This document shows, in pieces, positions 1 through 60,388 of a stretch of 60,388 nucleotides of DNA. The translations under genes and the position numbers were made by a program. The DNA comes from an uncultured Enterobacteriaceae bacterium (lineage in GTDB: Bacteria; Pseudomonadota; Gammaproteobacteria; Burkholderiales; SG8-39). Numbering within the stretch: the stretch's first letter is position 1; the number at the start of each line of letters is the position of its first letter. The stretch lies in NCBI GenBank assembly GCA_964627075.1, contig CAZVHU010000001.1, forward strand, positions 6,454-66,841. Direction: 5' to 3'. Below the pieces are notes generated by a model. That model did no database searches, was not told the origin of the DNA, and worked only from the letters and a program-made list of their open reading frames with translations.

Positions 1-20
1 ACAGTTTGCTGCTTTTCCCC

Positions 21-91
21 GGGGGGGGGGGGGGGGGGGGGGGCCCGGGGCGGCCCCGGGGCGCGCATCCGGGGGGGGCCCCCCCCCCCCC
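21..91. other. Homopolymer block at the contig edge: G23 (21-43) and G8 followed by C13 (71-91)
   Basis: Read directly. It lies 7 nt upstream of the first ORF. It is probably an assembly, sequencing or tailing artefact. Confidence 0.9.
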
Positions 92-97
92 GCTCCG

Positions 98-511
98 ATG
101 ACCGGGTGTATTTTCTGCAAGATCGTGGCGCGGCAGATCCCGTCCACCGTGGTGCACGAGGACGCGGCCACCCTCGCCTTCATGGACATCGGGCAGGTGA
201 ACCCCGGGCACGTGCTGGTCGCCTGCAAGGCGCACGTCGATAACGTCTATGCGCTCGACGAGGCCCAAGCCGCGGCAGTGTCGCGCGCGGTGCTGCGCGT
301 GGCGCGCGGCATTCGCGATGCCTTCGCGCCCGAGGGCCTGTCGGTCTACCAGGCGAACGGCAAGGCGGCAGGCCAGACGGTGTTCCACTATCACGTCCAT
401 CTCGTGCCGCGCGCCGAGGGCGACGGCATGGCGCTCGCCTGGCCGGTGAAGAACCCGCCGCGCGCGAAGCTCGAGGAGTACGCCGCCCGCATCCGGGCCA
501 AGCTCGGCTGA
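98..511 (+). CDS. HIT (histidine triad) family hydrolase
   Basis: 137 aa. It has the histidine-triad signature HYHVHLVP and an N-terminal CIFCKI motif typical of Hint-like proteins. Confidence 0.85.
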   Translation: MTGCIFCKIVARQIPSTVVHEDAATLAFMDIGQVNPGHVLVACKAHVDNVYALDEAQAAAVSRAVLRVARGIRDAFAPEGLSVYQANGKAAGQTVFHYHVHLVPRAEGDGMALAWPVKNPPRAKLEEYAARIRAKLG

Positions 512-527
512 GCGGCCGCGCGCCCCC

Positions 528-1463
528 TTACCAGGGCGAGGCGCCGAAGGCCTTGCGGTAGCGCGCCTCGATCTCGGCGTGCGAGGGACGGTGGTTCTGC
601 GCGCCGCGGTGCGCGATCTTGATCGCCCCGAGCAGCGCCGCGAGCCGCCCCGTGCGCGGCCATTCCCAGCCGCGCGCGATGCCGTAGAGCAGCCCCGCGC
701 GGTAAGCGTCGCCGCAGCCGGTCGGGTCGGCGAGCGTTTCGGCCTCTACGCAGGGGATTTCGTGGCGCACGCCGTCGGCGTGGATCACCGAGCCCTTCGC
801 GCCCATCGTCTGCACCAGCGCCTTGAGCTCACCCGAAAGGTCCTCCAGGCTGCGGCCGGTCTTTTCCTCGAGCAGCTTGCCCTCGTAGTCGTTCACCGCC
901 ACGTAGTCTGCGAGGCGCACCAGCTCCTCGAGCTCGGCGCGCGAGAACATCGGCAGCCCCTGCCCCGGGTCGAACATGAAAGGGATGCCGTGCGCGGCGC
1001 ACTCGCGCGCGTGCTGCTGCATGCCTTCCTTGCCTGCGGGGCCGATGATCGCCAGGCGCGCGCCGAGTGAGCGGCTGACGTGGTTCGCGTGCGAGTGGTT
1101 CATCGCGCCCGGATGGAACGCCGTGATCTGGTTGTCGTCGAGGTCGGTGGTGATGAACGCCTGCGCGGTGAACTGCCCGGCGATGCGCGCGAGCCCCCCG
1201 GCGCCGATGCCGAGCGCGGCGAGGCGCTCGAGATAGGGCTGGATGTCCTCGCCCACGCTCGCCATGACGATCGGCTCCTCGCCCAGCAGCTTCAGGTTGT
1301 AGGCGATGTTGCCGGCGGTGCCGCCGAACTCGCGGCGCATCTCGGGCGTGAGGAAGCACACGTTGAGGATGTGCAGCTGGTCGGCGAGCAGGTGGTTCCG
1401 GAAGCGGTCCGGAAACACCATGATGGTGTCGTAGGCGATCGAGCCGCTCACCAGGATGGTCAT
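528..1463 (-). CDS. PfkB-family carbohydrate/nucleoside kinase
   Basis: 311 aa. N-terminal ILVSGSIAYD and C-terminal DPTGCGDAYRAG match the ribokinase/PfkB signatures. Confidence 0.85.
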   Translation of the reverse strand: MTILVSGSIAYDTIMVFPDRFRNHLLADQLHILNVCFLTPEMRREFGGTAGNIAYNLKLLGEEPIVMASVGEDIQPYLERLAALGIGAGGLARIAGQFTAQAFITTDLDDNQITAFHPGAMNHSHANHVSRSLGARLAIIGPAGKEGMQQHARECAAHGIPFMFDPGQGLPMFSRAELEELVRLADYVAVNDYEGKLLEEKTGRSLEDLSGELKALVQTMGAKGSVIHADGVRHEIPCVEAETLADPTGCGDAYRAGLLYGIARGWEWPRTGRLAALLGAIKIAHRGAQNHRPSHAEIEARYRKAFGASPW

Positions 1464-1472
1464 GCTTTTCCT

Positions 1473-2264
1473 TCAGGGATAGAAAAGGTACAGGCGGTAG
1501 CCGATCGCCTTGACGCGGCTTGCGTCGAAGCTCAGCCGCAGCACTGCCTCGGTGCCGGGCGCGATGCCCTGCGCGGCGCGCTCCGCGAGCCCGGTCTGCA
1601 GGTACTCGGCGGGCGCGAGCACGCGCCGGACCACGGCCTGGTCGCGCTCGTCGGTGAGCGTGAGCTCGAGCGACGGGTATTCCTGCGGGAACGGCGCGCG
1701 GTTGCGGATCACCGCGTTGAGCACGATCACCCCCGCGCGCCGGCCATCGGTCTGCAGGTCGGAGGTCTCGATGCTCATCAGCTCCGGCCGCCGCGGCAGC
1801 CGCAGCTCGCAACCCAGGCGCGCGCACAGCTGCGCCAGCGGCGCGCGCGCCTCGGGCACGAGCACCGCGATCTCGGTGCGGAAATGCAGCAGCGCCTGCG
1901 CCGCGAGGAGCAATGCGAGCAGCGCGGCGCCCAGGCCCCAAAGCAGCCGATGGCGCGGCGGCTCGGGCTCCTCTTCCACCATGAACTCGGGCAGCAGCTC
2001 GGGCTCGCCCGCGCCGGCCGCGGCATCGAGCCGCGCGCCGGGGGGGATCGAAGCGGTCGCGGCGCGGCGCGCGGCTTCGAACAGCGCGAGCTGCGGCGAG
2101 GGCTCGTGCTCGACCGCCGCCTCGCCCTGCTCCACCAGCCCTGCGAGCCCGTCGAAGACCTGCGCGCACTTGCCGCAGCGGACCCTGCCGCCGCGCGCGC
2201 CGAGTTGCGCCGGCAGCACGCGAAACGCGGTGCCGCAATGCGCGCAGCGCGTGATCAGCGTCAA
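1473..2264 (-). CDS. Zinc-ribbon membrane protein with a DUF3426-like C-terminus
   Basis: The start was trimmed to the TTG at 2264, which overlaps the prmA stop (TTGA). It has the CxxC pairs CAHCG and CGKC, a hydrophobic segment LLWGLGAALLALLLAAQALL, and a beta-rich tail. Confidence 0.6.
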   Translation of the reverse strand: MTLITRCAHCGTAFRVLPAQLGARGGRVRCGKCAQVFDGLAGLVEQGEAAVEHEPSPQLALFEAARRAATASIPPGARLDAAAGAGEPELLPEFMVEEEPEPPRHRLLWGLGAALLALLLAAQALLHFRTEIAVLVPEARAPLAQLCARLGCELRLPRRPELMSIETSDLQTDGRRAGVIVLNAVIRNRAPFPQEYPSLELTLTDERDQAVVRRVLAPAEYLQTGLAERAAQGIAPGTEAVLRLSFDASRVKAIGYRLYLFYP

Positions 2265-3184
2265 CGCCGCCGCCCCTCGATCAACACCCAGCCCTCCTCC
2301 ATGGCACCGGGACCAGGCTCGAAATCGGCCGCGTAGGCCGCGCGCACCTCGGGACCCTGCGCCGCCAGCACGCCGCTCAGCGCGATGCGCCCGCCGCGGC
2401 GCACGCGCGCCGCGAGTGCGGGCTCGAGATCGATCAGGGGCTGGGCGAGGATGTTGGCCACGACGAGGTCGTAGTCTCCGGCGGGCAGCGCGTGCGGCGG
2501 CGCGACGCTCAGCTCGACGCCGTTGGCGCGCGCGTTCGCCGCCGCCGCCTCGAGCGCCTGCGGATCGAGATCCGTCGCGGCGACGCGGCGCGCGCCGAGC
2601 TTGGCGGCGGCGATCGCCAATATACCCGAACCGCACCCGTAGTCGAGCAGCGACTCGCCGCCGCGCAGCGTGCGCGCGAGCCACGCGAGCGCCAGGCGCG
2701 TGGTGGCATGGTGGCCGGTGCCGAAGGCGAGTCCCGGATCGAGCCGCACCACGATCGCCGAGGGGTCCGGCGGCTCGCCGCGCCAGCTCGGCACGATCCA
2801 CAGGCGCGGCGCGACCTGCAGCGGATCGAACTGCGACTGCGTGCGCCGCACCCAGTCCTCGTCGGCGACGCGCTCGGTCCGGAAGCGCGGCGCCGCGGCG
2901 AGCCCCGCGCTGCGCGCGGCCCGCGCGACGAGCGCTGCGGCGTCGGCCTGCGGCGCGGCGAGCGCCACGATGCGCGTGCGCCGCCAGCCCGGCGAGGACT
3001 CCCACCCCTTGCTTGCCGCCCCGGAGCCGGCGCTGCCCGGCTCGGCGAACAGCGCGTGCTCCTCCGGCGTGCCCGCGTCCGCGTCCTCGAGCGCCACGGA
3101 ATCGGCGCCCGCCTCGAGCAGCGCCTCGGTGAGCGCCTCCGCTCCCGGCTGCTCGACCTCGAGCGTGATCGCGAGCCAGGGCAC
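2261..3184 (-). CDS. prmA: Ribosomal protein L11 methyltransferase
   Basis: The start was trimmed to the GTG at 3184, because the longer ORF runs into accC. It has the SAM-binding motif LDYGCGSGILAIAAAKLGA. The accB-accC-prmA order is conserved. Confidence 0.85.
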   Translation of the reverse strand: MPWLAITLEVEQPGAEALTEALLEAGADSVALEDADAGTPEEHALFAEPGSAGSGAASKGWESSPGWRRTRIVALAAPQADAAALVARAARSAGLAAAPRFRTERVADEDWVRRTQSQFDPLQVAPRLWIVPSWRGEPPDPSAIVVRLDPGLAFGTGHHATTRLALAWLARTLRGGESLLDYGCGSGILAIAAAKLGARRVAATDLDPQALEAAAANARANGVELSVAPPHALPAGDYDLVVANILAQPLIDLEPALAARVRRGGRIALSGVLAAQGPEVRAAYAADFEPGPGAMEEGWVLIEGRRR

Positions 3185-3191
3185 GCGGCTA

Positions 3192-4547
<1,356 letters not shown>

Positions 4548-4548
4548 G

Positions 4549-5016
<468 letters not shown>

Positions 5017-5062
5017 GCGGTGATCTCCCCTTGGCGCGGCGCGGGCCGCGCCCCGCCGGGCT

Positions 5063-5545
5063 TCAGGCCCTGGCGCCCGCCTTGCCGCCCTTCAAGCGCT
5101 CGATCGCGAACTGCAGCGCAAGGTCGTAACCCCGGCCCCCCAGCCCCAGGATGCTGCCCACGGCGACCGCGGTGTAGTGCGAGTGCGCACGCCATGGCTC
5201 TCGCGCGTGGATGTTCGACAGGTGAACCTCGATGAACGGGATGCGCACCGCGGTCAGCGCGTCGCGCACCGCGATGCTCGAATAGGTGAAGGCCGCCGGG
5301 TTGAGGATGATGAAGCCGACGCCGTCCCGGCCGGCTTGCTGGATGCGGTCCACCATCGCCCCTTCGTGATTGGTCTGGAAGCACTCCAGGCCGACCCCGG
5401 CCACCTTGGCCGCCTTGGCAAGGCGACCGTTTATCTGCTCCAGGGTCTCACGCCCGTAAAGGTGCGGTTCCCGCGTTCCCAAGAGATTCAGGTTCGGCCC
5501 GTTGAGAACCAAAACCCCCCTACCCCCGGATTTCGGCATTTTCAT
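5063..5545 (-). CDS. aroQ: Type II 3-dehydroquinate dehydratase
   Basis: 160 aa. It has the motifs [14 protein letters not shown] and [12 protein letters not shown]. Confidence 0.92.
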
Positions 5546-5622
5546 GATTTTCCCAGAAGAAGACTGCAGTTTAACTCACGCTCGACACATGTTCGCGGCT
5601 GATTGACACCCTATACCAGGGC

Positions 5623-6156
5623 TCAGGCCCGCAGCATCTCGTAGAGCAACCCCTCCAATTCGGCCTGCTTGAGGGCGCCTAGCCTGGATTTACCGGGCTC
5701 CCCCCGGCGGTCGAGGAAGACCGTGTAGGGTAACCCCCCCGCCTTGTTTCCGAGCTGCCGCACAAGGTCCAGCCCTCCGGCATCGGCGACAAGCACGGGG
5801 TAGGTGATTTTCATCGCTTCTGAATATTCGCGTACTTTCTCGGCAAGATCGATGGCGATACCTACGATTTCGACGCCTTTCGGAGCGAATTGTGCCCTCA
5901 CTTCGATCAGCATGGGGATCTCTTCCCGGCAAGGCGGGCACCAGGTCGCCCAGAAGTTGACCACCACGACCTTCCCCTTCCACTCGCCGATGCGCCTTGC
6001 CTTGCCTTGAAGATCGGCGAAAGTCGCCTCGGCGAGCGCTGTCGCACGGCCCTTGGGCGAGCGCTCTAGCAGCAGCGGCCCGGCAAGGAAGCCGGCGGCC
6101 GCCGCGGCGACCGCCACCCCGCCGAGGATCAGGGCTTCGCGCCGCTTGAGCGCCAT
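5623..6156 (-). CDS. TlpA-family periplasmic thiol:disulfide oxidoreductase
   Basis: 177 aa. It has an N-terminal membrane anchor and the thioredoxin motif WATWCPPC. Confidence 0.8.
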   Translation of the reverse strand: MALKRREALILGGVAVAAAAAGFLAGPLLLERSPKGRATALAEATFADLQGKARRIGEWKGKVVVVNFWATWCPPCREEIPMLIEVRAQFAPKGVEIVGIAIDLAEKVREYSEAMKITYPVLVADAGGLDLVRQLGNKAGGLPYTVFLDRRGEPGKSRLGALKQAELEGLLYEMLRA

Positions 6157-6163
6157 CGAGGGG

Positions 6164-6820
6164 TCAGCCGCCGCTCGCCACTTCGGCGTCGAGCAGGGCG
6201 CGCACTTCGGCGATGCCGGCGCGCTCCATCACGCGCCCGGACTGCGAGTGCTTGAGCGCGAGGCGCTCGTCGCGCGGATCGAACACCGACAGCCGCAACG
6301 GGGCCTCGCTCCAGCGCAGCGACAGCACGGCCACGGCGCGCGCGCGGTCCCCGGCATAGCGCCGCCCCTCGGCGGTCGTGTAGTCGATATTGCGGTCGAG
6401 CAGGAAGATCTCGACCTCCTTGGCGCTTTCCGGAAACAGCTGCAGGTCGATCTCGGCGTAGGGACCGGCGGTGCCGGCGAGCACCGCGCCGGTGAGGTAA
6501 GGGTTGAAGCGCTCCAGGGCCCGCATCGCCTCGAGCGCGATCCGGCGCAGGCCGCTCACGCGCTCGGGGTGCTCGCGGCTCTGGTAGAGCGCACGGTAGG
6601 CGTGCAGCTCGGCCTCGATCTCGTCGTTGGCCGGAAGCGCCTCGGTGTCCGCGGCGCCCAGCCCGCGCGCCGCCTTGCGCTTGGCGAGCGCGTAGTCCTC
6701 GATGCCGTCCTCGGCCATGATGCGGGCCGCTGCCGCCGCGATCCTCGCCCGCATGCTGTGCTGCCGCGCGCTCCTGCGGCCCATCGGGAAGACTCCTGCG
6801 TGGTGCTGCGCGCGCATCAT
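6164..6820 (-). CDS. Conserved hypothetical protein with a Pol-beta-like nucleotidyltransferase motif
   Basis: 218 aa. The true start may be an internal Met at MGRRS or MRARI. It has LTGAVLAGTAGPYAEIDL, which resembles the G-x-x-G...D-x-D NTase loop with E in place of the first D. It is divergent from mpl. Confidence 0.5.
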   Translation of the reverse strand: MMRAQHHAGVFPMGRRSARQHSMRARIAAAAARIMAEDGIEDYALAKRKAARGLGAADTEALPANDEIEAELHAYRALYQSREHPERVSGLRRIALEAMRALERFNPYLTGAVLAGTAGPYAEIDLQLFPESAKEVEIFLLDRNIDYTTAEGRRYAGDRARAVAVLSLRWSEAPLRLSVFDPRDERLALKHSQSGRVMERAGIAEVRALLDAEVASGG

Positions 6821-6879
6821 AGCGCAGCGCTTCGCCGTGCCGCGCTCGCGTACAATCGCCCGCTTTTCCGAGGCGGCAC

Positions 6880-8256
6880 GTGCATCTCCACATCCTCGGC
6901 ATCTGCGGTACCTTCATGGGCGGGGTGGCGGCGATCGCCAAGCAGGCCGGGCACCGCGTCACGGGCTGCGACGCCAATGTCTATCCGCCGATGAGCGAGC
7001 AGCTCTCGGCGCTGGGCATCGAGCTGATCGAGGGCTGGGGCGCGGAGCAGCTTCGCCTCCAGCCCGACATCTGGGTTGTCGGCAATGTGGTCACCCGCGG
7101 CAACCCCCTGATGGAGGCGATCCTCGACCGGGGACTGCGCTATGTTTCGGGGCCCCAATGGCTTGCCGAGCACTCGCTCGCTGGTAAGTGGGCGCTAGCT
7201 GTCGCCGGGACCCACGGAAAGACCACGGTTTCTTCCATGCTCGCATGGATCCTGGAGCATGCCGGCCGGCAGCCAGGATTCCTCATCGGAGGTGTGCCGG
7301 CCGATTTCGGAGTCTCCGCCCGCGCCACCGCCGGCGAGTGCTTCGTCATCGAGGCGGACGAGTACGACACGGCCTTCTTCGACAAGCGTTCCAAGTTTCT
7401 CCATTACCGCTCAAAGACCGCGATTCTCAACAATCTGGAGTTCGATCATGCGGACATCTTCTCTGATCTTGCTGACGTCGAGCGGCAATTTCACCACTAC
7501 GTCAGAACGATACCTGCCTCGGGCCGTATCCTCGTCAACGGCCGGGACGAGGCGCTGAAGCGAGTGCTCACCCGCGGCTGCTGGACCCCCTGCGAGTCGT
7601 TCGGGTCGCCCGAGGGGTGGGAAGCCGGAGAGCCGGACGAGGAGGGCGGCTTCGAAGTCGCCTGGCAGGGCAGGGCGGTCGGCCGCGTGCGCTGGGGGCA
7701 CCTTGGCGAGCACAACCGTCTGAACGCGCTCGCCGCGATCGGCGCCGCGCGCCATGCCGGGGTGCCGCCGCAGGAGGCGATCGCGGCGCTCGCCATCTTC
7801 CGCGGAGTGCAGCGGCGCATGCAGCTGCGGGGCAGGGTGCGGGAGGTTGCGCTCTACGACGACTTCGCGCACCACCCGACCGCGATTCGCCGCACACTGG
7901 AAGGCGTGCGCGAGGCCAAGAGACGCGGGCGGATCGTCGCGGTGCTCGAGCCGCGCTCCAACACGATGAAGGCGGGTGCCATGAAGGAGGCGCTGCCGGG
8001 GAGCTTCGCCGCCGCCGACAAGGTCTTCGTCTACAGCGCAGGCCTCGCCTGGGACGCGGCCGCGGTGTTCGCGCCGCTCGGTGCGCGCGCGCGTTGCCTC
8101 GCGGATCTCGACGCGCTGGTGGCCGCGATCGCGGACGAGGCGCGAGCCGGGGATCGGGTGGTGGTGATGTCCAACGGCGCGTTCGGTGGCATCCACGAAA
8201 AGCTGCTCGCGCGGCTGGCGCAGGCGCCGCGCGCGGCTGATCCAGATCAACGATGA
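6880..8256 (+). CDS. mpl: UDP-N-acetylmuramate:L-alanyl-gamma-D-glutamyl-meso-diaminopimelate ligase
   Basis: 458 aa, GTG start. It begins HILGICGTFMGG, has the Mur-ligase P-loop GTHGKTT, and shows Mpl-type length and domain order. Confidence 0.9.
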   Translation: MHLHILGICGTFMGGVAAIAKQAGHRVTGCDANVYPPMSEQLSALGIELIEGWGAEQLRLQPDIWVVGNVVTRGNPLMEAILDRGLRYVSGPQWLAEHSLAGKWALAVAGTHGKTTVSSMLAWILEHAGRQPGFLIGGVPADFGVSARATAGECFVIEADEYDTAFFDKRSKFLHYRSKTAILNNLEFDHADIFSDLADVERQFHHYVRTIPASGRILVNGRDEALKRVLTRGCWTPCESFGSPEGWEAGEPDEEGGFEVAWQGRAVGRVRWGHLGEHNRLNALAAIGAARHAGVPPQEAIAALAIFRGVQRRMQLRGRVREVALYDDFAHHPTAIRRTLEGVREAKRRGRIVAVLEPRSNTMKAGAMKEALPGSFAAADKVFVYSAGLAWDAAAVFAPLGARARCLADLDALVAAIADEARAGDRVVVMSNGAFGGIHEKLLARLAQAPRAADPDQR

Positions 8257-8317
8257 GCCGCGCCGCCTGGGTAGCGTGCGCGGGACGCTTTTGCGAGAGA
8301 ATGCGCGCGTGCATTTC

Positions 8318-8638
8318 ATGCTGCTGATCTTCGTCGTGCTGCTGTGCCTGGTGGTCTGGGGCTTCTTCCATTCCAACCCCGAGGGCATCGCGCGCAGCTC
8401 GCTGCACCTGTGCAACGCCGTGGTGCTGTTGCTCGCGACCGTGCTGGGTATCGCGATCGGGTTGCTCCTCTACGGCGACGCCTCCACGGTGAAGGAGGGC
8501 GAGAAGGGGCTCGCCATGTATCTCGGGATCATGGCCGGCGGCACCGCGTGCCTGATCGTGGTCGCGGTGGGCGGGATGATCCGCAACCTCGTGCTGTTCC
8601 CGCGCTCCAAGCGCGCGCCCGGGCCGACGCAGTCCTGA
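8318..8638 (+). CDS. Small integral membrane protein (hypothetical)
   Basis: The start was trimmed to the ATG at 8318. Three hydrophobic segments are visible (LLIFVVLLCLVVWGFF, NAVVLLLATVLGIAIGLLLY, GIMAGGTACLIVVAVGG). Confidence 0.45.
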   Translation: MLLIFVVLLCLVVWGFFHSNPEGIARSSLHLCNAVVLLLATVLGIAIGLLLYGDASTVKEGEKGLAMYLGIMAGGTACLIVVAVGGMIRNLVLFPRSKRAPGPTQS

Positions 8639-8687
8639 CCCCCGCTTCGAGGGATAATCGCCGCCTTGCGCATCCGGCGCGGCGGCA

Positions 8688-9260
8688 ATGCTCATCTACC
8701 TGCACGGCTTCAACAGCTCGCCTGCGTCGCACAAGGCGATGGTGCTCAAGGCCTACCTCGCCGCGAGGGGCCTGGAGCGCGACTACGCCTGTCCGGCGCT
8801 GCCGCACCGCCCGCGCGAGGCGGTGCGCGCGATCGAGGACGAGATCGCGCGCCACGGCCGCGGCCGCGTCACGCTCGTCGGCAGCTCGCTCGGCGGCTTC
8901 TACGCGACCTGGTTCGCGGAGAAATACGCGCTGCGCGCCGTCCTGATCCAGCCCGCGATCCATCCCCACGTCGGGCTGGAGGCTTTGCTCGGCGAGCAGC
9001 AGAACCTGCACAGCGGCGAGCGCTACCAGCTGACGCGCGAGCACCTCGAGGGCTGGCGCGAGCTGGCGCTCGAGCGCGTCGATCCGGAGCGGTATCTGTT
9101 GTTGCTCGAGACGGGCGACGAGGTGCTCGATTGGCGTGAGGCGGCGCGCAAGTACGAGGGCGCGCGCATGGTGGTGCGCGACGGCGGCGACCATACGCTG
9201 CAGAGCTTTCCCGAGCACCTGCCGCGCATCCTCGCCTTCGCCGGGCTGGCGGCGCGGTGA
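8688..9260 (+). CDS. yqiA: YqiA-type esterase (alpha/beta hydrolase, UPF0227)
   Basis: 190 aa. It begins MLIYLHGFNSSPASHKA and has the nucleophile elbow GSSLGG. Confidence 0.8.
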   Translation: MLIYLHGFNSSPASHKAMVLKAYLAARGLERDYACPALPHRPREAVRAIEDEIARHGRGRVTLVGSSLGGFYATWFAEKYALRAVLIQPAIHPHVGLEALLGEQQNLHSGERYQLTREHLEGWRELALERVDPERYLLLLETGDEVLDWREAARKYEGARMVVRDGGDHTLQSFPEHLPRILAFAGLAAR

Positions 9261-9273
9261 CGCGCGCGCGGGC

Positions 9274-11157
9274 ATGAACCTTCTCTACGAGGAGGAGGGC
9301 GAGCTCAAGGTGGGCGCGGTGCTCGCGCGGAGCCCCGCCTCCTACCAGGTGCAGAGCCCGCACGGCAGGCGCTCCAAGGTGAAGGCGGCGAGCGTGCTGC
9401 TCGCCTTCGAGCGGCCCACGGGCGCCGAGCTGCTCGCGCAGGCGCGCGCCTTCGCCGAAGGGCTGGACGTCGAGTTCCTGTGGCAGTGCTGCGGCAGCGG
9501 CGAGTTCGGCTTCGAGGCGCTCGCGCGCGAGTACGTCGGCCGCGAGCCGGCCGCGGTCGAGTCCGCCGGCGTGCTGCTGAAGCTGCAGTCGGCGCCGGTC
9601 TACTTTCATCGTCGCGGCCGCGGCCGCTTTCAGGCTGCGCCCGAGGACACGCTGCGGCTGGCGCTCGCGGCGGTGGAGAAGCGAAAGCGCGTGGAGGCGC
9701 AGATCGACGCGTGGGCCGAGGCGCTTGCGCGCTCCGAGTGCCCGCGCGAGATCGCGGCGCTCAGGGACGAGCTGCTCTATGCGCCCGATCGCATGAAGCC
9801 GGAGACCAGGGCGTTCGAACGCGCCTGCAAGCAGACGGGCTCGAGCGCCGCGCGCCTGATGCAGCGCTGCGGCGAGCTGCCCGACAGCCACGCCTACCAC
9901 CTGAATCGCTTCCTGCACGAGTTCTTTCCGCGCGGCACGGGTTTTCCGCCGCACCCGCTTCCGGAGGCGGGTGCCGAACTGCCACTCGCGGAGGTCGAGG
10001 CCTTCAGCCTGGACGACATCGGCACCACCGAGATCGACGACGCGTTCTCCGTCACGCGCGTGTCGGAGGACGAGCTGCGCATCGGCATCCACATCGCCGC
10101 GCCAGCGCTCGGCTTCGCGCCGGGCTCGCCGCTGGACGCGATCGCGCGCGAGCGGCTGTCGACCGCCTACATGCCGGGCCGCAAGTTCACCATGCTGCCC
10201 GAGGACGTGATCGAGCGCCTGTCGCTCGACCACGGCAACGACCAGCCCGCGGTGTCCCTGTATCTCGACGTCAGCACGCGCGACCTCGCGGTGCGCGGGC
10301 GCCACAGCCGGCTGGAGCGCGTGCGCATCGGCGCCAACCTGCGCCATGCGACCTATGACGCACTCAACGAAGCCTTTCCTGCGGGCCGAGAAGCTGGGCT
10401 CGCCTACGAGGAGGAGCTGCGCGTGCTGTGGCGGCTCGCACTCGCGCTCGAGCGCTCGCGCGGCAAGCCGAGCGTCGCCGCGGGCATCGCGGACTACAGC
10501 TTCAGGGTGGAGGACGACCGCGTCGCGATCGAGCCGCGCAAGCGTGGCGCGCCGCTCGACAAGCTCGTCTCGGAGCTCATGATCCTCGCCAACACGACCT
10601 GGGGCGAGCTGCTCGCGGAGCGCGGCGTCGCTGCGATCTACCGCGTGCAGTCCACCGGCAAGGTGCAGCTGAGCGTGCACCCGGAGTCGCACCAGGGGCT
10701 GGGCGTGTCCTGCTACGCGTGGCTCACCTCGCCGCTGCGCCGCTACGTGGACCTCGTCAACCAGTGGCAGCTCGCGGCGGCGCTCGCCGGTCGCAGGCCG
10801 CCGTTCGCGCGCACCTCCGAGGCGCTGCTCTCGGCGCTGCGCGCCTTCGAGGTCACCTACGCGCGCTACGACGAGCACCAGCGCGCCATGGAAACCTACT
10901 GGTGCCTGCGCTGGCTGCAGCAGGAGCGCGTCGCCGAGGCCGAGGCCACGGTGCTGCGCGAGAGCCTGGTGCGCTTCGACCGCCTGCCGCTCACCGCGCG
11001 CGTGCCGTCGCTGCCGGACCTGGAGCCCGGCTCGAGGGTGCGGCTCGCCGTCGAGGAGGTCGATCTGATCGAGCGCGCGGTCCGCTGCGCCTGGCGCGCG
11101 ACGCTCGGTCGCGCGGCCGAGCCGCCGTCGGCCGCCGATGGGCAGGGGACGGCCTAA
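9274..11157 (+). CDS. RNB-domain 3'-5' exoribonuclease (RNase II family)
   Basis: The start was trimmed to the ATG at 9274 (MNLLYEEEGELK). It has the RNB motifs TEIDDAFSV and LTSPLRRYVDLVNQ. Confidence 0.85.
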   Translation: MNLLYEEEGELKVGAVLARSPASYQVQSPHGRRSKVKAASVLLAFERPTGAELLAQARAFAEGLDVEFLWQCCGSGEFGFEALAREYVGREPAAVESAGVLLKLQSAPVYFHRRGRGRFQAAPEDTLRLALAAVEKRKRVEAQIDAWAEALARSECPREIAALRDELLYAPDRMKPETRAFERACKQTGSSAARLMQRCGELPDSHAYHLNRFLHEFFPRGTGFPPHPLPEAGAELPLAEVEAFSLDDIGTTEIDDAFSVTRVSEDELRIGIHIAAPALGFAPGSPLDAIARERLSTAYMPGRKFTMLPEDVIERLSLDHGNDQPAVSLYLDVSTRDLAVRGRHSRLERVRIGANLRHATYDALNEAFPAGREAGLAYEEELRVLWRLALALERSRGKPSVAAGIADYSFRVEDDRVAIEPRKRGAPLDKLVSELMILANTTWGELLAERGVAAIYRVQSTGKVQLSVHPESHQGLGVSCYAWLTSPLRRYVDLVNQWQLAAALAGRRPPFARTSEALLSALRAFEVTYARYDEHQRAMETYWCLRWLQQERVAEAEATVLRESLVRFDRLPLTARVPSLPDLEPGSRVRLAVEEVDLIERAVRCAWRATLGRAAEPPSAADGQGTA

Positions 11158-11192
11158 GGGCCTAGAATACGTTTGGTTTCGCAGCTAGTGAG

Positions 11193-12116
11193 GTGATTTT
11201 GCAGGGAAACGCCGGGACCCTGTTGGTTGACCCGCAGGCCTACTGGAGCGGACTCGACCGCCCTTCGCGAGTGCTGTACGCGTCGGTCGCCGCCTCGGTG
11301 CTGCTGCACGCGGCATTCCTCAGCGTGCACTTCCGCTTCCCCGACCAGTTGCGCTGGAAGTCCGGCAACCAGCCGCTCGAGGTGGTGCTCGTCAACGCCA
11401 AGACGCGCGAGCGGCCGCAGGATTCGCAGGCCCTCGCGCAGGCCAGCCTGGACGGCGGCGGCAACACCGATCTCGACCGGCGCGCGGCAACGCCGCTGCC
11501 GGTCACCGAGCCGCGCGACCCGGGGCGCGAGCTCGCGGCGGCGCAGCGCCGCCAGCGGCAGCTCGAGGCGCAGCAGCAGAGGCTGCTTGCCGCGGCGCGC
11601 GAAGCGAGCGCCGCCGCGCGCGCCGCGCCACAGACGGCGCGCGAGGCGCCCGCGGAGCAGCCCTCGCCCAACGTCTCGGGCCGCGACCTCGCGGACCTGT
11701 CGCTGGCGGCGATGCAGCTGCAGGCGCAGATCGACCGGCGCGTGCAGGAATACCAGAAGCGGCCGCGCAAGCGCTTCATCGGCGCGCGCGCCACCGAGTA
11801 CCGCTTCGCGCAGTACGAGGAGGACTGGCGCGCCAAGGTCGAGCGCCTGGGCACGCTCAACTATCCCTCGGAAGCGCGCGGCAAGCTCTACGGCAACCTG
11901 CGCCTGACGGTGACCATCCGCCCCGACGGCACGGTGGAGTCGGTGGAGCTCGACCGCTCCTCGGGCCTCAAGGTGCTGGATGCGGCGGCATTCCGCATCG
12001 TGCGCATGGCGGCGCCGTTCGCCGAGTTCCCGCCCGACATCCGCAAGGACACCGATCTGCTCGTCATCACGCGGACTTGGTTTTTTGGCCAAGGTGACAG
12101 ACTCTGGACTGAATGA
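11193..12116 (+). CDS. TonB-family C-terminal-domain protein
   Basis: 307 aa. It has an N-terminal TM segment (YASVAASVLLHAAFLSV), a charged Ala/Arg/Gln-rich linker, and a TonB_C-like end (LRLTVTIRPDGTVESVELDRSSGLKVLDAAAFRIV). Confidence 0.7.
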   Translation: MILQGNAGTLLVDPQAYWSGLDRPSRVLYASVAASVLLHAAFLSVHFRFPDQLRWKSGNQPLEVVLVNAKTRERPQDSQALAQASLDGGGNTDLDRRAATPLPVTEPRDPGRELAAAQRRQRQLEAQQQRLLAAAREASAAARAAPQTAREAPAEQPSPNVSGRDLADLSLAAMQLQAQIDRRVQEYQKRPRKRFIGARATEYRFAQYEEDWRAKVERLGTLNYPSEARGKLYGNLRLTVTIRPDGTVESVELDRSSGLKVLDAAAFRIVRMAAPFAEFPPDIRKDTDLLVITRTWFFGQGDRLWTE

Positions 12117-12219
12117 GGGTGCCGGGGGCAAGCGCCCGTGCTTCCCCCCGAGCCCCCCATCCGGGTCTCGTCGAAACGTTCGCGCAAGTTCGCCCCCGGT
12201 ATCGTAGTGACGTCGACTC

Positions 12220-13047
12220 TTGTCAGTGACTGACCGTTACGCCGTGATCGGCAATCCGGTGGCGCACTCGAAGTCGCCCTGGATCCACGCCGAGTTCGCG
12301 CGCGCCACCGGCCAGGACATGGATTACGGGCGCATCGAGGCGCCGCTCGAGGGCTTCGAGCGCGCGGTGGACGAATTCCGCGCCGCGGGCGGGCGCGGCG
12401 CCAACGTCACGCTGCCGTTCAAGGAGCGGGCGTTCCGCTACTGCAGCGCGCCGAGCGCGCGCGCCCAAGCCGCGCAGGCGGTGAACACGCTCGTCTTCGA
12501 GGGCGGCACGGTGCGCGGCGACAACACCGACGGCGCCGGGCTGGTGCGGGACCTCGGCGTCAATTGCGGCCGGAGAATCGCCGGCAGCAGGATCCTTCTC
12601 CTGGGCGCGGGCGGCGCGGCGCGCGGCGTGCTCGCGCCGCTTGCCCAGGCAGGCGCCGCGCACATCGTGATCGCCAATCGCACCGTGGCGCGCGCGCAGG
12701 CGCTCGCCGCCTCGCTCGCGGAATTCGCGGTGAGCGCCTGCGGCTACGACGTGCTCGCAGGGCAGTCGTTCGACCTCGTGATCAACGCCACCTCGGCGGG
12801 ACTCGAGGGGGCGGCGCCTCCCTTGCCGGCGGGCGTGTTCGCGCGCGGCGCGCTCGCCTACGAGATGGTCTATGGCCGCGACACGCCGTTCCTCGCCATG
12901 GCGCGCGCCGCGGGCGCCGAAGCCTGCGACGGCACCGGCATGCTGGTGGAGCAGGCGGCGGAGTCGTTCTTCCTATGGCGCGGCGTGCGGCCCGACACCG
13001 CCGCGGTGCTCGCCGCGCTGCGCCGGCGCCCACGCACCGCGCCATGA
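12220..13047 (+). CDS. aroE: Shikimate dehydrogenase
   Basis: 275 aa. It has YAVIGNPVAHSKSPWIH and the NADP-binding LLGAGGAARG. The start may be the GTG at 12226. Confidence 0.92.
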   Translation: MSVTDRYAVIGNPVAHSKSPWIHAEFARATGQDMDYGRIEAPLEGFERAVDEFRAAGGRGANVTLPFKERAFRYCSAPSARAQAAQAVNTLVFEGGTVRGDNTDGAGLVRDLGVNCGRRIAGSRILLLGAGGAARGVLAPLAQAGAAHIVIANRTVARAQALAASLAEFAVSACGYDVLAGQSFDLVINATSAGLEGAAPPLPAGVFARGALAYEMVYGRDTPFLAMARAAGAEACDGTGMLVEQAAESFFLWRGVRPDTAAVLAALRRRPRTAP

Positions 13048-13766
13048 GCGGCAAGCGCGCGCCCCGCGGGGCGCGCCTGGCGGGCCGCGTGCTCGCCTTC
13101 GCCATGCTCGCGCTGCTGGTGGCGTTCGCTGCGCTGCAGGGCTGGTATCTCGCGCACGTGCTGTGGTGGCGCGACCACCAGCCCGCGAGCACCGCCTTCA
13201 TGCAGGCGCGGCTCGAGCGCCTGCGCGAGAGCAGTCCGCAGGCCGAGCTCAAGCACCGCTGGGTCGGCTACGATCGGATTTCCGCGCACCTGAAGCGCGC
13301 GGTGGTCGCCGCCGAGGACGCCAGGTTCGTCGGCCACGAGGGCTTCGACTGGGAGGCGATCCAGAGGGCAATCGAGCGCAACGAGCGCCAGGGCAGGGTG
13401 GTCGCCGGCGCCTCGACGATCAGCCAGCAGCTGGCGAAGAACCTGTTCCTTACCGGGGAGCGCTCGTGGCTGCGCAAGGCGCAGGAAGCGGCAATCACCT
13501 GGATGCTCGAGGCGGCGCTTTCCAAGCGCCGCATTCTGGAGCTCTACCTGAACTACGCCGAGTGGGGCGAGGGGGTGTTCGGCGCCGAAGCCGCCGCGCG
13601 GCACCACTTCGGCGTCGGCGCCGCGGCGCTCGATGCGCGGCAGGCGGCGTGGCTCGCCGCGGTGCTGCCCAGCCCGCGCAGCTACCGGCGCGGCCGTACC
13701 ACGCCCTACCTCGCGGGGCGAATGGAGACGATCCAGCGGGGCATGCCGGTCGCACGCATCCCCTAG
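13044..13766 (+). CDS. mtgA: Monofunctional peptidoglycan glycosyltransferase
   Basis: The ATG at 13044 overlaps the aroE stop (ATGA). It has a TM anchor and the GT51 motifs AAEDARFVGHEGFDW and STISQQLAKN. Confidence 0.9.
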   Translation: MSGKRAPRGARLAGRVLAFAMLALLVAFAALQGWYLAHVLWWRDHQPASTAFMQARLERLRESSPQAELKHRWVGYDRISAHLKRAVVAAEDARFVGHEGFDWEAIQRAIERNERQGRVVAGASTISQQLAKNLFLTGERSWLRKAQEAAITWMLEAALSKRRILELYLNYAEWGEGVFGAEAAARHHFGVGAAALDARQAAWLAAVLPSPRSYRRGRTTPYLAGRMETIQRGMPVARIP

Positions 13767-13873
13767 CCCGAATTCGCTGGCTTCGGCCGCAGGCAATCCG
13801 ATCCACTGGATTGCCGCTGCGCGCCGCCGGGAGGGGCGCGCGGCACGCCGGCACCGCCGGCGCGGGAGCCCGG

Positions 13874-14128
13874 ATGCCGCAGACGCAGCGCTTTGGCTGG
13901 AGCATGGCCGCGGTGATGGCGCCCGTGTTCGCAGCCCTCGTGTCCTCGTGGCTGGGGACGAGCGCCGAGCAGGACGGCAAGAGCGCGCTGATCGAGGCCT
14001 CGCGCGTCGCGCGCGGCCTGAACCAGCGCCAGTCCGGCTACAGCGCGCGGAACGCCGCGCGCGCCGCGGCGAGCGTGGCGTCGATCTCCGCAGCGCCGTG
14101 CGCTCCGGAAACGAAACCCGCCTCGTAG
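13874..14128 (+). CDS. Possible small secreted or membrane protein (hypothetical)
   Basis: 84 aa. Third codon positions are strongly G/C across the 164 nt that lie outside hemL. The N-terminus is hydrophobic ([20 protein letters not shown]). The 3' 91 nt overlap the hemL end antisense, so the call is weak. Confidence 0.3.
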
Positions 14129-15318
14129 GCCGAGGGCGCGAGGTACACGCCCTGCTTCAGCATGGCGTGAAAGAACCTGTTGAAGCGCTCGCGGTCGCAC
14201 TGCATCACTTCGGCGAAGCTCGCAGGCGGCGCAGCGCGGAAATACAGGCCGAACATGCTGCCGATCGCCTGTGCCGAGAACGCCACCCCGGCGCCGCGCG
14301 CTTCCTTCGCCAATCCCTCGGCGAGCGCCAGCGTGGTCGCGGCGACGCGCTCCTGGAATCCCGGCGCCTGCACCAGGCGCAAGGTGGCAAGGCCCGCGGC
14401 CACCGCCACGGGGTTGCCCGAGAGGGTGCCGGCCTGGTACACGGGGCCGAGTGGCGCGATTCTCTCCATGATGTCGCGCCGGCCGCCGAACGCGGCGAGC
14501 GGCATGCCGCCGCCGATGACCTTGCCGAGCGTCGTCAGGTCCGGGCGCACGCCGTAGCGCTGCTGCGCGCCGCCGAGCGCGACGCGGAAACCCGTCATCA
14601 CCTCGTCGAAGATCAGCACCGCGCCGTGCCTGGAGCAGGCCTCGCGCAGCGCCTCGAGGAACCCGGGCGCGGGCAGCACCAGGTTCATGTTGCCCGCCAC
14701 CGGCTCTACGATCACGCCCGCGATCTCGGCGCCGCGCGCCGCGAACAGGCGCTCGAGCTGCGCGCGGTCGTTGTAGTCGAGCACCACCGTGTGCGCCGCG
14801 GTCTCGGCCGGCACCCCCGCCGAGCTCGGGTTGCCGAAGGTGAGCGCCCCCGAGCCGGCCTTCACCAGCAGGCTGTCGGCATGGCCGTGGTAGCAGCCCT
14901 CGAACTTGACGATGAGGTTGCGGCCGGTGAAGCCACGCGCAAGGCGAATCGCCGTCATCGTCGCCTCGGTGCCCGAGGAAACCAGGCGCACCATCTCGAT
15001 CGAGGGCAGCAGTGCGCAGATCGCCTCGGCGAGCTCGATCTCGGCCTCGGTGGGCGCGCCGAAGGAAAGCGCGCGCGCGGCAGCCGCCTGCACCGCCTCC
15101 ACCACCTCGGGGTGGGTGTGGCCTGCGAGCATCGGGCCCCAGGAGCCCACATAGTCGATATAGCGGCGGCCCTCGGCGTCCCAGAGATAGGCGCCCGAGG
15201 CGCGCGCGAAGAAGGGAGGCACCCCGCCCACCGCGCGGAAGGCGCGCACCGGCGAGTTCACCCCGGCCGGGATGCGCGCCTGCGCGCGCGCGAATAGCGA
15301 CTCGTTGCTCGGGTTCAT
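14038..15318 (-). CDS. hemL: Glutamate-1-semialdehyde 2,1-aminomutase
   Basis: 426 aa from MNPSNESLF. It is a class III aminotransferase ([13 protein letters not shown]-lysine context TLGKVIGGG). Its start overlaps the thiE stop (ATGA). Confidence 0.95.
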
Positions 15319-15944
15319 GCGCAGACCGCCTGGGGTCGCTCGAAAAGCCGTGCAAAGCCGCGTGCCGCGGCGCACGGGTCGGGCGCGTCGAACAGCGCCG
15401 AGATCACCGCCACGCAATCGGCGCCGGCTGCGATCGCCGCCGGAGCGTTCGCGAGCGTGATGCCGCCGATCGCGACCAGCGGCACGCCCAGGGCGCGCGC
15501 CTCGCCGAACAGCGCGAGCGGCGCGCGCACCGCGCCGGGCTTGGTGGACGAGGGGAAGACGCTGCCGAAGGCGACGTAGTCGGCGCCTTGCGCCACCGCT
15601 GCGCGCGCGAGCGCGAGCGAGTCGTAGCACGATGCGCCGAGCAGCCGCGCGCCGAGGCGCGCGCGCGCCGCCGGCAGGCCCCAGTCGTCGCGGCCGAGGT
15701 GCGCGCCGGCGGCGTCCGCCTCCAGCGCGAGCTCGACGTCGTCGTTGACGATGAGCGGCACGCCGTGCCGCCGGCACATGGCGGCGAGCGCGAGCGCCTC
15801 CGAGCGCCGCTGCGCCGCGCCGGCGAGCTTGTTGCGGTATTGCAGCGCCGCCGGCTGGCCTTGCAGCACCGCCTGCACGCGGCGCAAGAGCGCCTCGCTG
15901 TCGGCGCTGTCGGGCGTGATCGCGTAAAGGCCGCGCAGCCTCAT
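15315..15944 (-). CDS. thiE: Thiamine-phosphate synthase
   Basis: 209 aa from [12 protein letters not shown]. It has VAIGGI near the C-terminus. Its start overlaps the thiD stop (ATGA). Confidence 0.9.
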
Positions 15945-16783
15945 CGCGCGCCGCCTCGCTTGCGCGGATGCGCGCTCGCCTGCGGCCCGCGCCAGCTCGC
16001 AAAGCGGTCGGGCAGCGCCTGGCCGCGGCCGGCGCGGAACGCCGCCTCCAGCGTCCGCCAGGTGTAGTCCTGCGCCTCGCGCACCGCCTGCTCCAGCCCC
16101 ATGCCGCGCGCAAGCAGCGCCGCAACCGCCGAGGCGAGCGTGCAGCCCGAGCCGTGGTAGCTGCCGGGCAGGCGCGGCCAGCGGTCGCTGCGCAGCACGC
16201 CGCTTGCGCCATGGAGCGTGTTCACCACCTGTGCGCCCGGCTCGTGCGTGCCGGTGATCAGCACGTGCCTGCAGCCCAAGGCGAGCAGCCGGCGCGCGCA
16301 TTCGTCCAGCGATGGCGCCGCGCCGCCTTCGGCCGCGGCGAGCGCGCGCGCTTCGAGGCTGTTGGGCGTGAGCACCGTGGTGCGGGGAAGCAGTGTCTCG
16401 CGCAGCGCCGCGAGGGTCTCGCGCCCCGCGAGCGCGTCGCCGCGCCCCGATGCGAGCACCGGGTCGAGCACCACCGGCACCTGCGGCCGCTCGGCGAGGA
16501 GGGCGGCGATCGCCGCCGCGTTCGCCGCCGAGCCGACGACCCCGATCTTGAACGCCGCCACCGGCATGTCGGCAAGCACGCAGCGCGCCTGCCGCTCGAC
16601 CCACGCGGCGTCGACCGCCGTGAGCGCCTCGACGCCGCGCGTGTCCTGCGCCGTAAGCGCGGTAAGCACCGACGCCGGATGGCAACCGAGGCTTGCGAGC
16701 GTCAGGCAATCGGCCTGCAGCCCTGCGCCGCCCGTAGGGTCGGAGGCAGCGAAGCTGAGCACGATCGGCAGTCGCGAGTCCAT
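15941..16783 (-). CDS. thiD: Hydroxymethylpyrimidine/phosphomethylpyrimidine kinase
   Basis: 280 aa. It has [12 protein letters not shown] and the C-terminal [10 protein letters not shown] typical of ThiD. Confidence 0.92.
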
Positions 16784-16826
16784 TGGGGCGGCGCGCGCCG
16801 CGGGCGCGGAGAGCGGCGCGACGGAA

Positions 16827-16856
16827 TGCGTTAAGATTCCGAGCCATTTTAACGCA
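16827..16856. promoter_or_regulatory. Inverted repeat TGCGTTAA-N14-TTAACGCA in the divergent thiD/rubredoxin intergenic region
   Basis: Read directly. It has 8-bp perfect arms and is AT-rich in GC-rich surroundings. It ends 23 nt upstream of the rubredoxin ATG. Confidence 0.4.
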
Positions 16857-16878
16857 CTGGTCTCCGCGCAGATTGAAG

Positions 16879-17064
16879 ATGACCGAGAACGCCGTGCAGT
16901 ACCGCACCTGGATGTGCCTGATCTGCGGCTTCGTCTACGACGAGGCGGCGGGGCTGCCAGGGGAAGGCATCGCCGCCGGTACCCGCTGGGAGGAGGTGCC
17001 GATGAACTGGACCTGCCCGGAATGCGGCGCGCGCAAGGAAGATTTCGAGATGGTGCAGATCTGA
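16879..17064 (+). CDS. Rubredoxin
   Basis: 61 aa from MTENAV. It has two CxxCG knuckles (CLICG, CPECG) and conserved aromatic residues (YRTWMC, WTCP). Confidence 0.93.
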   Translation: MTENAVQYRTWMCLICGFVYDEAAGLPGEGIAAGTRWEEVPMNWTCPECGARKEDFEMVQI

Positions 17065-17102
17065 GCGGCGCGAACGGCGCGCGTCAGACAGGAGGCGATG
17101 GC

Positions 17103-17510
17103 ATGGCGGATTCCGCAGGCCTGGCCGGCGTCAAGGTGATGGTGATCGACGACTCGAACACCATCCGCCGCAGCGCCGAGATCTTCCTGGTGCAGGCGGG
17201 CTGCCGCGTGATCCTCGCCGAGGACGGCTTCGACGCGCTCGCCAAGATCGCCGACCACCATCCCGACGTCGTGTTCGTGGACATCATGATGCCGCGCCTG
17301 GACGGCTACCAGACCTGCGCGCTCATCAAGAAGAACCCGCGCTTCGCCGCCACGCCGGTGGTGATGCTGTCCTCGCGCGACGGGCTGTTCGACCGGGCGC
17401 GCGGAAGGATGGTCGGCTCCAACCAGTACCTCACCAAGCCGTTCACGAAGGAAAGCCTGCTGCGGGCGGTGTCGCGCCATGCCGGGCGTCGCGCCGTGGC
17501 CGCGGGCTGA
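17103..17510 (+). CDS. pilG: Twitching-motility response regulator PilG (CheY-like)
   Basis: 135 aa. AGGAGG lies 7 nt upstream. It has the receiver motifs VIDDS, VFVDIMMP and LTKPF, and is first in the pilGHIJ-chpA order. Confidence 0.88.
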   Translation: MADSAGLAGVKVMVIDDSNTIRRSAEIFLVQAGCRVILAEDGFDALAKIADHHPDVVFVDIMMPRLDGYQTCALIKKNPRFAATPVVMLSSRDGLFDRARGRMVGSNQYLTKPFTKESLLRAVSRHAGRRAVAAG

Positions 17511-17520
17511 AGGAGATGAC

Positions 17521-17886
17521 ATGCCGGTGAAGAAGATCCTGGTAGTGGACGATTCGGCGACCGACCGCCAGTTCCTGCTCGAGAGCCTGTCGCGCCTCGG
17601 CTACCAGGTGGTGCTCGCCGAGAGCGGCGAGCAGGCGCTGGCGCGCGCCAAGTCGGAGCGGCCCGACCTGGTGCTGATGGACGTGGTGATGCCGGGCGTG
17701 AACGGCTTCCAGGCGACGCGCCAGCTGGCGCGCGACGACGCCACCAAGCACATCCCGGTGATCATGTGCACCACCAAGTCGCAGGAAACCGACAGGATCT
17801 GGGGATTGCGCCAGGGCGCGCGCGACTACCTGACCAAGCCGGTGAACGTCAAGGAGCTCGCCGCCAAGATCGCGGCGCTGGGCTGA
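17521..17886 (+). CDS. pilH: Response regulator PilH (CheY-like)
   Basis: 121 aa from MPVKKILVVDDS. It has LVLMDVVMP and LTKPV. Confidence 0.86.
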   Translation: MPVKKILVVDDSATDRQFLLESLSRLGYQVVLAESGEQALARAKSERPDLVLMDVVMPGVNGFQATRQLARDDATKHIPVIMCTTKSQETDRIWGLRQGARDYLTKPVNVKELAAKIAALG

Positions 17887-17890
17887 ACGC

Positions 17891-18406
17891 ATGGCGCGGC
17901 GCACCAGCCTTCGCGATTTCCAGGAAAGCCTCGCCAGCCGGCTCAAGGCCGCAGCAGGCGCGGCGGCCTCGGAGGCGCGGCTCGCGTTCGAGGCCGGCGG
18001 CAGCCTGTGGCTGGTGCGCCTGGAGGACTCGGGCGAGGTGCTGCCGGTGCCGGCGGTCGAGCGCGTGCCGCTGACGCGCGACTGGTTTCTCGGCGTCGCC
18101 AACGTGCGCGGCGTGATCTACGGCGTCACCGACCTGTCGGCGTTCCTCGGCGGCGCGCCGACCGCGCGCGGTCCTGACAACCGGCTGCTGCTCGCAGGGC
18201 AGCCGCACGGCGTGAACGCGGCGCTGCTCGTGAGCCGGCTCGCCGGCCTGCGCAACGTCGGCCAGCTCTCGCCGGTCGAGGACGCAGTGCCGCGCGCGCC
18301 GTGGGCCGAGCGCGCCTGGAGCGACGGCGAGGGGCGCGTCTGGCAGGAGCTCGAAAGTGCGAAGCTGGTTGCCGACCGCCAGTTCCTGGACGTCGCGCAG
18401 CCATAG
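17891..18406 (+). CDS. pilI: CheW-like coupling protein PilI
   Basis: 171 aa. It has a CheW-type core ([24 protein letters not shown]) and sits between pilH and pilJ. Confidence 0.8.
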
Positions 18407-18431
18407 CAACCGAACCAAGCCGGGGGTAACC

Positions 18432-20513
18432 ATGGCGCTCAAGCAAGCTGAGAAAACGGGATCCGGAACTCAAGGCGCGCAGCCGGGCGGCGGCGGCAGC
18501 GCGCTGCGCACGCAGCTCGCGATCCTGATCCCGGCATTCGTGGTGCTGCTCGCGGCCGCGGGCGCCCTGGTCTGGCTCAACTACCGCGACGCGCGTCATG
18601 GCACCGTCTACATCGCCGACGCCGGCCAGCTGCGCATGCTGTCGCAGCGGCTGGCCAAGGCTTCCCTGCAGAGCCTGCTCGGCAACCCCGAGGCCTTCAA
18701 GCAGGTGCAGGCGAGCCGCGACGCCTTCGGCGCGATCCTCGCGCGCCTGGCCAAGGGCGGCGAAGCCGCGGGCGAGCGCGTGCCGCCCAGCCCCGAGAGC
18801 GTGCAGCCCGCGCTGCAGGCGCTGGCGCGCGACTGGAGCCGCACCGAGGCGAACGCCGGCACGCTGCTGCGCGAGCAGAAGAACCTGGTCGGGCTGGGGG
18901 CGGCGGTGGCGCAGGTAAACGGCTCGAACCCCGTGCTGCTCGACCTTGCCGAGCAGGTGCAGGCGCTCAAGCTGCAGGCCGGCGCCGGCGCGCGCGAGGT
19001 CTCGGCCTCGGGCCAGCTCGTGATGCTGACGCAGCGCATGGCGAAGAACGCCAACGCGCTGCTCGCCGGCGAGACCATCGACCCGGAGGTCGCGTTTCTG
19101 CTGGGCAAGGACACCAACGAGTTCCGCGGCCTGCTCACCGCCCTGCACAAGGGCAGCGACGCGATGCGGCTGCCGCCCGCCAAGGACGCCGACACGGCGG
19201 CGAAGCTCAACGAGCTGGCCGATGCGTTCAAGGGCTACCAGGAGTCGGTGGCCTCGATCCTCGGCAACATGCAGCGCCTGATCGCCGCCAAGAACGCAGC
19301 GTTCGCGATCTTCAACGACTCGGAGAAGCTGCTCGCCTCCAGCGAGAAGCTCGCCGCCGACTACGAGCGCGTGCTCGCCGCGAGCAAGACGATCTATTTC
19401 ATCGGCGCGGCCGCGGCCGCCGCGCTGGCGCTGCTCGCGCTGATGGCGCTCGCCTACCTGCGCGACGAGCGCCGCCGGCGCGAGCAGGCCGAGACGCAGC
19501 AGGCGCAGGCCACGCGCCAGAACCAGCAGACGCAATCCGCGATCCTGCGCCTGATGAACGAGATGCAGGGCTTCGCCGGCGGCGACCTCACCGCGCGCGC
19601 CACGGTGACCGAGGAGATCACCGGCGCCATCGCCGACTCGGTCAACTTCGCGATCGAGGAGCTGCGCAGCCTGGTGGGCCGGATCAACACCGCGGCCGAG
19701 CAGGTGACCAGCGCCACCGAGTCGGCGCAGCGCACCTCGGGCGAGCTGCTGGCGGCGGCGGAGAAGCAGTCCGAGGAGATCCGCAGCGCGAGCACCCAGG
19801 TGCTCGGCATGGCGCGCGCCATCAACGACGTGTCGGTGCGCGCCACCGAGTCGGCGAGCGTGGCGCGCGCCTCGCTCGCCTCTGCCGAGAAGGGCCAGGG
19901 CGCGGTGCACGAGGCGATCTCGGGCATGAACGAGATCCGCGACCAGATCCAGGAAACCGCCAAGCGCATCAAGCGCCTGGGCGAGTCGTCGCAGGAGATC
20001 GGCGAGATCGTCGAATTGATCTCGGACATCACCGAGCAGACCAACGTGCTCGCGCTCAACGCCGCCATCCAGGCCGCGAGCGCGGGCGAGGCCGGGCGCG
20101 GCTTCACCGTGGTGGCCGAGGAAGTGCAGCGCCTCGCGGAGCGCTCGGCCGAGGCGACGCGCCAGATCGGCGCGCTGGTGCGCACCATCCAGACCGACAC
20201 CCAGGACGCGGTGAGCGCGATGGAGAAGAGCACCCAGGGCGTGGTCGAGGGTACCAAGCGCTCGGACGCCGCCGGCCAGGCGCTCGGCGAGATCGGCGAG
20301 GTGTCGCAGCGCCTTGCGCAGCTGATCGAGAACATCTCGCAGACCACGCAGGCGCAGGCGCGCGCCGCGGGCGCGGTCGCCGTCAGCATGCGCTCGATCC
20401 TGGGGGTCACCGAGCAGACCACCGAGGGCACCAAGCGCACCGCGGCGTCGGTCGGGCAGCTCGCGGGCCTGGCGCGCGACCTCAAGGGCTCGGTGGCTAA
20501 CTTCAAGCTCTGA
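18432..20513 (+). CDS. pilJ: Methyl-accepting chemotaxis protein PilJ
   Basis: 693 aa from MALKQ. It has two TM segments, a helical periplasmic region, and the conserved MCP hairpin [40 protein letters not shown]. Confidence 0.9.
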
Positions 20514-20625
20514 GCGCAGCGGCTCATGCCATGAGACATCCTGTGTCAACCGAGCTCGGGGGGCGCGGGGGGGCCGGGAAGGCTCCGAACGCCGTTACCG
20601 GAAGGGGCCCGGCCCCCACGCTCCC

Positions 20626-23600
20626 ATGAGCGCGGTACTCGATCTCGGGCCGCTCAGCTGGGTCAAGAGCGAGATCGACTCGTCGCTGGAGCGCGCGCGC
20701 ACGGCGCTGCGCGGCTACGGCGGCGACCCCGAGGGCATCGCCGAGCTCAAGGCATGCCGGAACCACCTGCACCAGGCCTCGGGCGCGGTGCAGATCGTGG
20801 GGCTGGAGGGCGTGACGCGCTTCTTCGCCGAGACCGAAGCGCTGGTGAGCGAGATCGAGTCCGGCGCGGTTGCCGCGACCGAAGCGGTGCGCGGCGCGAT
20901 CGAGCGCGCGATCGGCGCCATCGGCAGGTACCTCACCGAGCTGCTCGACGGCGCGCCCGACCAGCCGCTGCGGCTGTTTTCCGCCTACCGCGACGTGGTG
21001 CAGGCGCGCGGCGCGCCCGACGCGGTCGAGGCCGACCTGTATTTCCCCGACGTCTCGCTCGGGCCCTCGGCGCGGCCGAAGCCGGCGCTGGATCTGGCGC
21101 GCAACGAGGCGCTCGCGCACCTGCGCGCGCAGCGCGCGCGCTTCCAGCGCGGCTTCGTGCGGTGGCTGCGCACACCGGCGGACGTCGCGGCGCTGGAAGA
21201 GATGCGCGCCGCGGTGGACGCGATCGAGGAGACGCAGACCGCGCAGGTGCAGCGCGCCTTCTGGTGGGCGGCGGGGGCGCTGGCGGACGCGCTGGTGCAC
21301 GGCGACCTCGAGCCCGAGCCGGGCGTCAAGCACCTGTGCAGCCGCATCGAGCAGCAGATGCGGCGCATGATCGAAGGCTCGGAGTCGGTGTCCGAGCGCC
21401 TGCTGCGCGAAGCGCTGTACTGGGTGGCGCGCGCGGGCGCCCCGCGCTCGCCCGAGGGCACGGGCAACCTGCGCGACGCCGTCCTGCGCGCCCGCGGCGA
21501 TGCAAAAAGCCCGCGCGCCGTCGCGGTGAAGCAGGCGTTCCGGCTCGAGGGTTCGCTGCCGCTGCGCGAGCAGCCCGCGGACCTGTCGCAGCGCGTGCCG
21601 ATGGCGGCGGCGCTGCGCGACGCGCTCGACGCCGCGAAGGAATCGTGGAACAAGTTCGCCGCCGGCGCCGAGAGCGCGCTGGCGGAGTTCGCGCGCGCCG
21701 CGGCCGCGATCACCGCGCTCGCGCCGGCGTTGCGCCACGCCGCGCTCACCGAGCTCGCCGCCGAAATCGCGCGCGCCGCAGCGCTGCTGCAGGCCGAGCC
21801 CGCGAAGATGAGCGAGGCGATCGCGATGGAGGTCGCCACCGCGCTGCTCATGGCCGAGACCGCGGCCGAGAACTACCAGGACCTGGCGGCCGAGTTCGCG
21901 CCGCAGGCGCAGGCGATGCGCGCGCGCCTCGCCGCCGCGCTCGCCGGCCGGCCCGCGGCCGAGGGCAGCGCGGGCGGGCCGCTGATCGACGCGCTGACGC
22001 GCCGCGCGCAGGAGCGCCTGGCGGTGGCGAGCACCATCGCCGAGATGCAGGGCAACCTGCACAAGATCGAGCAGGCGCTGGACGCCTACTTCCGCGACCC
22101 TGCGAAGGCGGGCGAGCTCGCGGCGCTCGAGCCGATGATCCACCAGGTCGCGGGCGCGCTCGAGCTGCTGGGCGAGGACGAGGCGCGCGGGGCGCTGGAG
22201 CGCTGCGCGGCGCGTATCCGCGCCTTCGCGCGCTCGCTCGCGCGCCCCGCGCTGGAGGAATTCGAGGAGCTGGCGCAAGTGCTCTCGGGGCTGGGCTTCT
22301 ATATCGACGCCTTGCGCCACGGCAAGGCGGACTTCGCCACCGCGATGCAGCCGGTGCGCCTGCGGCCGCCGGCGCCCGAGGCCGAGCGGCGCGCCGCGAG
22401 CGTCGAGGCCGAGCTCGAGCGCCAGAAGGACGAGATCCAGGCGCTCTACGAGACCTGGCGCTCGCGCCCCGGCGACGGCAAGCTGCGCGCCGAGCTCAAG
22501 GCGCGCCTGAAGAGCGTGCGCAAGGACGCCGACCTCGTGGCCAACCAGGCGCTGGGCAGCTGGGCGCGCGAGGTGCTGGCGAAGCTCAAGCGCGCGCCGC
22601 GCGTGGATGATGCCGAGAAGATCGCGCCCACCATGGCGCACCTCGGGCCGCAGGCCGAGACGCCGTCGGCCGAGGCGCAACGGCTCAAGGATGCGAGCGT
22701 CGAGCGCCTCGACGCCGAGCTGCTCGCGATCTTCCTCGAGGAGGCGGTGAGCGTGCTCGCCACCATCGCCGAGAACCTCTCCCTGAGCCGCAGCCAGCCG
22801 GCGTCGATGGCGCACCTGGTGACGATCCGGCGCAGCTTCCACACCCTGAAGGGCAGCGGCCGGATGGTGGGGCTTGCGCGCCTGGCGGAGGCGGCGTGGG
22901 CGGTCGAGCAGGTGATGAACCTCTGGCTGCAGCAGGAACGAAGCGCCACGCCCGAGCTGTTGGCGCTGGTGGAGCTGGCGCACGGCACCTTCGCCGACTG
23001 GGTGGCGCGGCTGCAGCAGGGCGAGCCGCAGCCCGACGCGGCGGCGGTGCTCGCCGCGGCCGAGCGCGTGCGTCGCGGTGGGCCAGCGCTAGCAGTCGCG
23101 CCTGCCCCGGCGGCCGCGCCCGAGGCGGACATCGTCATCGGCCCGGCGCGCATCTCGCCGTCGCTGTTCGCGGTGTTCGTCAACGAGGCGCGCCAGCACC
23201 TCGACACGCTCGAGCGCAATCTCGCCGCGGCGGCGGCCGGCGCGCCGCGCGAGGAGCACACGCGGGCCGCGCACACGCTCGCCGGCATCTGCGGCACGGT
23301 GCGGATCCCGGCGATGCAGGAGCTGGGCCACGCACTGGAATTGGCGCTTGGCCGGCTGCGCGACCGGCCGACGGCGCCGGGCGGCGGCGAGCTGGAGCTG
23401 CTCGCGCGCTCGATCGCGGCGCTGCGCGAGATGTACGCCGCGGTGGTCGAGCGCAGCGAGCCGGCGCCGCGGCCCGACTTGGCGCGCTCGCTCGAAGCGG
23501 TGAGCGCGGCGCCCGCGGAGCCGCGGCCGGCGGCCCTGCCCGTGGAGGAGCCGAGGCCGGCCGCCACGCGGGTGGCGCGCGCCGCGCCCAAGGCGCCGCC

Positions 23601-25854
23601 TGGCGAGCGCGTGGTGGAGGAAGTGCCGCTCGAGCGCCGCGAGCGGCGCATCGAGGACGAGGTCGACGCGCAGCTCATTCCGGTGTTCCTGGAGGAGGCC
23701 GCCGAGCTCGCGCCGAGGGTAGGCGAGCTGCTGCGCGCCTGGCGCGCCGAGCAAGCGAACTTCGAGCACGCCTCGGCGCTGCAGCGGGTGCTGCACACGC
23801 TGAAGGGCAGCGCGCGCATGGCCGGCGTCATGAGCCTCGGGGAGCTGACGCACCACATGGAGGCGCGCGTCGGCACCGCGGTGGCGCTCAAGCTCGCGCA
23901 GCCGCAGCTGTTCGACGACCTGGAGTCGTCGTACGACCGCATCGGGCTGCTGATCGAGCGGCTGCAACGGCGCGCGGCGCCCGCTGCCGAGCAGCCCGTT
24001 GCCGCGGCGCCGGCGGCCGAACCGGCGCTCAGGCCGGCGCGCCCCGCGCCCGCGGCGCCGCGCACCATGCTGCGGGTGCGCACCGAGCTGGTGGAAAAGC
24101 TCGTCAACGAGGCGGGCGAGGTCGCGATCACGCGCACGCGCATCGAGGGCGAGATGCGCTCGCTCAAGGGCGCGCTCGCCGAGCTCACCGAGAACGTCGC
24201 ACGCCTGCGCCGCGAGCTGCGCGAGATCGAGATCCAGGCCGAATCGCAGATGCAGGCCCGCGTGCGCGAGGCGGAAGAGGCCGAGCGCCCCTTCGACCCG
24301 CTGGAGATCGACCGCTTCACGCGCTTCCAGGAGATCACGCGCTTCATGGCCGAGAGCGTGAACGACCTCTCGACCGTGCACCAGCACATCACGCGCTCGG
24401 TGGACGACACCGATTCGGCGCTCTCGGTGCAGGCGCGCCTGACGCGCGAGCTGCAGCAGGACCTGATGCGCATCCGCATGGTGCCGATCGGCTCGCTCGC
24501 CGAGCGGCTGCATCGCCTCGCGCGCCAGACCGCGAAGGAGCTCGGCAAGCGCGTCAACCTCGACATCCACGGCGCGCAGGTCGAGCTCGACCGCTCGGTG
24601 CTGGAGCGCATGGCGGCGCCGCTCGAGCACATGGTGCGCAACGCCGTGATCCACGGCATCGAGGCCCCGGCCGCGCGCCTCGCGGCCGGCAAGCCCGAGA
24701 TGGGCGAGATCCACCTCGATGTGCGCCAGGAGGGCAACGAGGTCACGCTCGCCTTCGCCGACGACGGCGCGGGGCTCGACCTCGAGCGCATCCGCGCGCG
24801 GGCGCTGGCGCAGGGGCTGTTGAGGGAGGGCGAGCCGGTGAACGAGCAGGCGCTCGCCGAGCTCGTGTTCGTGCCGGGCTTCTCCACCGCCGAGGTGGTG
24901 ACCGAGATCGCCGGCCGCGGCGTCGGCATGGACGTGGTGAAGAACGAGGTGAGCGGCCTGGGCGGGCGCGTCGAGCTCGCCTCGAGCACCGGGCGCGGCG
25001 CGCGCTTCACCATCCGGCTGCCGCTCACCACCGCGGTGACGCAGACCGTGCTGGTGAAATCCGGCGCCCGCGTCTGCGCGCTGCCGGCAGTGATGGTCGA
25101 GCAGGTGCAGCATTTGCGCGGCGGGGAGCTGGAGCGCGTGCGCGCCGCCGGCGAATACGAGTGGGCGGGCAGGCGCTACCCGCTCGCCTACCTGCCCGAC
25201 CTGCTCGGCGAGCCCGGCAACCCCGAGGCCGCGAAGCGCTTCCAGCCCGCGATCCTGCTGCGCTCGGGCGCGGACTCGGTGGCGCTGCTGGTGGACGAGA
25301 TGCTCGGCAACCAGGAAAACGTGGTCAAGAATCTCGGGCCGCAGCTCGCGCGCGTGCCGGGCATCGCCGGCGTCACGGTGCTCGGCTCGGGCGAGATCGT
25401 GCTGATCCTCAACCCGGTGCCGCTCGCGCGGCTCGGGCCCCGCCCGCAGCGCGCGGCGGCGGCCGCGCCCGCCGCCGCCGCGCCCGCGCGCCCCAGGGTG
25501 ATGGTGGTGGACGACTCGCTTACGGTGCGCAAGATCACCGGGCGGCTGCTCGTGCGCGAGGGCTACGAAGTGCTCACCGCCAAGGACGGCGTCGAAGCGC
25601 TCGAGCAGCTCGCCGAGGTGGTCCCGGACGTGATGCTGGTGGACATCGAGATGCCGCGCATGGACGGCTTCGACCTGACGCGCAACGTGCGGGCGGACGC
25701 GCGCCTGAAGCGCGTGCCGATCATCATGATCACCTCGCGCACCGCCGCCAAGCACCGCGCCTACGCCGCGGAGCTCGGCGTGGACGTGTTTCTCGGCAAG
25801 CCCTACCGCGAGGAGGAGCTGCTGGGGCACATCGCTTCGTATATCGGCGGCTGA
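20626..25854 (+). CDS. chpA: Hybrid CheA-type histidine kinase ChpA/PilL (multi-Hpt, kinase, CheW, receiver)
   Basis: 1742 aa. At least four Hpt-like motifs are present (LHQASGAVQIVG, FHTLKGSGRMVG, AHTLAGICGTVRI, LHTLKGSARMAGV). It has HATPase boxes (HMVRNAVIHGIE, DDGAGLD, GRGVGMD), a CheW-like region, and a C-terminal REC domain (VMVVDDS, MLVDIEMP, LGKPY). Confidence 0.92.
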   Translation: MSAVLDLGPLSWVKSEIDSSLERARTALRGYGGDPEGIAELKACRNHLHQASGAVQIVGLEGVTRFFAETEALVSEIESGAVAATEAVRGAIERAIGAIGRYLTELLDGAPDQPLRLFSAYRDVVQARGAPDAVEADLYFPDVSLGPSARPKPALDLARNEALAHLRAQRARFQRGFVRWLRTPADVAALEEMRAAVDAIEETQTAQVQRAFWWAAGALADALVHGDLEPEPGVKHLCSRIEQQMRRMIEGSESVSERLLREALYWVARAGAPRSPEGTGNLRDAVLRARGDAKSPRAVAVKQAFRLEGSLPLREQPADLSQRVPMAAALRDALDAAKESWNKFAAGAESALAEFARAAAAITALAPALRHAALTELAAEIARAAALLQAEPAKMSEAIAMEVATALLMAETAAENYQDLAAEFAPQAQAMRARLAAALAGRPAAEGSAGGPLIDALTRRAQERLAVASTIAEMQGNLHKIEQALDAYFRDPAKAGELAALEPMIHQVAGALELLGEDEARGALERCAARIRAFARSLARPALEEFEELAQVLSGLGFYIDALRHGKADFATAMQPVRLRPPAPEAERRAASVEAELERQKDEIQALYETWRSRPGDGKLRAELKARLKSVRKDADLVANQALGSWAREVLAKLKRAPRVDDAEKIAPTMAHLGPQAETPSAEAQRLKDASVERLDAELLAIFLEEAVSVLATIAENLSLSRSQPASMAHLVTIRRSFHTLKGSGRMVGLARLAEAAWAVEQVMNLWLQQERSATPELLALVELAHGTFADWVARLQQGEPQPDAAAVLAAAERVRRGGPALAVAPAPAAAPEADIVIGPARISPSLFAVFVNEARQHLDTLERNLAAAAAGAPREEHTRAAHTLAGICGTVRIPAMQELGHALELALGRLRDRPTAPGGGELELLARSIAALREMYAAVVERSEPAPRPDLARSLEAVSAAPAEPRPAALPVEEPRPAATRVARAAPKAPPGERVVEEVPLERRERRIEDEVDAQLIPVFLEEAAELAPRVGELLRAWRAEQANFEHASALQRVLHTLKGSARMAGVMSLGELTHHMEARVGTAVALKLAQPQLFDDLESSYDRIGLLIERLQRRAAPAAEQPVAAAPAAEPALRPARPAPAAPRTMLRVRTELVEKLVNEAGEVAITRTRIEGEMRSLKGALAELTENVARLRRELREIEIQAESQMQARVREAEEAERPFDPLEIDRFTRFQEITRFMAESVNDLSTVHQHITRSVDDTDSALSVQARLTRELQQDLMRIRMVPIGSLAERLHRLARQTAKELGKRVNLDIHGAQVELDRSVLERMAAPLEHMVRNAVIHGIEAPAARLAAGKPEMGEIHLDVRQEGNEVTLAFADDGAGLDLERIRARALAQGLLREGEPVNEQALAELVFVPGFSTAEVVTEIAGRGVGMDVVKNEVSGLGGRVELASSTGRGARFTIRLPLTTAVTQTVLVKSGARVCALPAVMVEQVQHLRGGELERVRAAGEYEWAGRRYPLAYLPDLLGEPGNPEAAKRFQPAILLRSGADSVALLVDEMLGNQENVVKNLGPQLARVPGIAGVTVLGSGEIVLILNPVPLARLGPRPQRAAAAAPAAAAPARPRVMVVDDSLTVRKITGRLLVREGYEVLTAKDGVEALEQLAEVVPDVMLVDIEMPRMDGFDLTRNVRADARLKRVPIIMITSRTAAKHRAYAAELGVDVFLGKPYREEELLGHIASYIGG

Positions 25855-25872
25855 GCCCCGCTTGCGCGGGGC
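25855..25872. repeat. GC-rich REP-like hairpin GCCCCGC-TTGC-GCGGGGC immediately after the chpA stop
   Basis: Read directly. It shares the CCCCGC-N4-GCGGGG core with 36911, 36944, 56778 and 56818. It has no U-tract. Confidence 0.7.
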
Positions 25873-25943
25873 GGGACGCCGGCGCGGGAACCCCGGAGCG
25901 GCCTCCGGGATCGAAGGGCATAGGCTAGAATTCGCCTTCGAGC

Positions 25944-26504
25944 ATGTCCTCGATCAACCTGACGCATCACTTCCTGATCGCCATGCCGAGCATGGCCGAT
26001 CCGTACTTCGCGAGGACGCTGACTTTCGTCTGCGAGCACAACGAGCAGGGCGCGCTCGGCATCGTCGTCAACCGCCCGATCGACATGACCCTGCAGGCGC
26101 TGTTCGAGCGCCTGTCGCTCAACCTGCGCGACCGCGAGGTCGGCGACGCGCCGATCTATTTCGGCGGCCCGGTGCAGACCGACCGGGGGTTCGTGCTGCA
26201 TGCGCCGCAGGGCGACTGGCAGTCCACGCTCAAGGTGCGCGACGCGATCGGCCTCACCACCTCCAAGGACATCCTCGAGGCGGTGGGCCGCGGCGCCGGG
26301 CCGCGCAAGCTCATGGTGACGCTCGGCTACGCCGGCTGGTCGGCGGGCCAGCTCGAGCACGAGCTGTCGCAGAACGCCTGGCTGACCGTCGAGGCGAAGG
26401 ACGCGATCATCTTCGAGCTGCCCGCCGAGGAGCGCCTGCCCGCGGCGATGGAGCTGCTCGGCCTGGACTACGCGCGCCTCGCCGACGAAGCAGGTCATGC
26501 CTGA
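25944..26504 (+). CDS. yqgE: YqgE/AlgH family protein (UPF0301)
   Basis: 186 aa. It has [38 protein letters not shown]. The yqgE-ruvX order is conserved. Confidence 0.88.
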
Positions 26505-26940
26505 ACGCGCTGCGCGCACCGTCATCGCCTTCGATTTCGGCTTGCATCACATCGGCGTGGCGGTCGGCGAGCCCGAGGCCCGCACCGCGCACCCGCTGCC
26601 AACGATCCACGCCCGCCACAAGGAGGCGCGCTTCGCGCAGGTTGCGAAGCTGCTCGCCGAATGGCGGCCCGCGGCGCTGGTGGTCGGGTTGCCGCGCGGC
26701 GAGGACGGCGCTCGCCACGAGGTCGCGCGCCGCGCCGAGCGCTTTGCGCGCCAGCTCGAGGGGCGCTTCGGGCTGCCGGTGGCGCGCGTCGACGAGAGCT
26801 ACAGCTCGCTCGAAGCCGAGGGCCGCGTGCGCGCCGCCGCCGGGGGGCGCGCGGCAGTGCGGCTCGCGCGCGGCAGAATGCTCGATTCCTATGCCGCGCA
26901 GCTGATCCTGGAGCAATATTTCGATGAAGCCGCTGCCTGA
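26497..26940 (+). CDS. ruvX: Holliday-junction-resolvase-like nuclease YqgF/RuvX
   Basis: 147 aa. It has [16 protein letters not shown] and the C-terminal [13 protein letters not shown]. Confidence 0.9.
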
Positions 26941-27424
26941 GGCCGAGACGCTGCTGCCCAGGCTCGCCGCCGAGCTGCGGCCGCGCATCACGCCCAGCTC
27001 GGCGATGATCGGCCTGTATACCGGCGGCGCCTGGCTGGCCGAGCGGCTGCACCCGCTGCTGCCGATGAAGGACCCGCTGGGCCTCATGGACATCGCGTTC
27101 TACCGCGACGACTATTCCAGGCAGGGCCTCAAGCACGACCCCAAGCGCACCAAGATCCCGTTCGACGTCGAGGGGCGCGACCTGCTTCTGGTGGACGACG
27201 TGCTCTACACCGGGCGCACGGTGCGCGCGGCGATGAACGAGCTGTTCGACTACGGCCGGCCGCGCTCGATCGCGCTGGTGGTGCTCGCCGACCGCGGCGG
27301 CCGCCAGCTGCCGATCTGCCCGCAGGTGTGCGGCGCGCAGGTCGAGGTGCCCGAGGGCATGCGCCTGCGCCTCAAGCGCGGCGAGGACGGCAAGCTGCGG
27401 CTGGAGCTCGAGCGTGCAGCGTAA
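26924..27424 (+). CDS. pyrR: Bifunctional pyr regulator/uracil phosphoribosyltransferase PyrR
   Basis: 166 aa. It has the PRTase motif [13 protein letters not shown] and lies upstream of pyrB. Confidence 0.9.
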
Positions 27425-28364
27425 CCCGCAGCTCAACTCGAACGGCGAGCTGCAGCACCTGCTTTCCATCGAGGGCCTGCCGCGCGAGACGCTGGTGCAG
27501 ATCCTCGACACCGCCGAGTCCTTCGTCGGGGTCACCGAGCGCGAGGTGAAGAAGGTGCCGTTGCTGCGCGGAAAGAGCGTCTTCAACCTGTTCTTCGAGC
27601 CCTCGACGCGCACCCGCACCACCTTCGAGATCGCCGCGAAGCGCCTGTCGGCCGACGTCATCAACCTGAACATCGCGCTGTCTTCGCAGACCAAGGGCGA
27701 ATCGCTGCTCGACACGGTGGCGAACCTCTCGGCGATGCAGGCCGACATCTTCGTCGTGCGCCACGCCTCGTCCGGGGCGCCGTATCTCATCGCGCGCCAC
27801 GTCAAGCCCCACGAGCACGTGATCAACGCCGGCGACGGCCGCCACGCCCACCCGACTCAAGGGCTGCTCGATCTCTACACCATCCGCCACTACAAGAAGG
27901 AGTTCGGCGCCCTCACGGTGGCGATCGTGGGCGACGTGCTGCACTCGCGCGTGGCGAGGTCCCTCATCCACGGCCTGACCACGCTGGGCGCTCCCGAGGT
28001 GCGCGTCATCGGGCCGCAGACGCTGCTGCCCGCGGGCGTCGCGGCGCTCGGCGTGCGCGTGTTTCACGACATGCGAGCGGGCCTCAAGGACTGCGACGTG
28101 GTGGTGATGCTGCGGCTGCAGAACGAGCGCATGAGCGGCGCGCTGCTGCCCTCGGCGCAGGAATACTTCATGAGCTACGGCCTCACCGCCGAGAAGCTCG
28201 CGCTCGCCAGGCGCGACGCCATCGTCATGCACCCCGGGCCGATGAACCGCGGCGTCGAGATCGACTCCTCGGTCGCCGACGGCCCGCACTCGGTGATCCT
28301 GCCGCAGGTCACCTTCGGCATCGCGGTGCGCATGGCGGTGATGAGCATCGTGGCGGGGAACTGA
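27414..28364 (+). CDS. pyrB: Aspartate carbamoyltransferase catalytic subunit
   Basis: 316 aa. It has [23 protein letters not shown] and [11 protein letters not shown]. Confidence 0.95.
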
Positions 28365-29635
28365 TGCGGATCCTGGTTCGCGGCGGGCGCGTCATCGACC
28401 CGGCGAGCGGCCGCGACGCCGCGGGCGACGTCTGGGTCGCGAACGGCAGGATCGCCGCGCCGGGCGGCGCGCCCGAGCGCACCATCGACGCGAAGGGCAT
28501 GGTGGTGGCGCCGGGCCTGATCGATCTCTCGGCGCGGCTGCGCGAGCCGGGCTACGAGTACAAGGCGACGCTCGAATCGGAGATGGAAGCGGCGCTCGCC
28601 GGCGGCGTCACCTCGCTCGCCTGCCCGCCCGACACCGACCCGCCGCTGGACGAGCCTGGGCTCGTGGACATGCTGCGCCGGCGCGCCAAGGCCCTGAGCC
28701 GCGCGCGCGTCTACCCGATCGGCGCGCTCACCCTGAAGCTCGAGGGCAAGCGCCTCACCGAGATGGCCGAGCTCGCCGCGGCCGGCTGCGTCGCGTTCTC
28801 GCAGGCGAACGTGCCGATCACCGACACCCAGGTGCTGTGGCGCGCGCTGCAGTACGCCGCCACCTTCGGCTACCGCGTGTGGCTGCGCGCCGAGGACCCG
28901 TGGCTCGCGAAGGGCGGCGTGGCGCACGACGGCGAGGTGGCGACGCGGCTCGGGCTGCCCGGGATCCCGGTGTTCGCCGAGACGATCGCGCTCGGCACGC
29001 TGCTTGAGCTGGTGCGCGCGACCGGCACGCGCGTGCACGTATGCCGCCTGTCCACCGCTGCCGCGGTGGCGATGATGCGCGCGGCGAAGAAGGAGGGGCT
29101 GCCCGTCACCTGCGACGTCGGCATCCACCACGTGCACCTGTCCGACATGGATCTCGGGTTCTACGACTCGCATTGCCGGCTCGACCCGCCGCTCAGGACG
29201 CAGCGCGACCGCGAGTCGCTCGCGGCGGGCCTTGCCGACGGCACCATCGACTGCGCGGTGTCGGACCACACGCCGGTGGACGACGACGGCAAGCACCTGC
29301 CGTTCGCCGAGGCCGAGCCGGGCGCCACGGGCCTTGAGCTGCTGCTGCCGCTGACGCTCAAGTGGGCCGGGGAGAGAAAGCTGCCGCTTCCGCAGGCGCT
29401 GGCGCGCGTCACGAGCGACGCCGCGCGGGTGCTCGGCTCGCCAGCGGGCCGCATCGAAGAGGGCGCGCCGGCCGACCTCGTCGTGTTCGATCCGCAGGCG
29501 CCGTTCCGCGTCACGCCCGAGGCGCTGCGCAGCCAGGGCAAGAACTCGCCCTTCCTCGGCCATGAGCTCGCCGGCCGGGTGCGCGCGACGATCGTCGCCG
29601 GAAACCTCTGTTACGAGGCGCGCTCCGCCCAGTAA
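28364..29635 (+). CDS. Dihydroorotase-like protein, probably non-catalytic (PyrC'-type)
   Basis: 423 aa with an amidohydrolase fold, immediately after pyrB. Where class I dihydroorotases carry D-x-H-x-H (HVH), this protein reads GLIDLSARLREPG, so the first metal-binding His pair is absent. Confidence 0.8.
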   Translation: MRILVRGGRVIDPASGRDAAGDVWVANGRIAAPGGAPERTIDAKGMVVAPGLIDLSARLREPGYEYKATLESEMEAALAGGVTSLACPPDTDPPLDEPGLVDMLRRRAKALSRARVYPIGALTLKLEGKRLTEMAELAAAGCVAFSQANVPITDTQVLWRALQYAATFGYRVWLRAEDPWLAKGGVAHDGEVATRLGLPGIPVFAETIALGTLLELVRATGTRVHVCRLSTAAAVAMMRAAKKEGLPVTCDVGIHHVHLSDMDLGFYDSHCRLDPPLRTQRDRESLAAGLADGTIDCAVSDHTPVDDDGKHLPFAEAEPGATGLELLLPLTLKWAGERKLPLPQALARVTSDAARVLGSPAGRIEEGAPADLVVFDPQAPFRVTPEALRSQGKNSPFLGHELAGRVRATIVAGNLCYEARSAQ

Positions 29636-31356
29636 GGCCCTAGGGCTAGGCAGTCGATGCGGTCGTCGGCGAGCGCCTGCACGGCGTTCTCCGGGAAGCA
29701 CACGATCGGCTCCTCGTGCACGTTGAAGCTGGTGTTGAGCACGAGCGGGATTCCCGAGCGCGCGCGGTAAGCCTCGAGCAGCTTCCAGTACAGCGGGTTC
29801 GCCTCGCGCGACACGGTCTGCGGGCGCGCGGTGCCGTCCACGTGCACCACCGCCGGGATGCGCGCGCGCCACCCGGGCCTCACGTTGCAGGTGATGGTCA
29901 TGAACGGCAGGCAATCGGCAGACCTGGCGACGTTGTCGAAGATCGCCGCGGCGTGCTCCTCGAGCACGCTCGGCGCGAACGGCATGAACTCGGTGCGCGC
30001 GAGGCGCGCATTGAGCGTCTTGTTGATCTCGGCGTCGGTCGGGCGCGCGAGCATCGAGCGGTTGCCGAGCGCGCGCGGGCCGAACTCCATGCGTCCCTGG
30101 AACCAGCCGACCACGCGCCCGGCGTGGATCGCCGCCGCTGCGCGCTCGACGAGCGCAGGTTCCTCCAGGCGCTCGAAGGCGATGCCCGCGGCCTCGAGCG
30201 CGCGCCGGCAATCGCCCTCGCCCCAGCCGCTTCCCCAGTAGACGTCGCGCAACGCCGCGCCCGGCTGGCGCGCGGCGGGCTCCATTTCCCGCAGCAGGAA
30301 CAGCGCCGCGCCCACCGAGTTGCCGGTGTCGCTCATCGCGGGGAAGACGAACAGGCGCTCCAGCCCGGGAAGCGCGGCAAGCCGCTGGTTGAGCTTCACG
30401 TTGGCGAACACGCCGCCGTTCACCGCCAGGCGCTTCTTGCCGGTGCGCGCGAGCAGGTCCTCGGCGAGCGCGGTGAGCGCATCCTCGAACACGGCTTGCG
30501 CCGCCGCGGCGACGTGCTCGCGCGGATGCGCGCGCACCAGCGCCTCGAGATGCGCCTCGCGCGCCGCATAGGCGTCGGCTCGCCCGGTGAAGTCCGAATC
30601 GAAACCGCGGCGCGTGGGCGCAAGGCGCAGCGCGCGGGCGAACTCGCCGTAGAGGCGCTGCGGGTCGCCGTGCGCCGCCAGCCCCAGCACCTTGCCCTCG
30701 TGCCTGAGCGGGATGAAGCCCATCGCCCCGGTGATCGCCTCGTAGTACTCGCCCGGCGAGGCGCCGGCGTTGTCCGAATGCTCGAGCCTCTCGAGCCGGC
30801 CGTCGCGCCAGGTGCCGGCGGTGTGGAAGATGTCGAGCTCGCCCACGCCGTCGATCGTCAGCACCGCGCACTCGTCGTAGCCCGAATACCAGGCCGCGGC
30901 CATGGCATGCGTCGCGTGGTGGTCGTAGAAGCGCACGCGCGCATCCGCCCGGAAGCCCATTTGCGACAGGAACTTCGCGCCGCGGAAGAACGGCGTGATG
31001 TCGCTGCCGGCGCGCGCCGCGCGCTTGAGCAGGTCGTTGACGTTGAGCTGCCGCTCGCCCTCGCCGCGCAGCCGCTTGCGGCCGCGCACCAGGCGCGCCT
31101 CGATCTCCTTGGCGAGCGACTCGCGGCGGAAGTACTTCTCCGGGAAGAAGCTGTGGATGCTCGCGATGCCGTCGACGTCGCGACGCGTCACGCCCGCGAC
31201 CTCGAGCGCGTGCTCGAGCGCTTCCAGCGGCAGGCGGAAGCCGTCGTTCTTCCTGCGCGTGACGCGCTCCTGCGACACCGCGGCGGCGAGCGCGCCGTCG
31301 AGGAACACGCACGCCGAGGCGTCGTGCGAGGAAGCGAGGCCGAGGATGACGGGCAT
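29611..31356 (-). CDS. NodU/CmcH-family carbamoyltransferase
   Basis: 581 aa from MPVILGLASSHDASA. It has the family-typical GGVFANVKLNQ and FVFPAMSDTGNSVGAA. Its 3' end overlaps the pyrC'-like gene by 25 nt (convergent). Confidence 0.85.
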   Translation of the reverse strand: MPVILGLASSHDASACVFLDGALAAAVSQERVTRRKNDGFRLPLEALEHALEVAGVTRRDVDGIASIHSFFPEKYFRRESLAKEIEARLVRGRKRLRGEGERQLNVNDLLKRAARAGSDITPFFRGAKFLSQMGFRADARVRFYDHHATHAMAAAWYSGYDECAVLTIDGVGELDIFHTAGTWRDGRLERLEHSDNAGASPGEYYEAITGAMGFIPLRHEGKVLGLAAHGDPQRLYGEFARALRLAPTRRGFDSDFTGRADAYAAREAHLEALVRAHPREHVAAAAQAVFEDALTALAEDLLARTGKKRLAVNGGVFANVKLNQRLAALPGLERLFVFPAMSDTGNSVGAALFLLREMEPAARQPGAALRDVYWGSGWGEGDCRRALEAAGIAFERLEEPALVERAAAAIHAGRVVGWFQGRMEFGPRALGNRSMLARPTDAEINKTLNARLARTEFMPFAPSVLEEHAAAIFDNVARSADCLPFMTITCNVRPGWRARIPAVVHVDGTARPQTVSREANPLYWKLLEAYRARSGIPLVLNTSFNVHEEPIVCFPENAVQALADDRIDCLALGPYWAERAS

Positions 31357-31416
31357 CGGGCGGCGAAAGCGGCGCATTCTAGCGGCAGGCCGCGCGCTGC
31401 GGTAAATTCGCCGCCC

Positions 31417-32262
31417 ATGCGAGCACGCGTTGCCGCAATCGCCATCGCGGCGCTGCTCGCGGGCTGCGCGGGCGTCGCCAAGCGCGACGCGCCCGAGCCC
31501 GGGCAGCGCCCCGGGGGCTATTACAAGGACGACGGCCCCGGCGCCAACCCGCCGCCGGACCTCGCCGCGACGCCGGACGCGGTGCCGCGCGCCGAGCCGC
31601 TCAACCGCTTCGCCAACCGGCCCTACCAGGTGTTCGGCAAGGACTACGTGCCGCTCACCAGCGTCGCGCCGTTTCGGCAGCAGGGCGTGGCGAGCTGGTA
31701 CGGCAAGCGCTACCACGGCAGCAAGACTTCCAGCGGCGAGACCTACGACATGTACGCGATGACGGCGGCGCACACGGTGCTGCCGATCCCGAGCTACGTG
31801 CGCGTCACCAGCCTCGCCAACGGCCGCAGCGTGGTGGTGCGCGTCAACGACCGCGGCCCGTTCCACAACGACCGCGTGATCGACCTCTCCTACACCGCCG
31901 CGCTCAAGCTCGGCATGCTCAGCTCGGGCAGCGCGCGCGTCGAGGTCGAGGCGATCGTGCCCGGCGCGGTGGCCGCCGTAGCGCCGGCGCCGGCCCCGGC
32001 GGCGCAGGTTGCCGCGCTCCCCCCGCAGGCCGGGGGCGTATTCCTGCAGCTCGGGGCGTTCTCGGCGCTCGAAAGCGCCGAGAACTACCGCGGCCGCGTG
32101 CAGCGCGAGCTGCCGTGGCTCGGCGAGCCGCCGCAGGTGCTCGCCGCCGGCGGCCTGTATCGCGTGCAGCTCGGGCCGTACCGCACGCAGGACGAGGCGC
32201 GCTCCGTCGCCGAGCGCATCCAGTCGGAGCTCGGCCTCAGGCCGGTCGTCGTCGTGCGCTAG
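31417..32262 (+). CDS. rlpA: Septal-ring lytic transglycosylase RlpA (lipoprotein, DPBB plus SPOR)
   Basis: 281 aa. It has the lipobox LLAGCAG, the DPBB motif ASWYGKRYHGSKTSSGETYD...VRVNDRGPF, and a C-terminal SPOR-like domain (FLQLGAFSALESAENY...YRVQLGPY). Confidence 0.88.
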   Translation: MRARVAAIAIAALLAGCAGVAKRDAPEPGQRPGGYYKDDGPGANPPPDLAATPDAVPRAEPLNRFANRPYQVFGKDYVPLTSVAPFRQQGVASWYGKRYHGSKTSSGETYDMYAMTAAHTVLPIPSYVRVTSLANGRSVVVRVNDRGPFHNDRVIDLSYTAALKLGMLSSGSARVEVEAIVPGAVAAVAPAPAPAAQVAALPPQAGGVFLQLGAFSALESAENYRGRVQRELPWLGEPPQVLAAGGLYRVQLGPYRTQDEARSVAERIQSELGLRPVVVVR

Positions 32263-32302
32263 AATGCGCGGCCCTTCGCCGCCGCTTCTGCCATCGCGCC
32301 CG

Positions 32303-33427
32303 ATGCTTCGACCGCTTCTGATCGCCCTGCTCTCGCTTCCGGCGCTCGCCGCGGCGAGCGCGCCGCAGCCGCCGCAGGTGATCGGGCGCGCGTGGTTCCT
32401 GCAGGACCTCGCGAGCGGCCAGGTGCTCGTCGCGGAAAAGCCCGACGAGCGCTTCGAGCCCGCCTCGCTCACCAAGCTCATGACCGCGTACCTCGTGTTC
32501 GCGGCGCTGCGCGACAAGAAGCTCGCGCCCGACCAGCGCGTGGGCGTCTCGGAGCGCGCCTGGCGCGCGCCGGGATCGCGCATGTTCATCGACCCGCGGA
32601 TGCGCGTCGCGGTCGAGGACCTGATCCGCGGCATGGTGGTGCAGTCCGGCAACGACGCCTGCATCGCGCTCGCCGAGGCGGTCGCGGGGACCGAGGAGGC
32701 GTTCGTGCAGGCGATGGGGCGCGAGGCCGGGCGCCTGGGCATGAAGAACACGAAGTTCATGAATTCCACCGGCCTGCCGGATCCGCAGCACTATTCGACG
32801 GCTCGCGACCTCGCGCTGCTCGCCGCGGCGCTGATCCGCGACTTCCCGGAGCCCTACGCCAGGTACTACTCGCAGCGCGAATTCCGCTACGCGAACATCA
32901 CCCAGCCCAACCGCAACCGGCTGCTGTGGCTCGATCCCACGGTGGACGGGGTCAAGACCGGATACACCGAGGCGGCCGGCTACTGCCTGATCGCGTCGTC
33001 GAAGCGCGGGCCGCGGCGGCTGCTGTCGGTGCTGCTGGGCTCCACTTCCGAGGCGACGCGCGCCCAGGAGTCGCAGAAGCTGCTCAACTGGGGCTTCCAG
33101 TCCTTCGACGCCGTGCGCCTCTACGACAAGGGCCAGGCGGTGAAGGAGATCGAGGTGTGGAAGGGCGAGCGTGCGCAGCTCAAGGCGGGCTTCCGCGACG
33201 AGCTGGTGCTCACCGTGCCCAAGGGCGAGGCGGGCAAGCTCAAGGCGGAGCTCGTGGCGCCCTCGCCGCTGCTCGCGCCGGTCGCTGCGGGGCAGCGCGT
33301 CGGCGTGCTGCGCGTCTCGCTCGAGGGCAAGGCGCTTGGCGAGTTCCCGGTGGTGGCGCTCGAGGGCATCGCGGCGGCCGGATTTTTCGGCCGCGCCTGG
33401 GATACACTCAGGCTGTGGCTCAAATAG
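32303..33427 (+). CDS. D-alanyl-D-alanine carboxypeptidase (PBP5/6 class)
   Basis: 374 aa from MLRPLL, with a signal peptide. It has the SxxK (ASLTKLM), SxN (SGND) and KTG (KTGYTE) motifs. Confidence 0.9.
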   Translation: MLRPLLIALLSLPALAAASAPQPPQVIGRAWFLQDLASGQVLVAEKPDERFEPASLTKLMTAYLVFAALRDKKLAPDQRVGVSERAWRAPGSRMFIDPRMRVAVEDLIRGMVVQSGNDACIALAEAVAGTEEAFVQAMGREAGRLGMKNTKFMNSTGLPDPQHYSTARDLALLAAALIRDFPEPYARYYSQREFRYANITQPNRNRLLWLDPTVDGVKTGYTEAAGYCLIASSKRGPRRLLSVLLGSTSEATRAQESQKLLNWGFQSFDAVRLYDKGQAVKEIEVWKGERAQLKAGFRDELVLTVPKGEAGKLKAELVAPSPLLAPVAAGQRVGVLRVSLEGKALGEFPVVALEGIAAAGFFGRAWDTLRLWLK

Positions 33428-33437
33428 CGGAGCGGAA

Positions 33438-34316
33438 ATGATTTTTCTCAACGGCAGGTTCATGCCCATCGAGGAAGCGCGCGTGCCGGTGCTCGACCGC
33501 GGCTTCATCTTCGGCGACGGCGTCTACGAGCTGGTGCCCGTGTACTCGCGCGCGCCGTTTCGCCTGGACGAGCACCTCGCGCGCCTGGAGCGCAGCCTCG
33601 CCGCGGTGCGCATCCGCAACCCCTACAGCCGCGCCGAGTGGCGCGACATCATCCTGCGCCTCGTTGCGCTGCAGCCCTTCGAGGACCAGGGCGTCTACTT
33701 CCAGGTGACGCGGGGCGTGGCCAAGCGCGACCACGCCTTCCCCAAGGACGTGGCGCCGACCGTGTTCGTGATGGCCAACCCCTTGGTCAACCCGCCCGCC
33801 GAGCAGGTGGAGCGCGGCGCCGCCGCCGTCACCGCGGTCGACAACCGCTGGCTGCGCTGCGACATCAAGTCGATCTCGCTCGTCGGCAACGTGCTGCTGC
33901 GCCAGCACTCGGCCGACGTCGGCGCGGTGGAGACGATCCTGTTCCGCGACCGCAAGTTGACGGAAGCCTCGGCCTCCAACGTGTTCGTGGCGAAGCGCGG
34001 CGCGCTCTTGAGTCCCCCCAAGAGCAACCTGATCCTGCCCGGCATCACCTACGACGTGGTGGTCGAGATCGCGCAGTCCGCGGGCATCCCGCTCGAGTTG
34101 CGCGACGTCACCGAGGACGAGGTGCGCGCCGCCGACGAGATCTTCGTCTCCTCCTCCTCCAAGGAGGTGCTCGCCATCGTGCAGCTCGACGGCAGGCCGG
34201 TGGGCGAGGGCAGGCCCGGGCCCGTGTTCCGGCGCGTGCACCAGCTCTACCAGGACTTCAAGCGCGACGTGATGCGCGCCGGCGCCCGCAAGGAGAAGGC
34301 CGTCTCGGCCGCCTGA
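33438..34316 (+). CDS. Class IV aminotransferase (D-amino-acid aminotransferase-like)
   Basis: 292 aa from MIFLNGRFMP. It has DRGFIFGDGVYE and a fold-type IV layout. The neighbourhood (dac gene, ybeD, lipB) is conserved. Confidence 0.8.
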   Translation: MIFLNGRFMPIEEARVPVLDRGFIFGDGVYELVPVYSRAPFRLDEHLARLERSLAAVRIRNPYSRAEWRDIILRLVALQPFEDQGVYFQVTRGVAKRDHAFPKDVAPTVFVMANPLVNPPAEQVERGAAAVTAVDNRWLRCDIKSISLVGNVLLRQHSADVGAVETILFRDRKLTEASASNVFVAKRGALLSPPKSNLILPGITYDVVVEIAQSAGIPLELRDVTEDEVRAADEIFVSSSSKEVLAIVQLDGRPVGEGRPGPVFRRVHQLYQDFKRDVMRAGARKEKAVSAA

Positions 34317-34330
34317 GCGCGGCCCGCGTC

Positions 34331-34597
34331 ATGCGCGAACCCGGCGCGGCGCTCGCCTTTCCGACCGCGTTCCCGATCAAGATCATGGGACGCCGGCAGG
34401 GCGGCTTCGCGCAGGCGGTGATGGAAATCGTCCTGCGGCACGCGCCGGACTTCGAGCCGGCAACGATGGAGATGCGCCCCAGCCGGCAGGGCAAGTACCT
34501 CAGCCTCACCGTGACCGTGAACGCCACCTCGCGCGAGCAGCTCGACGCGCTCTACCGGGACCTCTGCGACCACCCGGCGGTGGTGATGGTGCTCTGA
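34331..34597 (+). CDS. ybeD: YbeD/DUF493 family protein
   Basis: 88 aa. It has FPTAFPIKIMG and lies directly upstream of lipB. Confidence 0.85.
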   Translation: MREPGAALAFPTAFPIKIMGRRQGGFAQAVMEIVLRHAPDFEPATMEMRPSRQGKYLSLTVTVNATSREQLDALYRDLCDHPAVVMVL

Positions 34598-35226
34598 TGG
34601 CGGCGGTGCTCGAAGCAATCTGTCTGCGGCGCCTCGGGCGGATCGGCTACCAGCAAGCCGAGGCCGCGATGCGCGATTTCACCGTCTCGCGCGACGCGCG
34701 CACGCCCGACGAGCTGTGGCTGGTCGAGCACCCTCCGGTCTACACGCTCGGCACCGGCGCCGACCCGGCGCACGGGCCGCGCACGCCCAACGGCATCCCG
34801 GTGCTGAAAAGCGGCCGCGGCGGCGAGATCACCTACCACGGCCCCGGGCAGGTGGTGCTCTACACGCTGGTGGACCTCGCCCGGCGCGGCCTCAAGGTGA
34901 AGCAATACGTGGCGCTCCTCGAGCAGTGCGTGATCGAGCTGCTCGCGCTGCACGGCGTCAAGGGCGAGCGCAGGCCCGGGGCGCCCGGCGTCTACGCGCG
35001 CGGCGCGAAGGTCGCGGCGCTCGGGCTGCGCCTCGCGCGCGGCCGCGCCTACCACGGCGTCGCGCTCAACGTGAACATGGACCTCGCGCCGTTTGCGGCG
35101 ATCGACCCCTGCGGCTACCCGGGGCTCGGGGTGACCCAGACGCGCGACCTCGGCATCGCCGCTTCGGCCGGCGAACTGGGCGAGCAACTCGCGGGGCTGC
35201 TCATGGAGAAGCTCGCCGATGCGTGA
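34597..35226 (+). CDS. lipB: Octanoyltransferase
   Basis: 209 aa. It has [12 protein letters not shown] and KVAALGLR, typical of LipB. Confidence 0.92.
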
Positions 35227-36169
35227 GCCGGGCGCGAAGGAAAAGGGCGCGGCCAAGACCGCGCGCATCCCGGTGAAGATCGTGCCACGTGCGGCGCTGA
35301 AAAAGCCGCCCTGGATCCGGGTGCGGGCCGCCGCCGAGGGCTCGCGCTTCTACGACATCAAGCGCATCCTGCGCGCGCAGCGCCTGCACACCGTGTGCGA
35401 GGAAGCCTCGTGCCCGAACATCGGCGAGTGCTTCGGCAAGGGCACCGCCACGTTCATGATCCTCGGCGACGTGTGCACGCGCCGCTGCCCGTTCTGCGAC
35501 GTGGCGCACGGCCGGCCGCTTGCGCCCGACGCCGAGGAGCCGCGGCATCTCGCAGAGACGGTAGCGCGGCTGGGACTTCGCTACGTCGTCGTGACGAGCG
35601 TGGACCGCGACGACCTGAAGGACGGCGGCGCGGCGCATTTCGCAGATTGCATCCGCGAGCTGCGCGCGCGCACGCCCGGCACCACGATCGAGGTGCTGGT
35701 GCCGGACTTCCGCGGGCGCCTGGAGCGCGCGCTCGAGCCGCTCGCCGCGGCGCCGCCGGACGTCATGAACCATAACCTCGAGACCGTGCCGCGCCTTTAC
35801 CGCGCCGCGCGCCCCGGGGGCGACTACGCGCATTCGCTCGTGCTGCTGCGCGAGTTCAAGCAGCGCTGCCCCGCGGTTCCGACCAAGTCGGGATTGATGG
35901 TGGGCCTGGGCGAGCGTGACGAGGAGATCGTGCAGGTGATGCGCGACTTGCGGGCACACGGCGTGGAGATGCTCACCATCGGCCAGTACCTCGCGCCGTC
36001 GGCGCACCACCTGCCGGTCGAGCGCTACGTGCACCCGGACACCTTCGCCCTGTTCGAGCGCGAGGCCGCGGCGCTCGGCTTCAGGCACGCGGCGATCGGG
36101 CCGCTGGTGCGCTCCTCCTACCACGCCGACCGCCAGGCGCACGAGGCGGGCGTACCAGGCGCAGTGTAA
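35219..36169 (+). CDS. lipA: Lipoyl synthase
   Basis: 316 aa. It has the auxiliary cluster [12 protein letters not shown] and the radical-SAM CTRRCPFC. Its TAA stop lies inside the palindrome at 36163. Confidence 0.96.
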
Positions 36170-36185
36170 AGTCATGCTTTACACT
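36163..36185 (-). repeat. 23-bp AT-rich palindrome, copy a: AGTGTAAAG-TCATG-CTTTACACT
   Basis: Read directly, with perfect 9-bp arms. The minus orientation is assigned from the spacer consensus. Confidence 0.9.
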
Positions 36186-36206
36186 CCGGCCATTGGGAGC
36201 CGCCGC

Positions 36207-36899
36207 ATGAGGACCCTTGCGCTTCGCTTTCTTGCTGCCGCCGCGCTTGGCGGCTGCGTTGCGGCCGCCCCCGCCGCGAGCCTCGACAGGATCTCCAACC
36301 AGGAGGCGATCGGCGGCCTGAAGGCCGCGCTCGAAAAGGGCTCGGCAGTCGCGGTCGCCAACCTCGGCCGCGCCGACGGCTACTTCGGCAACGACAAGGT
36401 GAAGATCCCGCTGCCGGAGTCGCTCAAGCGCACCGAGCGCCTGATGCGCACCGTCGGCATGGGCAAGTACGCCGACGAGCTGGTCCTCACCATGAACCGC
36501 GCGGCCGAAGCTGCGGTGCCCGAGGCGAAGGCGCTGCTGGTGGACTCGGTGAAGAAGATGAGCGTGCAGGACGCCAAAGGCATCCTCACCGGCGGCGACA
36601 CGGCGGGCACCGAATATTTCAGGCGCACCACCTCCGAGCCGCTGCGCGCGAAGTTCCTGCCGATCGTGCAGCAGGCGACGAGGAAGGTGAAGCTCGCCGA
36701 AAGCTACAACAACTACGCCGGGCAGGCCGCGAAGTACGGGCTGCTATCGAAGGAGGACGCCAACCTCGACGCCTACGTCACGCAGAAGGCGCTCGACGGC
36801 CTGTACTTCATGATCGCCGAGGAGGAAAAGAAGATCCGCAAGGACCCGGTCGGCGCCGGCAGCGACCTGATCAGGAAGGTCTTCGGCGCCCTGAAGTAG
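36207..36899 (+). CDS. DUF4197-like secreted protein
   Basis: The ATG at 36207 is preferred: GGGAG lies 8 nt upstream and the signal peptide MRTLALRFLAAAALGG follows. The ATG at 36174 lies in the palindrome spacer. The family call is from memory of DUF4197 sequences (GLKAALEKG...KIPLPESL). Confidence 0.65.
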   Translation: MRTLALRFLAAAALGGCVAAAPAASLDRISNQEAIGGLKAALEKGSAVAVANLGRADGYFGNDKVKIPLPESLKRTERLMRTVGMGKYADELVLTMNRAAEAAVPEAKALLVDSVKKMSVQDAKGILTGGDTAGTEYFRRTTSEPLRAKFLPIVQQATRKVKLAESYNNYAGQAAKYGLLSKEDANLDAYVTQKALDGLYFMIAEEEKKIRKDPVGAGSDLIRKVFGALK

Positions 36900-36910
36900 C
36901 TCCTCTGTCG

Positions 36911-36961
36911 TCCCCGCCTACGCGGGGAGCCACAGGCTTGGCTTCCCCGCGAAAGCGGGGA
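36911..36961. repeat. Pair of GC-rich REP-like hairpins: TCCCCGC-CTAC-GCGGGGA (36911-36928) and TCCCCGC-GAAA-GCGGGGA (36944-36961)
   Basis: Read directly. Confidence 0.8.
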
Positions 36962-36968
36962 TCCAGTC

Positions 36969-37100
36969 CTATTCGATCACCCGGTCGGCGCGCAGGAGCA
37001 GCACCTGCGGAACGGTCAGCCCGATCGCCTCGCGGCTTTTCACTCGCCGGAGTCTGCGCCTGAACCTGCGCCACGGATCGATGGGTTTCCGCAGATTGGC
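36969..37100 (-). pseudogene. 3'-terminal relic of an ABC substrate-binding-protein paralogue
   Basis: The reverse strand reads ...VKSREAIGLTVPQVLLLRADRVIE*, against ...LKTAKAIGLAVPRSVLLRADRVIE* at the end of the 37991 gene. The upstream part is degenerate and has no start codon. Confidence 0.55.
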
Positions 37101-37128
37101 GCCGTGCTTCAAGGAGTAAGATTCCGCC

Positions 37129-37386
37129 ATGCAAAAGGCTGCTGCCCGGGCATTCCTCGCGCGCGACCGGGAGCGGGTCGCCGCGCTGAAAAGGGACTAT
37201 CACGCTCGGCGTTACCGGCGGACGCGCGGCAGGTCCGGGCTGGATGCGGGGCGCTCGCTGCGGCAACTCGCCCGCTCGGTCCGGCCCGACTGGCCGACGA
37301 AACGGGACCGCGCCGAGGACCTGGCGCATCACGTGGCGCTCAAGCGCTTGCTCGACCGCGCCGCGCATGCGTTCTGCGCTCGCTGA
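37129..37386 (+). CDS. Small Arg-rich hypothetical protein, upstream partner of the nucleotidyltransferase
   Basis: 85 aa. AAGGAG lies at 37111-37116. Third codon positions are mostly G/C. It overlaps the next gene by 20 nt. I recognise no family. Confidence 0.4.
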   Translation: MQKAAARAFLARDRERVAALKRDYHARRYRRTRGRSGLDAGRSLRQLARSVRPDWPTKRDRAEDLAHHVALKRLLDRAAHAFCAR

Positions 37387-37957
37387 GGCGCTCGCCGCCC
37401 TCGGGCGGGTGCTCGGCAGGCTGCGGGTTCGCTGGTACCTCTTTGGCGCACAGGCGGCGCTGCTCTACGGCGCAGCAAGGCTCACCGCCGACATCGATGT
37501 CACGGTGCAGATCGGCGAGCGGGGAACGGCCGGCCTGGCAAGAGCGCTCGAGCAGGCCGGATTCCGGCTTCGCGTTCGCGACGTCGCCGATTTCGTGGCG
37601 AAGACCCGCGTCCTGCCCTTCGTGCACGCCCGCTCCGGGATGCCGGTCGACATCGTCCTCGCGGGGCCCGGGCCGGAGGAGCTTTTCCTCAAGCGCCGCC
37701 GCCGCCGCCAGATCGAGGGGGTCACGGTCTTCGTCGCAAGCCCCGAGGATATCGTCGTCATGAAGATGCTCGCAGGCCGAGGCAAGGACGAAGACGACAC
37801 GCTGGCGATCCTTGCTGCTCGGCCGCGCCTGAAAATCGCAAGGATCCGGTCGACTCTCGATCTGCTCGAGCGCGCGCTCGGGCAAAGCGACCTCCGGCCG
37901 CGGTTCGAACAACTGCTCGCCCGCGCCCGGCCGGCGTCGGCGCGCAAGAGAAGTTGA
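37367..37957 (+). CDS. Pol-beta-fold nucleotidyltransferase-like protein
   Basis: 196 aa from MRSALAEA. It has the NTase loop LFGAQAALLYGAARLTADIDV (G-x-...-D-x-D), a later acidic strand PVDIVL, and SPEDIVVMKMLAGRGKDEDD, which recurs in uncharacterised NTase families (DUF6036-like, from memory). Confidence 0.6.
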   Translation: MRSALAEALAALGRVLGRLRVRWYLFGAQAALLYGAARLTADIDVTVQIGERGTAGLARALEQAGFRLRVRDVADFVAKTRVLPFVHARSGMPVDIVLAGPGPEELFLKRRRRRQIEGVTVFVASPEDIVVMKMLAGRGKDEDDTLAILAARPRLKIARIRSTLDLLERALGQSDLRPRFEQLLARARPASARKRS

Positions 37958-37990
37958 AGGCAGGCGCGCGCGGGGAAGCGCCGCGGCGCG

Positions 37991-38976
37991 CTACTCGATC
38001 ACCCGGTCGGCGCGCAGCAGCACGCTCCGCGGCACGGCGAGGCCGATCGCCTTGGCGGTCTTCAGATTCACCACCATCTCGAAGCGCGACGCCTGGTCCA
38101 CGGGCAGGCCGGCGGGCTTCGTCCCTTTCAGCACCCGCGCCATCATGTCGGCCGCGCGGCGCACGTCGTCCGTGAGGCTGGTTCCCAAGGAGGTCAAGCC
38201 GCCGCGCTCGACCATCTCGGCGTCGGAGAAGATCACGGGTATGCGCTGCCGGTCCGCGGCCTCGACGATGCGCTCCCCGGTGACGGGCGAATCGGCGAAC
38301 CAGGCGTACGGCACCAGCACATCGGCGCCGGCGGCGACGGCGCCGTCGACCGTTGTATCCCAGCCGGTGCGGTCCGCGGTCACGAACTCCATCAGATCGA
38401 TCGCAAGCCGGGCGGCGGTATTTCTCAGCTCGGGCGCCAAGGCGGCGAACTCGTCCGTGTGGGTTCTGCCAACCACGGCCACACGTTTCGCCCCGGGTAA
38501 CAGCTCCCGCGCGAGTTCCAGGCGCTTGTGCAGCAATTCGCCAAACCGGTTGCTCACCCCGGTGGCGTTGCCGCCTGGCCTCGCGTAGCTTCTCACGATC
38601 CCCGCAACGACCGGGTCCGGACCCACACGAACACGATCGGCACCGACTTTCTTGCCGCGATCGCGGCCTCGGCGGCTCGCGTCGAGAAGGCCAGGATCGC
38701 ATCCGCCCCGGCGGCCACTATGCGACGCACGTACTCGCGATCATCGCTGAAATCGCCGCTCTCGGCGCGCGCGTCGATCTCGAGGTTGCGTCCCTCGACG
38801 AAGCCGTGGCCCGCGAGCCGCTCGAGGAGCGCGGCGCGGTAGCGCTCCATGCCCGGGCCGCTCGCAAGCAGCACGCCGACGCGATAGGTCCGTGCCGTCT
38901 TCTGAGCGAGCGCGATCGGTGCCGCAAGCAGCGCGCTCGCGGCGAGCAGCAGTCTGCGTCGCCGGGTGTCGCTCAA
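37991..38976 (-). pseudogene. ABC transporter substrate-binding protein (PF04392-like), frameshifted
   Basis: Two ORFs (38593-38976 and 37991-38626) join into one protein. It has a signal peptide, YRVGVL, PIVFV|VGPDPVVAGIV...ARPGGNATG, and an LKTAKAIGL tail. One nucleotide is missing near 38625. A sequencing error cannot be excluded. Confidence 0.7.
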
Positions 38977-39028
38977 GGGCCCTCCCCCCGCGTTGGGGAA
39001 AGTCTGCTCCTGAAGCTGCGGAAGATGG

Positions 39029-39048
39029 GCTCCCGTTTTCGCGGGAGC
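39029..39048. repeat. Hairpin GCTCCCG-N6-CGGGAGC just downstream of the polA stop
   Basis: Read directly. On the minus strand it reads GCTCCCGCGAAAACGGGAGC, resembling the CCCCGC-GAAA-GCGGGG family. It has no U-tract. Confidence 0.5.
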
Positions 39049-39060
39049 GACGAACCGCGG

Positions 39061-41814
39061 CTAGTGCGCCTGGTCCCAGTTGTCGCCGGCGCCGACGTCC
39101 ACCACGAGCGCCACTTCGAGCTGGGCCACGCCTTGCATCAGGGCGCGCACCCTTTGCTTCACGGTTTCGAGCTCCGTGGCAGGCGCTTCCAGCACCAGCT
39201 CGTCGTGCACCTGCATGACGAGGCGCGTCTCGAGTTTCCCGTCGCGCAGCCAGCGGTCCACCGCCACCATCGCGAGCTTGATGAGGTCGGCCGCCGTGCC
39301 CTGCATCGGCGCGTTGATCGCAGCGCGCTCTGCGGCCTGGCGGCGCCCGGGCGAGCCCGACTTCATCTCCGGCAGCCTGAGCCGCCTGCCGAACACCGTC
39401 TCGACGAAGCCGTCGTTGCGCGCGCGCTCGCGGGTCTCGTCCATGAAGCGCTTCACGCCGGGGTAGCGCGTGAAGTAGGAGTCGATGTAGGCCTGCGCGG
39501 TGGCGCGCTCGATGCCGAGGGTCTGCGCCAGGCCAAAGGAGCTCATGCCGTAGATCAGGCCGAAGTTGATCGTCTTCGCCGCGCGGCGCTCGTCGGCGCT
39601 CACCTTGTCAAGCGGCACGCCGAACACCTCGGCGGCCGTGGCGCGGTGCACGTCGTCGCCGCGCGAGAAGGCTTTTCTCAGCCCCGCATCGCCCGAGAGG
39701 TGCGCCATGATGCGCAGCTCGATCTGTGAGTAATCCGCGCTCACGATCTTCCATCCGGGGGGCGCCACGAACGCCTCGCGGATGCGCCGGCCCTGCGGCG
39801 TGCGGATCGGGATGTTCTGCAGGTTGGGGTCCGTCGAGGCGAGGCGCCCGGTGACCGCGGTCGCCTGCGAGTAGGTGGTGTGCACGCGCCCGGTGGCCGG
39901 GTTCACCATGCGCGGCAGCTTGTCGGTGTAGGTGCTCTTCAACTTCGCGAGCGCGCGGTACTCGAGCAGGATCTTCGGCAGCGGGAAGTCGAGCGCGAGC
40001 TCCGCCAGCACGTCCTCGTCGGTGGAGGGTTGTCCCGACGGCGTCTTTTTCTTCACCGGCAGCTTCTGGCGCTCGAACAGGATCTCCTGGATCTGCTTGG
40101 GTGAATTCAGGTTGAACGGCTGCCCGGCGGCGTCGTAGGCCTTCTGCTCGAGCTCCAGCATCTCCTTGCCCAGCTCGTGGCTCTGCCGCTCGAGCTGCGC
40201 CGCGTCGAGCAGCACGCCGTGGCGCTCCATGCGCAGCAGCACCGGCAGCACCGGCAGCTCGATTTCCTCGTAGACCCGCTTGAGCTTTTCGTCCGCCGCG
40301 ATGCGCGGGTACATCGCCTCGTGCAGGGCGAGGGCGCAATCGGCGTCCTCGGCGGCATACTCGGTGGCGCGCCCGATCTCGACCGCCGAGAACGAAATGC
40401 GCGCTGCGCCTTTGCCGGTCACCTCGTCGTAGGAGATGGTCCTCCAGCCGAGGTGCCGCTGCGCGAGCGAGTCGAGGTCGTGCCGCTCGTGCACTTCCAG
40501 CACGTAGGACTCGAGCAGCGTGTCGTGCGCGATGCCGGCAAGCGCGACGCCGTGGTTCGCAACGACGTGGGCGTCGAACTTGGCGTTCTGCCCGACCTTG
40601 GCGCGCGCTGCATTCTCGAGCCACGGCCGCAGCACTTCGAGCGCACGCTCTGCGCCGACTTGCCGCGGCGCGCCGGGGTACTCGTGCGCGAGCGGCAGGT
40701 AGTGCGCAGTGTCGCCGAAGGCGAAGGACATGCCCACCAGCCTCGCGCTCATCGGCTCCAGACCCGTGGTCTCGGTGTCGAAGCCCACGAGCGGCGCGCG
40801 CTCGAGCCCTGCGGCGAGCGAGCGCAGCGCGGCCTCGTCCACTACTGTTGCGTACCTGCGCCGCGCCGGCCCCTCGCCCGGCACGACCGGCGCGGATGCG
40901 CCCTCCCGCGGCATTGCCGCCACAGCCGGCGGCGCGGCGAAACGCCGCTCGCCGTCGGATGCTGCGGGCACGCCGCCTTCCAGCTCGCGCAGCCAGCTCT
41001 TGAAGCCGTGGCGCTCGAAAAGCTCCCTCAGCTTCGCGTTGTCCGGGCCGCCGTCCTGCAACCGGGCGAGCGAGGTGGCAAGTGTAAAGTCACGCTTTAC
41101 AGTGAGGAGCCTGCGGCCCCGCGGCAGCCAGTCCAGGGTCGCGCGCAGGTTTTCTCCCGCGACGCCCGGGATCTCGGCGGCGTGCGCGATCACCCCGTCG
41201 AGCGAGCCGAACTGCTGGATCCACCTTGCGGCGGTCTTGGGACCGACCTTGGGAACGCCCGGCACGTTGTCCACACTGTCGCCCACGAGCGCGAGGTAGT
41301 CGACGATCCTCTCGGGCGGCACGCCGAATTTCGCCCGCACCGCGGCCGGGTCGAGCGTCTCGTTCGACATGGTGTTGACCAGCGTCACGCTGGCGTCCAC
41401 CAGCTGCGCCAGGTCCTTGTCGCCGGTGGAGATGACGCAGCGCCAGCCGGCGCGCTTCGCTTGCTCGGCGAGCGTCGCGATGACGTCGTCGGCCTCGATG
41501 CCCTCGATCGCGAGCACCGGCCAGCCCAGCGCTGCGACGATTTCCTTCAGCGGCGCGATCTGCGCCGCGAGATCGTCGGGCATCGGCGGGCGGTTCGCCT
41601 TGTACTGCGGATATTCCTCGTCGCGGAAGGTCTTGCCCGGCGCGTCGAACACGCAGGCGCGGGCTTGCGCCTTGTAGTCGGCGGCGAGCCGCCTTAGCAT
41701 GTTGACCACGCCGTAGATCGCGCCGGTCGGCTCGCCGCGCGCATTCTTCAGCTCCGGAAGCGCGTGGAAGGCACGGTACAGGTACGACGAGCCGTCAACC
41801 AGCAGGAGAGTCTT

Positions 41815-41823
<9 letters not shown>
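39061..41823 (-). CDS. polA: DNA polymerase I
   Basis: 920 aa from the GTG at 41823 (VSHKTLLLVDGSSYLYRAFHA). It has a 5' nuclease domain, a 3'-5' exonuclease domain (VGFDTETTGL) and polymerase motifs (DYSQIELRIMAH, QVHDELV). Confidence 0.95.
41081..41103 (-). repeat. 23-bp AT-rich palindrome, copy b, inside the polA coding sequence: AGTGTAAAG-TCACG-CTTTACAGT
   Basis: Read directly, with 8/9 arm complementarity. It encodes T-V-K-R-D-F-T-L of PolA. Confidence 0.9.
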
Positions 41824-42531
<708 letters not shown>

Positions 42532-42549
42532 TCCGGTAGAATCCCCGCC

Positions 42550-42885
42550 ATGCGCCGCCTGATCCTTCTCTGCGCCGCGTGCGCAGCCACGGCGGCGTTC
42601 GCGCAGCAGCCTCCGAAGCTCGAGCCGCTGGCCGAGCCGCCGCCGCCGCCGCCGGGCGTGCGCGACATCGCGCCCGACGAGCCGCGCGTGCGCATCGCGC
42701 CGCAGGAAGGCGACCAGGTGGAGGAGATCCGCGACGGCGGCCGCGTGATCATGATCAAGGTGACGCCTCCCGGCGGCGTGCCGTACTACCTCATCGACAC
42801 CACCGGCAGCGGCAACTGGATGCGCCGCGACTCGCTCGACGACGGCGTGCGCGTGCCAATGTGGCCGATCTTCACCTTCGACTGA
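42550..42885 (+). CDS. DUF2782-like small secreted protein
   Basis: 111 aa with a signal peptide, a Pro-rich stretch, and YYLIDTTGSGNW. Confidence 0.6.
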   Translation: MRRLILLCAACAATAAFAQQPPKLEPLAEPPPPPPGVRDIAPDEPRVRIAPQEGDQVEEIRDGGRVIMIKVTPPGGVPYYLIDTTGSGNWMRRDSLDDGVRVPMWPIFTFD

Positions 42886-42886
42886 T

Positions 42887-43861
42887 TTGTCGGTCTATAC
42901 GCCCGTATCGGAAAGCCAGCTCGCTGCCTGGCTGAAGAACTATTCCGTGGGGGCGCTGGCGGCGCTCGAGCCGATCGCCGCCGGCATCGAGAACACCAAC
43001 TACTTCGTCACCACCACCCAGGGGCGCTACGTGCTGACGCTGTTCGAGCGCCTGCCGGCGGCGGAGCTGCCGTTCTACCTCGGGCTGATGGCGCACCTCG
43101 CGCGCCACGGCATTCCCTGCCCGGCGCCGATCGCCGACCTCGGCGACAGCATGCTCTCGCAGTTGAACGGCAAGCCCGCGGCGCTGGTGACGCGCCTGCC
43201 GGGGGCGTCAGTGGAGCGCCCGGGCGAGGCCGAGTGCGCCGAGCTCGGCGCGCTGCTTGCGCGCCTGCACCTCGCAGGGCGCTCCTACGCGGGGTACCTG
43301 GAGAACCCGCGCGGCCCCAAGTGGTGGCGCGCAGCGGCGCGCGACCTGGAGGGGCGCCTCGCGTCCGAGGATGCGGCGCTGCTGCAAGCCGAGCTCGCGT
43401 TCCAGGGGCGGCACCGCCATCCCGACCTGCCGCGCGGGCCGGTGCACGCCGACCTGTTCCGCGACAATGCGCTCTTCGAGGGCGGCCGCATCAGCGGCGT
43501 GATCGACTTCTACTTCGCCGGCGTCGATTGCCTGCTCTACGACGTCGCGGTGTGCGTGAACGACTGGTGCCTCGCGGACCCGCAGCGCGACCGGCGCCTG
43601 CACGCGCCGCGCACGCGGGCGCTGCTCGCCGCCTACCATGCATTGCGGCCGTTCTCCGGCGCCGAGGCGGCGGCCTGGCCGGCGATGCTGCGCGCCGCGG
43701 CATTGCGCTTCTGGCTGTCGCGGCTGCACGATTACCATCTGCCGCGCGAAGGCGAGCTCGTGCACCTGCACGACCCGGAGCACTTCCGGGCCTTGCTCGC
43801 GCTGCGCGCTTCAGAGGACGCGGCGCCGTGGCTGGATCGAGGGCGACATGAGGGGCGATAA
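42887..43861 (+). CDS. thrB: Homoserine kinase (APH/ThrB type II)
   Basis: 324 aa. It has IAAGIENTNYFVTT, and HADLFRDN/DFYF kinase motifs. Confidence 0.85.
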   Translation: MSVYTPVSESQLAAWLKNYSVGALAALEPIAAGIENTNYFVTTTQGRYVLTLFERLPAAELPFYLGLMAHLARHGIPCPAPIADLGDSMLSQLNGKPAALVTRLPGASVERPGEAECAELGALLARLHLAGRSYAGYLENPRGPKWWRAAARDLEGRLASEDAALLQAELAFQGRHRHPDLPRGPVHADLFRDNALFEGGRISGVIDFYFAGVDCLLYDVAVCVNDWCLADPQRDRRLHAPRTRALLAAYHALRPFSGAEAAAWPAMLRAAALRFWLSRLHDYHLPREGELVHLHDPEHFRALLALRASEDAAPWLDRGRHEGR

Positions 43862-43885
43862 GAGCGGCAACGGGAAAGGGAGGGC

Positions 43886-44668
43886 ATGAAGACGCAGCTC
43901 GTGCCCGCCGGGCGCGGCGCGCGCTGGCTCGGCGAGGGCTGGCGCCTGTTCCGTGCCGCGCCCTTCGCCTGGCTGACGGTGGCGTTCGTCTTCTACATGG
44001 TGCTGGTGATCGCGAGCAAGGTGCCGGCCGTGGGCGCGTCGCTGTTTTCGCTTCTCGTGCCGGCGCTGTGGATGGCGTTCATGGCGGTGGCGCGCAGCGC
44101 CGCGAGCGGCCGGCGCGAGTCGCCGGCCGCGTTCTTCGCCGGGCTTGCCGCAAACGCCGTGTCGCTGGGCGTGCTGGGCATCGTCTATCTCGCCGGCAAC
44201 GTGCTTGCGATCGCCGCCACCATCCCGTTCAGCGACGGGCATCTCGCGCGCTGGGTGTTCCGCGGCGCAGCGCCCGAGCGGGAGGTGATCACCTCGGGCG
44301 AGTTCCTGTCCGAACTGGCGCTGTCGATGGTGTTCTACAGCCCCGTGCTGCTCGCCTTCTTCTACGCGCCGATGCTCACGGCCTGGCACCGCTTCGGCGC
44401 CGTGAAGGCGCTGTTTTTCAGCCTCGCCGCGTGCCTCATCAACTGGCGCCCGTTCCTCGCCTACGGCATGGTGGTCGCGGCGGCGCTCGGCGTGCTGGTG
44501 ATGCTCGCATCGGTGGTGGTCGGGCTGCTCGCCTCGGGCGGCCGCGCCGGGCTGAACGCGGCGCTGATTGTCCTCGTGCCGATGTTCGCCGTGTTCTTCT
44601 GCGCCCTGGCGGCGAGCGCCTACGCGAGCTACCGCGACATCTTTGCCCAGGGCCCGGCGCAGGCCTGA
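43886..44668 (+). CDS. Conserved polytopic inner-membrane protein (BPSS1780-like)
   Basis: 260 aa with several hydrophobic helices. The N-terminus GRGARWLGEGWRLFRAAPFAWL is as in the family usually found next to thrB in Burkholderiales (from memory). Confidence 0.55.
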   Translation: MKTQLVPAGRGARWLGEGWRLFRAAPFAWLTVAFVFYMVLVIASKVPAVGASLFSLLVPALWMAFMAVARSAASGRRESPAAFFAGLAANAVSLGVLGIVYLAGNVLAIAATIPFSDGHLARWVFRGAAPEREVITSGEFLSELALSMVFYSPVLLAFFYAPMLTAWHRFGAVKALFFSLAACLINWRPFLAYGMVVAAALGVLVMLASVVVGLLASGGRAGLNAALIVLVPMFAVFFCALAASAYASYRDIFAQGPAQA

Positions 44669-44734
44669 GCGCGCGCCCCGTCGGGTGACACTTCCGCCGA
44701 AGCCGACTATATTCTTTCCGTCCAGCATCCGGCC

Positions 44735-46342
44735 ATGAACACCGCGCCGTCCAAGCGCGCCACCGTCGCGACGCCCGATTTCACCGATCCCGCCACCGCC
44801 AAGGCCTGGCTGGAGAACGTGCCGCTCGCCAACGTGGCGGCGGCGCAGCGCCAGCTGCTCGCGCAGGTGGCGGAGTTCAACCGCTTCGCGACCCCGGCGG
44901 CGAACCGCCTCGCCACGCTCGAGGCGCTGCGCGAGGCGGTGCACTTCGTGCAGATCGAGCAGGCGCGCCGCTTCATCAACCGCGCGCTGCCGATGGCCGC
45001 GGCCGAAGGCTCGGTGTTCGCCGACACGGTCGGGCTCTGGGAGCAGATGCGCCAGGGCTACCTGAGCTGCCTCGACGCGGTCGAGGCGCGGGAGCCCGGG
45101 CTGCGCGGGCAGGGCGCGCTCGTCTGCCAGCGCGCGCTCGCGCTCGGCGGCCTGAAGATGTTCCACTACCACCGCGCCTACCGCCAGGTGCCGAAGCAGG
45201 AGTGGCGCGCGCTGCACCAGTGCTATGCGCGCGCCGAGGCGCTCAAGGTGTCCGAGGCGCCGGTCAAGGACTACCTCAACCGCGACGTGCACGAGACCTC
45301 GCCGCGCATCGCCTACATGCGAGCGCTGCTCCTCGGCATGGCCAACCCCAACGAGCTGTCGCAGCGCCAGCTCACCTTCGTAGCGTTCCTGCTCGAGCGC
45401 TGGGCGGAAAAAGTCGAGATCTCCTTGCGCCCCGGCGCCGAGGACCTCGATGCGCCGCCGCTGGTCGTGGACCTCGAGGGCGACGCGTGCCCCGAGCGCG
45501 GCGGTTCGCAGGCGGCGCAGCCGCGCTACCTCGATGCGCTGCGCATCTCCAAGAGCCTGCGCAGCCGCATCGGCCTGATGCGCAAGGGCGAGTCGCCCGC
45601 GCGCCTGGGGCTGGGTGAGGACTGCGTGCAGCCCTCCTGCGAGCAGCTGCTCGTGTTCCTGTACCGCCAGTGGTGCCAGCCGCGGCAGCCGCGCGCCTCG
45701 GAGCGCAAGCGCATCAGCGACGTGGCGCAGGTGTGCAACGACATGGCGGCGGTGCACTACTACGTCTCGGGCAAGGCATTCCGCCAGCCCGACAGCGCGC
45801 AGCAGCTGAACGCCCGGCAGCGCGACGAGATCGCCACCTTCGGCCGCCTCAGCACGCGCGAGGACGAAGCCTACGGCGCGGTGCACGGCTTCCAGCTCGA
45901 GCACTGGCAACTGCTCGACGAGAGCGCGCTCGGGCTGAGGATGATGCGCGCGGCCGGAACGCCGGGCAAGCGCTACACCCATGGCCAACTGCTGGCGGTG
46001 CGCCCGGCCGATGTCAAGGGCTTCATGCTGGCGCAGGTGCGCTGGCTGTCGCAGTCGGAGGAGGGCGACCTGTACGCCGGCGTGCGGCTGCTGCCCGGGC
46101 TGCCGGCGGCGATCGCGGTGCGCGCCACCGGACTCAACGTGCGCGACGACAAGTTCGTCCAGGCGATGTCGCTCACCGCGGTGCCGGCGCTCAATTCGCC
46201 GCCGGCGCTGGTGCTGCCCGCGGGCTGGTACAAGCCCAAGCGCGTGATCGAGGTCCACATCGACGCCACCGTGCAGGTGGAGCTCGCCGAAGTGCTCGAG
46301 CGCGGCAGCGACTTCGAGCGCGTGTCCTACGGCGTGCTGTGA
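44735..46342 (+). CDS. Conserved hypothetical protein with a putative C-terminal PilZ-type c-di-GMP-binding signature
   Basis: 535 aa. RLSTR (aa 371-375) is followed 19 residues later by DESALG (aa 395-400), which fits RxxxR...D-x-S-x-x-G. A beta-rich C-terminal part follows. I do not recognise the large N-terminal domain. Confidence 0.5.
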   Translation: MNTAPSKRATVATPDFTDPATAKAWLENVPLANVAAAQRQLLAQVAEFNRFATPAANRLATLEALREAVHFVQIEQARRFINRALPMAAAEGSVFADTVGLWEQMRQGYLSCLDAVEAREPGLRGQGALVCQRALALGGLKMFHYHRAYRQVPKQEWRALHQCYARAEALKVSEAPVKDYLNRDVHETSPRIAYMRALLLGMANPNELSQRQLTFVAFLLERWAEKVEISLRPGAEDLDAPPLVVDLEGDACPERGGSQAAQPRYLDALRISKSLRSRIGLMRKGESPARLGLGEDCVQPSCEQLLVFLYRQWCQPRQPRASERKRISDVAQVCNDMAAVHYYVSGKAFRQPDSAQQLNARQRDEIATFGRLSTREDEAYGAVHGFQLEHWQLLDESALGLRMMRAAGTPGKRYTHGQLLAVRPADVKGFMLAQVRWLSQSEEGDLYAGVRLLPGLPAAIAVRATGLNVRDDKFVQAMSLTAVPALNSPPALVLPAGWYKPKRVIEVHIDATVQVELAEVLERGSDFERVSYGVL

Positions 46343-46701
46343 GAACCGACGGCCCGGTCCCGACCGAGATCAGGCTGCACCAGAAGTCGCGCCTGATGGA
46401 GATCGCGTTCTCCGACGGAAGATCGTTCCGGCTGCCCTACGAGTTCCTGCGCGTGTATTCGCCCTCGGCCGAAGTGCGGGGCCACGGCCCCGGGCAGGAG
46501 GTGCTGCAGACCGGCAAGCGCAACGTCGAGATCAAGTCGCTCGAGCCGGTCGGCTCCTACGCGGTGCAGCCGACGTTCTCCGACGGGCACTCGACCGGCA
46601 TCTACTCCTGGGACTACCTGCACCATCTCGGGGAGAACCAGGAGCGCATGTGGGCCGAGTACCTCGAGCGGCTGCAGAAAGCGGGCGCGAGCCGCGACTG
46701 A
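46339..46701 (+). CDS. DUF971 (gamma-butyrobetaine-hydroxylase-like N-terminal domain) protein
   Basis: 120 aa. The GTG overlaps the upstream stop (GTGA). It has YEFLRVYSPSAEVRGHG and FSDGHSTGIYSWDYL. Confidence 0.75.
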   Translation: MRTDGPVPTEIRLHQKSRLMEIAFSDGRSFRLPYEFLRVYSPSAEVRGHGPGQEVLQTGKRNVEIKSLEPVGSYAVQPTFSDGHSTGIYSWDYLHHLGENQERMWAEYLERLQKAGASRD

Positions 46702-46743
46702 TACCAGCGCTCACTTACGCTATCTGAATCAATTTCCAGTGCC

Positions 46744-47469
46744 ATGAGAGAAACCGACTTCGGTTTCGAGCGCGTGCCGGAAAGCGCCAAGGCCGAGCGT
46801 GTCGGCGAGGTTTTCGACACCGTCGCCGAGCGCTACGACCTGATGAACGACCTGATGTCGCTCGGGCTTCACCGCGCGTGGAAGGCGTTCACCGTGGCGC
46901 TTGCGCGCGTGCGTCCAGGCGAGCGCGTGCTCGACGTCGCCTCGGGCTCGGGCGACCTCGCGCGCGCGTTCGCCAGGCGCGGCGCGCAGGTGTGGATGAG
47001 CGACATCAACGGCCGCATGCTCGCGCGCGGCCGGGACCGGCTCGCCGACGCCGGAGTGCTCGCCCCGGCAGTGCAGTGCGACGCCGAGCGGCTGCCGTTC
47101 CCGGGCGCGAGCTTCGATTGCGTCTGCGTGGGCTTTGGCCTTCGCAACATGACGCGCAAGCAGGCGGCGCTCGCCGAGATGGCGCGCGTGCTGAAGGCGG
47201 GCGGGCGGCTCATCGTGCTCGAGTTCTCGCACATCTGGAAGCCGCTGCAAAAACCCTATGACCTGTACTCCTTTCGGCTGCTGCCGTGGCTCGGCGAGCG
47301 CGTCGCCGGCAACGCCGCCGCCTACCGCTACCTCGCGGAGTCGATCCGCATGCATCCTGACCAGGGCGCGCTCGCGGCGATGCTGGAACGCGCGGGGCTG
47401 GAGCGTGTCGAATGGTTCAACCTCGCTGCCGGCGCGGTGGCGGTCCATAGGGGCTACAAACTGGGGTAG
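46744..47469 (+). CDS. ubiE: Ubiquinone/menaquinone C-methyltransferase
   Basis: 241 aa. It has [24 protein letters not shown] and the SAM motif [12 protein letters not shown]. Confidence 0.93.
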
Positions 47470-47500
47470 CATAGAGCGTTCATTCGAGAGGACGGAAACC

Positions 47501-48418
47501 ATGAAACGGATTGTTCTCGGCGCGGCAGTCGCGCTCCTTGGCGCGATGCTCGTCGCCACCGAAGTCGAAGCCAGGCGCGTGGGCGGCGGCCGCACGCTCG
47601 GCGCGCAGCGCAACCTCACCAACGCGCCCCCGGCGCAGGCCCCGGCGAAGCCCGCCCAGCAGCAGACGCAGCAGGTGGCGCCGCGGCAACAGCCGGCGGC
47701 GCAGCCCGGCGCTGCGCCCGCGGCGGGCCAGCCCGCGCCCGCGAGCGGCTTGAGCCGCTGGATGCCGATGCTCGGCGGGCTCGCGCTCGGCGGGCTGCTC
47801 GGCTCGCTCTTCGCGGGCAGCGGTTTCGGCGCCGCGCTCATGGGGATCCTGACGGTGGCGCTGCTCGCCCTCGGAGTGCTGGCCGTGGTGCGCATGCTCG
47901 CCGCCAAGCGCGGCGATGCGCCGCGCCCGGTGCAGTTCGCGGGGCTGGGCAACGAGACGGTCGCCGCGCCGCCGCCCTCGCAGGCGGCGGGCTTGGACGC
48001 GCCGGCCGCGCGCGCTGCGCCCGATGCCGCCGTCGCGGCGCGCATCCCGGAAGGCTTCGACAGCGCCGGCTTCCTGCGCGGCGCGAAGCTCAACTTCATG
48101 AAGCTGCAGCTCGCCAACGACACCGGCAATCTCGACGAGTTGCGCGAGTTCACCACGCCGGAGCTCTACGAGGACCTTGCCCGCGAGGTGCGCGAGCGCG
48201 GCGGCGCCCGGCAGCAGACCGACATCATGGCGCTCAACGCCGACCTGCTCGAGGTCGTCACCGAGGGCGACCGGCACTGGGCGAGCGTGCGTTTCTCGGG
48301 CTCGGTGCGCGAGACACCGGGGAGCGCGCCCGAGGGCTTCGAGGAGGTGTGGAACCTCGCCAAGCCGGTGGACGGCTCCAGCGGCTGGCTGCTGGCCGGC
48401 ATCCAGCAGATGCATTGA
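47501..48418 (+). CDS. Tim44-like domain protein
   Basis: 305 aa from MKRIVLG. It has a signal/TM segment, a Gln/Pro/Ala-rich linker, a Gly-rich TM segment, and a C-terminal Tim44-like domain (FLRGAKLNFMKLQLAND...WLLAGIQQ). Confidence 0.75.
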   Translation: MKRIVLGAAVALLGAMLVATEVEARRVGGGRTLGAQRNLTNAPPAQAPAKPAQQQTQQVAPRQQPAAQPGAAPAAGQPAPASGLSRWMPMLGGLALGGLLGSLFAGSGFGAALMGILTVALLALGVLAVVRMLAAKRGDAPRPVQFAGLGNETVAAPPPSQAAGLDAPAARAAPDAAVAARIPEGFDSAGFLRGAKLNFMKLQLANDTGNLDELREFTTPELYEDLAREVRERGGARQQTDIMALNADLLEVVTEGDRHWASVRFSGSVRETPGSAPEGFEEVWNLAKPVDGSSGWLLAGIQQMH

Positions 48419-48458
48419 CCCCGAGGCGGGCCGCCGCGAGCGGCTTCCGGTAACATCG

Positions 48459-48488
48459 AAAGGCCACCGCATGGTGGCCTTTTGTTTT
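48459..48488 (+). terminator. Rho-independent terminator between the Tim44-like gene and ubiJ
   Basis: It has a 10-bp stem AAAGGCCACC/GGTGGCCTTT, the loop GCAT, then TGTTTTG. Confidence 0.8.
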
Positions 48489-48493
48489 GGCGC

Positions 48494-49078
48494 ATGCCCT
48501 TCGAATCCCCGGTCGCCGCGGCGCTCAACCACCTGCTCGAGGGCGAGTCCTGGGCGCGAGAGCGCCTGGCGCCCTTCGCGGGCGAGGCGCTCGAGTTGCG
48601 CGCGCCGCCGCTGCCTGCGCTGCGCTTCGCGATCGCCGCCGGCGGGCGGCTCGCGCCCGCCGCTGCCGACGCGGTGCCGTCCCTCGCCATCACCGTAGGG
48701 CCGCAGGCGCTGCCTGCGCTGGCGCGCGGCGAAGAGCACTTCCTGCGCGCGATCGAGGTCTCGGGCAATGCGCGCCTCGCGTCGGAAGTCATGTTCCTCT
48801 TCCGGCACCTGCGCTGGGACTTCGAGGAAGACCTCTCCAGGCTCGTCGGCGACGCCGCCGCGCACCGCGCGGCGCGCGCGGCGCGCACCCTGATCGCCTG
48901 GCAGAAGGACGCCGCGCAGCGCATCGCCGAGGGGCTGATGGATTACGCAGTCGAGGAAAAGCACCTGCTCGTGCCGCGCGCGGAGCTGGAAAAGCTCGCG
49001 CAGGGCGCGGCGCAGCTGCGCGACGCGCTGGAGCGGCTGCAGAAGCGGCTCGAGCGCCAGGAGCGGGGCGGTGTCTAG
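48494..49078 (+). CDS. ubiJ: Ubiquinone biosynthesis accessory factor UbiJ (SCP2 domain)
   Basis: The ATG at 48494 is preferred, because the TTG at 48482 lies in the terminator tail. It has an SCP2-like core ([23 protein letters not shown]) and sits between ubiE and ubiB. Confidence 0.75.
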
Positions 49079-50591
49079 CCTGGTGCGCCTGGCGCGCATC
49101 CTCTGGATCGGGCTGCGCTTCGGGCTGCACGAGTTCATCCCCGGGCTCCCCGGCGGCCGGCTGCTCGCGCTGTTCGCCGGCGGGGCGGGCGAGCCGCGCG
49201 CCGTGCGCCTGCGGCGCGCGCTCGAGACCCTCGGCCCCATCTTCGTCAAGTTCGGGCAGGTGCTCTCGACGCGCCGCGACCTGCTGCCGGTGGACATCGC
49301 CGACGAGCTCGCCAAGCTCCAGGACCGGGTGCCGCCCTTCGACTCCAAGCTCGCGGTGGCCGAGATCGAGCGCTCGCTCGGGCGGCCGCTCGACGAGGTG
49401 TTCGCGAGCTTCGAGAGCCGCTGCGAGGCGAGCGCCTCGATCGCGCAGGTGCACCTCGGGGTGCTGAAGAGCGGACAGGAAGTGGCGGTCAAGGTGCTAC
49501 GGCCCGGCGTGGAGAAGGCGGTGGCCGGGGACGTGCTGCTGCTCGAGGCGGCGGCGCAGCTCATGGAAAAGCTCTGGGCGGAGGGCCGGCGCCTGAAGCC
49601 GCGCGAGGTGGTGGCCGAGTTCTCGCGCCACCTCGAGGAGGAGCTCGATCTCATGCGCGAGGCCGCCAACGCCTCGCAGCTGCGGCGCAACTTCGAGGAC
49701 TCGAAGATGTTGCTGGTGCCGGCGGTCTACTGGGACTACTGCGCGCAGCGCGTCATGGTGATGGAGCGCATGCGCGGCACGCCCGTGTCGCAGGTCGCCG
49801 AGCTGCGCGCCAGGGGCATCGACATCCCGCAGCTCGCGCGCGCCGGAGTCGAGATCTTCTTCCAGCAGGCGTTCCGCGACGGGTTCTTCCACGCCGACAT
49901 GCACCCGGGCAACATCTTCGTCGCCACCGAGGGCGAGGCGAAGGGCCGCTATGTCGCGCTCGACTTCGGCATCATGGGCGCGCTCACCGAGCGCGACAAG
50001 AACTACCTGGCGCAGAATTTCGTCGCCTTCTTCAACCGCGACTACCGGCGCGTGGCGCAGGCGCACCTCGACGCCGGCTGGGTGCCGCCGGGCACGCGGG
50101 TGGAGGCGTTCGAATCGGCGATCCGCGCCGTGTGCGAGCCGGTGTTCGCGCGGCCGCTGAAGGAGATCTACTTCGGCAAGCTGCTGCTGCGCCTGTTCCA
50201 GACCTCGCGCCGCTTCAACGTCGAGATCCAGCCGCAGCTGGTGCTGCTGCAAAAGACGCTGCTCAACATCGAGGGCCTCGGGCGCGAGCTCGATCCGGAC
50301 CTCGACCTCTGGAAGACCGCCAAGCCCTACCTCGAGAAGTGGCTGAGCGACCGCATCGGCTGGCGCGGCCTGCTCGATACCTTCAGGCGCGAGGCCCCCT
50401 ACTGGGCGCAGACGCTGCCCGAGCTGCCGCGGATGCTGCACCGGATGCTGGCCGAGGACCGGCTGGGGGCGCTGGAGGCAGCGGTGCGCGAGCTCGCCGC
50501 CGAGGAGCGGCGGCGCAACGACCTGCTCTCCGCGCTCGTTTTCCTCGCGTTGGTGGGCATCGCCGTCTTCAGCATAGCCATCCTCGTTTAG
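49071..50591 (+). CDS. ubiB: UbiB (ABC1-family kinase-like ubiquinone biosynthesis protein)
   Basis: 506 aa. It has [26 protein letters not shown] and [10 protein letters not shown], plus C-terminal TM segments. Confidence 0.93.
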
Positions 50592-50624
50592 CGCCGCCAT
50601 CCAAGGTCGGCGCCGAGGCGGGTC

Positions 50625-50752
50625 GGCTCCGCCGCCCTGGACCGCAAACGCCGCGCCACGGGTGCCCGGCGGGGCAGACTTCGGTCAGATTGAAGCTCTT
50701 GTCTGCCCCGCCACCCGTGGAGCACGGCGCGGCCCCGAAGGGCGGCGGAGCC
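50625..50752. other. 128-nt compound imperfect palindrome (long hairpin) downstream of ubiB
   Basis: Read directly. The outer stem is 13 bp perfect (50625-50637 with 50740-50752). The middle stems are 6 and 7 bp. The apical stem is 12 bp (50668-50679 with 50701-50712). The loop is 21 nt and AT-richer. Confidence 0.75.
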
Positions 50753-50892
50753 GCCCCGCCCCGGCGGCGGCACAGGGACGCGAGCGCATATACAGACGTC
50801 GGGTGCTCGCGAACGCCGATTCCTGCAGTCACGCATGCGACGGATTCATCGCGACCGCGCCCGCAGCGGCGCGCCTTGGGATGGGGAAATGA

Positions 50893-50915
50893 AGTGTAAA
50901 GAGTGACTTTACACT
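50893..50915 (+). repeat. 23-bp AT-rich palindrome, copy c: AGTGTAAAG-AGTGA-CTTTACACT
   Basis: Read directly, with perfect arms. It lies 87 nt upstream of the 51002 ATG. Confidence 0.9.
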
Positions 50916-51001
50916 CTGCCCGCCTGGCGCCGGCGCTCGAACCAGCTCCCGGATTGGGGCGTAGACTTTGCGGTGATTGCTCTGTAACGGAGGGCGCTGC
51001 G

Positions 51002-51992
51002 ATGCAAACCCTACGCAGGCAGCTGCTGATTGCCGCGGGCACCCTGCTCGCGACGCCACTTGCCCGCGCGCAGATATCGCCAAAGCTGCGGCGGATCGGG
51101 CACCTGCAGCTCAATCCCTATGCCGATGGCGTGCAGAAATGGTGGCTCGCAGGGCTGCAGCAAGCAGGCTACGAGCATGGAAAAAAATCTTCTGGTTGAA
51201 TGGCGTTCTGCCGAGGGCGATGCAGGGCGCCTGCCCGCCCTTGTCGATGAACTCGTGCGCCTCAACGTCGAGTTGCTCGTGGCTATTTCCAGTGACGCCG
51301 AAGATGCGGCCAAGCAGGCGTCCCGAACGATCCCCATCGTGACGTTTGGGACCACCTTTCCGATCGAGCGGGGATTGATCAAGAGCTTCGCGCGCCCGGG
51401 CGGCAACATTACCGGAACGGTCTGGTTCGTCGACCCGGAAGTCACGTTTTCAAAGCAATACCAGATCTTCAAGGACGCCGTGCCCGGCGCGAGCCGGGTG
51501 TACGCTTTGTACTATGGCGCGGATCCGGCTTTGCGATTCTGGGATAGAGCGCTTGAACGTCGCCTGGCGAAGGCGATGGGGTTGACCGTGCAGGATTTCC
51601 CGCTACACCGACCTGAGGCCGTGAAGCCGACGCTCGAGCGCATCGCTTCCAGTCGACCGGATGTGCTCTCGGTATCAGGCAATGTTCAGGCCTCTCTTGG
51701 AGCGTTCCCGGAAATCGCCGCGTTCGCTCTGCAGCATAAGCTCGTGTCGTACTCGGAAAGCGAACGCTACCCTCGTTTCGGCGGACTGCTTTCCTATGGA
51801 CCAAACTTTCTTGGCTTGCGGGAGTTCATGGTCAGCTACGTTGACAGGATCCTGCGCGGAGCCAAGGCCGCCGATCTGCCTGTCCAGCAGACGACAAAGT
51901 GGGATTTGGTGCTCAACGCCAAGACCGCTCAGGCCATCGGATTCAGGCCGCCGCCCGCGTTCATGCTGCAAGTGACGCGTCAGATCGAATGA
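51002..51992 (+). pseudogene. ABC transporter substrate-binding protein (PF04392-like) paralogue, frameshifted in an A7 run
   Basis: The ORFs 50903-51199 (from the Met at 51002) and 51030-51992 join if the A7 at 51181-51187 is read as A6: ...AGYEHGK|NLLVEWRSAEGD.... It has a signal peptide, IPIVTFG, ARPGGNITG, and an LNAKTAQAIGF tail. It is visibly less GC-rich than its neighbours. Confidence 0.7.
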
Positions 51993-52036
51993 AGCGTCGG
52001 GCAATCGACGTGCTCGCAGTGGACGCGGGCAGGCAA

Positions 52037-52059
52037 AGTGTAATGCGTGGCTTTACACA
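52037..52059 (+). repeat. 23-bp AT-rich palindrome, copy d (degenerate): AGTGTAATG-CGTGG-CTTTACACA
   Basis: Read directly, with 7/9 arm complementarity. It lies 45 nt downstream of the 51992 stop. Confidence 0.8.
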
Positions 52060-52237
52060 TTGGCCCGCGGACACCGCCAACCGCTGCGCGCCGTCCGACG
52101 TTGCCGCAAGGGGTCCCCATCGGGCCGCGCGGAGCCGCGCCGCGGGCGGAGGGAGCAGACCGAGCACTGTCTGAGCCCGTAAGAGGAGTAGGGCGAGTTG
52201 CGCAGGTCTCCGACGATCGCGGCAATGAGGCGAGGGT

Positions 52238-52286
52238 AAAGAAAATCGGGGACAGACCCGGAAGGCAGGTCTGTCCCCGATTTTCT
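52238..52286. terminator. Perfect 20-bp hairpin (9-nt loop), probably a bidirectional intrinsic terminator
   Basis: AAGAAAATCGGGGACAGACC-cggaaggca-GGTCTGTCCCCGATTTTCTT. It has a GC-rich upper stem. The AT-rich lower stem gives a U-rich tail on either strand. Confidence 0.6.
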
Positions 52287-52382
52287 TCGCGGCCCTGGGG
52301 AAGGCGGTAACGTCGGGCGGCGCGCGGGCGCGCCTGAAGGTGTTCTGCATATAATCGCCGCCAAACTCGTGCGCCGGCCGCC

Positions 52383-53837
52383 ATGCTGATCGCTTTCGTC
52401 GCGCTCTACCTCGTGCTCACCATCGCGGTCGGGCTGTGGGCGGCGGCGCGGGTGCACAACACGAAGGACTATGTGCTCGCGGGGCGGAGCCTGCCGCTGT
52501 ACATGAGTGCGGCGACGGTCTTCGCCACCTGGTTCGGCGCCGAGACCGTGCTCTCGGTCTCCGCGACCTTCTCGCGCGACGGCCTTGGCGGCATCGTCGC
52601 GGACCCCTTCGGCTCGTCGTTCTGCCTGCTGTTCGTGGCGCTTTTCTTCGCGCGCGCCTTCTACCGCATGGACCTGCTCACGATCGGCGACTTCTACCAC
52701 CGGCGCTACAACAAGCCGGTGGAGGTGGCCACCAGCCTCGCGATCACGGTGTCGTACCTGGGCTGGACCTCGGCGCAGCTCACCGCGCTCGGGCTGGTGC
52801 TGTCCGTCGTTTCGGGCGGCGCGATCTCGCTCGAGACCGGGATCTACCTCGGCACCGCGATCGTGCTCGGCTACACCATCTGGGGCGGCATGTGGTCGGT
52901 GGCGATGACCGACCTGGTGCAGTCGGTGGTGATCCTCATAGGCCTCGCGCTGGTGGCGTGGCTGGTGGCCGACATGGCGGGCGGCGCCGGCAAGGTGATC
53001 GCCGCCGCCGCGCAGGCCGGCAAGTTCGAGTTCTGGCCCAAGGGCGGAACCAGGGAGTGGCTCGCCTTCCTCGCCGCCTGGATGACGCTCGCCATCGGCT
53101 CGATCCCGCAGCAGGACGTGTTCCAGCGCGTCACCTCGGCGAAGAACGAGAAAACCGCCGTGCGCGGCTGCCTGATCGGCGGCGCGGTGTACTTCTCCTT
53201 CGCCTTCGTGCCGATCTTCATCGCCTACGCGGCGCTGGTCATCGATCCCGGCTACGGCAAGCTGTTCGCGGGCGAGGACGCGCGCGAGATCCAGAGGATC
53301 CTGCCCAGCCTGATCCTCGACAGAACGCCGCTGTGGGCGCAGGTGCTGTTCTTCGGCGCGCTGCTCTCGGCGATCCTCTCCACCGCGTCGGGCGCGCTGC
53401 TCGCGCCGACGTCGCTGTTCACCGAGAACGTGATCCGGCCGTTCGCCCACCGCATGAGCGACCGCCAGTTCCTGCTGCTCTTGAGGGTGGTGCTCGCCAC
53501 CTTCTCGCTCGCGGCGCTCGTCTTCGCGCTCAACTCGCGCAGCACCATGTACGAGATGGTGCAGAACGCCTACAAGGTGACGCTGGTGTCGTGCGTGGTG
53601 CCGCTCGCCGCGGGGCTGTGGTGGAAGCGCGCCGACGTCGCGGGCGCGGTGCTCGCGGTCGCGTTTGGCCTCGCGTCCTGGGGCGCGGCCGAGATGCTCG
53701 CCGCGGACGCCACCGTGCCGCCGCAGCTCGTGGGCCTCGGGTTCTCGGCGCTCGGCATGCTGCTCGGCGCATACCTGCCGCGGCCGGGCGGGGCGCGCGC
53801 CGCGGCGCATCCCGCGGCGCACGAGCCGCGCAGATAG
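52383..53837 (+). CDS. Sodium:solute symporter family (SSF) transporter
   Basis: 484 aa and polytopic. The N-terminal region DYVLAGRSLPLYMSAATVFATWFGAETVL is typical of SSF. The substrate is not assignable. Confidence 0.85.
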   Translation: MLIAFVALYLVLTIAVGLWAAARVHNTKDYVLAGRSLPLYMSAATVFATWFGAETVLSVSATFSRDGLGGIVADPFGSSFCLLFVALFFARAFYRMDLLTIGDFYHRRYNKPVEVATSLAITVSYLGWTSAQLTALGLVLSVVSGGAISLETGIYLGTAIVLGYTIWGGMWSVAMTDLVQSVVILIGLALVAWLVADMAGGAGKVIAAAAQAGKFEFWPKGGTREWLAFLAAWMTLAIGSIPQQDVFQRVTSAKNEKTAVRGCLIGGAVYFSFAFVPIFIAYAALVIDPGYGKLFAGEDAREIQRILPSLILDRTPLWAQVLFFGALLSAILSTASGALLAPTSLFTENVIRPFAHRMSDRQFLLLLRVVLATFSLAALVFALNSRSTMYEMVQNAYKVTLVSCVVPLAAGLWWKRADVAGAVLAVAFGLASWGAAEMLAADATVPPQLVGLGFSALGMLLGAYLPRPGGARAAAHPAAHEPRR

Positions 53838-53844
53838 CGCGCCC

Positions 53845-54903
53845 GTGCGGCCGTCGCCGCTCGCCGGTTTCCTGCTCGCCGCCTACAGCCTGCTCGTCGT
53901 CTACGCGTCGCTCTACCCGCTCGCGGAGTGGCGCGACCCGGGCGTATCGGCGCTTGCGTTCCTGACTGCACCCTGGCCTCGCTACCTCACCGCGTTCGAT
54001 CTCGGCGCCAACGTCTTCGGCTACGCGCCCTACGGCCTGCTCGCAGCGCTCGCGGTGCACCCGCGCCTGCGGGGCGCCGGCGCGGTGCTGCTCGCCGCGG
54101 TCACGGGCGGGGCGCTCGCGCTCGCCCTCGAGGCCGCGCAGAGCTACCTGCCCGCGCGCATCGCATCCAACGTGGACCTGCTCGCCAACCTTGCCGGCGC
54201 CGCGCTCGGCGGCATCGCCGGCGTGCTCGCCGCGCCCTGGCTGCTGGGGGAGGGGCCGCTCAAGCGCCTGCGCGCATCGTCGTTCCTCCCCGGCGCGGAA
54301 ATCGACCTCGGGCTCACCCTGCTCGGCCTGTGGCTGTTTGCGCAGCTCAGTCCCGCGACGCTGCTGTTCGGCGCCGGCGACCTGCGCGACCTGCTTGCCG
54401 CCGAGGGCGTCGAATACGGCGCCGAGCTGTTCATCTCGGTCGAGGCGGCGATCGCCGCGGCAAACCTCCTGGCGGTGACTCTGCTCGCCTCGGCGATGCT
54501 CGCCCCGGGGGCCCCGGCGCACGCGCTGTGCAGCGCGCTCGTCGTCGCTGCGCTCGCGGTGAAGACGCTCGCGTTCGCCATCCTGATGCGGGCCGAGGAC
54601 GTGTTCGCGTGGCTCACGCCGGGCGCGCAGCATGGCCTTGCGGCGGGATTCGTGCTGATGCTCGCGGCGGTGGCGCTGCCGCGCACGGCGCGCCTTGCGA
54701 TCGCCGCGATGCTGCTCATGACAGCGACCGTGCTGGTGAACCTTGCGCCGCCCAATCCCTACCTCGCCGCGATCCTCAAGGTCTGGGCGCAAGGCCATTT
54801 CCTCAACTTCAACGGCCTCACGCACCTGGTGTCGGCGATCTGGCCGTTCGCGGCGCTCGCCTACCTGTTCTACCTCGCCTCGCGCCGCGCGCGCGAACGG
54901 TAG
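53845..54903 (+). CDS. VanZ-like family membrane protein
   Basis: 352 aa from the GTG at 53845. It has a VanZ-like N-terminal core (NVFGYAPYGLL...EAAQSYLPARIASNVDLLAN) followed by extra TM segments. Confidence 0.65.
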   Translation: MRPSPLAGFLLAAYSLLVVYASLYPLAEWRDPGVSALAFLTAPWPRYLTAFDLGANVFGYAPYGLLAALAVHPRLRGAGAVLLAAVTGGALALALEAAQSYLPARIASNVDLLANLAGAALGGIAGVLAAPWLLGEGPLKRLRASSFLPGAEIDLGLTLLGLWLFAQLSPATLLFGAGDLRDLLAAEGVEYGAELFISVEAAIAAANLLAVTLLASAMLAPGAPAHALCSALVVAALAVKTLAFAILMRAEDVFAWLTPGAQHGLAAGFVLMLAAVALPRTARLAIAAMLLMTATVLVNLAPPNPYLAAILKVWAQGHFLNFNGLTHLVSAIWPFAALAYLFYLASRRARER

Positions 54904-54915
54904 AATGCCGGCCCC

Positions 54916-55224
54916 ATGTCCTACTACCAGCGCCACATCTTCTTCTGCTGCAACCAGCGCGACGACGGCCGGCCCTGCTGCCAGTCCAAGGGCGCGGTCC
55001 AGATGCGCGACTACGCCAAGGGCCGCGTCAAGGCGCTCGGCCTCGCCGGCGCGGGCAAGGTGCGCGTCAACCAGGCGGGCTGCCTGGACCGCTGCGAGGA
55101 GGGGCCCTGCGTCGTGGTGTACCCGGAGGCGGTCTGGTACACCTACGTGGACCGCTCCGACATCGACGAGATCATCGGCGAGCACCTGCAGAACGGCCGC
55201 ATCGTAAAGCGGTTGCGGATCTGA
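54916..55224 (+). CDS. Thioredoxin-like [2Fe-2S] ferredoxin-domain protein
   Basis: 102 aa. Cys ligands lie in HIFFCCNQR...PCC and [11 protein letters not shown]. Confidence 0.75.
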
Positions 55225-55829
55225 TGCGGCCCGCCACCCGGCGCGAGCTCGTTCCCGGGCCGGCCGGACGCATCGAGTGCGCGGTGGACGCGCCGCAGGG
55301 CGAGCCGCGCGGCGTGGCGCTGGTCGCGCACCCGCATCCGCTCTACGGCGGCACGCTCGACAACAAGGTGGTCACGACCCTCTCCCGCGCGCTGGCGGAC
55401 CTCGGCTACGAGTCCTGGCGGCCCAACTTCCGCGGCGTCGGCGCAAGCGAAGGCGCCCACGACGAGGGGCGCGGCGAGGTCGAGGACCTCGCGGCGGTGC
55501 TCGCGCACGCTCGCGGCCGCGCCGACCACGCGCCGCCGGTGCTGGCGGGCTTTTCCTTCGGCGCCGCGATGCAGGCGCGGCTCGCGCCGCGCGTTCCCGG
55601 CGCGCGCCTGGTGCTGGTCGGCGTCGCGGTCAATCACCTGGAGGCGCCCGCGGTGCCGGCCGGCACGCTCGTCGTGCATGGCGCGAACGACGACACCGTG
55701 CCGCTCGCCGCGGTGCTCGCGTGGGCCGAACCGCAGGAGCTGCCGGTGGTGGTGCTCCCCGGGACCGATCACTTCTTCCACCGGCGGCTCCATCTCCTGC
55801 GCGCCATCGTGCGCCAGCACCTGCGATGA
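55224..55829 (+). CDS. Alpha/beta-fold hydrolase
   Basis: 201 aa. It has [14 protein letters not shown], the nucleophile-elbow-like GFSFGA, and C-terminal HGANDD...DHFF. Start and stop are coupled to both neighbours. Confidence 0.7.
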
Positions 55830-56746
55830 GGGCAACCGAGCCGGCGCTTTCGGTGCGCGGCCTGAGGAAGCGCTACGGCGAGCAGGAAGTCGTGTGCGGC
55901 GTGGACCTCGAGGTGGCGCCGGGCGAATGCTTCGGCCTGCTGGGCCCGAACGGCGCGGGCAAGACCACCACCTTGAAGTTGTGCCTGGGGCTCACCGACC
56001 CGGACGCGGGCGAGGTGCGCCTCCTCGGGCACGAAGTCCCGGCGCGCGCGCGCGAGGCGCGCGCCCAGGTGGGCGTGGTGCCGCAGTTCGACAACCTGGA
56101 CCCCGACTTCACCGTCGCCGAGAACCTGGTCGTGTTCGGCCGCTACTTCGGGCTGCCCGCGAGGCAAATCGAGGCGCGCATGCCCGAGCTGCTCGAATTC
56201 GCCGGGCTCGCCGGACGCGCCGACGCCCGCATCCAGGCGCTCTCGGGCGGCATGAAGCGGCGCCTCACGCTCGCGCGCGCGCTCGTCAACGAGCCGCGGC
56301 TGCTGTTCATGGACGAGCCGACCACGGGCCTGGACCCGCAGGCGCGCCACCTCATCTGGGAGCGGCTGCGGCGGCTGACGCAGGAGGGGCGCACGCTCGT
56401 GCTCACCACGCACTTCATGGAGGAGGCCGAGCGGCTGTGCACGCGCGTCGCGATCATGGACCGCGGCCGCGTTATCGCCGAGGGCAGCCCGCGGGCGCTG
56501 ATCGCCGGGCACATCGAGCCGCAGGTGGTGGAGGTGCACGGGCCGGGGACCGATGCCTGGGCAGGGCGCGCCCGCTCGCTCGCGGCGCGCATCGAGCGCG
56601 TGGGCGAGACCGCGTTCTGCTACGCCGCGAGCGTGGAGCCGCTGCTCGCCAGCCTGCGCGAGCAGCCCGTGCTCGTGTATCTTCACCGGCCAGCGAACCT
56701 CGAGGACGTGTTCTTGAAGCTCACTGGCCGAGACCTGCGAGACTGA
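55826..56746 (+). CDS. ABC transporter ATP-binding protein (ABC-2/NodI-like)
   Basis: 306 aa. It has Walker [10 protein letters not shown], the signature LSGGMKRRL and Walker B LLFMDEPT. Confidence 0.92.
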
Positions 56747-56777
56747 GCGCATGCGAAGCGAGCAAGCGAGGCCCGTC

Positions 56778-56835
56778 ATCCCCGCGCAGGCGGGGATCCC
56801 GCATCGGCGTATCGGGGCCCCCGCTTTCGCGGGGG
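56778..56835. repeat. Two GC-rich REP-like hairpins in opposite orientation: ATCCCCGC-GCAG-GCGGGGAT (56778-56797) and CCCCCGC-TTTC-GCGGGGG (56818-56835)
   Basis: Read directly. They lie in the 99-nt spacer between the ABC ATPase and permease genes. Confidence 0.85.
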
Positions 56836-56845
56836 GGACGACCCG

Positions 56846-57631
56846 GTGAACGCCCGCCTCTACGCGCTGCCCGCGCTCAGCCCGCGCCTCGCCGCGGTGT
56901 GGCGGCGGCACTTCCTCGTCTGGCGCAAGCTCGCCGTGCCCTCGATCCTGGGCAACCTCGCCGATCCCTTGATCATGCTCTTCGGCCTGGGCTACGGCCT
57001 GGGCGCGGTGCTCGGCGACATGGGCGGCACGAGCTACTTCGCGTTCCTCGCCGCCGGCTTCGTCGCCTCGGCCACGATGTACGCGGCGACCTTCGAGTCG
57101 CTGTTTTCGGCGTTCTCGCGCATGCACGTGCAGAAGACCTGGGAGGCGATCGTCAACGCGCCGATGACGCTGGAAGACGTGCTCGCCGGCGAGTGGACCT
57201 GGGCGGCGACCAAGGCGCTCGCCGCGGGCATCTGCATGCTGGCGGTGATTGCGGCGTTCGGCTATGCGAGCTTTCCGCTCGCGCTCGCCTCGCTGCCGGT
57301 GATCGCGCTGATCGGCCTCGCCTTCGGCGCGCTCGGCCTCGCGATCAACGCGCTCGCCACGGGCTACGATTTCTTCAGCTACTACCTGACGCTGGTGTTG
57401 ACGCCGATGATGATGCTCTCGGGCGTGTTCTTCCCGCTGGAGCAACTTCCCGCCGCGGTGCAGGCGGTGGCGCAGGCGCTGCCGCTCGCGCACGGCGTGG
57501 CGCTGGTGCGGCCGCTGCTCGCCGGCCAGCTGCCGGCCGGCGCGCTGCTGCACGTCGCGGTGCTGGCGGGCTACGCAGCGGCGGGCTTCTATCTCGCCAC
57601 GGTGCTGACGCGCCGGCGGCTCCTCGCCTGA
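56846..57631 (+). CDS. ABC-2 type transporter permease (NodJ-like)
   Basis: 261 aa, GTG start, with six hydrophobic segments. It follows the NodI-like ATPase. Confidence 0.85.
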   Translation: MNARLYALPALSPRLAAVWRRHFLVWRKLAVPSILGNLADPLIMLFGLGYGLGAVLGDMGGTSYFAFLAAGFVASATMYAATFESLFSAFSRMHVQKTWEAIVNAPMTLEDVLAGEWTWAATKALAAGICMLAVIAAFGYASFPLALASLPVIALIGLAFGALGLAINALATGYDFFSYYLTLVLTPMMMLSGVFFPLEQLPAAVQAVAQALPLAHGVALVRPLLAGQLPAGALLHVAVLAGYAAAGFYLATVLTRRRLLA

Positions 57632-57633
57632 GC

Positions 57634-58050
57634 ATGCTCCTCGTCAAGTCGCTGCACATCGTCTTCATGGTGACCTGGTTCGCGGGGCTTTTCTACCTGC
57701 CGCGGCTTTTCGTCTACCACTCGCTCGCCGAGGACCGCATCTCCATCGAGCGCTTCAAGGTCATGGAGAGAAAGCTCTTCTGGGGCATCACGACCCCGGG
57801 CGGCGTGCTGGCGCTCGCCTTCGGCGTCTGGCTGTGGCTCGGCTGGTTTCCCGGCGCCGGCGGCTGGCTCCATGCCAAGCTCGCGCTCGCCGCGGCGCTC
57901 GCCGGCTACCACCTCTGGTGCGGCAAGCTGATGCTCGAGTTCCGCAACGAGCGCAACACCCGCAGCCACGTCTGGCTGCGCTGGTTCAACGAGTTCCCGG
58001 TGCTGGTGCTGTTCGGCGCGGTGTTCCTGGTTGTCTACAAGCCCTTCTGA
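57634..58050 (+). CDS. hemJ: HemJ-type protoporphyrinogen oxidase (UPF0093/CopD-like)
   Basis: 138 aa from MLLVKSLHIVFMVTWFAGLFYLPRLFVYH, a typical HemJ N-terminus. Confidence 0.8.
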   Translation: MLLVKSLHIVFMVTWFAGLFYLPRLFVYHSLAEDRISIERFKVMERKLFWGITTPGGVLALAFGVWLWLGWFPGAGGWLHAKLALAAALAGYHLWCGKLMLEFRNERNTRSHVWLRWFNEFPVLVLFGAVFLVVYKPF

Positions 58051-59230
58051 GGCGTTCTTCGCCCCGTGCCCGCGGGGCCTGGAGCAGCTGCTCGCGGGCG
58101 AGCTCGGCGCGCTCGGCGCGCGCCATGCCGCCGCGGTGCCGGGGGGCGTCGCGTTCGCCGGCAACTGGGAAGCCTGCTACCGCGCCAATCTCTGGTCGCG
58201 CGTCGCCTCGCGCGTGCTGTGGCGCGTGGCGCAATTCGACTACGCGAGCGAGACCGACCTCTACGAAGCCGCCCGGGCCGTCGACTGGCCGGCGCTCTTT
58301 TCGGTCGCGCGCACGATCCGCGTCTACGTCACGGCGCAGAAGAGCCCGCTCAGGAGCCTCGAGTTCGCCACCCTCAAGGTGAAGGACGCGGTCTGCGACC
58401 GCTTCCGCGACGCGCAGGGCCGCCGCCCCAGCGTGGACCGCGCCGCGCCCGAGGTGCGCGTGCACGCGTTCCTCGAGGAAGAGCGCGCCACGCTCTACCT
58501 GGACACCTCGGGCGAGCCGCTCTTCAAGCGCGGCGCGCGCGCAGACACGGTAAGAGCGCCGCTGCGCGAGAACCTCGCGGCGGGGATCGTGCTGCTGTCG
58601 CGCTGGCAGCCCGGCGAGCCGCTGCTCGACCCGATGTGCGGCGGCGCGACGCTGCTTGCCGAGGCCGCGGCGATCGGCCGCGGCCGCGCGCCGGGCCTGA
58701 AGCGCGCCTTCGGCTTCGAGAAGCTCGCCGGGTTCCAGCCGGCGCTCTGGAAGCGGCTGCGCGAGGAGGCTGCGCACCCCGCGAAGAGCGCCGTGAAGCT
58801 CGAGCTCTACGGCTCCGACACCGACGAGCGCGCGCTCGCCGCCGCGCGCCGCAACCTCGCCGCGGCAGGAGTGGAGCGCTGGGTGCGCCTGGAGCGCGCC
58901 GACGTGCTCGAGCGCACTGCGCCCGCGCCCGCCGGGGTGATGATCGCCAACCCGCCCTACGGCGAGCGCACCGGCGCGCGCGAAGACCTCGCCCGCTTCT
59001 ACCCGAGGCTCGGGGACGCTCTGAAGAAGAACTTCGCCGGCTGGCGCTGCCACGTCTTCACCGCCGACCCGCGGCTGCCGAAGCTGATACGCCTGGAGCC
59101 CGCGCGGCGCGTGCCGCTGTGGAACGGCGCGCTCGAGTGCCGCCTCTACGAGTTCAGGATCGTCGCCGGCTCGCACCGCGGCCGCGCGCGGGGCGGCGGG
59201 GCGCAGCAGGCCGAAACGCGGCAACTGTAA
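58031..59230 (+). CDS. THUMP-domain class I SAM-dependent RNA methyltransferase (RlmL N-terminal-half-like)
   Basis: 399 aa with a TTG start overlapping hemJ. It has FFAPCPRGLE, DPMCGGATLL and NPPYGER. Its TAA stop lies in the left arm of the palindrome at 59224. Confidence 0.8.
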   Translation: MSTSPSEAFFAPCPRGLEQLLAGELGALGARHAAAVPGGVAFAGNWEACYRANLWSRVASRVLWRVAQFDYASETDLYEAARAVDWPALFSVARTIRVYVTAQKSPLRSLEFATLKVKDAVCDRFRDAQGRRPSVDRAAPEVRVHAFLEEERATLYLDTSGEPLFKRGARADTVRAPLRENLAAGIVLLSRWQPGEPLLDPMCGGATLLAEAAAIGRGRAPGLKRAFGFEKLAGFQPALWKRLREEAAHPAKSAVKLELYGSDTDERALAAARRNLAAAGVERWVRLERADVLERTAPAPAGVMIANPPYGERTGAREDLARFYPRLGDALKKNFAGWRCHVFTADPRLPKLIRLEPARRVPLWNGALECRLYEFRIVAGSHRGRARGGGAQQAETRQL

Positions 59231-59246
59231 AGGCAGACTTTACACT
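59224..59246 (+). repeat. 23-bp AT-rich palindrome, copy e: ACTGTAAAG-GCAGA-CTTTACACT
   Basis: Read directly, with 8/9 arm complementarity. It spans the 9-nt gap between two convergent genes. Confidence 0.9.
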
Positions 59247-59869
59247 TCGGCCCGTGGCGCCTGCCGGCGAAACACGAGGCTGAAGTTGTTCGCCGGCATG
59301 GCGACCGTCTCCTCGAGCGCGAGGCCCGCGCCGGCCGCGAGCCCGGCGACCGCCTCCATGTCGCGCACGCCCCAGCGCGGGTGCTGCGCGCGCAAGCTCG
59401 CGTCGAAGCGCTCGTTGCTCGGCGCGGTGTGCGCACCAAAGCGGCGATAGGGCCCGTAGAGGAAGAGTATCCCGCCAGGCGGCAGCACGCGCCGCGCGCC
59501 CTCTACGAGCGCTTGCGCCGTGCTCCACGGCGCGATGTGCACGAGGTTGATGGCGAGCACGGCGTCGGCGGCGGCGACCGGCCAGGGCAGGCGCTCGACG
59601 TCGAGCTCGATGGGCGCGGCGACGTTCGCCAGCCCTTCGGCGGCGATCCAGGCGGCGATCGAGCGGCGCATCGCCGGGTCGAGCTCGCTGGGCTGCCAGC
59701 GCCACGCGGGCAGCGCGCGCGCAAAGTGCACCACGTGCTGCCCGGTGCCGCTCGCGATCTCGAGCGCAAGGCCGCTCGCCGGCAGCGCCCGCCGCAGGAC
59801 TTCGAGTATCGGCCCCTTGTTGCGCTCTGCTGAAGGCGCGCAGGCGCCGGGACACTGCGTGCCGCTCAC
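59240..59869 (-). CDS. DUF938-like SAM-dependent methyltransferase
   Basis: 209 aa. It has AERNKGPILEVLRR and LEIASGTGQHVVHFA. Its TAA stop lies in the right arm of the palindrome. Confidence 0.75.
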   Translation of the reverse strand: MSGTQCPGACAPSAERNKGPILEVLRRALPASGLALEIASGTGQHVVHFARALPAWRWQPSELDPAMRRSIAAWIAAEGLANVAAPIELDVERLPWPVAAADAVLAINLVHIAPWSTAQALVEGARRVLPPGGILFLYGPYRRFGAHTAPSNERFDASLRAQHPRWGVRDMEAVAGLAAGAGLALEETVAMPANNFSLVFRRQAPRAEV

Positions 59870-59894
59870 CGGAGACGCGCGTGGCCGTCCACGG

Positions 59895-60164
59895 CTATTG
59901 CTTGGGGGCCGGCATGTGGACCGCAGGGCCGTCTTGCCGCGGCGGGCCGCCGGAGAAAATGCCCCACATCATCAAGGCGCCGAAGCCGAGCAGCATGGCG
60001 CAGGCGATCAGCGTGTTACGCAGCCACCGCCGCTCGCGCGCCCGGTCCGCCTCGATGCGGTCGAGCGCCTTGCGCACCTTGCGCAGCGCGCTGCGCTCCG
60101 CGGTGCGCTGCGCGTTCCCCGCGTTCGCGGCGCGGTCGGGCCGGTCGCCCGGATCGGTGGCCAT
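59895..60164 (-). CDS. Small hypothetical membrane protein
   Basis: 89 aa with a charged N-terminus and one TM segment (NTLIACAMLLGFGALMMWGIF). The overlapping plus-strand ORF is Arg/Ser/Ala-rich and looks spurious. Confidence 0.4.
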   Translation of the reverse strand: MATDPGDRPDRAANAGNAQRTAERSALRKVRKALDRIEADRARERRWLRNTLIACAMLLGFGALMMWGIFSGGPPRQDGPAVHMPAPKQ

Positions 60165-60197
60165 GCCGCGCGCCCGACGCGTCGGCGGCGCGAGCGC

Positions 60198-60388
60198 CTA
60201 GACGATGTCCAGGTGCTCGATGCCCTTCGAGAGGTCCTTGTCCTTCGCTTCCTTGCCGTGCAGCTTGATGTTGAGCCGCACCTCGTTGGTCGAGTCGGCG
60301 AACCTGAGCGCGTCCTCGTAGCTGATGCGCCCGGCCTCGTACAGGTCGAACAGCGCCTGGTCGAAGGTCTGCATGCCCAGCTCGCGGG
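60198..60388 (-). CDS. PilT/PilU-family twitching-motility ATPase, C-terminal fragment (the gene runs off the window)
   Basis: It is not in the ORF track. The reverse strand reads ...RELGMQTFDQALFDLYEAGRISYEDALRFADSTNEVRLNIKLHGKEAKDKDLSKGIEHLDIV*, a typical PilU/PilT C-terminus. Confidence 0.75.
   Translation of the reverse strand, partial: RELGMQTFDQALFDLYEAGRISYEDALRFADSTNEVRLNIKLHGKEAKDKDLSKGIEHLDIV

Follow-up and report, generated by a model that had tools for sequence, protein, structure and literature searches.

Five near-identical AT-rich palindromes stand out in a genome of 71% GC, which raises the question of what they are and which protein, if any, they serve. Within the window (the whole 60,388-nucleotide stretch of DNA analysed here), TGTAAAG-N5-CTTTACA occurs five times, with the positions and sequences reported in a first-pass annotation. 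A search with TGTAAAGNNNNNCTTTACA that allowed up to two mismatches returned exactly these five copies, against 0.00 expected from 100 dinucleotide-preserving shuffles; with three mismatches allowed, it again returned five, with 0.06 expected. No half-site stands alone, as all TGTAAA and TTTACA hexamers of the 60-kb window fall within the palindromes. The family extends to a related metagenome-assembled genome (MAG), CAYMVA01, which is about 78-80% identical to the window at the nucleotide level in syntenic DNA and carries at least 56 exact copies (18/18), and metagenomes contribute about 95 further copies in high-GC DNA. The five palindromes genuinely belong to a conserved family, found in a small group of uncultured Burkholderiales and numbering roughly 100-300 copies in each genome. 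A literature search found no described element with this consensus, in agreement with the annotation.

The placement first read from the sequence, with two copies at gene ends, one inside polA and two around a small island, is correct throughout. Copy a (36163..36185, plus strand; AGTGTAAAG-TCATG-CTTTACACT) carries the stop codon of the lipoyl synthase gene lipA (35219..36169, plus strand) as the TAA of its left arm, such that the last lipA codons extend into its outer arm and core; a DUF4197 gene starts 21 nt downstream. Copy e (59224..59246, strand unassigned, spacer orientation ambiguous) lies between convergent genes, and the TAA in each arm is a stop codon: an RlmL-like THUMP methyltransferase gene (58031..59230, plus strand) terminates in one arm and a DUF938 methyltransferase gene (59240..59869, minus strand) in the other. 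Copy b (41081..41103, plus strand) is within the DNA polymerase I gene polA (39061..41823, minus strand), and on the coding strand it reads in frame as ACT GTA AAG CGT GAC TTT ACA CTT, or TVKRDFTL. Copies c (50893..50915) and d (52037..52059), both on the minus strand, form the left and right borders of a lower-GC island (0.65 versus 0.71) with a frameshifted ABC_sub_bind-like pseudogene (51003..51992, plus strand) that shares 70% identity with a paralogue in locus L025. Copy c, which follows ubiB at a distance of about 300 nt, matches the family consensus in its island-side flank only. Copy d adjoins a repeat of about 280 bp, has a positional counterpart in a MAG locus (L066) and is the most diverged copy in the window, with two mismatches to the 18-nt consensus.

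The unit is polar, and it is longer than first described. When 65 family members of the window and the related MAG are taken together, the spacer tallies as T57 C59 A56 C49 G40/A23, giving a consensus of TCACR (complement YGTGA) that upholds the polarity claimed from the five copies. The 23-bp unit originally proposed is real as a shared core, but it forms the centre of a module of about 59 bp, for which intergenic copies give the imperfectly palindromic consensus cgGGgcgC.g..gGcCaA-AGTGTAAAGTCACGCTTTACACT-TtGgCc..c.GcggCCgg. Arm pairing within a copy's own flanks (9.9) is not above pairing across copies (10.3), so the flanks share a sequence consensus and not mere complementarity. Most copies lie 0-26 nt past stop codons, with peaks of stop-to-core spacing at -7, 7-8 and 18-19 nt; of 140 copies, 75 mark the 3′ end of a gene and only 3, the higA operators themselves aside, occupy divergent promoter regions. 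About 17% of copies fall within coding sequence. In loci not chosen by the motif, the density is about one per 15 kb (5 non-operator copies in about 73 kb).

Relatives were compared at the three loci that the annotation had singled out, namely the lipA 3′ end, polA and the gap between ubiB and the symporter gene. Copy a has orthologues at the same lipA junction in L084, L091 and the MAG locus L058, and across these four lineages the core is 92% identical versus 70% for the flanks. Among the family matches listed, 56 have no mismatch, eight have one and one has two, and the next matches are background only, with six or more; degenerate copies are thus nearly absent. Together with the better conserved lipA core, this near-absence shows selection on the core and speaks against decaying junk. 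At polA, relatives form a graded series, from ACG GTG AGG CGC GAC GTC GCG CTG in L086, through ACG GTG AAG CGC GAC TTT GCG CTT in L085, to the full palindrome shared by L084 and the window. The series contains no indel, some substitutions lead to rare codons although GC3 is about 0.9, and most of 120 PolA homologues keep the peptide TVKRD[VLF]xL (exact string counts). These alignments indicate that copy b was built in place by graded substitution, and that a perfect copy was assembled within polA in spite of strong codon bias is itself a sign of selection. A copy in the gene for CusB is also present without a change in length. In L086, ubiB directly adjoins the SSF symporter gene.

The same sequence recurs in front of toxin-antitoxin genes. 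At higBA of Rheinheimera, Arsukibacterium and a Chromatiaceae MAG, the exact palindrome is found between the promoter hexamers; in two other MAGs, one from Comamonadaceae and one from Bacteroidetes, the higB start follows it by 3-8 nt. A promoter scan at the higBA palindrome called TTGATA-17-TACACT around it. It occupies a promoter-operator position at HigA-type helix-turn-helix (HTH) genes in four independent lineages, which makes a dimeric regulator or nucleoid-protein site the best supported of the three explanations that the annotation had offered. This link to higBA operators is not visible from the window alone.

The repeat-bearing genomes encode a solo 97-amino-acid HigA-type HTH (XRE) protein, 89-96% identical within its clade and at most 64% identical to the next homologues. 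Its best matches among solved structures are the HigA and GraA antitoxins (E down to 7e-10; 4MCX, 6CHV, 2ICP and 6F8H), and a Pfam match also supports a HigA-family HTH. Across several locus variants, the family palindrome is always found upstream of the ATG with the same geometry, between a -35-like TTGCAA and a -10 TACACT that is formed by the right arm, and the ATG follows this -10 by 6-7 nt. The promoter scores 8/12 and was not called by the promoter scan. The repeat-rich MAG CAYMVA01 itself has a solo higA with the palindrome as operator, on contig CAYMVA010000124.1. Solo higA contigs also come from the three JGI samples that gave the window's contigs, and they carry further dispersed copies; the window's genome itself is linked to solo HigA by co-occurrence in these same three samples only. 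No HMM match to a HigB toxin gene was found in any high-GC locus.

Because their core is identical to the solo higA promoter sequence, the dispersed palindromes are most likely candidate binding sites of solo HigA, positioned mainly just past stop codons. We give a probability of roughly 55% to the view that they make up a genome-wide set of predicted high-affinity sites for an orphan antitoxin-like repressor. The 23-bp palindrome would then serve as operator to its cognate HigA-type protein, which is lineage-specific and toxin-less, and the solo higA promoter would be autorepressed and probably leaderless. The operator sequence would have multiplied over the chromosome to about 100-300 copies, usually as the centre of the ~59-bp module 0-26 nt past stops and sometimes within genes. 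The protein is predicted from the shared operator sequence to bind these dispersed copies, and selection would keep them near-perfect because a HigA-like dimer would bind them. Some features speak against such a network: the shared ~59-bp flanks and fixed stop-to-core spacings resemble the spread of a duplicative unit more than sites that evolved independently, and the sites of symmetric dimers do not usually have a spacer that is both asymmetric and strongly conserved. Moreover, HigA homologues at 53-56% identity (L222 and L223) are without the palindrome, so operator specificity cannot be read from HigA family membership.

As to what binding might do, our preferred guess, a speculative one, is a protein-occupied boundary at gene ends. 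Such a boundary could act as a roadblock where genes converge or follow one another in tandem, stopping read-through; alternatively, it might keep silent the -10-like TACACT with which each arm faces the neighbouring gene. A more far-reaching version, possible but on balance doubtful, is that orphan HigA has been co-opted chromosome-wide, with the 100-300 or so selected operators, at gene ends and a few coding positions, serving as protein-dependent transcription boundaries, or as releasable antisense promoters should a labile antitoxin-like protein be degraded. In both forms it would be a toxin-free offshoot of a toxin-antitoxin circuit with genome-wide reach. We know of no precedent for a regulon of near-perfect gene-end sites, nor of any other antitoxin operator that has spread into a network of sites across a genome.

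Comparison with characterized antitoxins shows where the family departs from them. HigA dimers bind inverted repeats that overlap their own promoters (PMC12266136, PMC6393540). As with the operators of Proteus vulgaris Rts1 HigA (O1/O2) and Pseudomonas putida GraA, the inverted repeat here overlaps the hig core promoter, both at solo higA and at higBA of other phyla. The binder of the known operators is a dimeric XRE-type HTH protein; here it is predicted, with solo HigA as candidate, and for MAG CAYMVA01 a HigA-family HTH is encoded in the same genome. The GraA operator is 33 bp long, and the core here with its GGCAA/TTGCC flanks also spans 33 bp (PMC6393540), whereas the published GraA sequence, with its TAACGTTA centre, is unlike the family palindrome. 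Known hig operators number one or two and sit at their own promoter, in contrast to the roughly 100-300 sites here, mostly at gene 3′ ends with some in coding DNA; the five window copies share the operator sequence but not the position at a hig promoter. Unlike in known HigA systems, no toxin gene lies beside solo higA, so that the adjacent HigB of a type II toxin-antitoxin pair is absent. MqsA, HipB and P. aeruginosa HigA are antitoxins with chromosomal sites beyond their own promoters (PMC4803016), but these are few promoter sites of variable quality, whereas the sites described here are many, near-identical, at gene ends and avoid promoters.

The strongest alternative, which we consider rather unlikely, is a selfish palindromic element of the REP or MITE type, about 59-67 bp long, moved by a transposase (RAYT or other) encoded elsewhere and tolerated at gene ends, with the higA promoter copy and the operator likeness secondary or the operator carried by the element. 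The REP-like interpretation given at first reading holds for appearance: like REP and REPIN-RAYT families, whose imperfect palindromes measure 20-40 bp and number in the hundreds, these are short, polar, lineage-specific extragenic palindromes, imperfect over their full length, present in about 100-300 copies per genome past stops and between convergent genes. The flank consensus and discrete stop-to-core spacings are as expected of such an element, stops seem to be supplied by it (TAA in the arms, TAG or TGA at the outer edge), and relatives that have the full element differ in the lipA C-terminus from those that do not. Copies also bracket lower-GC gene cassettes, both in the window (c-d) and in L071. 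The mechanism, however, fares poorly. The polA and CusB copies swap existing codons at unchanged length and are not inserted units, the tail of decayed copies is nearly absent, and the core is far better conserved than the flanks at an orthologous site. In further contrast to REP families, the core is AT-rich within GC-rich DNA, and no REPIN-style inverted doublets were seen. A phmmer search with E. coli TnpA-REP, which matches PDB 4ER8, found no RAYT (Y1 HUH transposase), whose gene in such families usually sits between repeats, at E<=10 in 1.03 Mb of high-GC DNA, which represents only part of any genome.

An RNA-level element, in which a 3′-UTR hairpin ends or stabilizes transcripts or is the target of an RNA-binding protein or RNase, is improbable. 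Location directly past stop codons and a modest preference for one orientation with respect to the upstream gene (38:20) would suit such a role, as would the extended hairpins of copies a, d and e, which fold better than shuffles (z -2.2 to -4.2); yet the fold of the polA copy is not significant (z -0.7), and elements in either orientation are frequent. What is conserved is the weak AT-rich inner stem and not the GC-rich outer one, and the GC-rich flanks lack the T-tract (U-tract in RNA) of a terminator. A scan of 40,400-60,388, which covers copies b-e, called no intrinsic terminator at any of the four, canonical terminators lie nearby, and the identical sequence sits as a DNA operator at hig promoters.

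A DNA-uptake signal built up through biased uptake and recombination in natural transformation, also raised at first reading, is a poor fit and very unlikely: in-place copies with rare codons inside genes where the protein tolerates them, a highly uniform core with a weaker flank consensus, and a window gene for the type IV pilus-associated protein FimW all favour it, but the density of about one per 15 kb compares with about one per kb for Neisseria DUS and Haemophilus USS, whose short non-palindromic cores occur singly in either orientation, the complete 9-5-9 palindrome never appears as a lone half-site, and the operator position at a regulator gene is left unexplained. An integron attC or tyrosine-recombinase core was rejected by inspection: such sites form same-orientation arrays with an integrase and have a 6-8 bp overlap region, whereas the palindromes lack RYYYAAC...GTTRRRY ends, have a 5-bp spacer and are scattered in mixed orientation among housekeeping genes.

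Noc NBS, SlmA SBS, matS and parS offer another comparison for candidate HigA sites. A genome has between a handful (parS) and several tens of these near-perfect palindromes, which are often intragenic and evolve in place under selection for a single dedicated protein. The family resembles them in its near-perfect palindromes, intragenic copies and in-place origin. It differs in that no ParB-, TetR- or MatP-type protein is implicated, and those sites lack its strong stop-codon anchoring and extended GC-rich arms.

Dispersed extragenic palindromes are common, and their function or origin is rarely tied to a specific protein; here, sequence connects the family with a named candidate for the binder, the solo HigA-type antitoxin homologue. 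If the predicted binding is true, this would be, as far as we know, the first such antitoxin-operator network. It would provide a model for the domestication of toxin-antitoxin parts, for the use of gene-end elements in GC-rich genomes and for the spread of binding-site families by copying versus point mutation. Despite the uncultured state of the organisms, the candidate operator-protein pair is suited to in vitro work.

The neighbours of solo higA are metal or ion-channel genes to one side and, to the other, genes for a thiolase or amidohydrolase. The same palindrome is also found ahead of MerR genes in Epsilonproteobacteria and of a reductase gene in Myxococcota, which suggests that other regulators may use it.

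All five 23-bp palindromes that the first-pass annotation had read in the window (TGTAAAG-N5-CTTTACA) are present at the positions, with the sequences and in the gene settings that it described. The window contains five such sites with up to two mismatches, against none in 100 dinucleotide-preserving shuffles, and still only five when three are allowed, against 0.06 expected from shuffles. Its G+C content is 71%, and every TGTAAA or TTTACA hexamer lies within the five palindromes, so isolated arms are absent. Copy a (36163-36185) sits at the 3' end of lipA and overlaps its TAA stop; copy b (41081-41103) lies in frame inside polA; copies c (50893-50915) and d (52037-52059), between ubiB and a sodium:solute symporter gene, flank a lower-GC, frameshifted ABC_sub_bind-like gene; and copy e (59224-59246) supplies both TAA stops of two convergent methyltransferase genes. 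Orientations are mixed (+, +, - and - for copies a to d, uncertain for e). That the island between c and d was a product of site-specific integration is unsupported, as the consensus flank of copy c points to the island and not to the chromosome. An Rfam scan of the window returned no family at gathering score.

The palindrome, AGTGTAAAGTCACGCTTTACACT with outer flanks GGCAA/TTGCC, belongs to a family that is large and lineage-specific. Among the matches listed for the exact 18 specified bases in GTDB species genomes, about 55 of 78 loci come from one metagenome-assembled genome, GCA_964393745.1 (hereafter the MAG; labelled Enterobacteriaceae, G+C 68%), which carries at least 56 dispersed copies and is ~78-80% identical to the window over one syntenic stretch. 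The nearest proteins to the window's PolA are from Burkholderiales MAGs, and five JGI metagenomes include contigs near-identical to the window. At least ~95 more high-GC copies came from a metagenome scan with the commonest spacer form; all copy counts from genome and metagenome scans are lower bounds. Viral contigs gave only two exact matches, both uninformative. Five non-operator copies in ~73 kb of loci not picked by the motif (L084, L217, L219, L225 and L212) suggest roughly 100-300 copies in each genome. Spacers show a strong preference for TCACG or TCACA, so the polarity claimed for the element is genuine. Copies that lie between genes have in common an imperfectly palindromic consensus of ~59 bp, cgGGgcgC.g..gGcCaA-core-TtGgCc..c.GcggCCgg. 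The outer arms show 9.9 paired positions within their own copy versus 10.3 across copies, and these flanks are therefore a sequence consensus rather than independent host hairpins; copy-specific complementarity, which would suggest insertion into existing host hairpins or structural covariation, was not seen. At two loci (L090, 1653; L115, 2012) the right arm is partly duplicated in tandem after a family copy (…CACTTTACACC TCACTTTACACT…).

Selection acts on the core of this family, and the core can arise in place. Across 490 kb of family-bearing DNA, 56 sites match the 18-nt consensus without mismatch, eight with one and one with two, none differs at three positions, one at four and two at five (two of these last three in L085), and at six to seven mismatches site counts equal those of shuffled sequence. 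The zero-mismatch class is inflated by loci seeded with the exact pattern, but the unseeded copies, from the window and the related locus L084, still differ from it at no more than two positions, for the most part by G/C at position 2 or 22. Four lineages share the copy between lipA and DUF4197, in which the 23-mer is 92% identical, against 70% for the adjoining 38 nt. Most of 120 PolA homologues retain the peptide TVKRD[VLF]xL, which is encoded as ACG GTG AGG CGC GAC GTC GCG CTG in L086 (from a sister lineage), ACG GTG AAG CGC GAC TTT GCG CTT in L085 and ACT GTA AAG CGT GAC TTT ACA CTT in L084 and the window. Length is unchanged throughout this series; several substitutions are synonymous, toward A/T-ending codons despite a genome GC3 of ~0.9, and one falls in the spacer. 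Read from these codons, the polA copy was made by substitution. A CusB-like gene copy likewise has eight codons replaced without an indel, and further coding copies, in pgi and an mnmC-like gene, share a frame that always gives (S/T)VK..FTL. The same frame and FTL tripeptide occur in a Lentisphaerae MAG (L073, 3767), where the palindrome encodes a prepilin N-terminal motif (MSVKHGFTLIELLVV); no prepilin-type ORF was found at the second copy there (4807).

Outside the clade, matches place the exact palindrome directly upstream of HigB-toxin/HigA-antitoxin operons or a lone higA (PF05015 and HTH_3/HTH_31) in five Rheinheimera species, Arsukibacterium, and Chromatiaceae, Comamonadaceae and Bacteroidetes MAGs. 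The palindrome-linked antitoxins share only ~35-38% identity across lineages, which implies that the association with hig has been kept or has arisen several times. In Rheinheimera, a promoter scan finds TTGATA-17 nt-TACACT, with the palindrome occupying the spacer and its right arm forming the -10 element. It is established that HigA dimers bind inverted repeats overlapping their own promoters (PMC12266136, PMC6393540). HigA homologues at 53-56% identity (L222 and L223) were checked and do not have the palindrome. Exact palindromes also lie ~47 nt upstream of MerR-family genes in three Epsilonproteobacteria loci (L005, L029, L063), ~28 nt upstream of a ferredoxin-reductase-like gene in two Myxococcota loci (L021 and L028, the latter with three copies within 3.5 kb) and ~30 nt upstream of a Ro60/TROVE-like gene on an IMG/VR viral contig (L088). 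As it precedes MerR and reductase genes too, the palindrome alone does not name its binder. Likenesses to the TyrR box (TGTAAA-N6-TTTACA), CRP, parS2 and LexA sites were considered and set aside, since spacing or arrangement differs and positions are not promoter-like.

A candidate binder is encoded within the clade itself. In the metagenome locus L187, a family copy in a divergent region lies 7 nt ahead of the ATG of a 97-aa HigA homologue (MPLPQPPSTPAVIQHPGDMVRQRIPASMSVTEAARRLGVSRQQLHALIDGRAAVTPRMALRLQAAFGPAAESWLVMQMHYDLSRARKSPPRGVKSIG) that lacks a HigB partner. HigA and HigB HMMs had matched nothing in the window or in the MAG loci searched before L187 and L225. This solo HigA belongs to a clade with 89-96% identity inside it and at most 64% to all else; among solved structures it is closest to HigA of Proteus and E. 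coli, VapI and GraA, and its alignment retains the conserved HPG motif and the helix-turn-helix. All loci examined, which include several protein variants and several neighbourhood variants, have the same upstream arrangement, GGGAGTTGC(A/C)A-ACTGTAAAGC(A/G)TGACTTTACACT-6/7 nt-ATG, whose -35/17/-10 geometry is that of Rheinheimera. This layout suggests a leaderless, self-repressed transcript; a simple promoter scan did not call the promoter (score 8/12). One solo higA lies on CAYMVA010000124.1, a contig of the MAG with at least 56 dispersed copies, which links the gene directly to the family. A second variant occurs on contigs of 24-58 kb, which come from three JGI samples in which the window's contigs are also found and which carry two more dispersed copies within 20 kb; through these shared samples, the window's own genome is a candidate carrier of solo higA.

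Among 140 non-redundant high-GC copies, with genes called by GC3 as a heuristic and not by annotation, 75 follow the stop codon of one or more genes by no more than 60 nt (17 of them between convergent genes), 24 fall within coding sequence and 7 in divergent promoter regions. Four of these seven are the solo higA promoter, and a fifth such promoter, in L214, was classed as 5'-end only. Stop-to-core distances peak sharply at -7 nt (n=13), where the arm's TAA is the stop codon, at 7-8 nt, and at 18-19 nt (n=15), where the outer arm directly adjoins the stop codon. Orientation relative to the upstream gene is mildly biased (38:20). The intrinsic terminator reading was rejected for want of a T-run: none of the four window copies in the scanned stretch was called, and canonical terminator hairpins occur nearby. 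A sigma-70 promoter reading of dispersed copies was also rejected, as their -35 position is GGCCAA or CGGCAA; the promoter tool misses even the solo-higA promoter. Near a solo higA locus, the annotated start of a metal-resistance gene, which encodes a CusF-like copper chaperone, coincides with a family copy (ATG GAC TGT AAA GTC ACG CTT TAC ACC; L219, 19454; L221, 11642). Its true start may be a downstream ATG, which would place the palindrome in the 5' region.

Read most simply, the dispersed palindromes would be binding sites of the orphan HigA-type repressor, and such binding would be what selection preserves; the binding step is one that we infer. At gene ends we favour, and hold loosely, a protein-occupied boundary, which might act as a roadblock limiting read-through between tandem or converging genes, or might repress the -10-like TACACT that each arm aims at the neighbouring gene. 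The shared 59-bp flanks, the fixed stop spacing and an altered lipA C-terminus suggest that a copying process of some kind spread many of the intergenic copies as units. The coding copies show that substitution can assemble sites as well, and both processes may be at work.

Several alternatives can be weighed against these observations. The proposal of a REP-like element mobilized by a RAYT transposase fits the appearance of the family, but a probe verified against PDB 4ER8 detected no RAYT in 1.03 Mb from incomplete genomes, doublets and a decay tail are absent, and copies arise in place. More generally, a purely insertional, decaying selfish repeat fails to account for the conservation of the core, the missing decay and the in-place coding copies. 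An RNA hairpin is disfavoured by folding only moderately above shuffles (z -0.7 to -4.2), by conservation of the weak AT stem and by the frequency of both orientations. The suggested DNA uptake signal is a poor fit: copies are too sparse, the motif occurs only as a complete palindrome and the operator position is left unexplained. An attC or recombinase site lacks its defining end motifs, and the copies are not in arrays. The binding-site reading resembles two known kinds of system, families of extragenic palindromes and antitoxins that also act outside their own promoter. Literature searches by motif string and by concept found no description of the motif, in agreement with the first-pass annotation, nor of an antitoxin operator that has multiplied into a family of dispersed repeats. 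The family supplies a testable protein-DNA pair.

Other features were seen in the window and around family copies. ARAGORN's single call, a doubtful tRNA-Pro(CGG) at 24001-24075 (-), is unrelated to the palindromes, lies inside a high-GC3 1842-aa ORF (20326-25854, +) and is probably a false positive. A conserved sequence, CCTGTAAAGTCACCCTTTACAAA, matched our search pattern by chance of its design and is unrelated to the family; it sits within repeated, apparently coding surroundings in low-GC freshwater contigs (L096, L102, L103, L106, L118 and ~20 other metagenome loci, ~40% GC). The lipA/DUF4197 neighbourhood gathers toxin-antitoxin-like modules. Relative to the MAG (L058) and L084, the window has an insertion at 37030-37991 with small upstream ORFs and an AbiEii/DUF6036-type nucleotidyltransferase gene, of a type IV toxin-like family; in L085 the neighbouring junction, between lipA and DUF4197, carries a degenerate palindrome whose left arm marks the exact site of a PIN-PhdYeFM pair, with a HEPN/NTase pair close by. 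The adjacent ABC_sub_bind substrate-binding gene (37991-39060) is split into two ORFs, intact in L084 and absent from L085 and L091, and is a probable pseudogene. A perfect hairpin at 52236-52290 (GAAAATCGGGGACAGACC-N9-GGTCTGTCCCCGATTTTC) is preceded by an A-run and followed by a T-run, and so resembles an intrinsic terminator that works in both directions; the same GGGGACAGACC hairpin recurs beside family copies at loci of the MAG and of metagenomes (L017, L035, L051, L066, L109, L142 and L158). The hairpin at 52236-52290 ends a ~280-bp repeat (52060-52325) that had no Rfam match and could be a small-RNA gene or leader family; it occurs twice more in the MAG locus L066 (78% and 73% identity), one copy between two family palindromes. 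Finally, in L071 a lower-GC GNAT acetyltransferase gene (2750-3720) between two convergent genes is flanked by inverted modules, each consisting of a GC hairpin (cttccccgcggaggcggggaccc) and a family palindrome; this hairpin also adjoins palindromes in L038, L113, L117 and L171.

Follow-up and report, generated by a model that had tools for sequence, protein, structure and literature searches.

An in-frame palindrome in polA as a probable member of a lineage-specific, dispersed palindrome family in uncultured Burkholderiales

DNA uptake sequences of Neisseria (DUS) and Haemophilus (USS) are known to originate in situ, to be conserved between orthologues and to occur after genes, where pairs of them form hairpins. 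Palindromes of the REP type that lie within ~15 nt of a stop codon reportedly affect translation termination and tmRNA tagging, a finding credited to Liang and Deutscher in 2015. The Tuberculosis Rho-independent terminator (TRIT; Gardner et al. 2011, NAR 39:5845, PMC3152330) was reported to be restricted to Mycobacterium and to overlap the end of the coding sequence, at about −8 from the stop. Here, we describe a palindrome located in frame within polA in a window of 60,388 nt (the whole stretch of DNA that was analysed), which we consider, at a probability of roughly 0.85, to belong, as a core-only copy, to a dispersed palindrome family specific to one lineage and to be under purifying selection at the level of the nucleic acid. 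The gene and the family members of the window are as follows:

39061..41823, minus strand: polA coding sequence, 920 aa (translation, Pfam domains, homologues)
41081..41103, minus strand: in-frame core-only palindrome in polA, ACTGTAAAG-CGTGA-CTTTACACT (pattern, nhmmer, relatives)
36163..36185, no strand assigned: extragenic copy, AGTGTAAAGTCATGCTTTACACT (pattern, gene context, orthologues)
50893..50915, no strand assigned: extragenic copy, AGTGTAAAGAGTGACTTTACACT (pattern, nhmmer, gene context)
52037..52059, no strand assigned: degenerate copy with 2 mismatches, AGTGTAATGCGTGGCTTTACACA (nhmmer E = 6e-11)
59224..59246, no strand assigned: copy between convergent genes (pattern, gene context)

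Read on the minus strand (41103..41081), the polA copy is ACTGTAAAGCGTGACTTTACACT, and with base 41080 added it forms the codons ACT GTA AAG CGT GAC TTT ACA CTT (TVKRDFTL, PolA residues 241-248). Its 7-bp arms (TGTAAAG/CTTTACA) enclose 5 nt at the centre; the outermost bases, 1 and 23, are paired, and bases 2 and 22, both C, are mismatched. The sequence-only reading, which had described an in-frame palindrome written in rare A/T-ending codons, was borne out: six of the eight codons carry A or T at the third base in a gene with a GC3 of 0.914, each of the six makes up 3-8% of the usage of its amino acid in polA, and other 8-codon windows of the gene hold at most four A/T-ending codons. The same reading was wrong in placing the site in a linker between domains. 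PolA comprises 5'-nuclease, 3'-5' exonuclease and polymerase domains (Pfam), of which the exonuclease domain begins at aa 324, and the site falls within the SAM-fold part at the C-terminal end of the 5'-nuclease domain (Pfam 5_3_exonuc, aa 168-261), aligned with 'KVRTDLPL' of Taq and with what we take to be the E. coli Pol I counterpart, 'TIKTDVEL'. Programmed frameshifting at the site was considered and rejected, as both alternative frames stop in the palindrome (CTG TAA; GCG TGA) and a slippery heptamer is absent.

All 24 nt are identical in 6/6 independent relatives with PolA proteins 84-88% identical (the identical set comprises the window, L151, L150/L079, L153, L154 and L155, with polA at 83-93% nucleotide identity). 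Conservation at synonymous sites had been set beforehand as a check, and it is what was found, with all eight codons the same in the six close relatives and adjacent codons varying. Outside the site, 10 of the 73 A/T-ending codons of polA are conserved in all relatives, a rate at which six conserved in a row would have a probability of ~7e-6. The palindrome is absent from 33 more distant polA genes (31 outgroup loci plus L152 and L156), which read ACS GTG AAG CGC GAY GTS nnn CTG and thereby encode TVKRDV[AEP]L in preferred codons. Since these distant genes encode V and A/E/P, the F and T that are confined to the palindrome lineage are derived residues; by this comparison, the PolA protein is evidently altered to fit its DNA, V to F and A/E/P to T spelling out the right arm. 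Selection had been proposed to act on the DNA independently of the protein, of which the DNA-level selection stands and the full independence does not, two residues having been changed for the right arm. Every free synonymous position of the site carries the family consensus base, and the sole deviation from the core, at base 2, is there because Thr must be kept.

The ancestral polA segment already matched at ~16 of the 24 bases and was replaced without a change in length, so the polA copy was not inserted. Judged by its distribution, the copy is old, predating the split of lineages with polA at 83-86% nucleotide identity, and a site unchanged since before the lineage diversified indicates that purifying selection acts on the nucleic acid and not on the protein. 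The earlier alternative of a palindrome 'selected or recently introduced' thus survives in its first half, with recent introduction excluded by that age. That L152 and L156 form a sister clade that has lost the motif was considered and set aside: although they share TTT and CTT, they do not come out as sister in the NJ tree, and such a loss is conceivable at most. A cluster of rare codons that assists folding by slowing the ribosome towards the end of the 5'-nuclease domain, its likeness to a repeat being incidental, would explain six rare codons near a domain end, and conservation extends to several further rare codons towards the 5' end of polA. A pause could, however, be produced with other codons. 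The 24 nt match the 25-nt genome-wide consensus at every free position, two amino acids are changed to complete the palindrome, and pgi and mnmC contain that sequence too; this match to a family effectively refutes translational pausing.

The family core is A-AGTGTAAAG-TCACR-CTTTACACT-T, with arms of 7-9 bp around a centre fixed at 5 nt, and in the extragenic copies it is flanked by symmetric, GC-rich sequence of weak conservation, ~60 nt in all. The polA copy matches this core at 22 of 23 bases, plus the 3' flanking T, and its loop, CGTGA, is the commonest family loop in reverse orientation. With the family HMM, nhmmer matches polA at 41072-41103, that is, the core and a few left-flank bases. 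In a PWM test, the symmetric GC-rich flank consensus (GGCAA...TTGCC, GGG...CCC) was not found at the polA copy, whose flanks score −5.4 (top 6% of background), where the family mean is +14.6 and the background −16.6. The polA copy is therefore core-only, 23-25 nt, without the ~60-nt extragenic form, and instead of lying within ~80 nt after a gene end it sits at codons 241-248 of 920.

A genome-wide palindrome family had been supposed, and it exists: TGTAAAG-N5-CTTTACA occurs five times in the window compared with 0 in 100 shuffles, and a related MAG of the same PolA clade (97% amino-acid identity) contains at least 57 perfect copies, so the polA copy is no one-off. Every TGTAAAG heptamer of the window belongs to one of the five copies, and nhmmer detected no degenerate copies in its first 36 kb. 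The copy at 36163..36185 holds the lipA stop TAA (36167-36169) in its left arm, with the putative start ATG (36208) of a DUF4197 gene 22 nt further on; L079, L150, L151 and L155 have a copy at the orthologous position, and L152 and L156 have none there. The copy at 50893..50915 lies 300 nt past ubiB and ~115 nt ahead of an ABC substrate-binding gene (51030-51992), and the degenerate copy at 52037..52059 lies 45 nt past that gene. At 59224..59246, the left arm carries the TAA of an RlmL-like gene (58031-59230, plus strand) and the right arm that of a DUF938 gene (59240-59869, minus strand), an arrangement with an orthologous counterpart in the MAG locus L041.

Copy number is about 100 per genome in order of magnitude, with ~95% of copies extragenic, and three of the 60 copies examined (~5%) are genic and in frame. 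Within 80 nt after a gene end lie 45 of 71 copies (~63%), and 15 of the 71 lie between convergent genes. The TAA in an arm is the stop codon at 17 of 60 such gene ends, the remaining ends being 2-72 nt upstream of the core, most within ~45 nt. Loop orientation relative to the upstream transcript is 20:10. At least seven copies lie 6-65 nt ahead of the start of a co-directional downstream gene, so the element would hardly be an efficient terminator, and where copies lie inside operons, read-through is presumably at least partial. With the Rfam 15 gathering scan, no family was found anywhere in the window, and published literature on the arm sequences yielded only unrelated primers and constructs. 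From these sequence comparisons, the palindrome family is apparently restricted to one uncultured Burkholderiales lineage.

A molecular drive of the DNA-uptake type, in which a receptor or recombination bias favours the motif and lets it accumulate in place by substitution, genes included, would suit a polA copy that arose in situ with amino-acid changes at tolerant positions, as it would the conservation of the motif in orthologues and the copies downstream of genes. We nonetheless regard it as very improbable given the ~100 copies with ~5% coding, arms that are practically never single (125 of 127 TGTAAAG heptamers are in the 7-5-7 arrangement in 433 kb of the related MAG), and two features at odds with the accumulation of point mutations, the shared 60-nt consensus of the flanks and the altered lengths of pgi and mnmC.

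The pgi copy (AGT GTA AAG CGT GAC TTT ACA) persists at protein identities as low as 77%, and the pgi of a 70% outgroup has GGC GAC CGC GCG, three codons shorter. In mnmC, AGT GTA AAG YCA CGC TTT ACA is present in three lineage members, and the site reads RW-RGRRA-FTI in 117 outgroups. Length changes amount to +9 nt in pgi and, in the mnmC of L162, to +12 nt with the native TTC ACC ATC (FTI) retained; they look like pasted-in DNA rather than stepwise selection. As far as the alignments tell, the in-frame palindrome in polA, pgi and mnmC is kept despite the rare codons and amino-acid replacements that it entails.

Such insertion-like changes in pgi and L162 mnmC are in keeping with a selfish mobile palindrome (REP/REPIN/MITE-like) served by a RAYT/HUH or other transposase, its core being the recognition hairpin and the in-gene copies being insertions that stayed in frame by chance. 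The shared flank consensus of the extragenic copies, which implies duplicative spread, and their extragenic, 3'-end-biased and lineage-restricted occurrence fit as well, as do the accessory genes flanked by copies on both sides, seen in the window at 50.9-52.1 kb and in L071. Yet polA shows no length change and retains 16 of 24 ancestral bases, and genic and extragenic orthologous copies alike are intact over 14-17% nucleotide divergence, whereas selfish copies without host constraint should decay. A GTAG/GGAG head (absent in the consensus of 61 copies), REPIN doublets, terminal inverted repeats and target duplications are all missing, and tblastn with an approximate E. coli RAYT sequence, a weak test, gave no match in ~0.5 Mb of lineage DNA. 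We therefore consider a selfish mobile palindrome quite unlikely. It is also doubtful, although worth weighing, that the 21-23 nt palindrome is the recognition unit of a putative machinery that pastes it into new sites, ORFs included, or, by binding it, drives an override in at least three housekeeping genes. The motif would then be a genome-wide cis-code above the protein code, not a passive repeat, and, in the case of binding, its consequences would be strong enough to outweigh codon usage and protein sequence.

On the mRNA strand, the polA hairpin is weak (−8.1 kcal/mol, z = −1.0). No compensatory variation was found in the arms, paired flank columns matched no better than shuffled partners in the analysis of structure covariation, and swapping flanks between copies did not reduce stability. 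The shared consensus alone explains the complementarity of the flanks, which thus does not demonstrate RNA structure over a duplex site. We rejected a canonical intrinsic terminator, the consensus having no U tract or T run after the element; a terminator scan of 34-54 kb, covering four of the five copies, called none of them. The window shows no enrichment in canonical terminators, of which it has 7 against 8.8 expected. A promoter was also rejected: TTTACA is −35-like, but the inspected copies and the consensus lack a −10 element 16-18 nt downstream, and the one site called by a promoter scan of 34-54 kb is unrelated to the copies.

The same 9-5-9 palindrome adjoins higB-higA in Rheinheimera, a Comamonadaceae MAG and a Bacteroidota MAG, and a MerR-family gene in Polyangia, Myxococcales and Campylobacterota. 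These sites in other phyla are placed where an operator would be, which suggests that HTH dimers can read the palindrome. The core could accordingly be a double-stranded DNA site for a dimeric helix-turn-helix protein (a nucleoid/chromosome-organising protein or global regulator), with sites dispersed on a small mobile palindromic element and the intragenic ones selected like parS or matS. Such a site would account for arms conserved in sequence beyond mere complementarity, half-sites that practically never occur alone (125/127 paired) at a fixed spacing, occurrence in both orientations relative to transcription, and a central base W in ~98% of copies, held as synonymous CGT in all polA and pgi copies; an intragenic location would be harmless. 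The preference for gene 3' ends, convergent genes and stop overlap is unexpected for it, unless it reflects insertion tolerance, and the asymmetric loop (CAC in 46 of 61 copies) would not be imposed by a symmetric dimer. Searches for HigA, HigB, MerR and reductase homologues found none in ~0.5 Mb of lineage DNA, and the absence of a HigA/MerR-like match from that DNA likewise counts against this explanation, which we hold to be unlikely but a serious candidate. A viral collection contributed two matches, one a hairpin after a large phage structural gene and the other upstream of a 543-aa gene, putatively Ro60/TROVE-like; neither was informative on the palindrome family.

From the conservation described above, we infer that something reads the palindrome DNA or its RNA independently of the encoded proteins. 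In the explanation that we prefer, the core would be read by a sequence-specific factor, which would either bind the 23-bp duplex as a dimer or recognise a hairpin in RNA or single-stranded DNA. At gene termini, the element would serve, in a TRIT/REP-like role, as a read-through-tolerant hairpin that forms transcript ends bidirectionally, protects 3' ends or is coupled to translation termination, and the copies in polA, pgi and mnmC would be kept because the same factor acts on them. A function at the transcript level, suggested by analogy, falls somewhat short of even odds, and the explanation as a whole, combining a selected family member with a TRIT/REP-like reader, is on balance favoured. 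Weighing against it are the lack of compensatory variation, the loop orientation of only 20:10, the copies ahead of co-directional genes and the weak polA hairpin, as well as the expectation that a terminator-like element in three housekeeping genes should be selected against, and the resemblance of the pgi and mnmC length changes to pasted-in DNA.

If this explanation is correct, the lineage would provide a clean natural case of selection on a nucleic-acid motif prevailing over codon bias and amino-acid sequence in essential genes, three times in one lineage. The core-only genic copies would show the recognised unit (23-25 nt) apart from the repeat that usually surrounds it, and this unit would offer a precise bait for the reader protein and define synonymous mutations for function tests. 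Caution in annotation may also be warranted, as rare-codon clusters and odd lineage-specific residues could be footprints of overlapping cis-elements.

Among known systems, parS in spo0J and matS are comparable as protein-binding palindromes kept in coding sequence by selection on DNA, binding being putative here, but they have few copies, placed by chromosome domain, with no stop-codon preference and no 60-nt repeat context. Rickettsia palindromic elements (RPE) are also in-frame palindromic repeats in protein genes that do not destroy the genes; they are insertions of 100-150 bp that add a peptide segment, whereas here a segment of the same or slightly smaller length has given way to 21-24 nt. 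The DUS and USS motifs and cyanobacterial HIP1 are likewise short, located in coding sequence, conserved in orthologues and able to shape codon and amino-acid choice. They are, however, 8-12 nt long, present in thousands of copies, mostly genic and mostly single, in contrast to an obligate 23-nt palindrome with paired arms, ~100 copies and 95% of them extragenic.

REP/BIME elements and REPINs (Enterobacteria, Pseudomonas; RAYT-associated) are closer, being short imperfect palindromes that occur in hundreds of extragenic copies and are lineage-specific, positioned after genes or between convergent genes, and present both inside operons and at operon ends, which corresponds to the many extragenic copies here (at least 57 perfect in the MAG; 45/71 after gene ends). 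They differ in that the GTAG/GGAG head and REPIN doublets are lacking here and the hairpin tip, not the stem base, is most conserved, and we know of no REP counterpart to the conserved in-frame copies. TRIT (PMC3152330), the closest published parallel, resembles the family in being a conserved-sequence palindrome of ~100-150 copies in a GC-rich genome poor in canonical terminators, located at gene termini, mostly bidirectional, and narrowly positioned relative to the stop codon, which here can lie in the arm; sequence conservation suggests a protein cofactor in both. TRIT has another sequence and belongs to another phylum (Mycobacterium vs Burkholderiales-type Betaproteobacteria), the core here is AT-rich, and conserved mid-gene in-frame copies of the kind found here are not mentioned for TRIT in the passages of PMC3152330 that were consulted. 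Going by this comparison, the likeness to TRIT is one of analogy, not membership, and the palindrome would represent a new TRIT/REP-like gene-terminus element of uncultured Burkholderiales-type bacteria, one from which one or both members of a convergent gene pair often take their stop codon.

Minus-strand positions 41103..41080 of the window read ACT GTA AAG CGT GAC TTT ACA CTT. The stretch is a palindrome, its TGTAAAG/CTTTACA arms enclosing 5 central nt, and lies in frame in the gene for DNA polymerase I.

polA and the Pfam domains of its product
39061..41823, minus strand: polA, 920-aa DNA polymerase I (long ORF translated from VSHKTLLLVDG onward, and homologues)
PolA aa 5-167: 5_3_exonuc_N
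PolA aa 168-261: 5_3_exonuc
PolA aa 324-507: 3'-5' exonuclease domain
PolA aa 542-917: polymerase domain

The eight codons specify residues 241-248 (TVKRDFTL), which fall within 5_3_exonuc, so the site is in the C-terminal portion of the 5'-nuclease domain and not in the linker before the 3'-5' exonuclease, where a sequence-only reading had placed it. In alignments the peptide pairs with 'KVRTDLPL' in the Taq enzyme and 'LIRDVPLP' in 6vde, the best-matching solved Pol I. The same reading had described rare A/T-ending codons in an otherwise GC-ending gene, and this was borne out: six of the eight end in A or T, against a GC3 of 0.914, and all six are infrequent in the gene (ACT 3/44, GTA 2/71, CGT 4/76, TTT 2/26, ACA 2/44, CTT 5/97). 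Across polA, at least five A/T-ending codons per 8-codon window are reached only in three overlapping windows at the palindrome.

Judged by its PolA homologues, the window comes from a tight clade of uncultured bacteria of Burkholderiales type, for which we compared the DNA of six independent members, near-duplicates apart. The 24 nt are identical in every member whose PolA is 84-88% identical to that of the window (L151, L150/L079, L153, L154, and L155), although nucleotide identity of polA is 83-86% to the window and 89-93% among these relatives, and although the bordering codons vary (CTC/CTG, CTC/CTG/TTG, GCC/GCG, ACC/CTC/AAC/GTC/GTT/GCC). Only 53% of third positions are invariant gene-wide in this set, and only 10 of the 73 other A/T-ending codons of the window polA are identical in all relatives, giving a probability of about 7e-6 for the joint survival of six. 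It is thus firmly shown that the copy is old and that its nucleotides are under purifying selection beyond protein needs; of the earlier alternatives, selected or recently introduced, the first stands. Five of the ten other conserved A/T-ending codons lie within the first 60 (codons 19, 26, 34, 44, and 60; window about 41640-41770), which suggests separate selection on the mRNA 5' end.

Outside the clade, ACS GTG AAG CGC GAY GTS nnn CTG (TVKRDV[AEP]L) stands at this place in 31 polA loci of lower identity (70-79%), and the 120 best PolA proteins include none with TVKRDFTL from outside the window clade. Two loci of about 78% identity, L152 and L156, read ACG GTG AAG/AAA CGC GAC TTT GCG CTT, sharing TTT and CTT with the motif-bearing clade, though the tree does not place them as its sister; their site may be decayed or incipient. 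No family copy was found in 32 kb of these loci, lipA 3' end included. In L152, toxin-antitoxin pairs (PIN/PhdYeFM and HEPN/nucleotidyltransferase) are inserted between genes of the lipA-dacC region (4211-4854 and 8923-9634), one of them at the 3' end of lipA, a site that a palindrome occupies in the motif-bearing clade. Comparison of the clade, the distant loci, and L152/L156 leads us to conclude that the polA palindrome arose in place with length unchanged, from an ancestral sequence already matching about 16 of 24 bases and centred on AAG CGC GAC, and that two substitutions, of V by F and of x by T, served to spell CTTTACA. All free synonymous positions match the family consensus, the loop centre (CGT) and 3' flanking T (CTT) among them; the sole mismatch is base 2, C rather than G, where G would turn Thr into Ser. 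The earlier interpretation is supported, with the qualification that selection independent of the protein holds only in part, as constraint exceeds protein needs but the protein changed too.

The pattern TGTAAAG-N5-CTTTACA occurs five times in the window, versus zero in shuffles.

Family copies in the window (start position)
36163: family copy
41081: family copy in polA, minus-strand gene
50893: family copy
52037: family copy with two mismatches
59224: family copy

All nine TGTAAAG heptamers of the window lie inside these copies, and a family HMM recovered the same five and no further degenerate copies in the window. A search for the perfect 9-5-9 form, with one genome per species, found at least 57 perfect copies in a single MAG, CAYMVA01, in 433 kb of which 125 of 127 heptamers are part of a palindrome at fixed spacing. 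This GTDB representative (L001-L077) bears the title 'uncultured Enterobacteriaceae bacterium' and the submitter label 'Enterobacteriaceae', which looks wrong given 68% GC and a PolA 97% identical to Burkholderiales-type close relatives of the window PolA. The polA site is hence no one-off and is firmly shown to belong to a dispersed palindrome family specific to this lineage; a simple rare-codon pause, which would address the codons but leave the identity to this family unexplained, is hardly credible.

The loop is TCACG or its complement CGTGA in 23 of 64 copies and TCACA/TGTGA in 11, the remainder being one or two changes off; A or T stands at its centre in about 98%. Since the arm sequence is invariant without compensatory variants and the centre is constrained too, these features argue for a putative reader of the sequence itself over a generic hairpin. 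Extragenic members have a weak flank consensus in common, symmetric and about 60 nt overall, gcGGGgcgCAGcgaGGCAA - core - TTGCCgcgCTGcgcCCCgc (61 copies aligned). Paired flank columns showed no excess complementarity over column-composition expectation, and swapping right flanks between copies did not lower predicted stability (-28.8 versus -30.2 kcal/mol); these comparisons show that the apparent pairing reflects a shared consensus (common descent or sequence-level preference) without copy-specific pairing. The polA copy is core-only, its flanks scoring -5.4 on the PWM, where the family averages +14.6 and background -16.6. One perfect copy in a different Betaproteobacteria MAG (67% GC; L014 2475-2497) is apparently intragenic in the other open frame (C-K-x-x-L-Y-T); it may be due to chance, to a separate acquisition, or to a wider distribution of the family. 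In a Lentisphaerae MAG (L073 3767-3789 and 4807-4829), an 18-nt pattern spelling SVKHGFTL in two paralogues is a coding coincidence at the prepilin-type N-terminal cleavage/methylation motif (GFTLIELLVV).

Three of the 60 copies examined lie in open coding-like frames, namely polA, pgi (L017), and mnmC (L037), and all three read x-V-K-x-x-F-T-L, so the phenomenon is lineage-wide and not specific to polA. The pgi sequence AGT GTA AAG CGT GAC TTT ACA is kept in CAYMVA01, L158 (83% protein identity), and L157 (77%), and its peptide also occurs in two further homologues; a 70% homologue (L159) has GGC GAC CGC GCG there, three codons shorter, and the remaining homologues have unrelated short loops. 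In mnmC, AGT GTA AAG YCA CGC TTT ACA is present in CAYMVA01, L163 (85%), and L162 (80%), where 117 more distant homologues have RW-RGRRA-FTI; in L162, GCT CAT and then the native TTC ACC ATC come after the palindrome, and the gene is 12 nt longer. The small length changes at two of the three genes look like pasted sequence. A purely selfish REP/MITE element would account for such insertion-like cases and for the spread of the family, but it leaves the in-place origin and long-term conservation in polA unexplained and is improbable. Drive of the uptake-sequence type fits poorly with the copy number, obligate pairing, and extragenic bias, and is very improbable.

With gene ends called using a GC3-based ORF filter, 45 of 71 distinct copies lie no more than 80 nt past a gene end, 15 of these between convergent genes, and 17 of 60 such gene ends stop at the arm TAA (GTG TAA AG). 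The left arm of the 36163 copy holds the lipA stop codon, and an RlmL-like gene and the DUF938 gene convergent with it, 9 nt apart, both take their stop codons from the 59224 copy. In at least seven cases, lipA-DUF4197 in the window among them, a copy separates two genes of the same direction and the next start codon is only 6-65 nt past the element; such spacing requires read-through and is incompatible with efficient termination by the element. Canonical hairpin-plus-U terminators show no enrichment in the window (7 seen versus 8.8 expected), the window has no Rfam match, and loop orientation relative to the upstream transcript (20:10) is not significant.

An ABC substrate-binding gene (51030-51992) in a stretch of lower GC (65% versus about 71%) has a copy on either side (window 50893-52059), and L154 has a TPMT gene instead, between ubiB and an SSF transporter; in CAYMVA01, a GNAT gene (L071 3002-3457) is bracketed by two copies (2796 and 3657). 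Family copies may delimit insertions of accessory genes. Relatives also differ between DUF4197 and the 3' end of polA (window 36900-39060), with an AbiEii-like nucleotidyltransferase ORF (37244-37957) and one unassigned ORF in the window, an ABC substrate-binding gene in L150, a 1106-aa cyclase/AAA/TPR gene in L156, and nothing in L151 and L155.

The identical palindrome also occurs in other phyla, in operator position.

Palindromes beside regulatory genes
AGTGTAAAG-N5-CTTTACACT upstream of higB-higA: L008, L010, L022, L032, L040, L062, L078 (Rheinheimera and relatives)
AGTGTAAAG-N5-CTTTACACT upstream of higB-higA: L059 (Comamonadaceae MAG)
AGTGTAAAG-N5-CTTTACACT upstream of higB-higA: L069 (Bacteroidota MAG)
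Beside a homologous MerR-family regulator: L028 2402-2424 and 3547-3569; L021; L005; L029; L063 (Polyangia, Myxococcales, Campylobacterota)

It lies 5-40 nt 5' of the higB-higA toxin-antitoxin operon in lineages sharing only 33-38% HigA and HigB identity, and is probably a HigA operator. The two Myxococcota loci (L028 and L021) have a PaaE-like FAD/NAD/2Fe-2S reductase besides the MerR-family gene, and the Polyangia site has a GCAA...TTGC extension common to the Burkholderiales family consensus. HTH proteins of these kinds could thus read the palindrome, and the main rival explanation, that a dimeric HTH protein binds the motif as duplex DNA, draws on these 9-5-9 sites; no HigA/MerR-type homologue was found in about 0.5 Mb of lineage DNA searched, however, and we consider it rather unlikely.

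Dispersed gene-end palindromes (REP, TRIT) and motifs that shape coding sequence (USS/DUS, HIP1, RPE, parS in genes) are known. The family resembles REP in its positional pattern. For the mycobacterial terminator motif TRIT, 147 palindromic copies at around -8 of the stop codon were described and a protein cofactor was proposed (PMC3152330); the parallel is close, comprising placement at gene termini and between convergent genes, stop codons within the arm, and canonical terminators that are not enriched. This positional likeness to TRIT and REP favours a transcript-level role at gene termini, to which we tentatively assign a probability of about 0.4 and which would consist in 3'-end formation or protection, or in translation-termination coupling, with read-through tolerated. 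New relative to these systems are the palindrome family as such, from an uncultured lineage, its frequent service as the stop codon of one or both of two convergent genes and, above all, letter-perfect core-only copies kept within three housekeeping genes at the expense of changes in the encoded proteins.

Follow-up and report, generated by a model that had tools for sequence, protein, structure and literature searches.

The spacer between ubiB and a sodium:solute symporter (SSF) gene in the genome of an uncultured Burkholderiales bacterium raises the question of whether structured DNA placed symmetrically around a gene is one genetic element or several. The window is the whole stretch of 60,388 nucleotides that was analysed. 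It comes from genome G000; G003 denotes the closest species relative, and L-numbers denote metagenome contigs. An earlier sequence-only reading had described the order hairpin, palindrome, gene, palindrome, hairpin, and all these features are indeed present in G000 (Table 1). The reading took them for a horizontally acquired, decaying single-gene cassette bounded by structured DNA, and could not assign this cassette to a known class of mobile elements. Comparison with relatives and with the rest of the genome suggests another answer. The spacer is very probably a small flexible islet made of an inserted orphan substrate-binding-protein (SBP) gene and independently arrived repeats, and not a structured cassette.

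Table 1. Features between ubiB and the symporter gene, in window coordinates
Feature	Position	Strand	Basis
ubiB (left core gene)	49071..50591	+	PF03109 (ABC1), E = 6.1e-79
Element A, long-hairpin repeat of about 165 nt	50608..50769		arms and fold; copies elsewhere
Palindrome c (P family)	50870..50936, core 50894-50914		0 mismatches to consensus; GC-rich extended arms
Conserved GCGTAGACT box	50959..50967	+	alignment of seven upstream regions
ABC substrate-binding-protein gene (orphan, frameshifted)	51002..51992	+	PF04392, E = 4.7e-27
Palindrome d (P family)	52038..52058		1 mismatch to consensus; 46 nt after SBP stop
Element B, MITE-like, 240 nt	52086..52325		22-nt TIRs 52086-52107 / 52304-52325; sharp ends in copy alignment
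Perfect 20-bp hairpin (family H, REPIN inside element B)	52239..52287		inverted pair of REP ATCGGGGACAGACC
Ancestral ubiB-symporter spacer	52326..52382	+	homologous to 50-nt spacer of empty-site relative G005
Sodium:solute symporter (SSF) gene (right core gene)	52383..53837	+	PF00474, E = 5.6e-36; TIGR00813

The empty site sought at this junction was found in ten relatives without the insertion, where the ubiB stop and the symporter start are 8-87 nt apart. Among twelve genomes of the genus, the SBP gene occurs at the ubiB locus only in G000 and G003, and besides these two in a few metagenome contigs. The gene at this junction is a derived insertion in the G000/G003 lineage. A protein search of the genome contigs with the SBP matched only the record of G003 itself. 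A search of the metagenome contigs with the clade alignment gave, among the matches listed, relatives of at most 51% identity and no new alleles of the locus.

The remaining ancestral spacer contains a TATAAT box (52350-52355), which may serve as a promoter. A consensus scan of positions 50400-52500 produced no full sigma-70 promoter match, and no intrinsic terminator was found in the same region by a scan whose rule does not cover the 9-nt loop of the perfect hairpin. The Rfam scan of positions 50000-53000 returned sub-threshold microRNA and sRNA look-alikes only; element A and the hairpins of the locus have no match to a described RNA family in Rfam.

The neighbours that could be named by Pfam are ubiE, a Tim44-like gene, ubiJ, ubiB, the SSF symporter gene, a VanZ-like gene and the permease gene of an ABC-2 exporter; three further scanned ORFs had no family match. 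No importer permease, ATPase, integrase or transposase was observed among the ORFs scanned with Pfam between 46.7 and 57.6 kb, which are a subset of all ORFs. This agrees with the initial description, which saw neither integrase and transposase genes nor transporter partners; the latter are absent within about 5 kb among the scanned ORFs.

The SBP gene itself is as described, orphan and frameshifted, with an ATG at 51002 and a stop codon ending at 51992. Its product has a Tat-like signal peptide (RRQLL). Of the components of an SBP-dependent ABC importer, G000 has the PF04392 domain at this locus, in a broken frame and with no partner genes among the scanned ORFs nearby. G000 has at least 12 PF04392 paralogues and G003 at least 40, and most stand apart from transporter genes. 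The Bug/TctC family of Bordetella is an expanded family of orphan solute receptors, and the PF04392 set resembles it in having many paralogues, mostly separate from transporter genes. However, the protein family here is a different one, PF04392, and the subclade to which the SBP gene belongs is compositionally atypical and laterally exchanged.

The claim that the gene is less GC-rich than its surroundings holds on computation. Windowed GC is 0.58-0.62 in the SBP region and 0.68-0.75 in the flanks. The GC3 of the gene is 0.715 in G000 and 0.663 in G003, compared to 0.966 and 0.969 for the neighbouring ubiB and symporter genes. Members of the same subclade at other loci have GC3 of 0.65-0.75, and their neighbours 0.78-0.96. 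The GCGTAGACT box, located approximately 43 nt upstream of the ATG, is common to the subclade across seven unrelated genomic contexts, and probably serves the gene as its promoter or operator.

In G000 the frame is broken within a run of seven A residues at 51181-51187. The frameshift is real, since three independent assemblies (L056, L057, L058) have the same A7 run, and the gene of the sister population is intact: L054 and L055 have A6 and an SBP gene of 329 amino acids. Since the locus is found again in L056, L057 and L058, with 99.9-100% identity to the window, an assembly artefact is rejected as well. L054 and L055, themselves independent assemblies, agree on the structure of the sister population. 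The decay noted from the sequence is therefore confirmed for the G000 population, where a one-base slip in the A run has inactivated the gene.

Another possibility is phase variation, in which the A6/A7 run acts as a slipped-strand on/off switch and the hairpins insulate expression of the SBP gene from ubiB and the symporter gene. It would be consistent with the intact A6 frame of the sister population and the broken A7 frame of G000, and with the rarity of such long homopolymer runs in a genome of 70% GC. However, A7 is present in all four assemblies of the G000 type, which come from different samples, and no mixture is visible in the contigs. Moreover, the dN/dS of the SBP gene between G000 and L054 is relaxed (0.45), and there is no A run at this position in G003 and L043. 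Such a switch seems quite improbable.

In the preferred reading, that of an inserted and then inactivated gene, the history of the gene may be compared with that of its flanks, and the two genealogies are discordant. The flanking genes have dS of 0.24-0.32 for all three pairs formed by G000, G003 and L054, whereas dS of the SBP gene is 0.11 for the pair G000-L054 and 0.75 when either of the two is compared with G003. This discordance implies lateral exchange of the SBP gene. The block of recent ancestry shared by G000 and L054 (about 50763-52092) ends where elements A and B sit in G000, and thus these elements may have had a part in recombination.

The palindromes on both sides of the gene, reported at 50893 and 52037, are confirmed and belong to one family, here denoted P. 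Its consensus is a 21-bp palindrome GTGTAAAG-N5-CTTTACAC, with an AT-rich perfect 8-bp stem and a 5-nt loop. Copy c has, in addition, an extended fold (-37.7 kcal/mol, z = -3.4). The locus is no integron gene cassette, and the sequence-only reading had rightly seen no attC: there is no integrase or other recombinase among the scanned neighbours, and the palindromes bounding the SBP gene are perfect stems of a family that recurs at gene ends genome-wide in about 170 copies. The window contains five P copies compared to 0.01 expected. There are 170 copies in G000, 176 in G003, one in G010, and none in 28 other relatives. Since all the genomes are draft MAGs, these copy numbers, as well as those given below, are lower bounds.

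The P copies tend to follow genes, at a median distance of 22 nt after the stop codon, with 62 copies in convergent, 44 in tandem and 10 in divergent contexts. These counts are approximate, since the genes were called crudely, by our own GC3-based ORF filter, which places 38 copies 'inside' genes and miscalls genes, for example the shadow ORF 47480-49690. Copies c and d have the same orientation when scored by the position-weight model, exactly as claimed. However, this is uninformative, since the orientation of P copies is unrelated to gene direction genome-wide (21 vs 23). Palindrome d occupies the usual gene-end place of the family; G000, L054, G003 and L043 all have it, and thus it is ancestral at the ubiB locus. 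Palindrome c, shared by G000 and L054 and missing from G003 and L043, was thus gained on the G000/L054 allele.

In its copy number, sequence conservation, restriction to one lineage and placement at gene ends, P is a gene-end palindrome of the REP/TRIT kind. TRIT is a conserved palindromic terminator motif of Mycobacterium with 147 copies (Gardner et al. 2011, PMC3152330). Like it, P is a sequence-conserved palindrome of about 170 copies, tightly placed at gene ends, bidirectional by symmetry and confined to one lineage. On the other hand, the sequence and the host differ, P having an AT-rich stem in a betaproteobacterium whose GC content is 70%. Downstream of the stem the consensus reads CTt.Ggccccc, which lacks the canonical U-tract of intrinsic terminators, and P is a putative terminator. 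Another difference is that copy c varies in presence between close relatives, and thus P behaves like a mobile REP as well. No link of P to a RAYT was observed, as no P copy lies within 1.5 kb of the three Y1_Tnp genes of G000 or the two of G003. As a gene-end hairpin, P may stop or stabilise transcripts.

REP/BIME elements follow binding-protein genes in enterobacterial ABC operons (malE-malF, hisJ-hisQ), the hairpin coming directly after the stop codon. This is similar to the situation in G000, where a P hairpin follows the stop codon by at most 46 nt in five of the 13 PF04392 paralogues, compared to approximately 5% of genes by our estimate. However, the gene at the ubiB locus is orphan, with no downstream permease genes, and thus it offers no operon for differential stabilisation to act in.

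The hairpin next to the symporter gene, described as a perfect 20-bp stem at 52238-52286, is confirmed one step further on (Table 1). Its arms (52239-52258 and 52268-52287) are 20 nt long and 100% complementary, the loop is 9 nt, and the predicted fold has -42.5 kcal/mol (z = -7.1). It is a doublet of the form AATCGGGG-ACAGA-CCCCGATT. The 11-base H core CGGGGACAGAC has at least 59 copies in G000, and the exact H 14-mer has 29 in G000 and 78 in G003. Inverted pairs number at least ten in G000, and many pairs with a spacing of 23 nt are found in G003.

In G000 as in G003, the interval between recN and fur contains a Y1/HUH transposase gene flanked by H. In G000:C69 the REP copies are at 12099 (+) and 12976 (-), around a Y1_Tnp match at 12496-12837, and in G003 (L052) the same inverted arrangement surrounds the RAYT gene. 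The C69 transposase scores 45.8 bits against PF01797 (cut-off 23) and 60.7 bits against NF047646, REP_Tyr_transpos.

These observations correspond to the REPIN-RAYT systems (Bertels and Rainey 2011; PMC3116915; PMC3337134). Indeed, a short palindromic REP with tens of extragenic copies makes up the hairpin as an inverted doublet, and the same REP flanks a transposase gene in inverted orientation. However, there are several differences. The doublet at this locus is short, 23 nt from start to start compared to about 58 nt in most other pairs, and it sits inside the larger TIR element B. The transposase, although above the Pfam cut-off for Y1_Tnp, is below the NCBIfam cut-off for RayT (80 bits). 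H is predicted to move through the action of the RAYT transposase encoded between its copies.

The apical stems of the two outer hairpins had been said to share a similar core. The cores CGGGGCAGAC and CGGGGACAGAC are both present, but they come from different repeat families; CGGGGCAGAC occurs 20 times in the genome and the ten-base GGGGACAGAC 95 times.

The compound hairpin on the ubiB side, reported at 50625-50752, is real, but its extent is somewhat larger (element A in Table 1). The outer arms (50608-50638 and 50739-50769) are 31 nt long and 90% complementary, the middle stem is formed by 50653-50669 and 50707-50723, and the apical stem is a perfect 12-bp helix (50668-50679 and 50701-50712). 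The minimum free energy is -131.2 kcal/mol, with z = -8.5 relative to shuffled sequences. There are four copies of element A in G000, the others being in C47, C97 and C53 with 90-96% identity, and more in G003. The common fold of the family has 64 pairs, 11 of which have compensatory changes; the hairpin is kept by such changes. Element A looks like a MITE or a REPIN. L054 does not have it, and keeps a terminal remnant gccgaggcgg.

Element B, which carries the H hairpin, is non-coding and has TIRs that are 91% complementary. At least six copies were observed, several of them at contig ends; four left ends and six right ends of the element were counted. L054 cleanly lacks positions 52093-52326 and thus provides an empty site for this element. 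The TIRs, the small size, the absence of coding capacity, the multiple copies and the presence/absence polymorphism at an orthologous site are those of a MITE. The Correia elements of Neisseria are MITEs, and B is similar to them in its length, copy number, terminal repeats and clean empty site in a relative, as is A in being a palindromic repeat. However, B has no definable target-site duplication, none being consistent at three copies, and there is no autonomous partner or long version in the draft genome, where all pairs of ends are 200-320 nt apart.

The four structured elements thus come from four separate genome-wide repeat families. Moreover, the alleles of the ubiB locus contain different subsets of them. 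In G003 and L043, A is accompanied by palindrome d and the H hairpin while palindrome c is missing, whereas L054 has palindromes c and d, and neither A nor B. Since the relatives carry different subsets, the nested symmetry of G000 was built by at least four separate events, and is a coincidence of these.

The alternative is an unrecognised class of mobile elements, represented by a single horizontally acquired cassette that ends in structured DNA. The layout in G000 is symmetric, as such a cassette would have it, and the inserted gene is atypical in composition. However, each structure belongs to a different genome-wide family, and the L054, G003 and L043 alleles contradict a single unit. Palindrome-gene-palindrome units are not enriched elsewhere in the genome, with eight pairs of P copies within 1.5 kb compared to 12.8 expected, and only one of the 13 SBP paralogues of G000 has a P hairpin upstream. 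Most of the longest ORFs in DNA of 70% GC are spurious, and thus they do not serve to name what the pairs enclose. A single cassette is hardly credible given these data, and the layout is explained without any unknown class of mobile elements. What stands of the original interpretation is the insertion, the atypical GC3, the lateral exchange and the decay by the A7 frameshift; the boundary of structured DNA around one cassette does not.

Rather than being parts of a cassette, the repeats could assist the movement of the gene. In this case recombination at REP/REPIN hairpins, through homologous exchange between direct REP copies or through RAYT activity, would account for the gain and loss of the SBP gene with its control region of approximately 50 nt, and for its swapping between populations. 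A and B/H would bound the gene at the ubiB locus and mark the points of recombination. Indeed, direct copies of GGGGACAG, that is, of H, flank a related SBP gene at the ybbN locus of G003:C105 and L038, and in G000:C59 the same site has a single REPIN and no SBP gene; thus REPs may take part in the gain or loss of SBP genes. The borders of the high-identity block between G000 and L054 at the positions of A and B, and the frequent P hairpins after the stop codons of SBP paralogues, point in the same direction.

However, the ybbN locus is rearranged in the outgroups, ybbN and acnX not being adjacent in other members of the genus, and the difference there may be an insertion or a deletion. G000 also lacks the TctC gene that adjoins the SBP gene at this locus, which calls for at least two events. 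On either side of the gene next to ubiB, the repeats come from different families, at distances of 75-190 nt, and the spacers of the REPINs show no relationship between the two loci. Finally, the homology of the paralogues stops at the conserved promoter box, which occurs also in contexts without REPs. Overall, REP-assisted flux is unlikely as the explanation of this locus. If true, the repeats would be drivers of gene flux rather than passengers, and a wandering low-GC3 SBP gene would enter and leave loci at these hairpins.

In the reading of independent arrivals, an orphan PF04392 gene with its own short upstream control region was inserted between ubiB and the symporter gene in the lineage containing G000 and G003, the core genes being almost contiguous in other members of the genus. 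The gene is a member of a fast-evolving low-GC3 subclade found in several unrelated contexts, and was later exchanged laterally between related populations. The families P, H, B and A, which are abundant in this lineage, colonised the new non-coding space independently. The insertion, the family membership of the repeats, the differences among the alleles and the discordant genealogy are direct observations, and the way in which the gene first arrived, the action of the hairpins on transcript ends and the mobility driven by RAYT are inferences.

The locus is a worked example of a false pattern, as a symmetric layout dissolves into ordinary events once the relatives and the rest of the genome are considered. 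Non-coding space comes with an orphan accessory gene and is then occupied by REP, REPIN and MITE-like repeats specific to the lineage. Four co-resident repeat families are thereby documented in an uncultured Burkholderiales lineage. One of them, H, is tied to its own RAYT gene, and another, the gene-end palindrome P, has no known mobilising enzyme. The natural alleles with and without A and B demonstrate that these hairpin elements are gained or lost cleanly. There is also evidence for a small islet whose exchange between populations outpaces the divergence of its core flanks.

The gap between ubiB and the sodium:solute symporter gene in the draft genome G000 (293 contigs, 3.48 Mb, 69.9% GC; the window is C1:6454-66841) measures 1791 bases. 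It is preceded by ubiE, a Tim44-like gene, ubiJ and ubiB, and followed by the symporter, a VanZ-like gene and an ABC-2 exporter. All features listed by the sequence-only reading, namely two outer hairpins, palindromes c and d, and a frameshifted gene of an ABC substrate-binding protein (SBP), are present in the sequence. The compound hairpin (family A) folds with -131.2 kcal/mol (z = -8.5 compared to shuffles), and the perfect 20-bp hairpin with -42.5 kcal/mol. The palindrome occurs five times in the window against 0.01 expected. Windowed GC is 0.58-0.62 across the SBP gene and about 0.70 in its surroundings, and GC3 is 0.715 (ubiB 0.966, symporter gene 0.969), in agreement with the lower GC noted initially. 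As also noted, the neighbours that were scanned yielded neither importer genes (permease or ATPase) nor an integrase or transposase.

Features of the ubiB-symporter locus in the window and RAYT-like genes of G000
Feature	Position	Description
ubiB	49071-50591	left core gene
Compound hairpin (family A)	outer arms 50608-50638 / 50739-50769	plus middle stem and perfect 12-bp apical stem
Palindrome c (family P)	50894-50914	GTGTAAAG-N5-CTTTACAC
GCGTAGACT box	50959-50967	upstream of SBP gene
SBP gene	51002-51992	PF04392, E = 4.7e-27
A7 run	51181-51187	reading frame of SBP gene disrupted
Palindrome d (family P)	52038-52058	GTGTAAAG-N5-CTTTACAC
Family B element	52086-52325	240 nt, 22-nt terminal inverted repeats
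Perfect 20-bp hairpin	arms 52239-52258 / 52268-52287	inverted pair of ATCGGGGACAGACC (family H)
TATAAT box	52350-52355	ahead of symporter gene
Sodium:solute symporter gene	52383-53837	right core gene
RAYT-like gene 1	G000:C69:12040-13060 (L031)	REP ATTCGGGGACAGACCCC; between recN and fur
RAYT-like gene 2	G000:C253 (L032)	REP AATAGGGGTCAGAGCCC
RAYT-like gene 3	G000:C213 (L033)	REP of GGGTC..GACCC type

The SBP gene is a derived insertion between two core genes. The distance from the ubiB stop to the symporter start is 8-87 nt, most commonly 11 nt, in ten related genomes, nine of the same genus and one of another. Among 12 genomes of the genus, the SBP gene occupies this site only in G000 and its closest relative G003. 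The final 57 bases ahead of the G000 symporter start are homologous to the entire 50-nt spacer of the empty-site genome G005, including the ATAATCGC box; therefore the inserted block spans approximately 50592-52325.

Composition of alleles at the ubiB locus
Allele	A	c	SBP gene	d	H/B
G000 (window)	yes	yes	broken, A7	yes	full B carrying H
L056	yes	yes	broken, A7	yes	yes
L057	yes	yes	broken, A7	yes	contig ends
L058	partial	yes	broken, A7	yes	contig ends
L054, L055 (sister population)	absent, terminal remnant gccgaggcgg	yes	intact, A6	yes, perfect	absent
G003	yes	no	intact	yes	H doublet with shortened B-like arms
L043 (SBP protein sister to that of G000 in the tree)	yes	no	intact	yes	left H copy, contig ends within hairpin

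Three independent assemblies of the G000 type (L056-L058, of which two come from JGI samples and one from a Logan run) match the window at 99.9-100% identity wherever they cover it; for the sister contigs L054 and L055 the identity is 92% across 50763-52092. The frameshift supports decay of the gene in this population. Phase variation at its A run is improbable; A7 is seen in all four G000-type assemblies. The subsets of elements differ among the alleles, and therefore at least four separate events are needed: the symmetric layout is special to G000 and was assembled piecemeal.

The gene was also exchanged laterally, as had been suspected. Values of dS for ubiB, the symporter gene and the SBP gene are 0.32, 0.29 and 0.75 between G000 and G003 (SBP dN/dS 0.37), and 0.30, 0.24 and 0.74 between G003 and L054. 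Between G000 and L054 they are 0.30, 0.26 and 0.11, with the caveat that the L054 organism is known from 3.3 kb only. Under vertical descent, a gene under weaker constraint than its flanks cannot be younger than they are; therefore, the G000 and L054 lineages exchanged the islet after their split, or one allele was replaced.

The PF04392 family is greatly expanded in the genus: G000 has at least 12 matches and G003 at least 40. GC3 of most G000 paralogues is 0.84-0.93. The SBP gene at the ubiB locus forms a clade (support 100/100) with its G003 counterpart, L043 and two genes from the ybbN locus, one of them a second G003 copy and the other from a metagenome. In every examined member of this subclade (the window gene, L011, L034, L038 4001-4990, L041 4001-4993, L043, L046) GC3 is 0.65-0.75, versus 0.78-0.97 in the neighbours, and this persists across deep divergence (53-63% amino-acid identity). 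Recurrent acquisition from a pool of lower GC, or constraint relaxed over a long time, could account for it. The same seven genes, in different genomic contexts, have a conserved GCGTAGACT box approximately 43-50 nt 5' of the start codon, which we take to be a control element belonging to the gene and a candidate site for a promoter or regulator. An internal stop or frameshift divides a second PF04392 gene of the window (37994-38976, minus strand; GC3 about 0.77) into ORFs at 37994-38626 (E = 3.5e-33) and 38593-38976; the gene looks like another decaying orphan SBP.

The proposal of a single cassette bounded by structured DNA did not hold: the compound hairpin, the small palindromes, the perfect hairpin and the B element are separate genome-wide repeats. 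Family A has three further copies in G000 (C47, C97, C53; 90-96% identity) and additional ones in G003. Compensatory changes were observed in 11 of 64 predicted pairs (six copies), and no Rfam family matches A. When copies from C32, C3, C261 and C1:1-83 are aligned, the ends of the B element are sharp, and several contigs end inside B copies; no long autonomous version was found in the draft genome. The apical cores of the two outer hairpins, described as similar, are indeed alike as letters, yet belong to two different families. Further copies of the flanks exist as the separate families A, B, H and P.

The 11-base core of H has at least 59 copies in G000, often arranged as inverted pairs. 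Exact matches to the 14-mer number 29 in G000, 78 in G003 and 6 in G001. In both G000 and G003, H motifs in inverted orientation surround a Y1/HUH transposase gene (247 aa, recN-fur interval in G000:C69), matching the defining REPIN/RAYT arrangement (PMC3116915). The C69 protein is above the Pfam Y1_Tnp cut-off and below the NCBIfam RayT cut-off. Each of the three RAYT-like Y1 transposase genes in G000 is flanked by its own, different REP. The RAYT would move the H copies.

In family P, conservation extends over about 60 nt as an imperfect palindrome; P occurs about 175 times in G000 (103 perfect, 67 with one mismatch). By genome, the counts are 170 in G000, 176 in G003, one in G010 and none in 28 other relatives. 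By crude GC3-based gene calls, the flanking gene pair is convergent for 62 G000 copies, tandem for 44 and divergent for only 10; copies lie a median of 22 nt past the nearest stop codon. Neither the consensus of copies nor a terminator scan revealed a U-tract, and orientation is unrelated to gene direction (21 vs 23). The closest described counterpart is TRIT of Mycobacterium, with 147 palindromic copies confined to one lineage and placed at gene ends (PMC3152330). None of the three RAYT-like genes is flanked by P, and thus P is a family without a known mobilising enzyme. One P copy is orthologous in the two species (G003:C113:7416 and G000:C193:2758) and copy c is unshared, so the family mixes old common copies with more recent ones. 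Between two P copies in G000:C90 (about 5100-5905) the sequence is masked or withheld and reads as N.

Palindrome-gene-palindrome units, which the sequence-only reading proposed to look for, are not enriched in the genome: eight P-P pairs lie within 1.5 kb of each other, versus 12.8 expected. P lies upstream of one of 13 SBP paralogues, the window copy. It lies within 46 nt 3' of the stop in five of 13 G000 paralogues (e.g. C48:13579, C141:4118, C5:12298, C56:17711), compared to an estimated 5% of all genes (rough binomial p ~4e-4). This fits a gene-end role and suggests a link between the GTGTAAAG hairpin and binding-protein transcripts. A layout resembling that of the window, a palindrome, a 40%-identical SBP paralogue, B with a REPIN, and a palindrome, was observed at G003:C41:1020-2480 (L035); it may be due to chance, as G003 has 40 or more paralogues and some 176 palindromes.

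At the ybbN locus, G003 (C105:51700-54000, L034) and contig L038 contain a related SBP gene, frameshifted in G003, and a TctC gene around a REPIN; G000 (C59:14850-15005) has only a single REPIN and neither gene. The SBP gene there lies between direct H copies, GGGGACAG, which is what gene loss or gain through REP-REP recombination would produce. Together with the end of the G000-L054 high-identity block at the A and B positions, this pattern would be compatible with REP-assisted gene flux, a reading that we consider improbable. The ybbN difference could be a gain or a loss.

Thus, the SBP gene was inserted, later laterally exchanged, and in one population has since been disrupted by slippage in a homopolymer; around it, four repeat families were gained and lost. 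The L054 lineage would have lost A and B through hairpin-prone deletion or excision. Palindrome d may form the 3'-end hairpin of the SBP transcript; palindrome c and A, 3' of ubiB, would stop or stabilise the ubiB transcript; and the REPIN, whose lower stem is rich in A/T, could prevent read-through in either direction ahead of the symporter TATAAT box. The initial interpretation is therefore partly supported: this is an acquired, decaying accessory gene, neither a structured cassette nor a new element class. All kinds involved are already known: REPIN/RAYT, MITE-like repeats, TRIT/REP-like gene-end hairpins and an orphan solute receptor.
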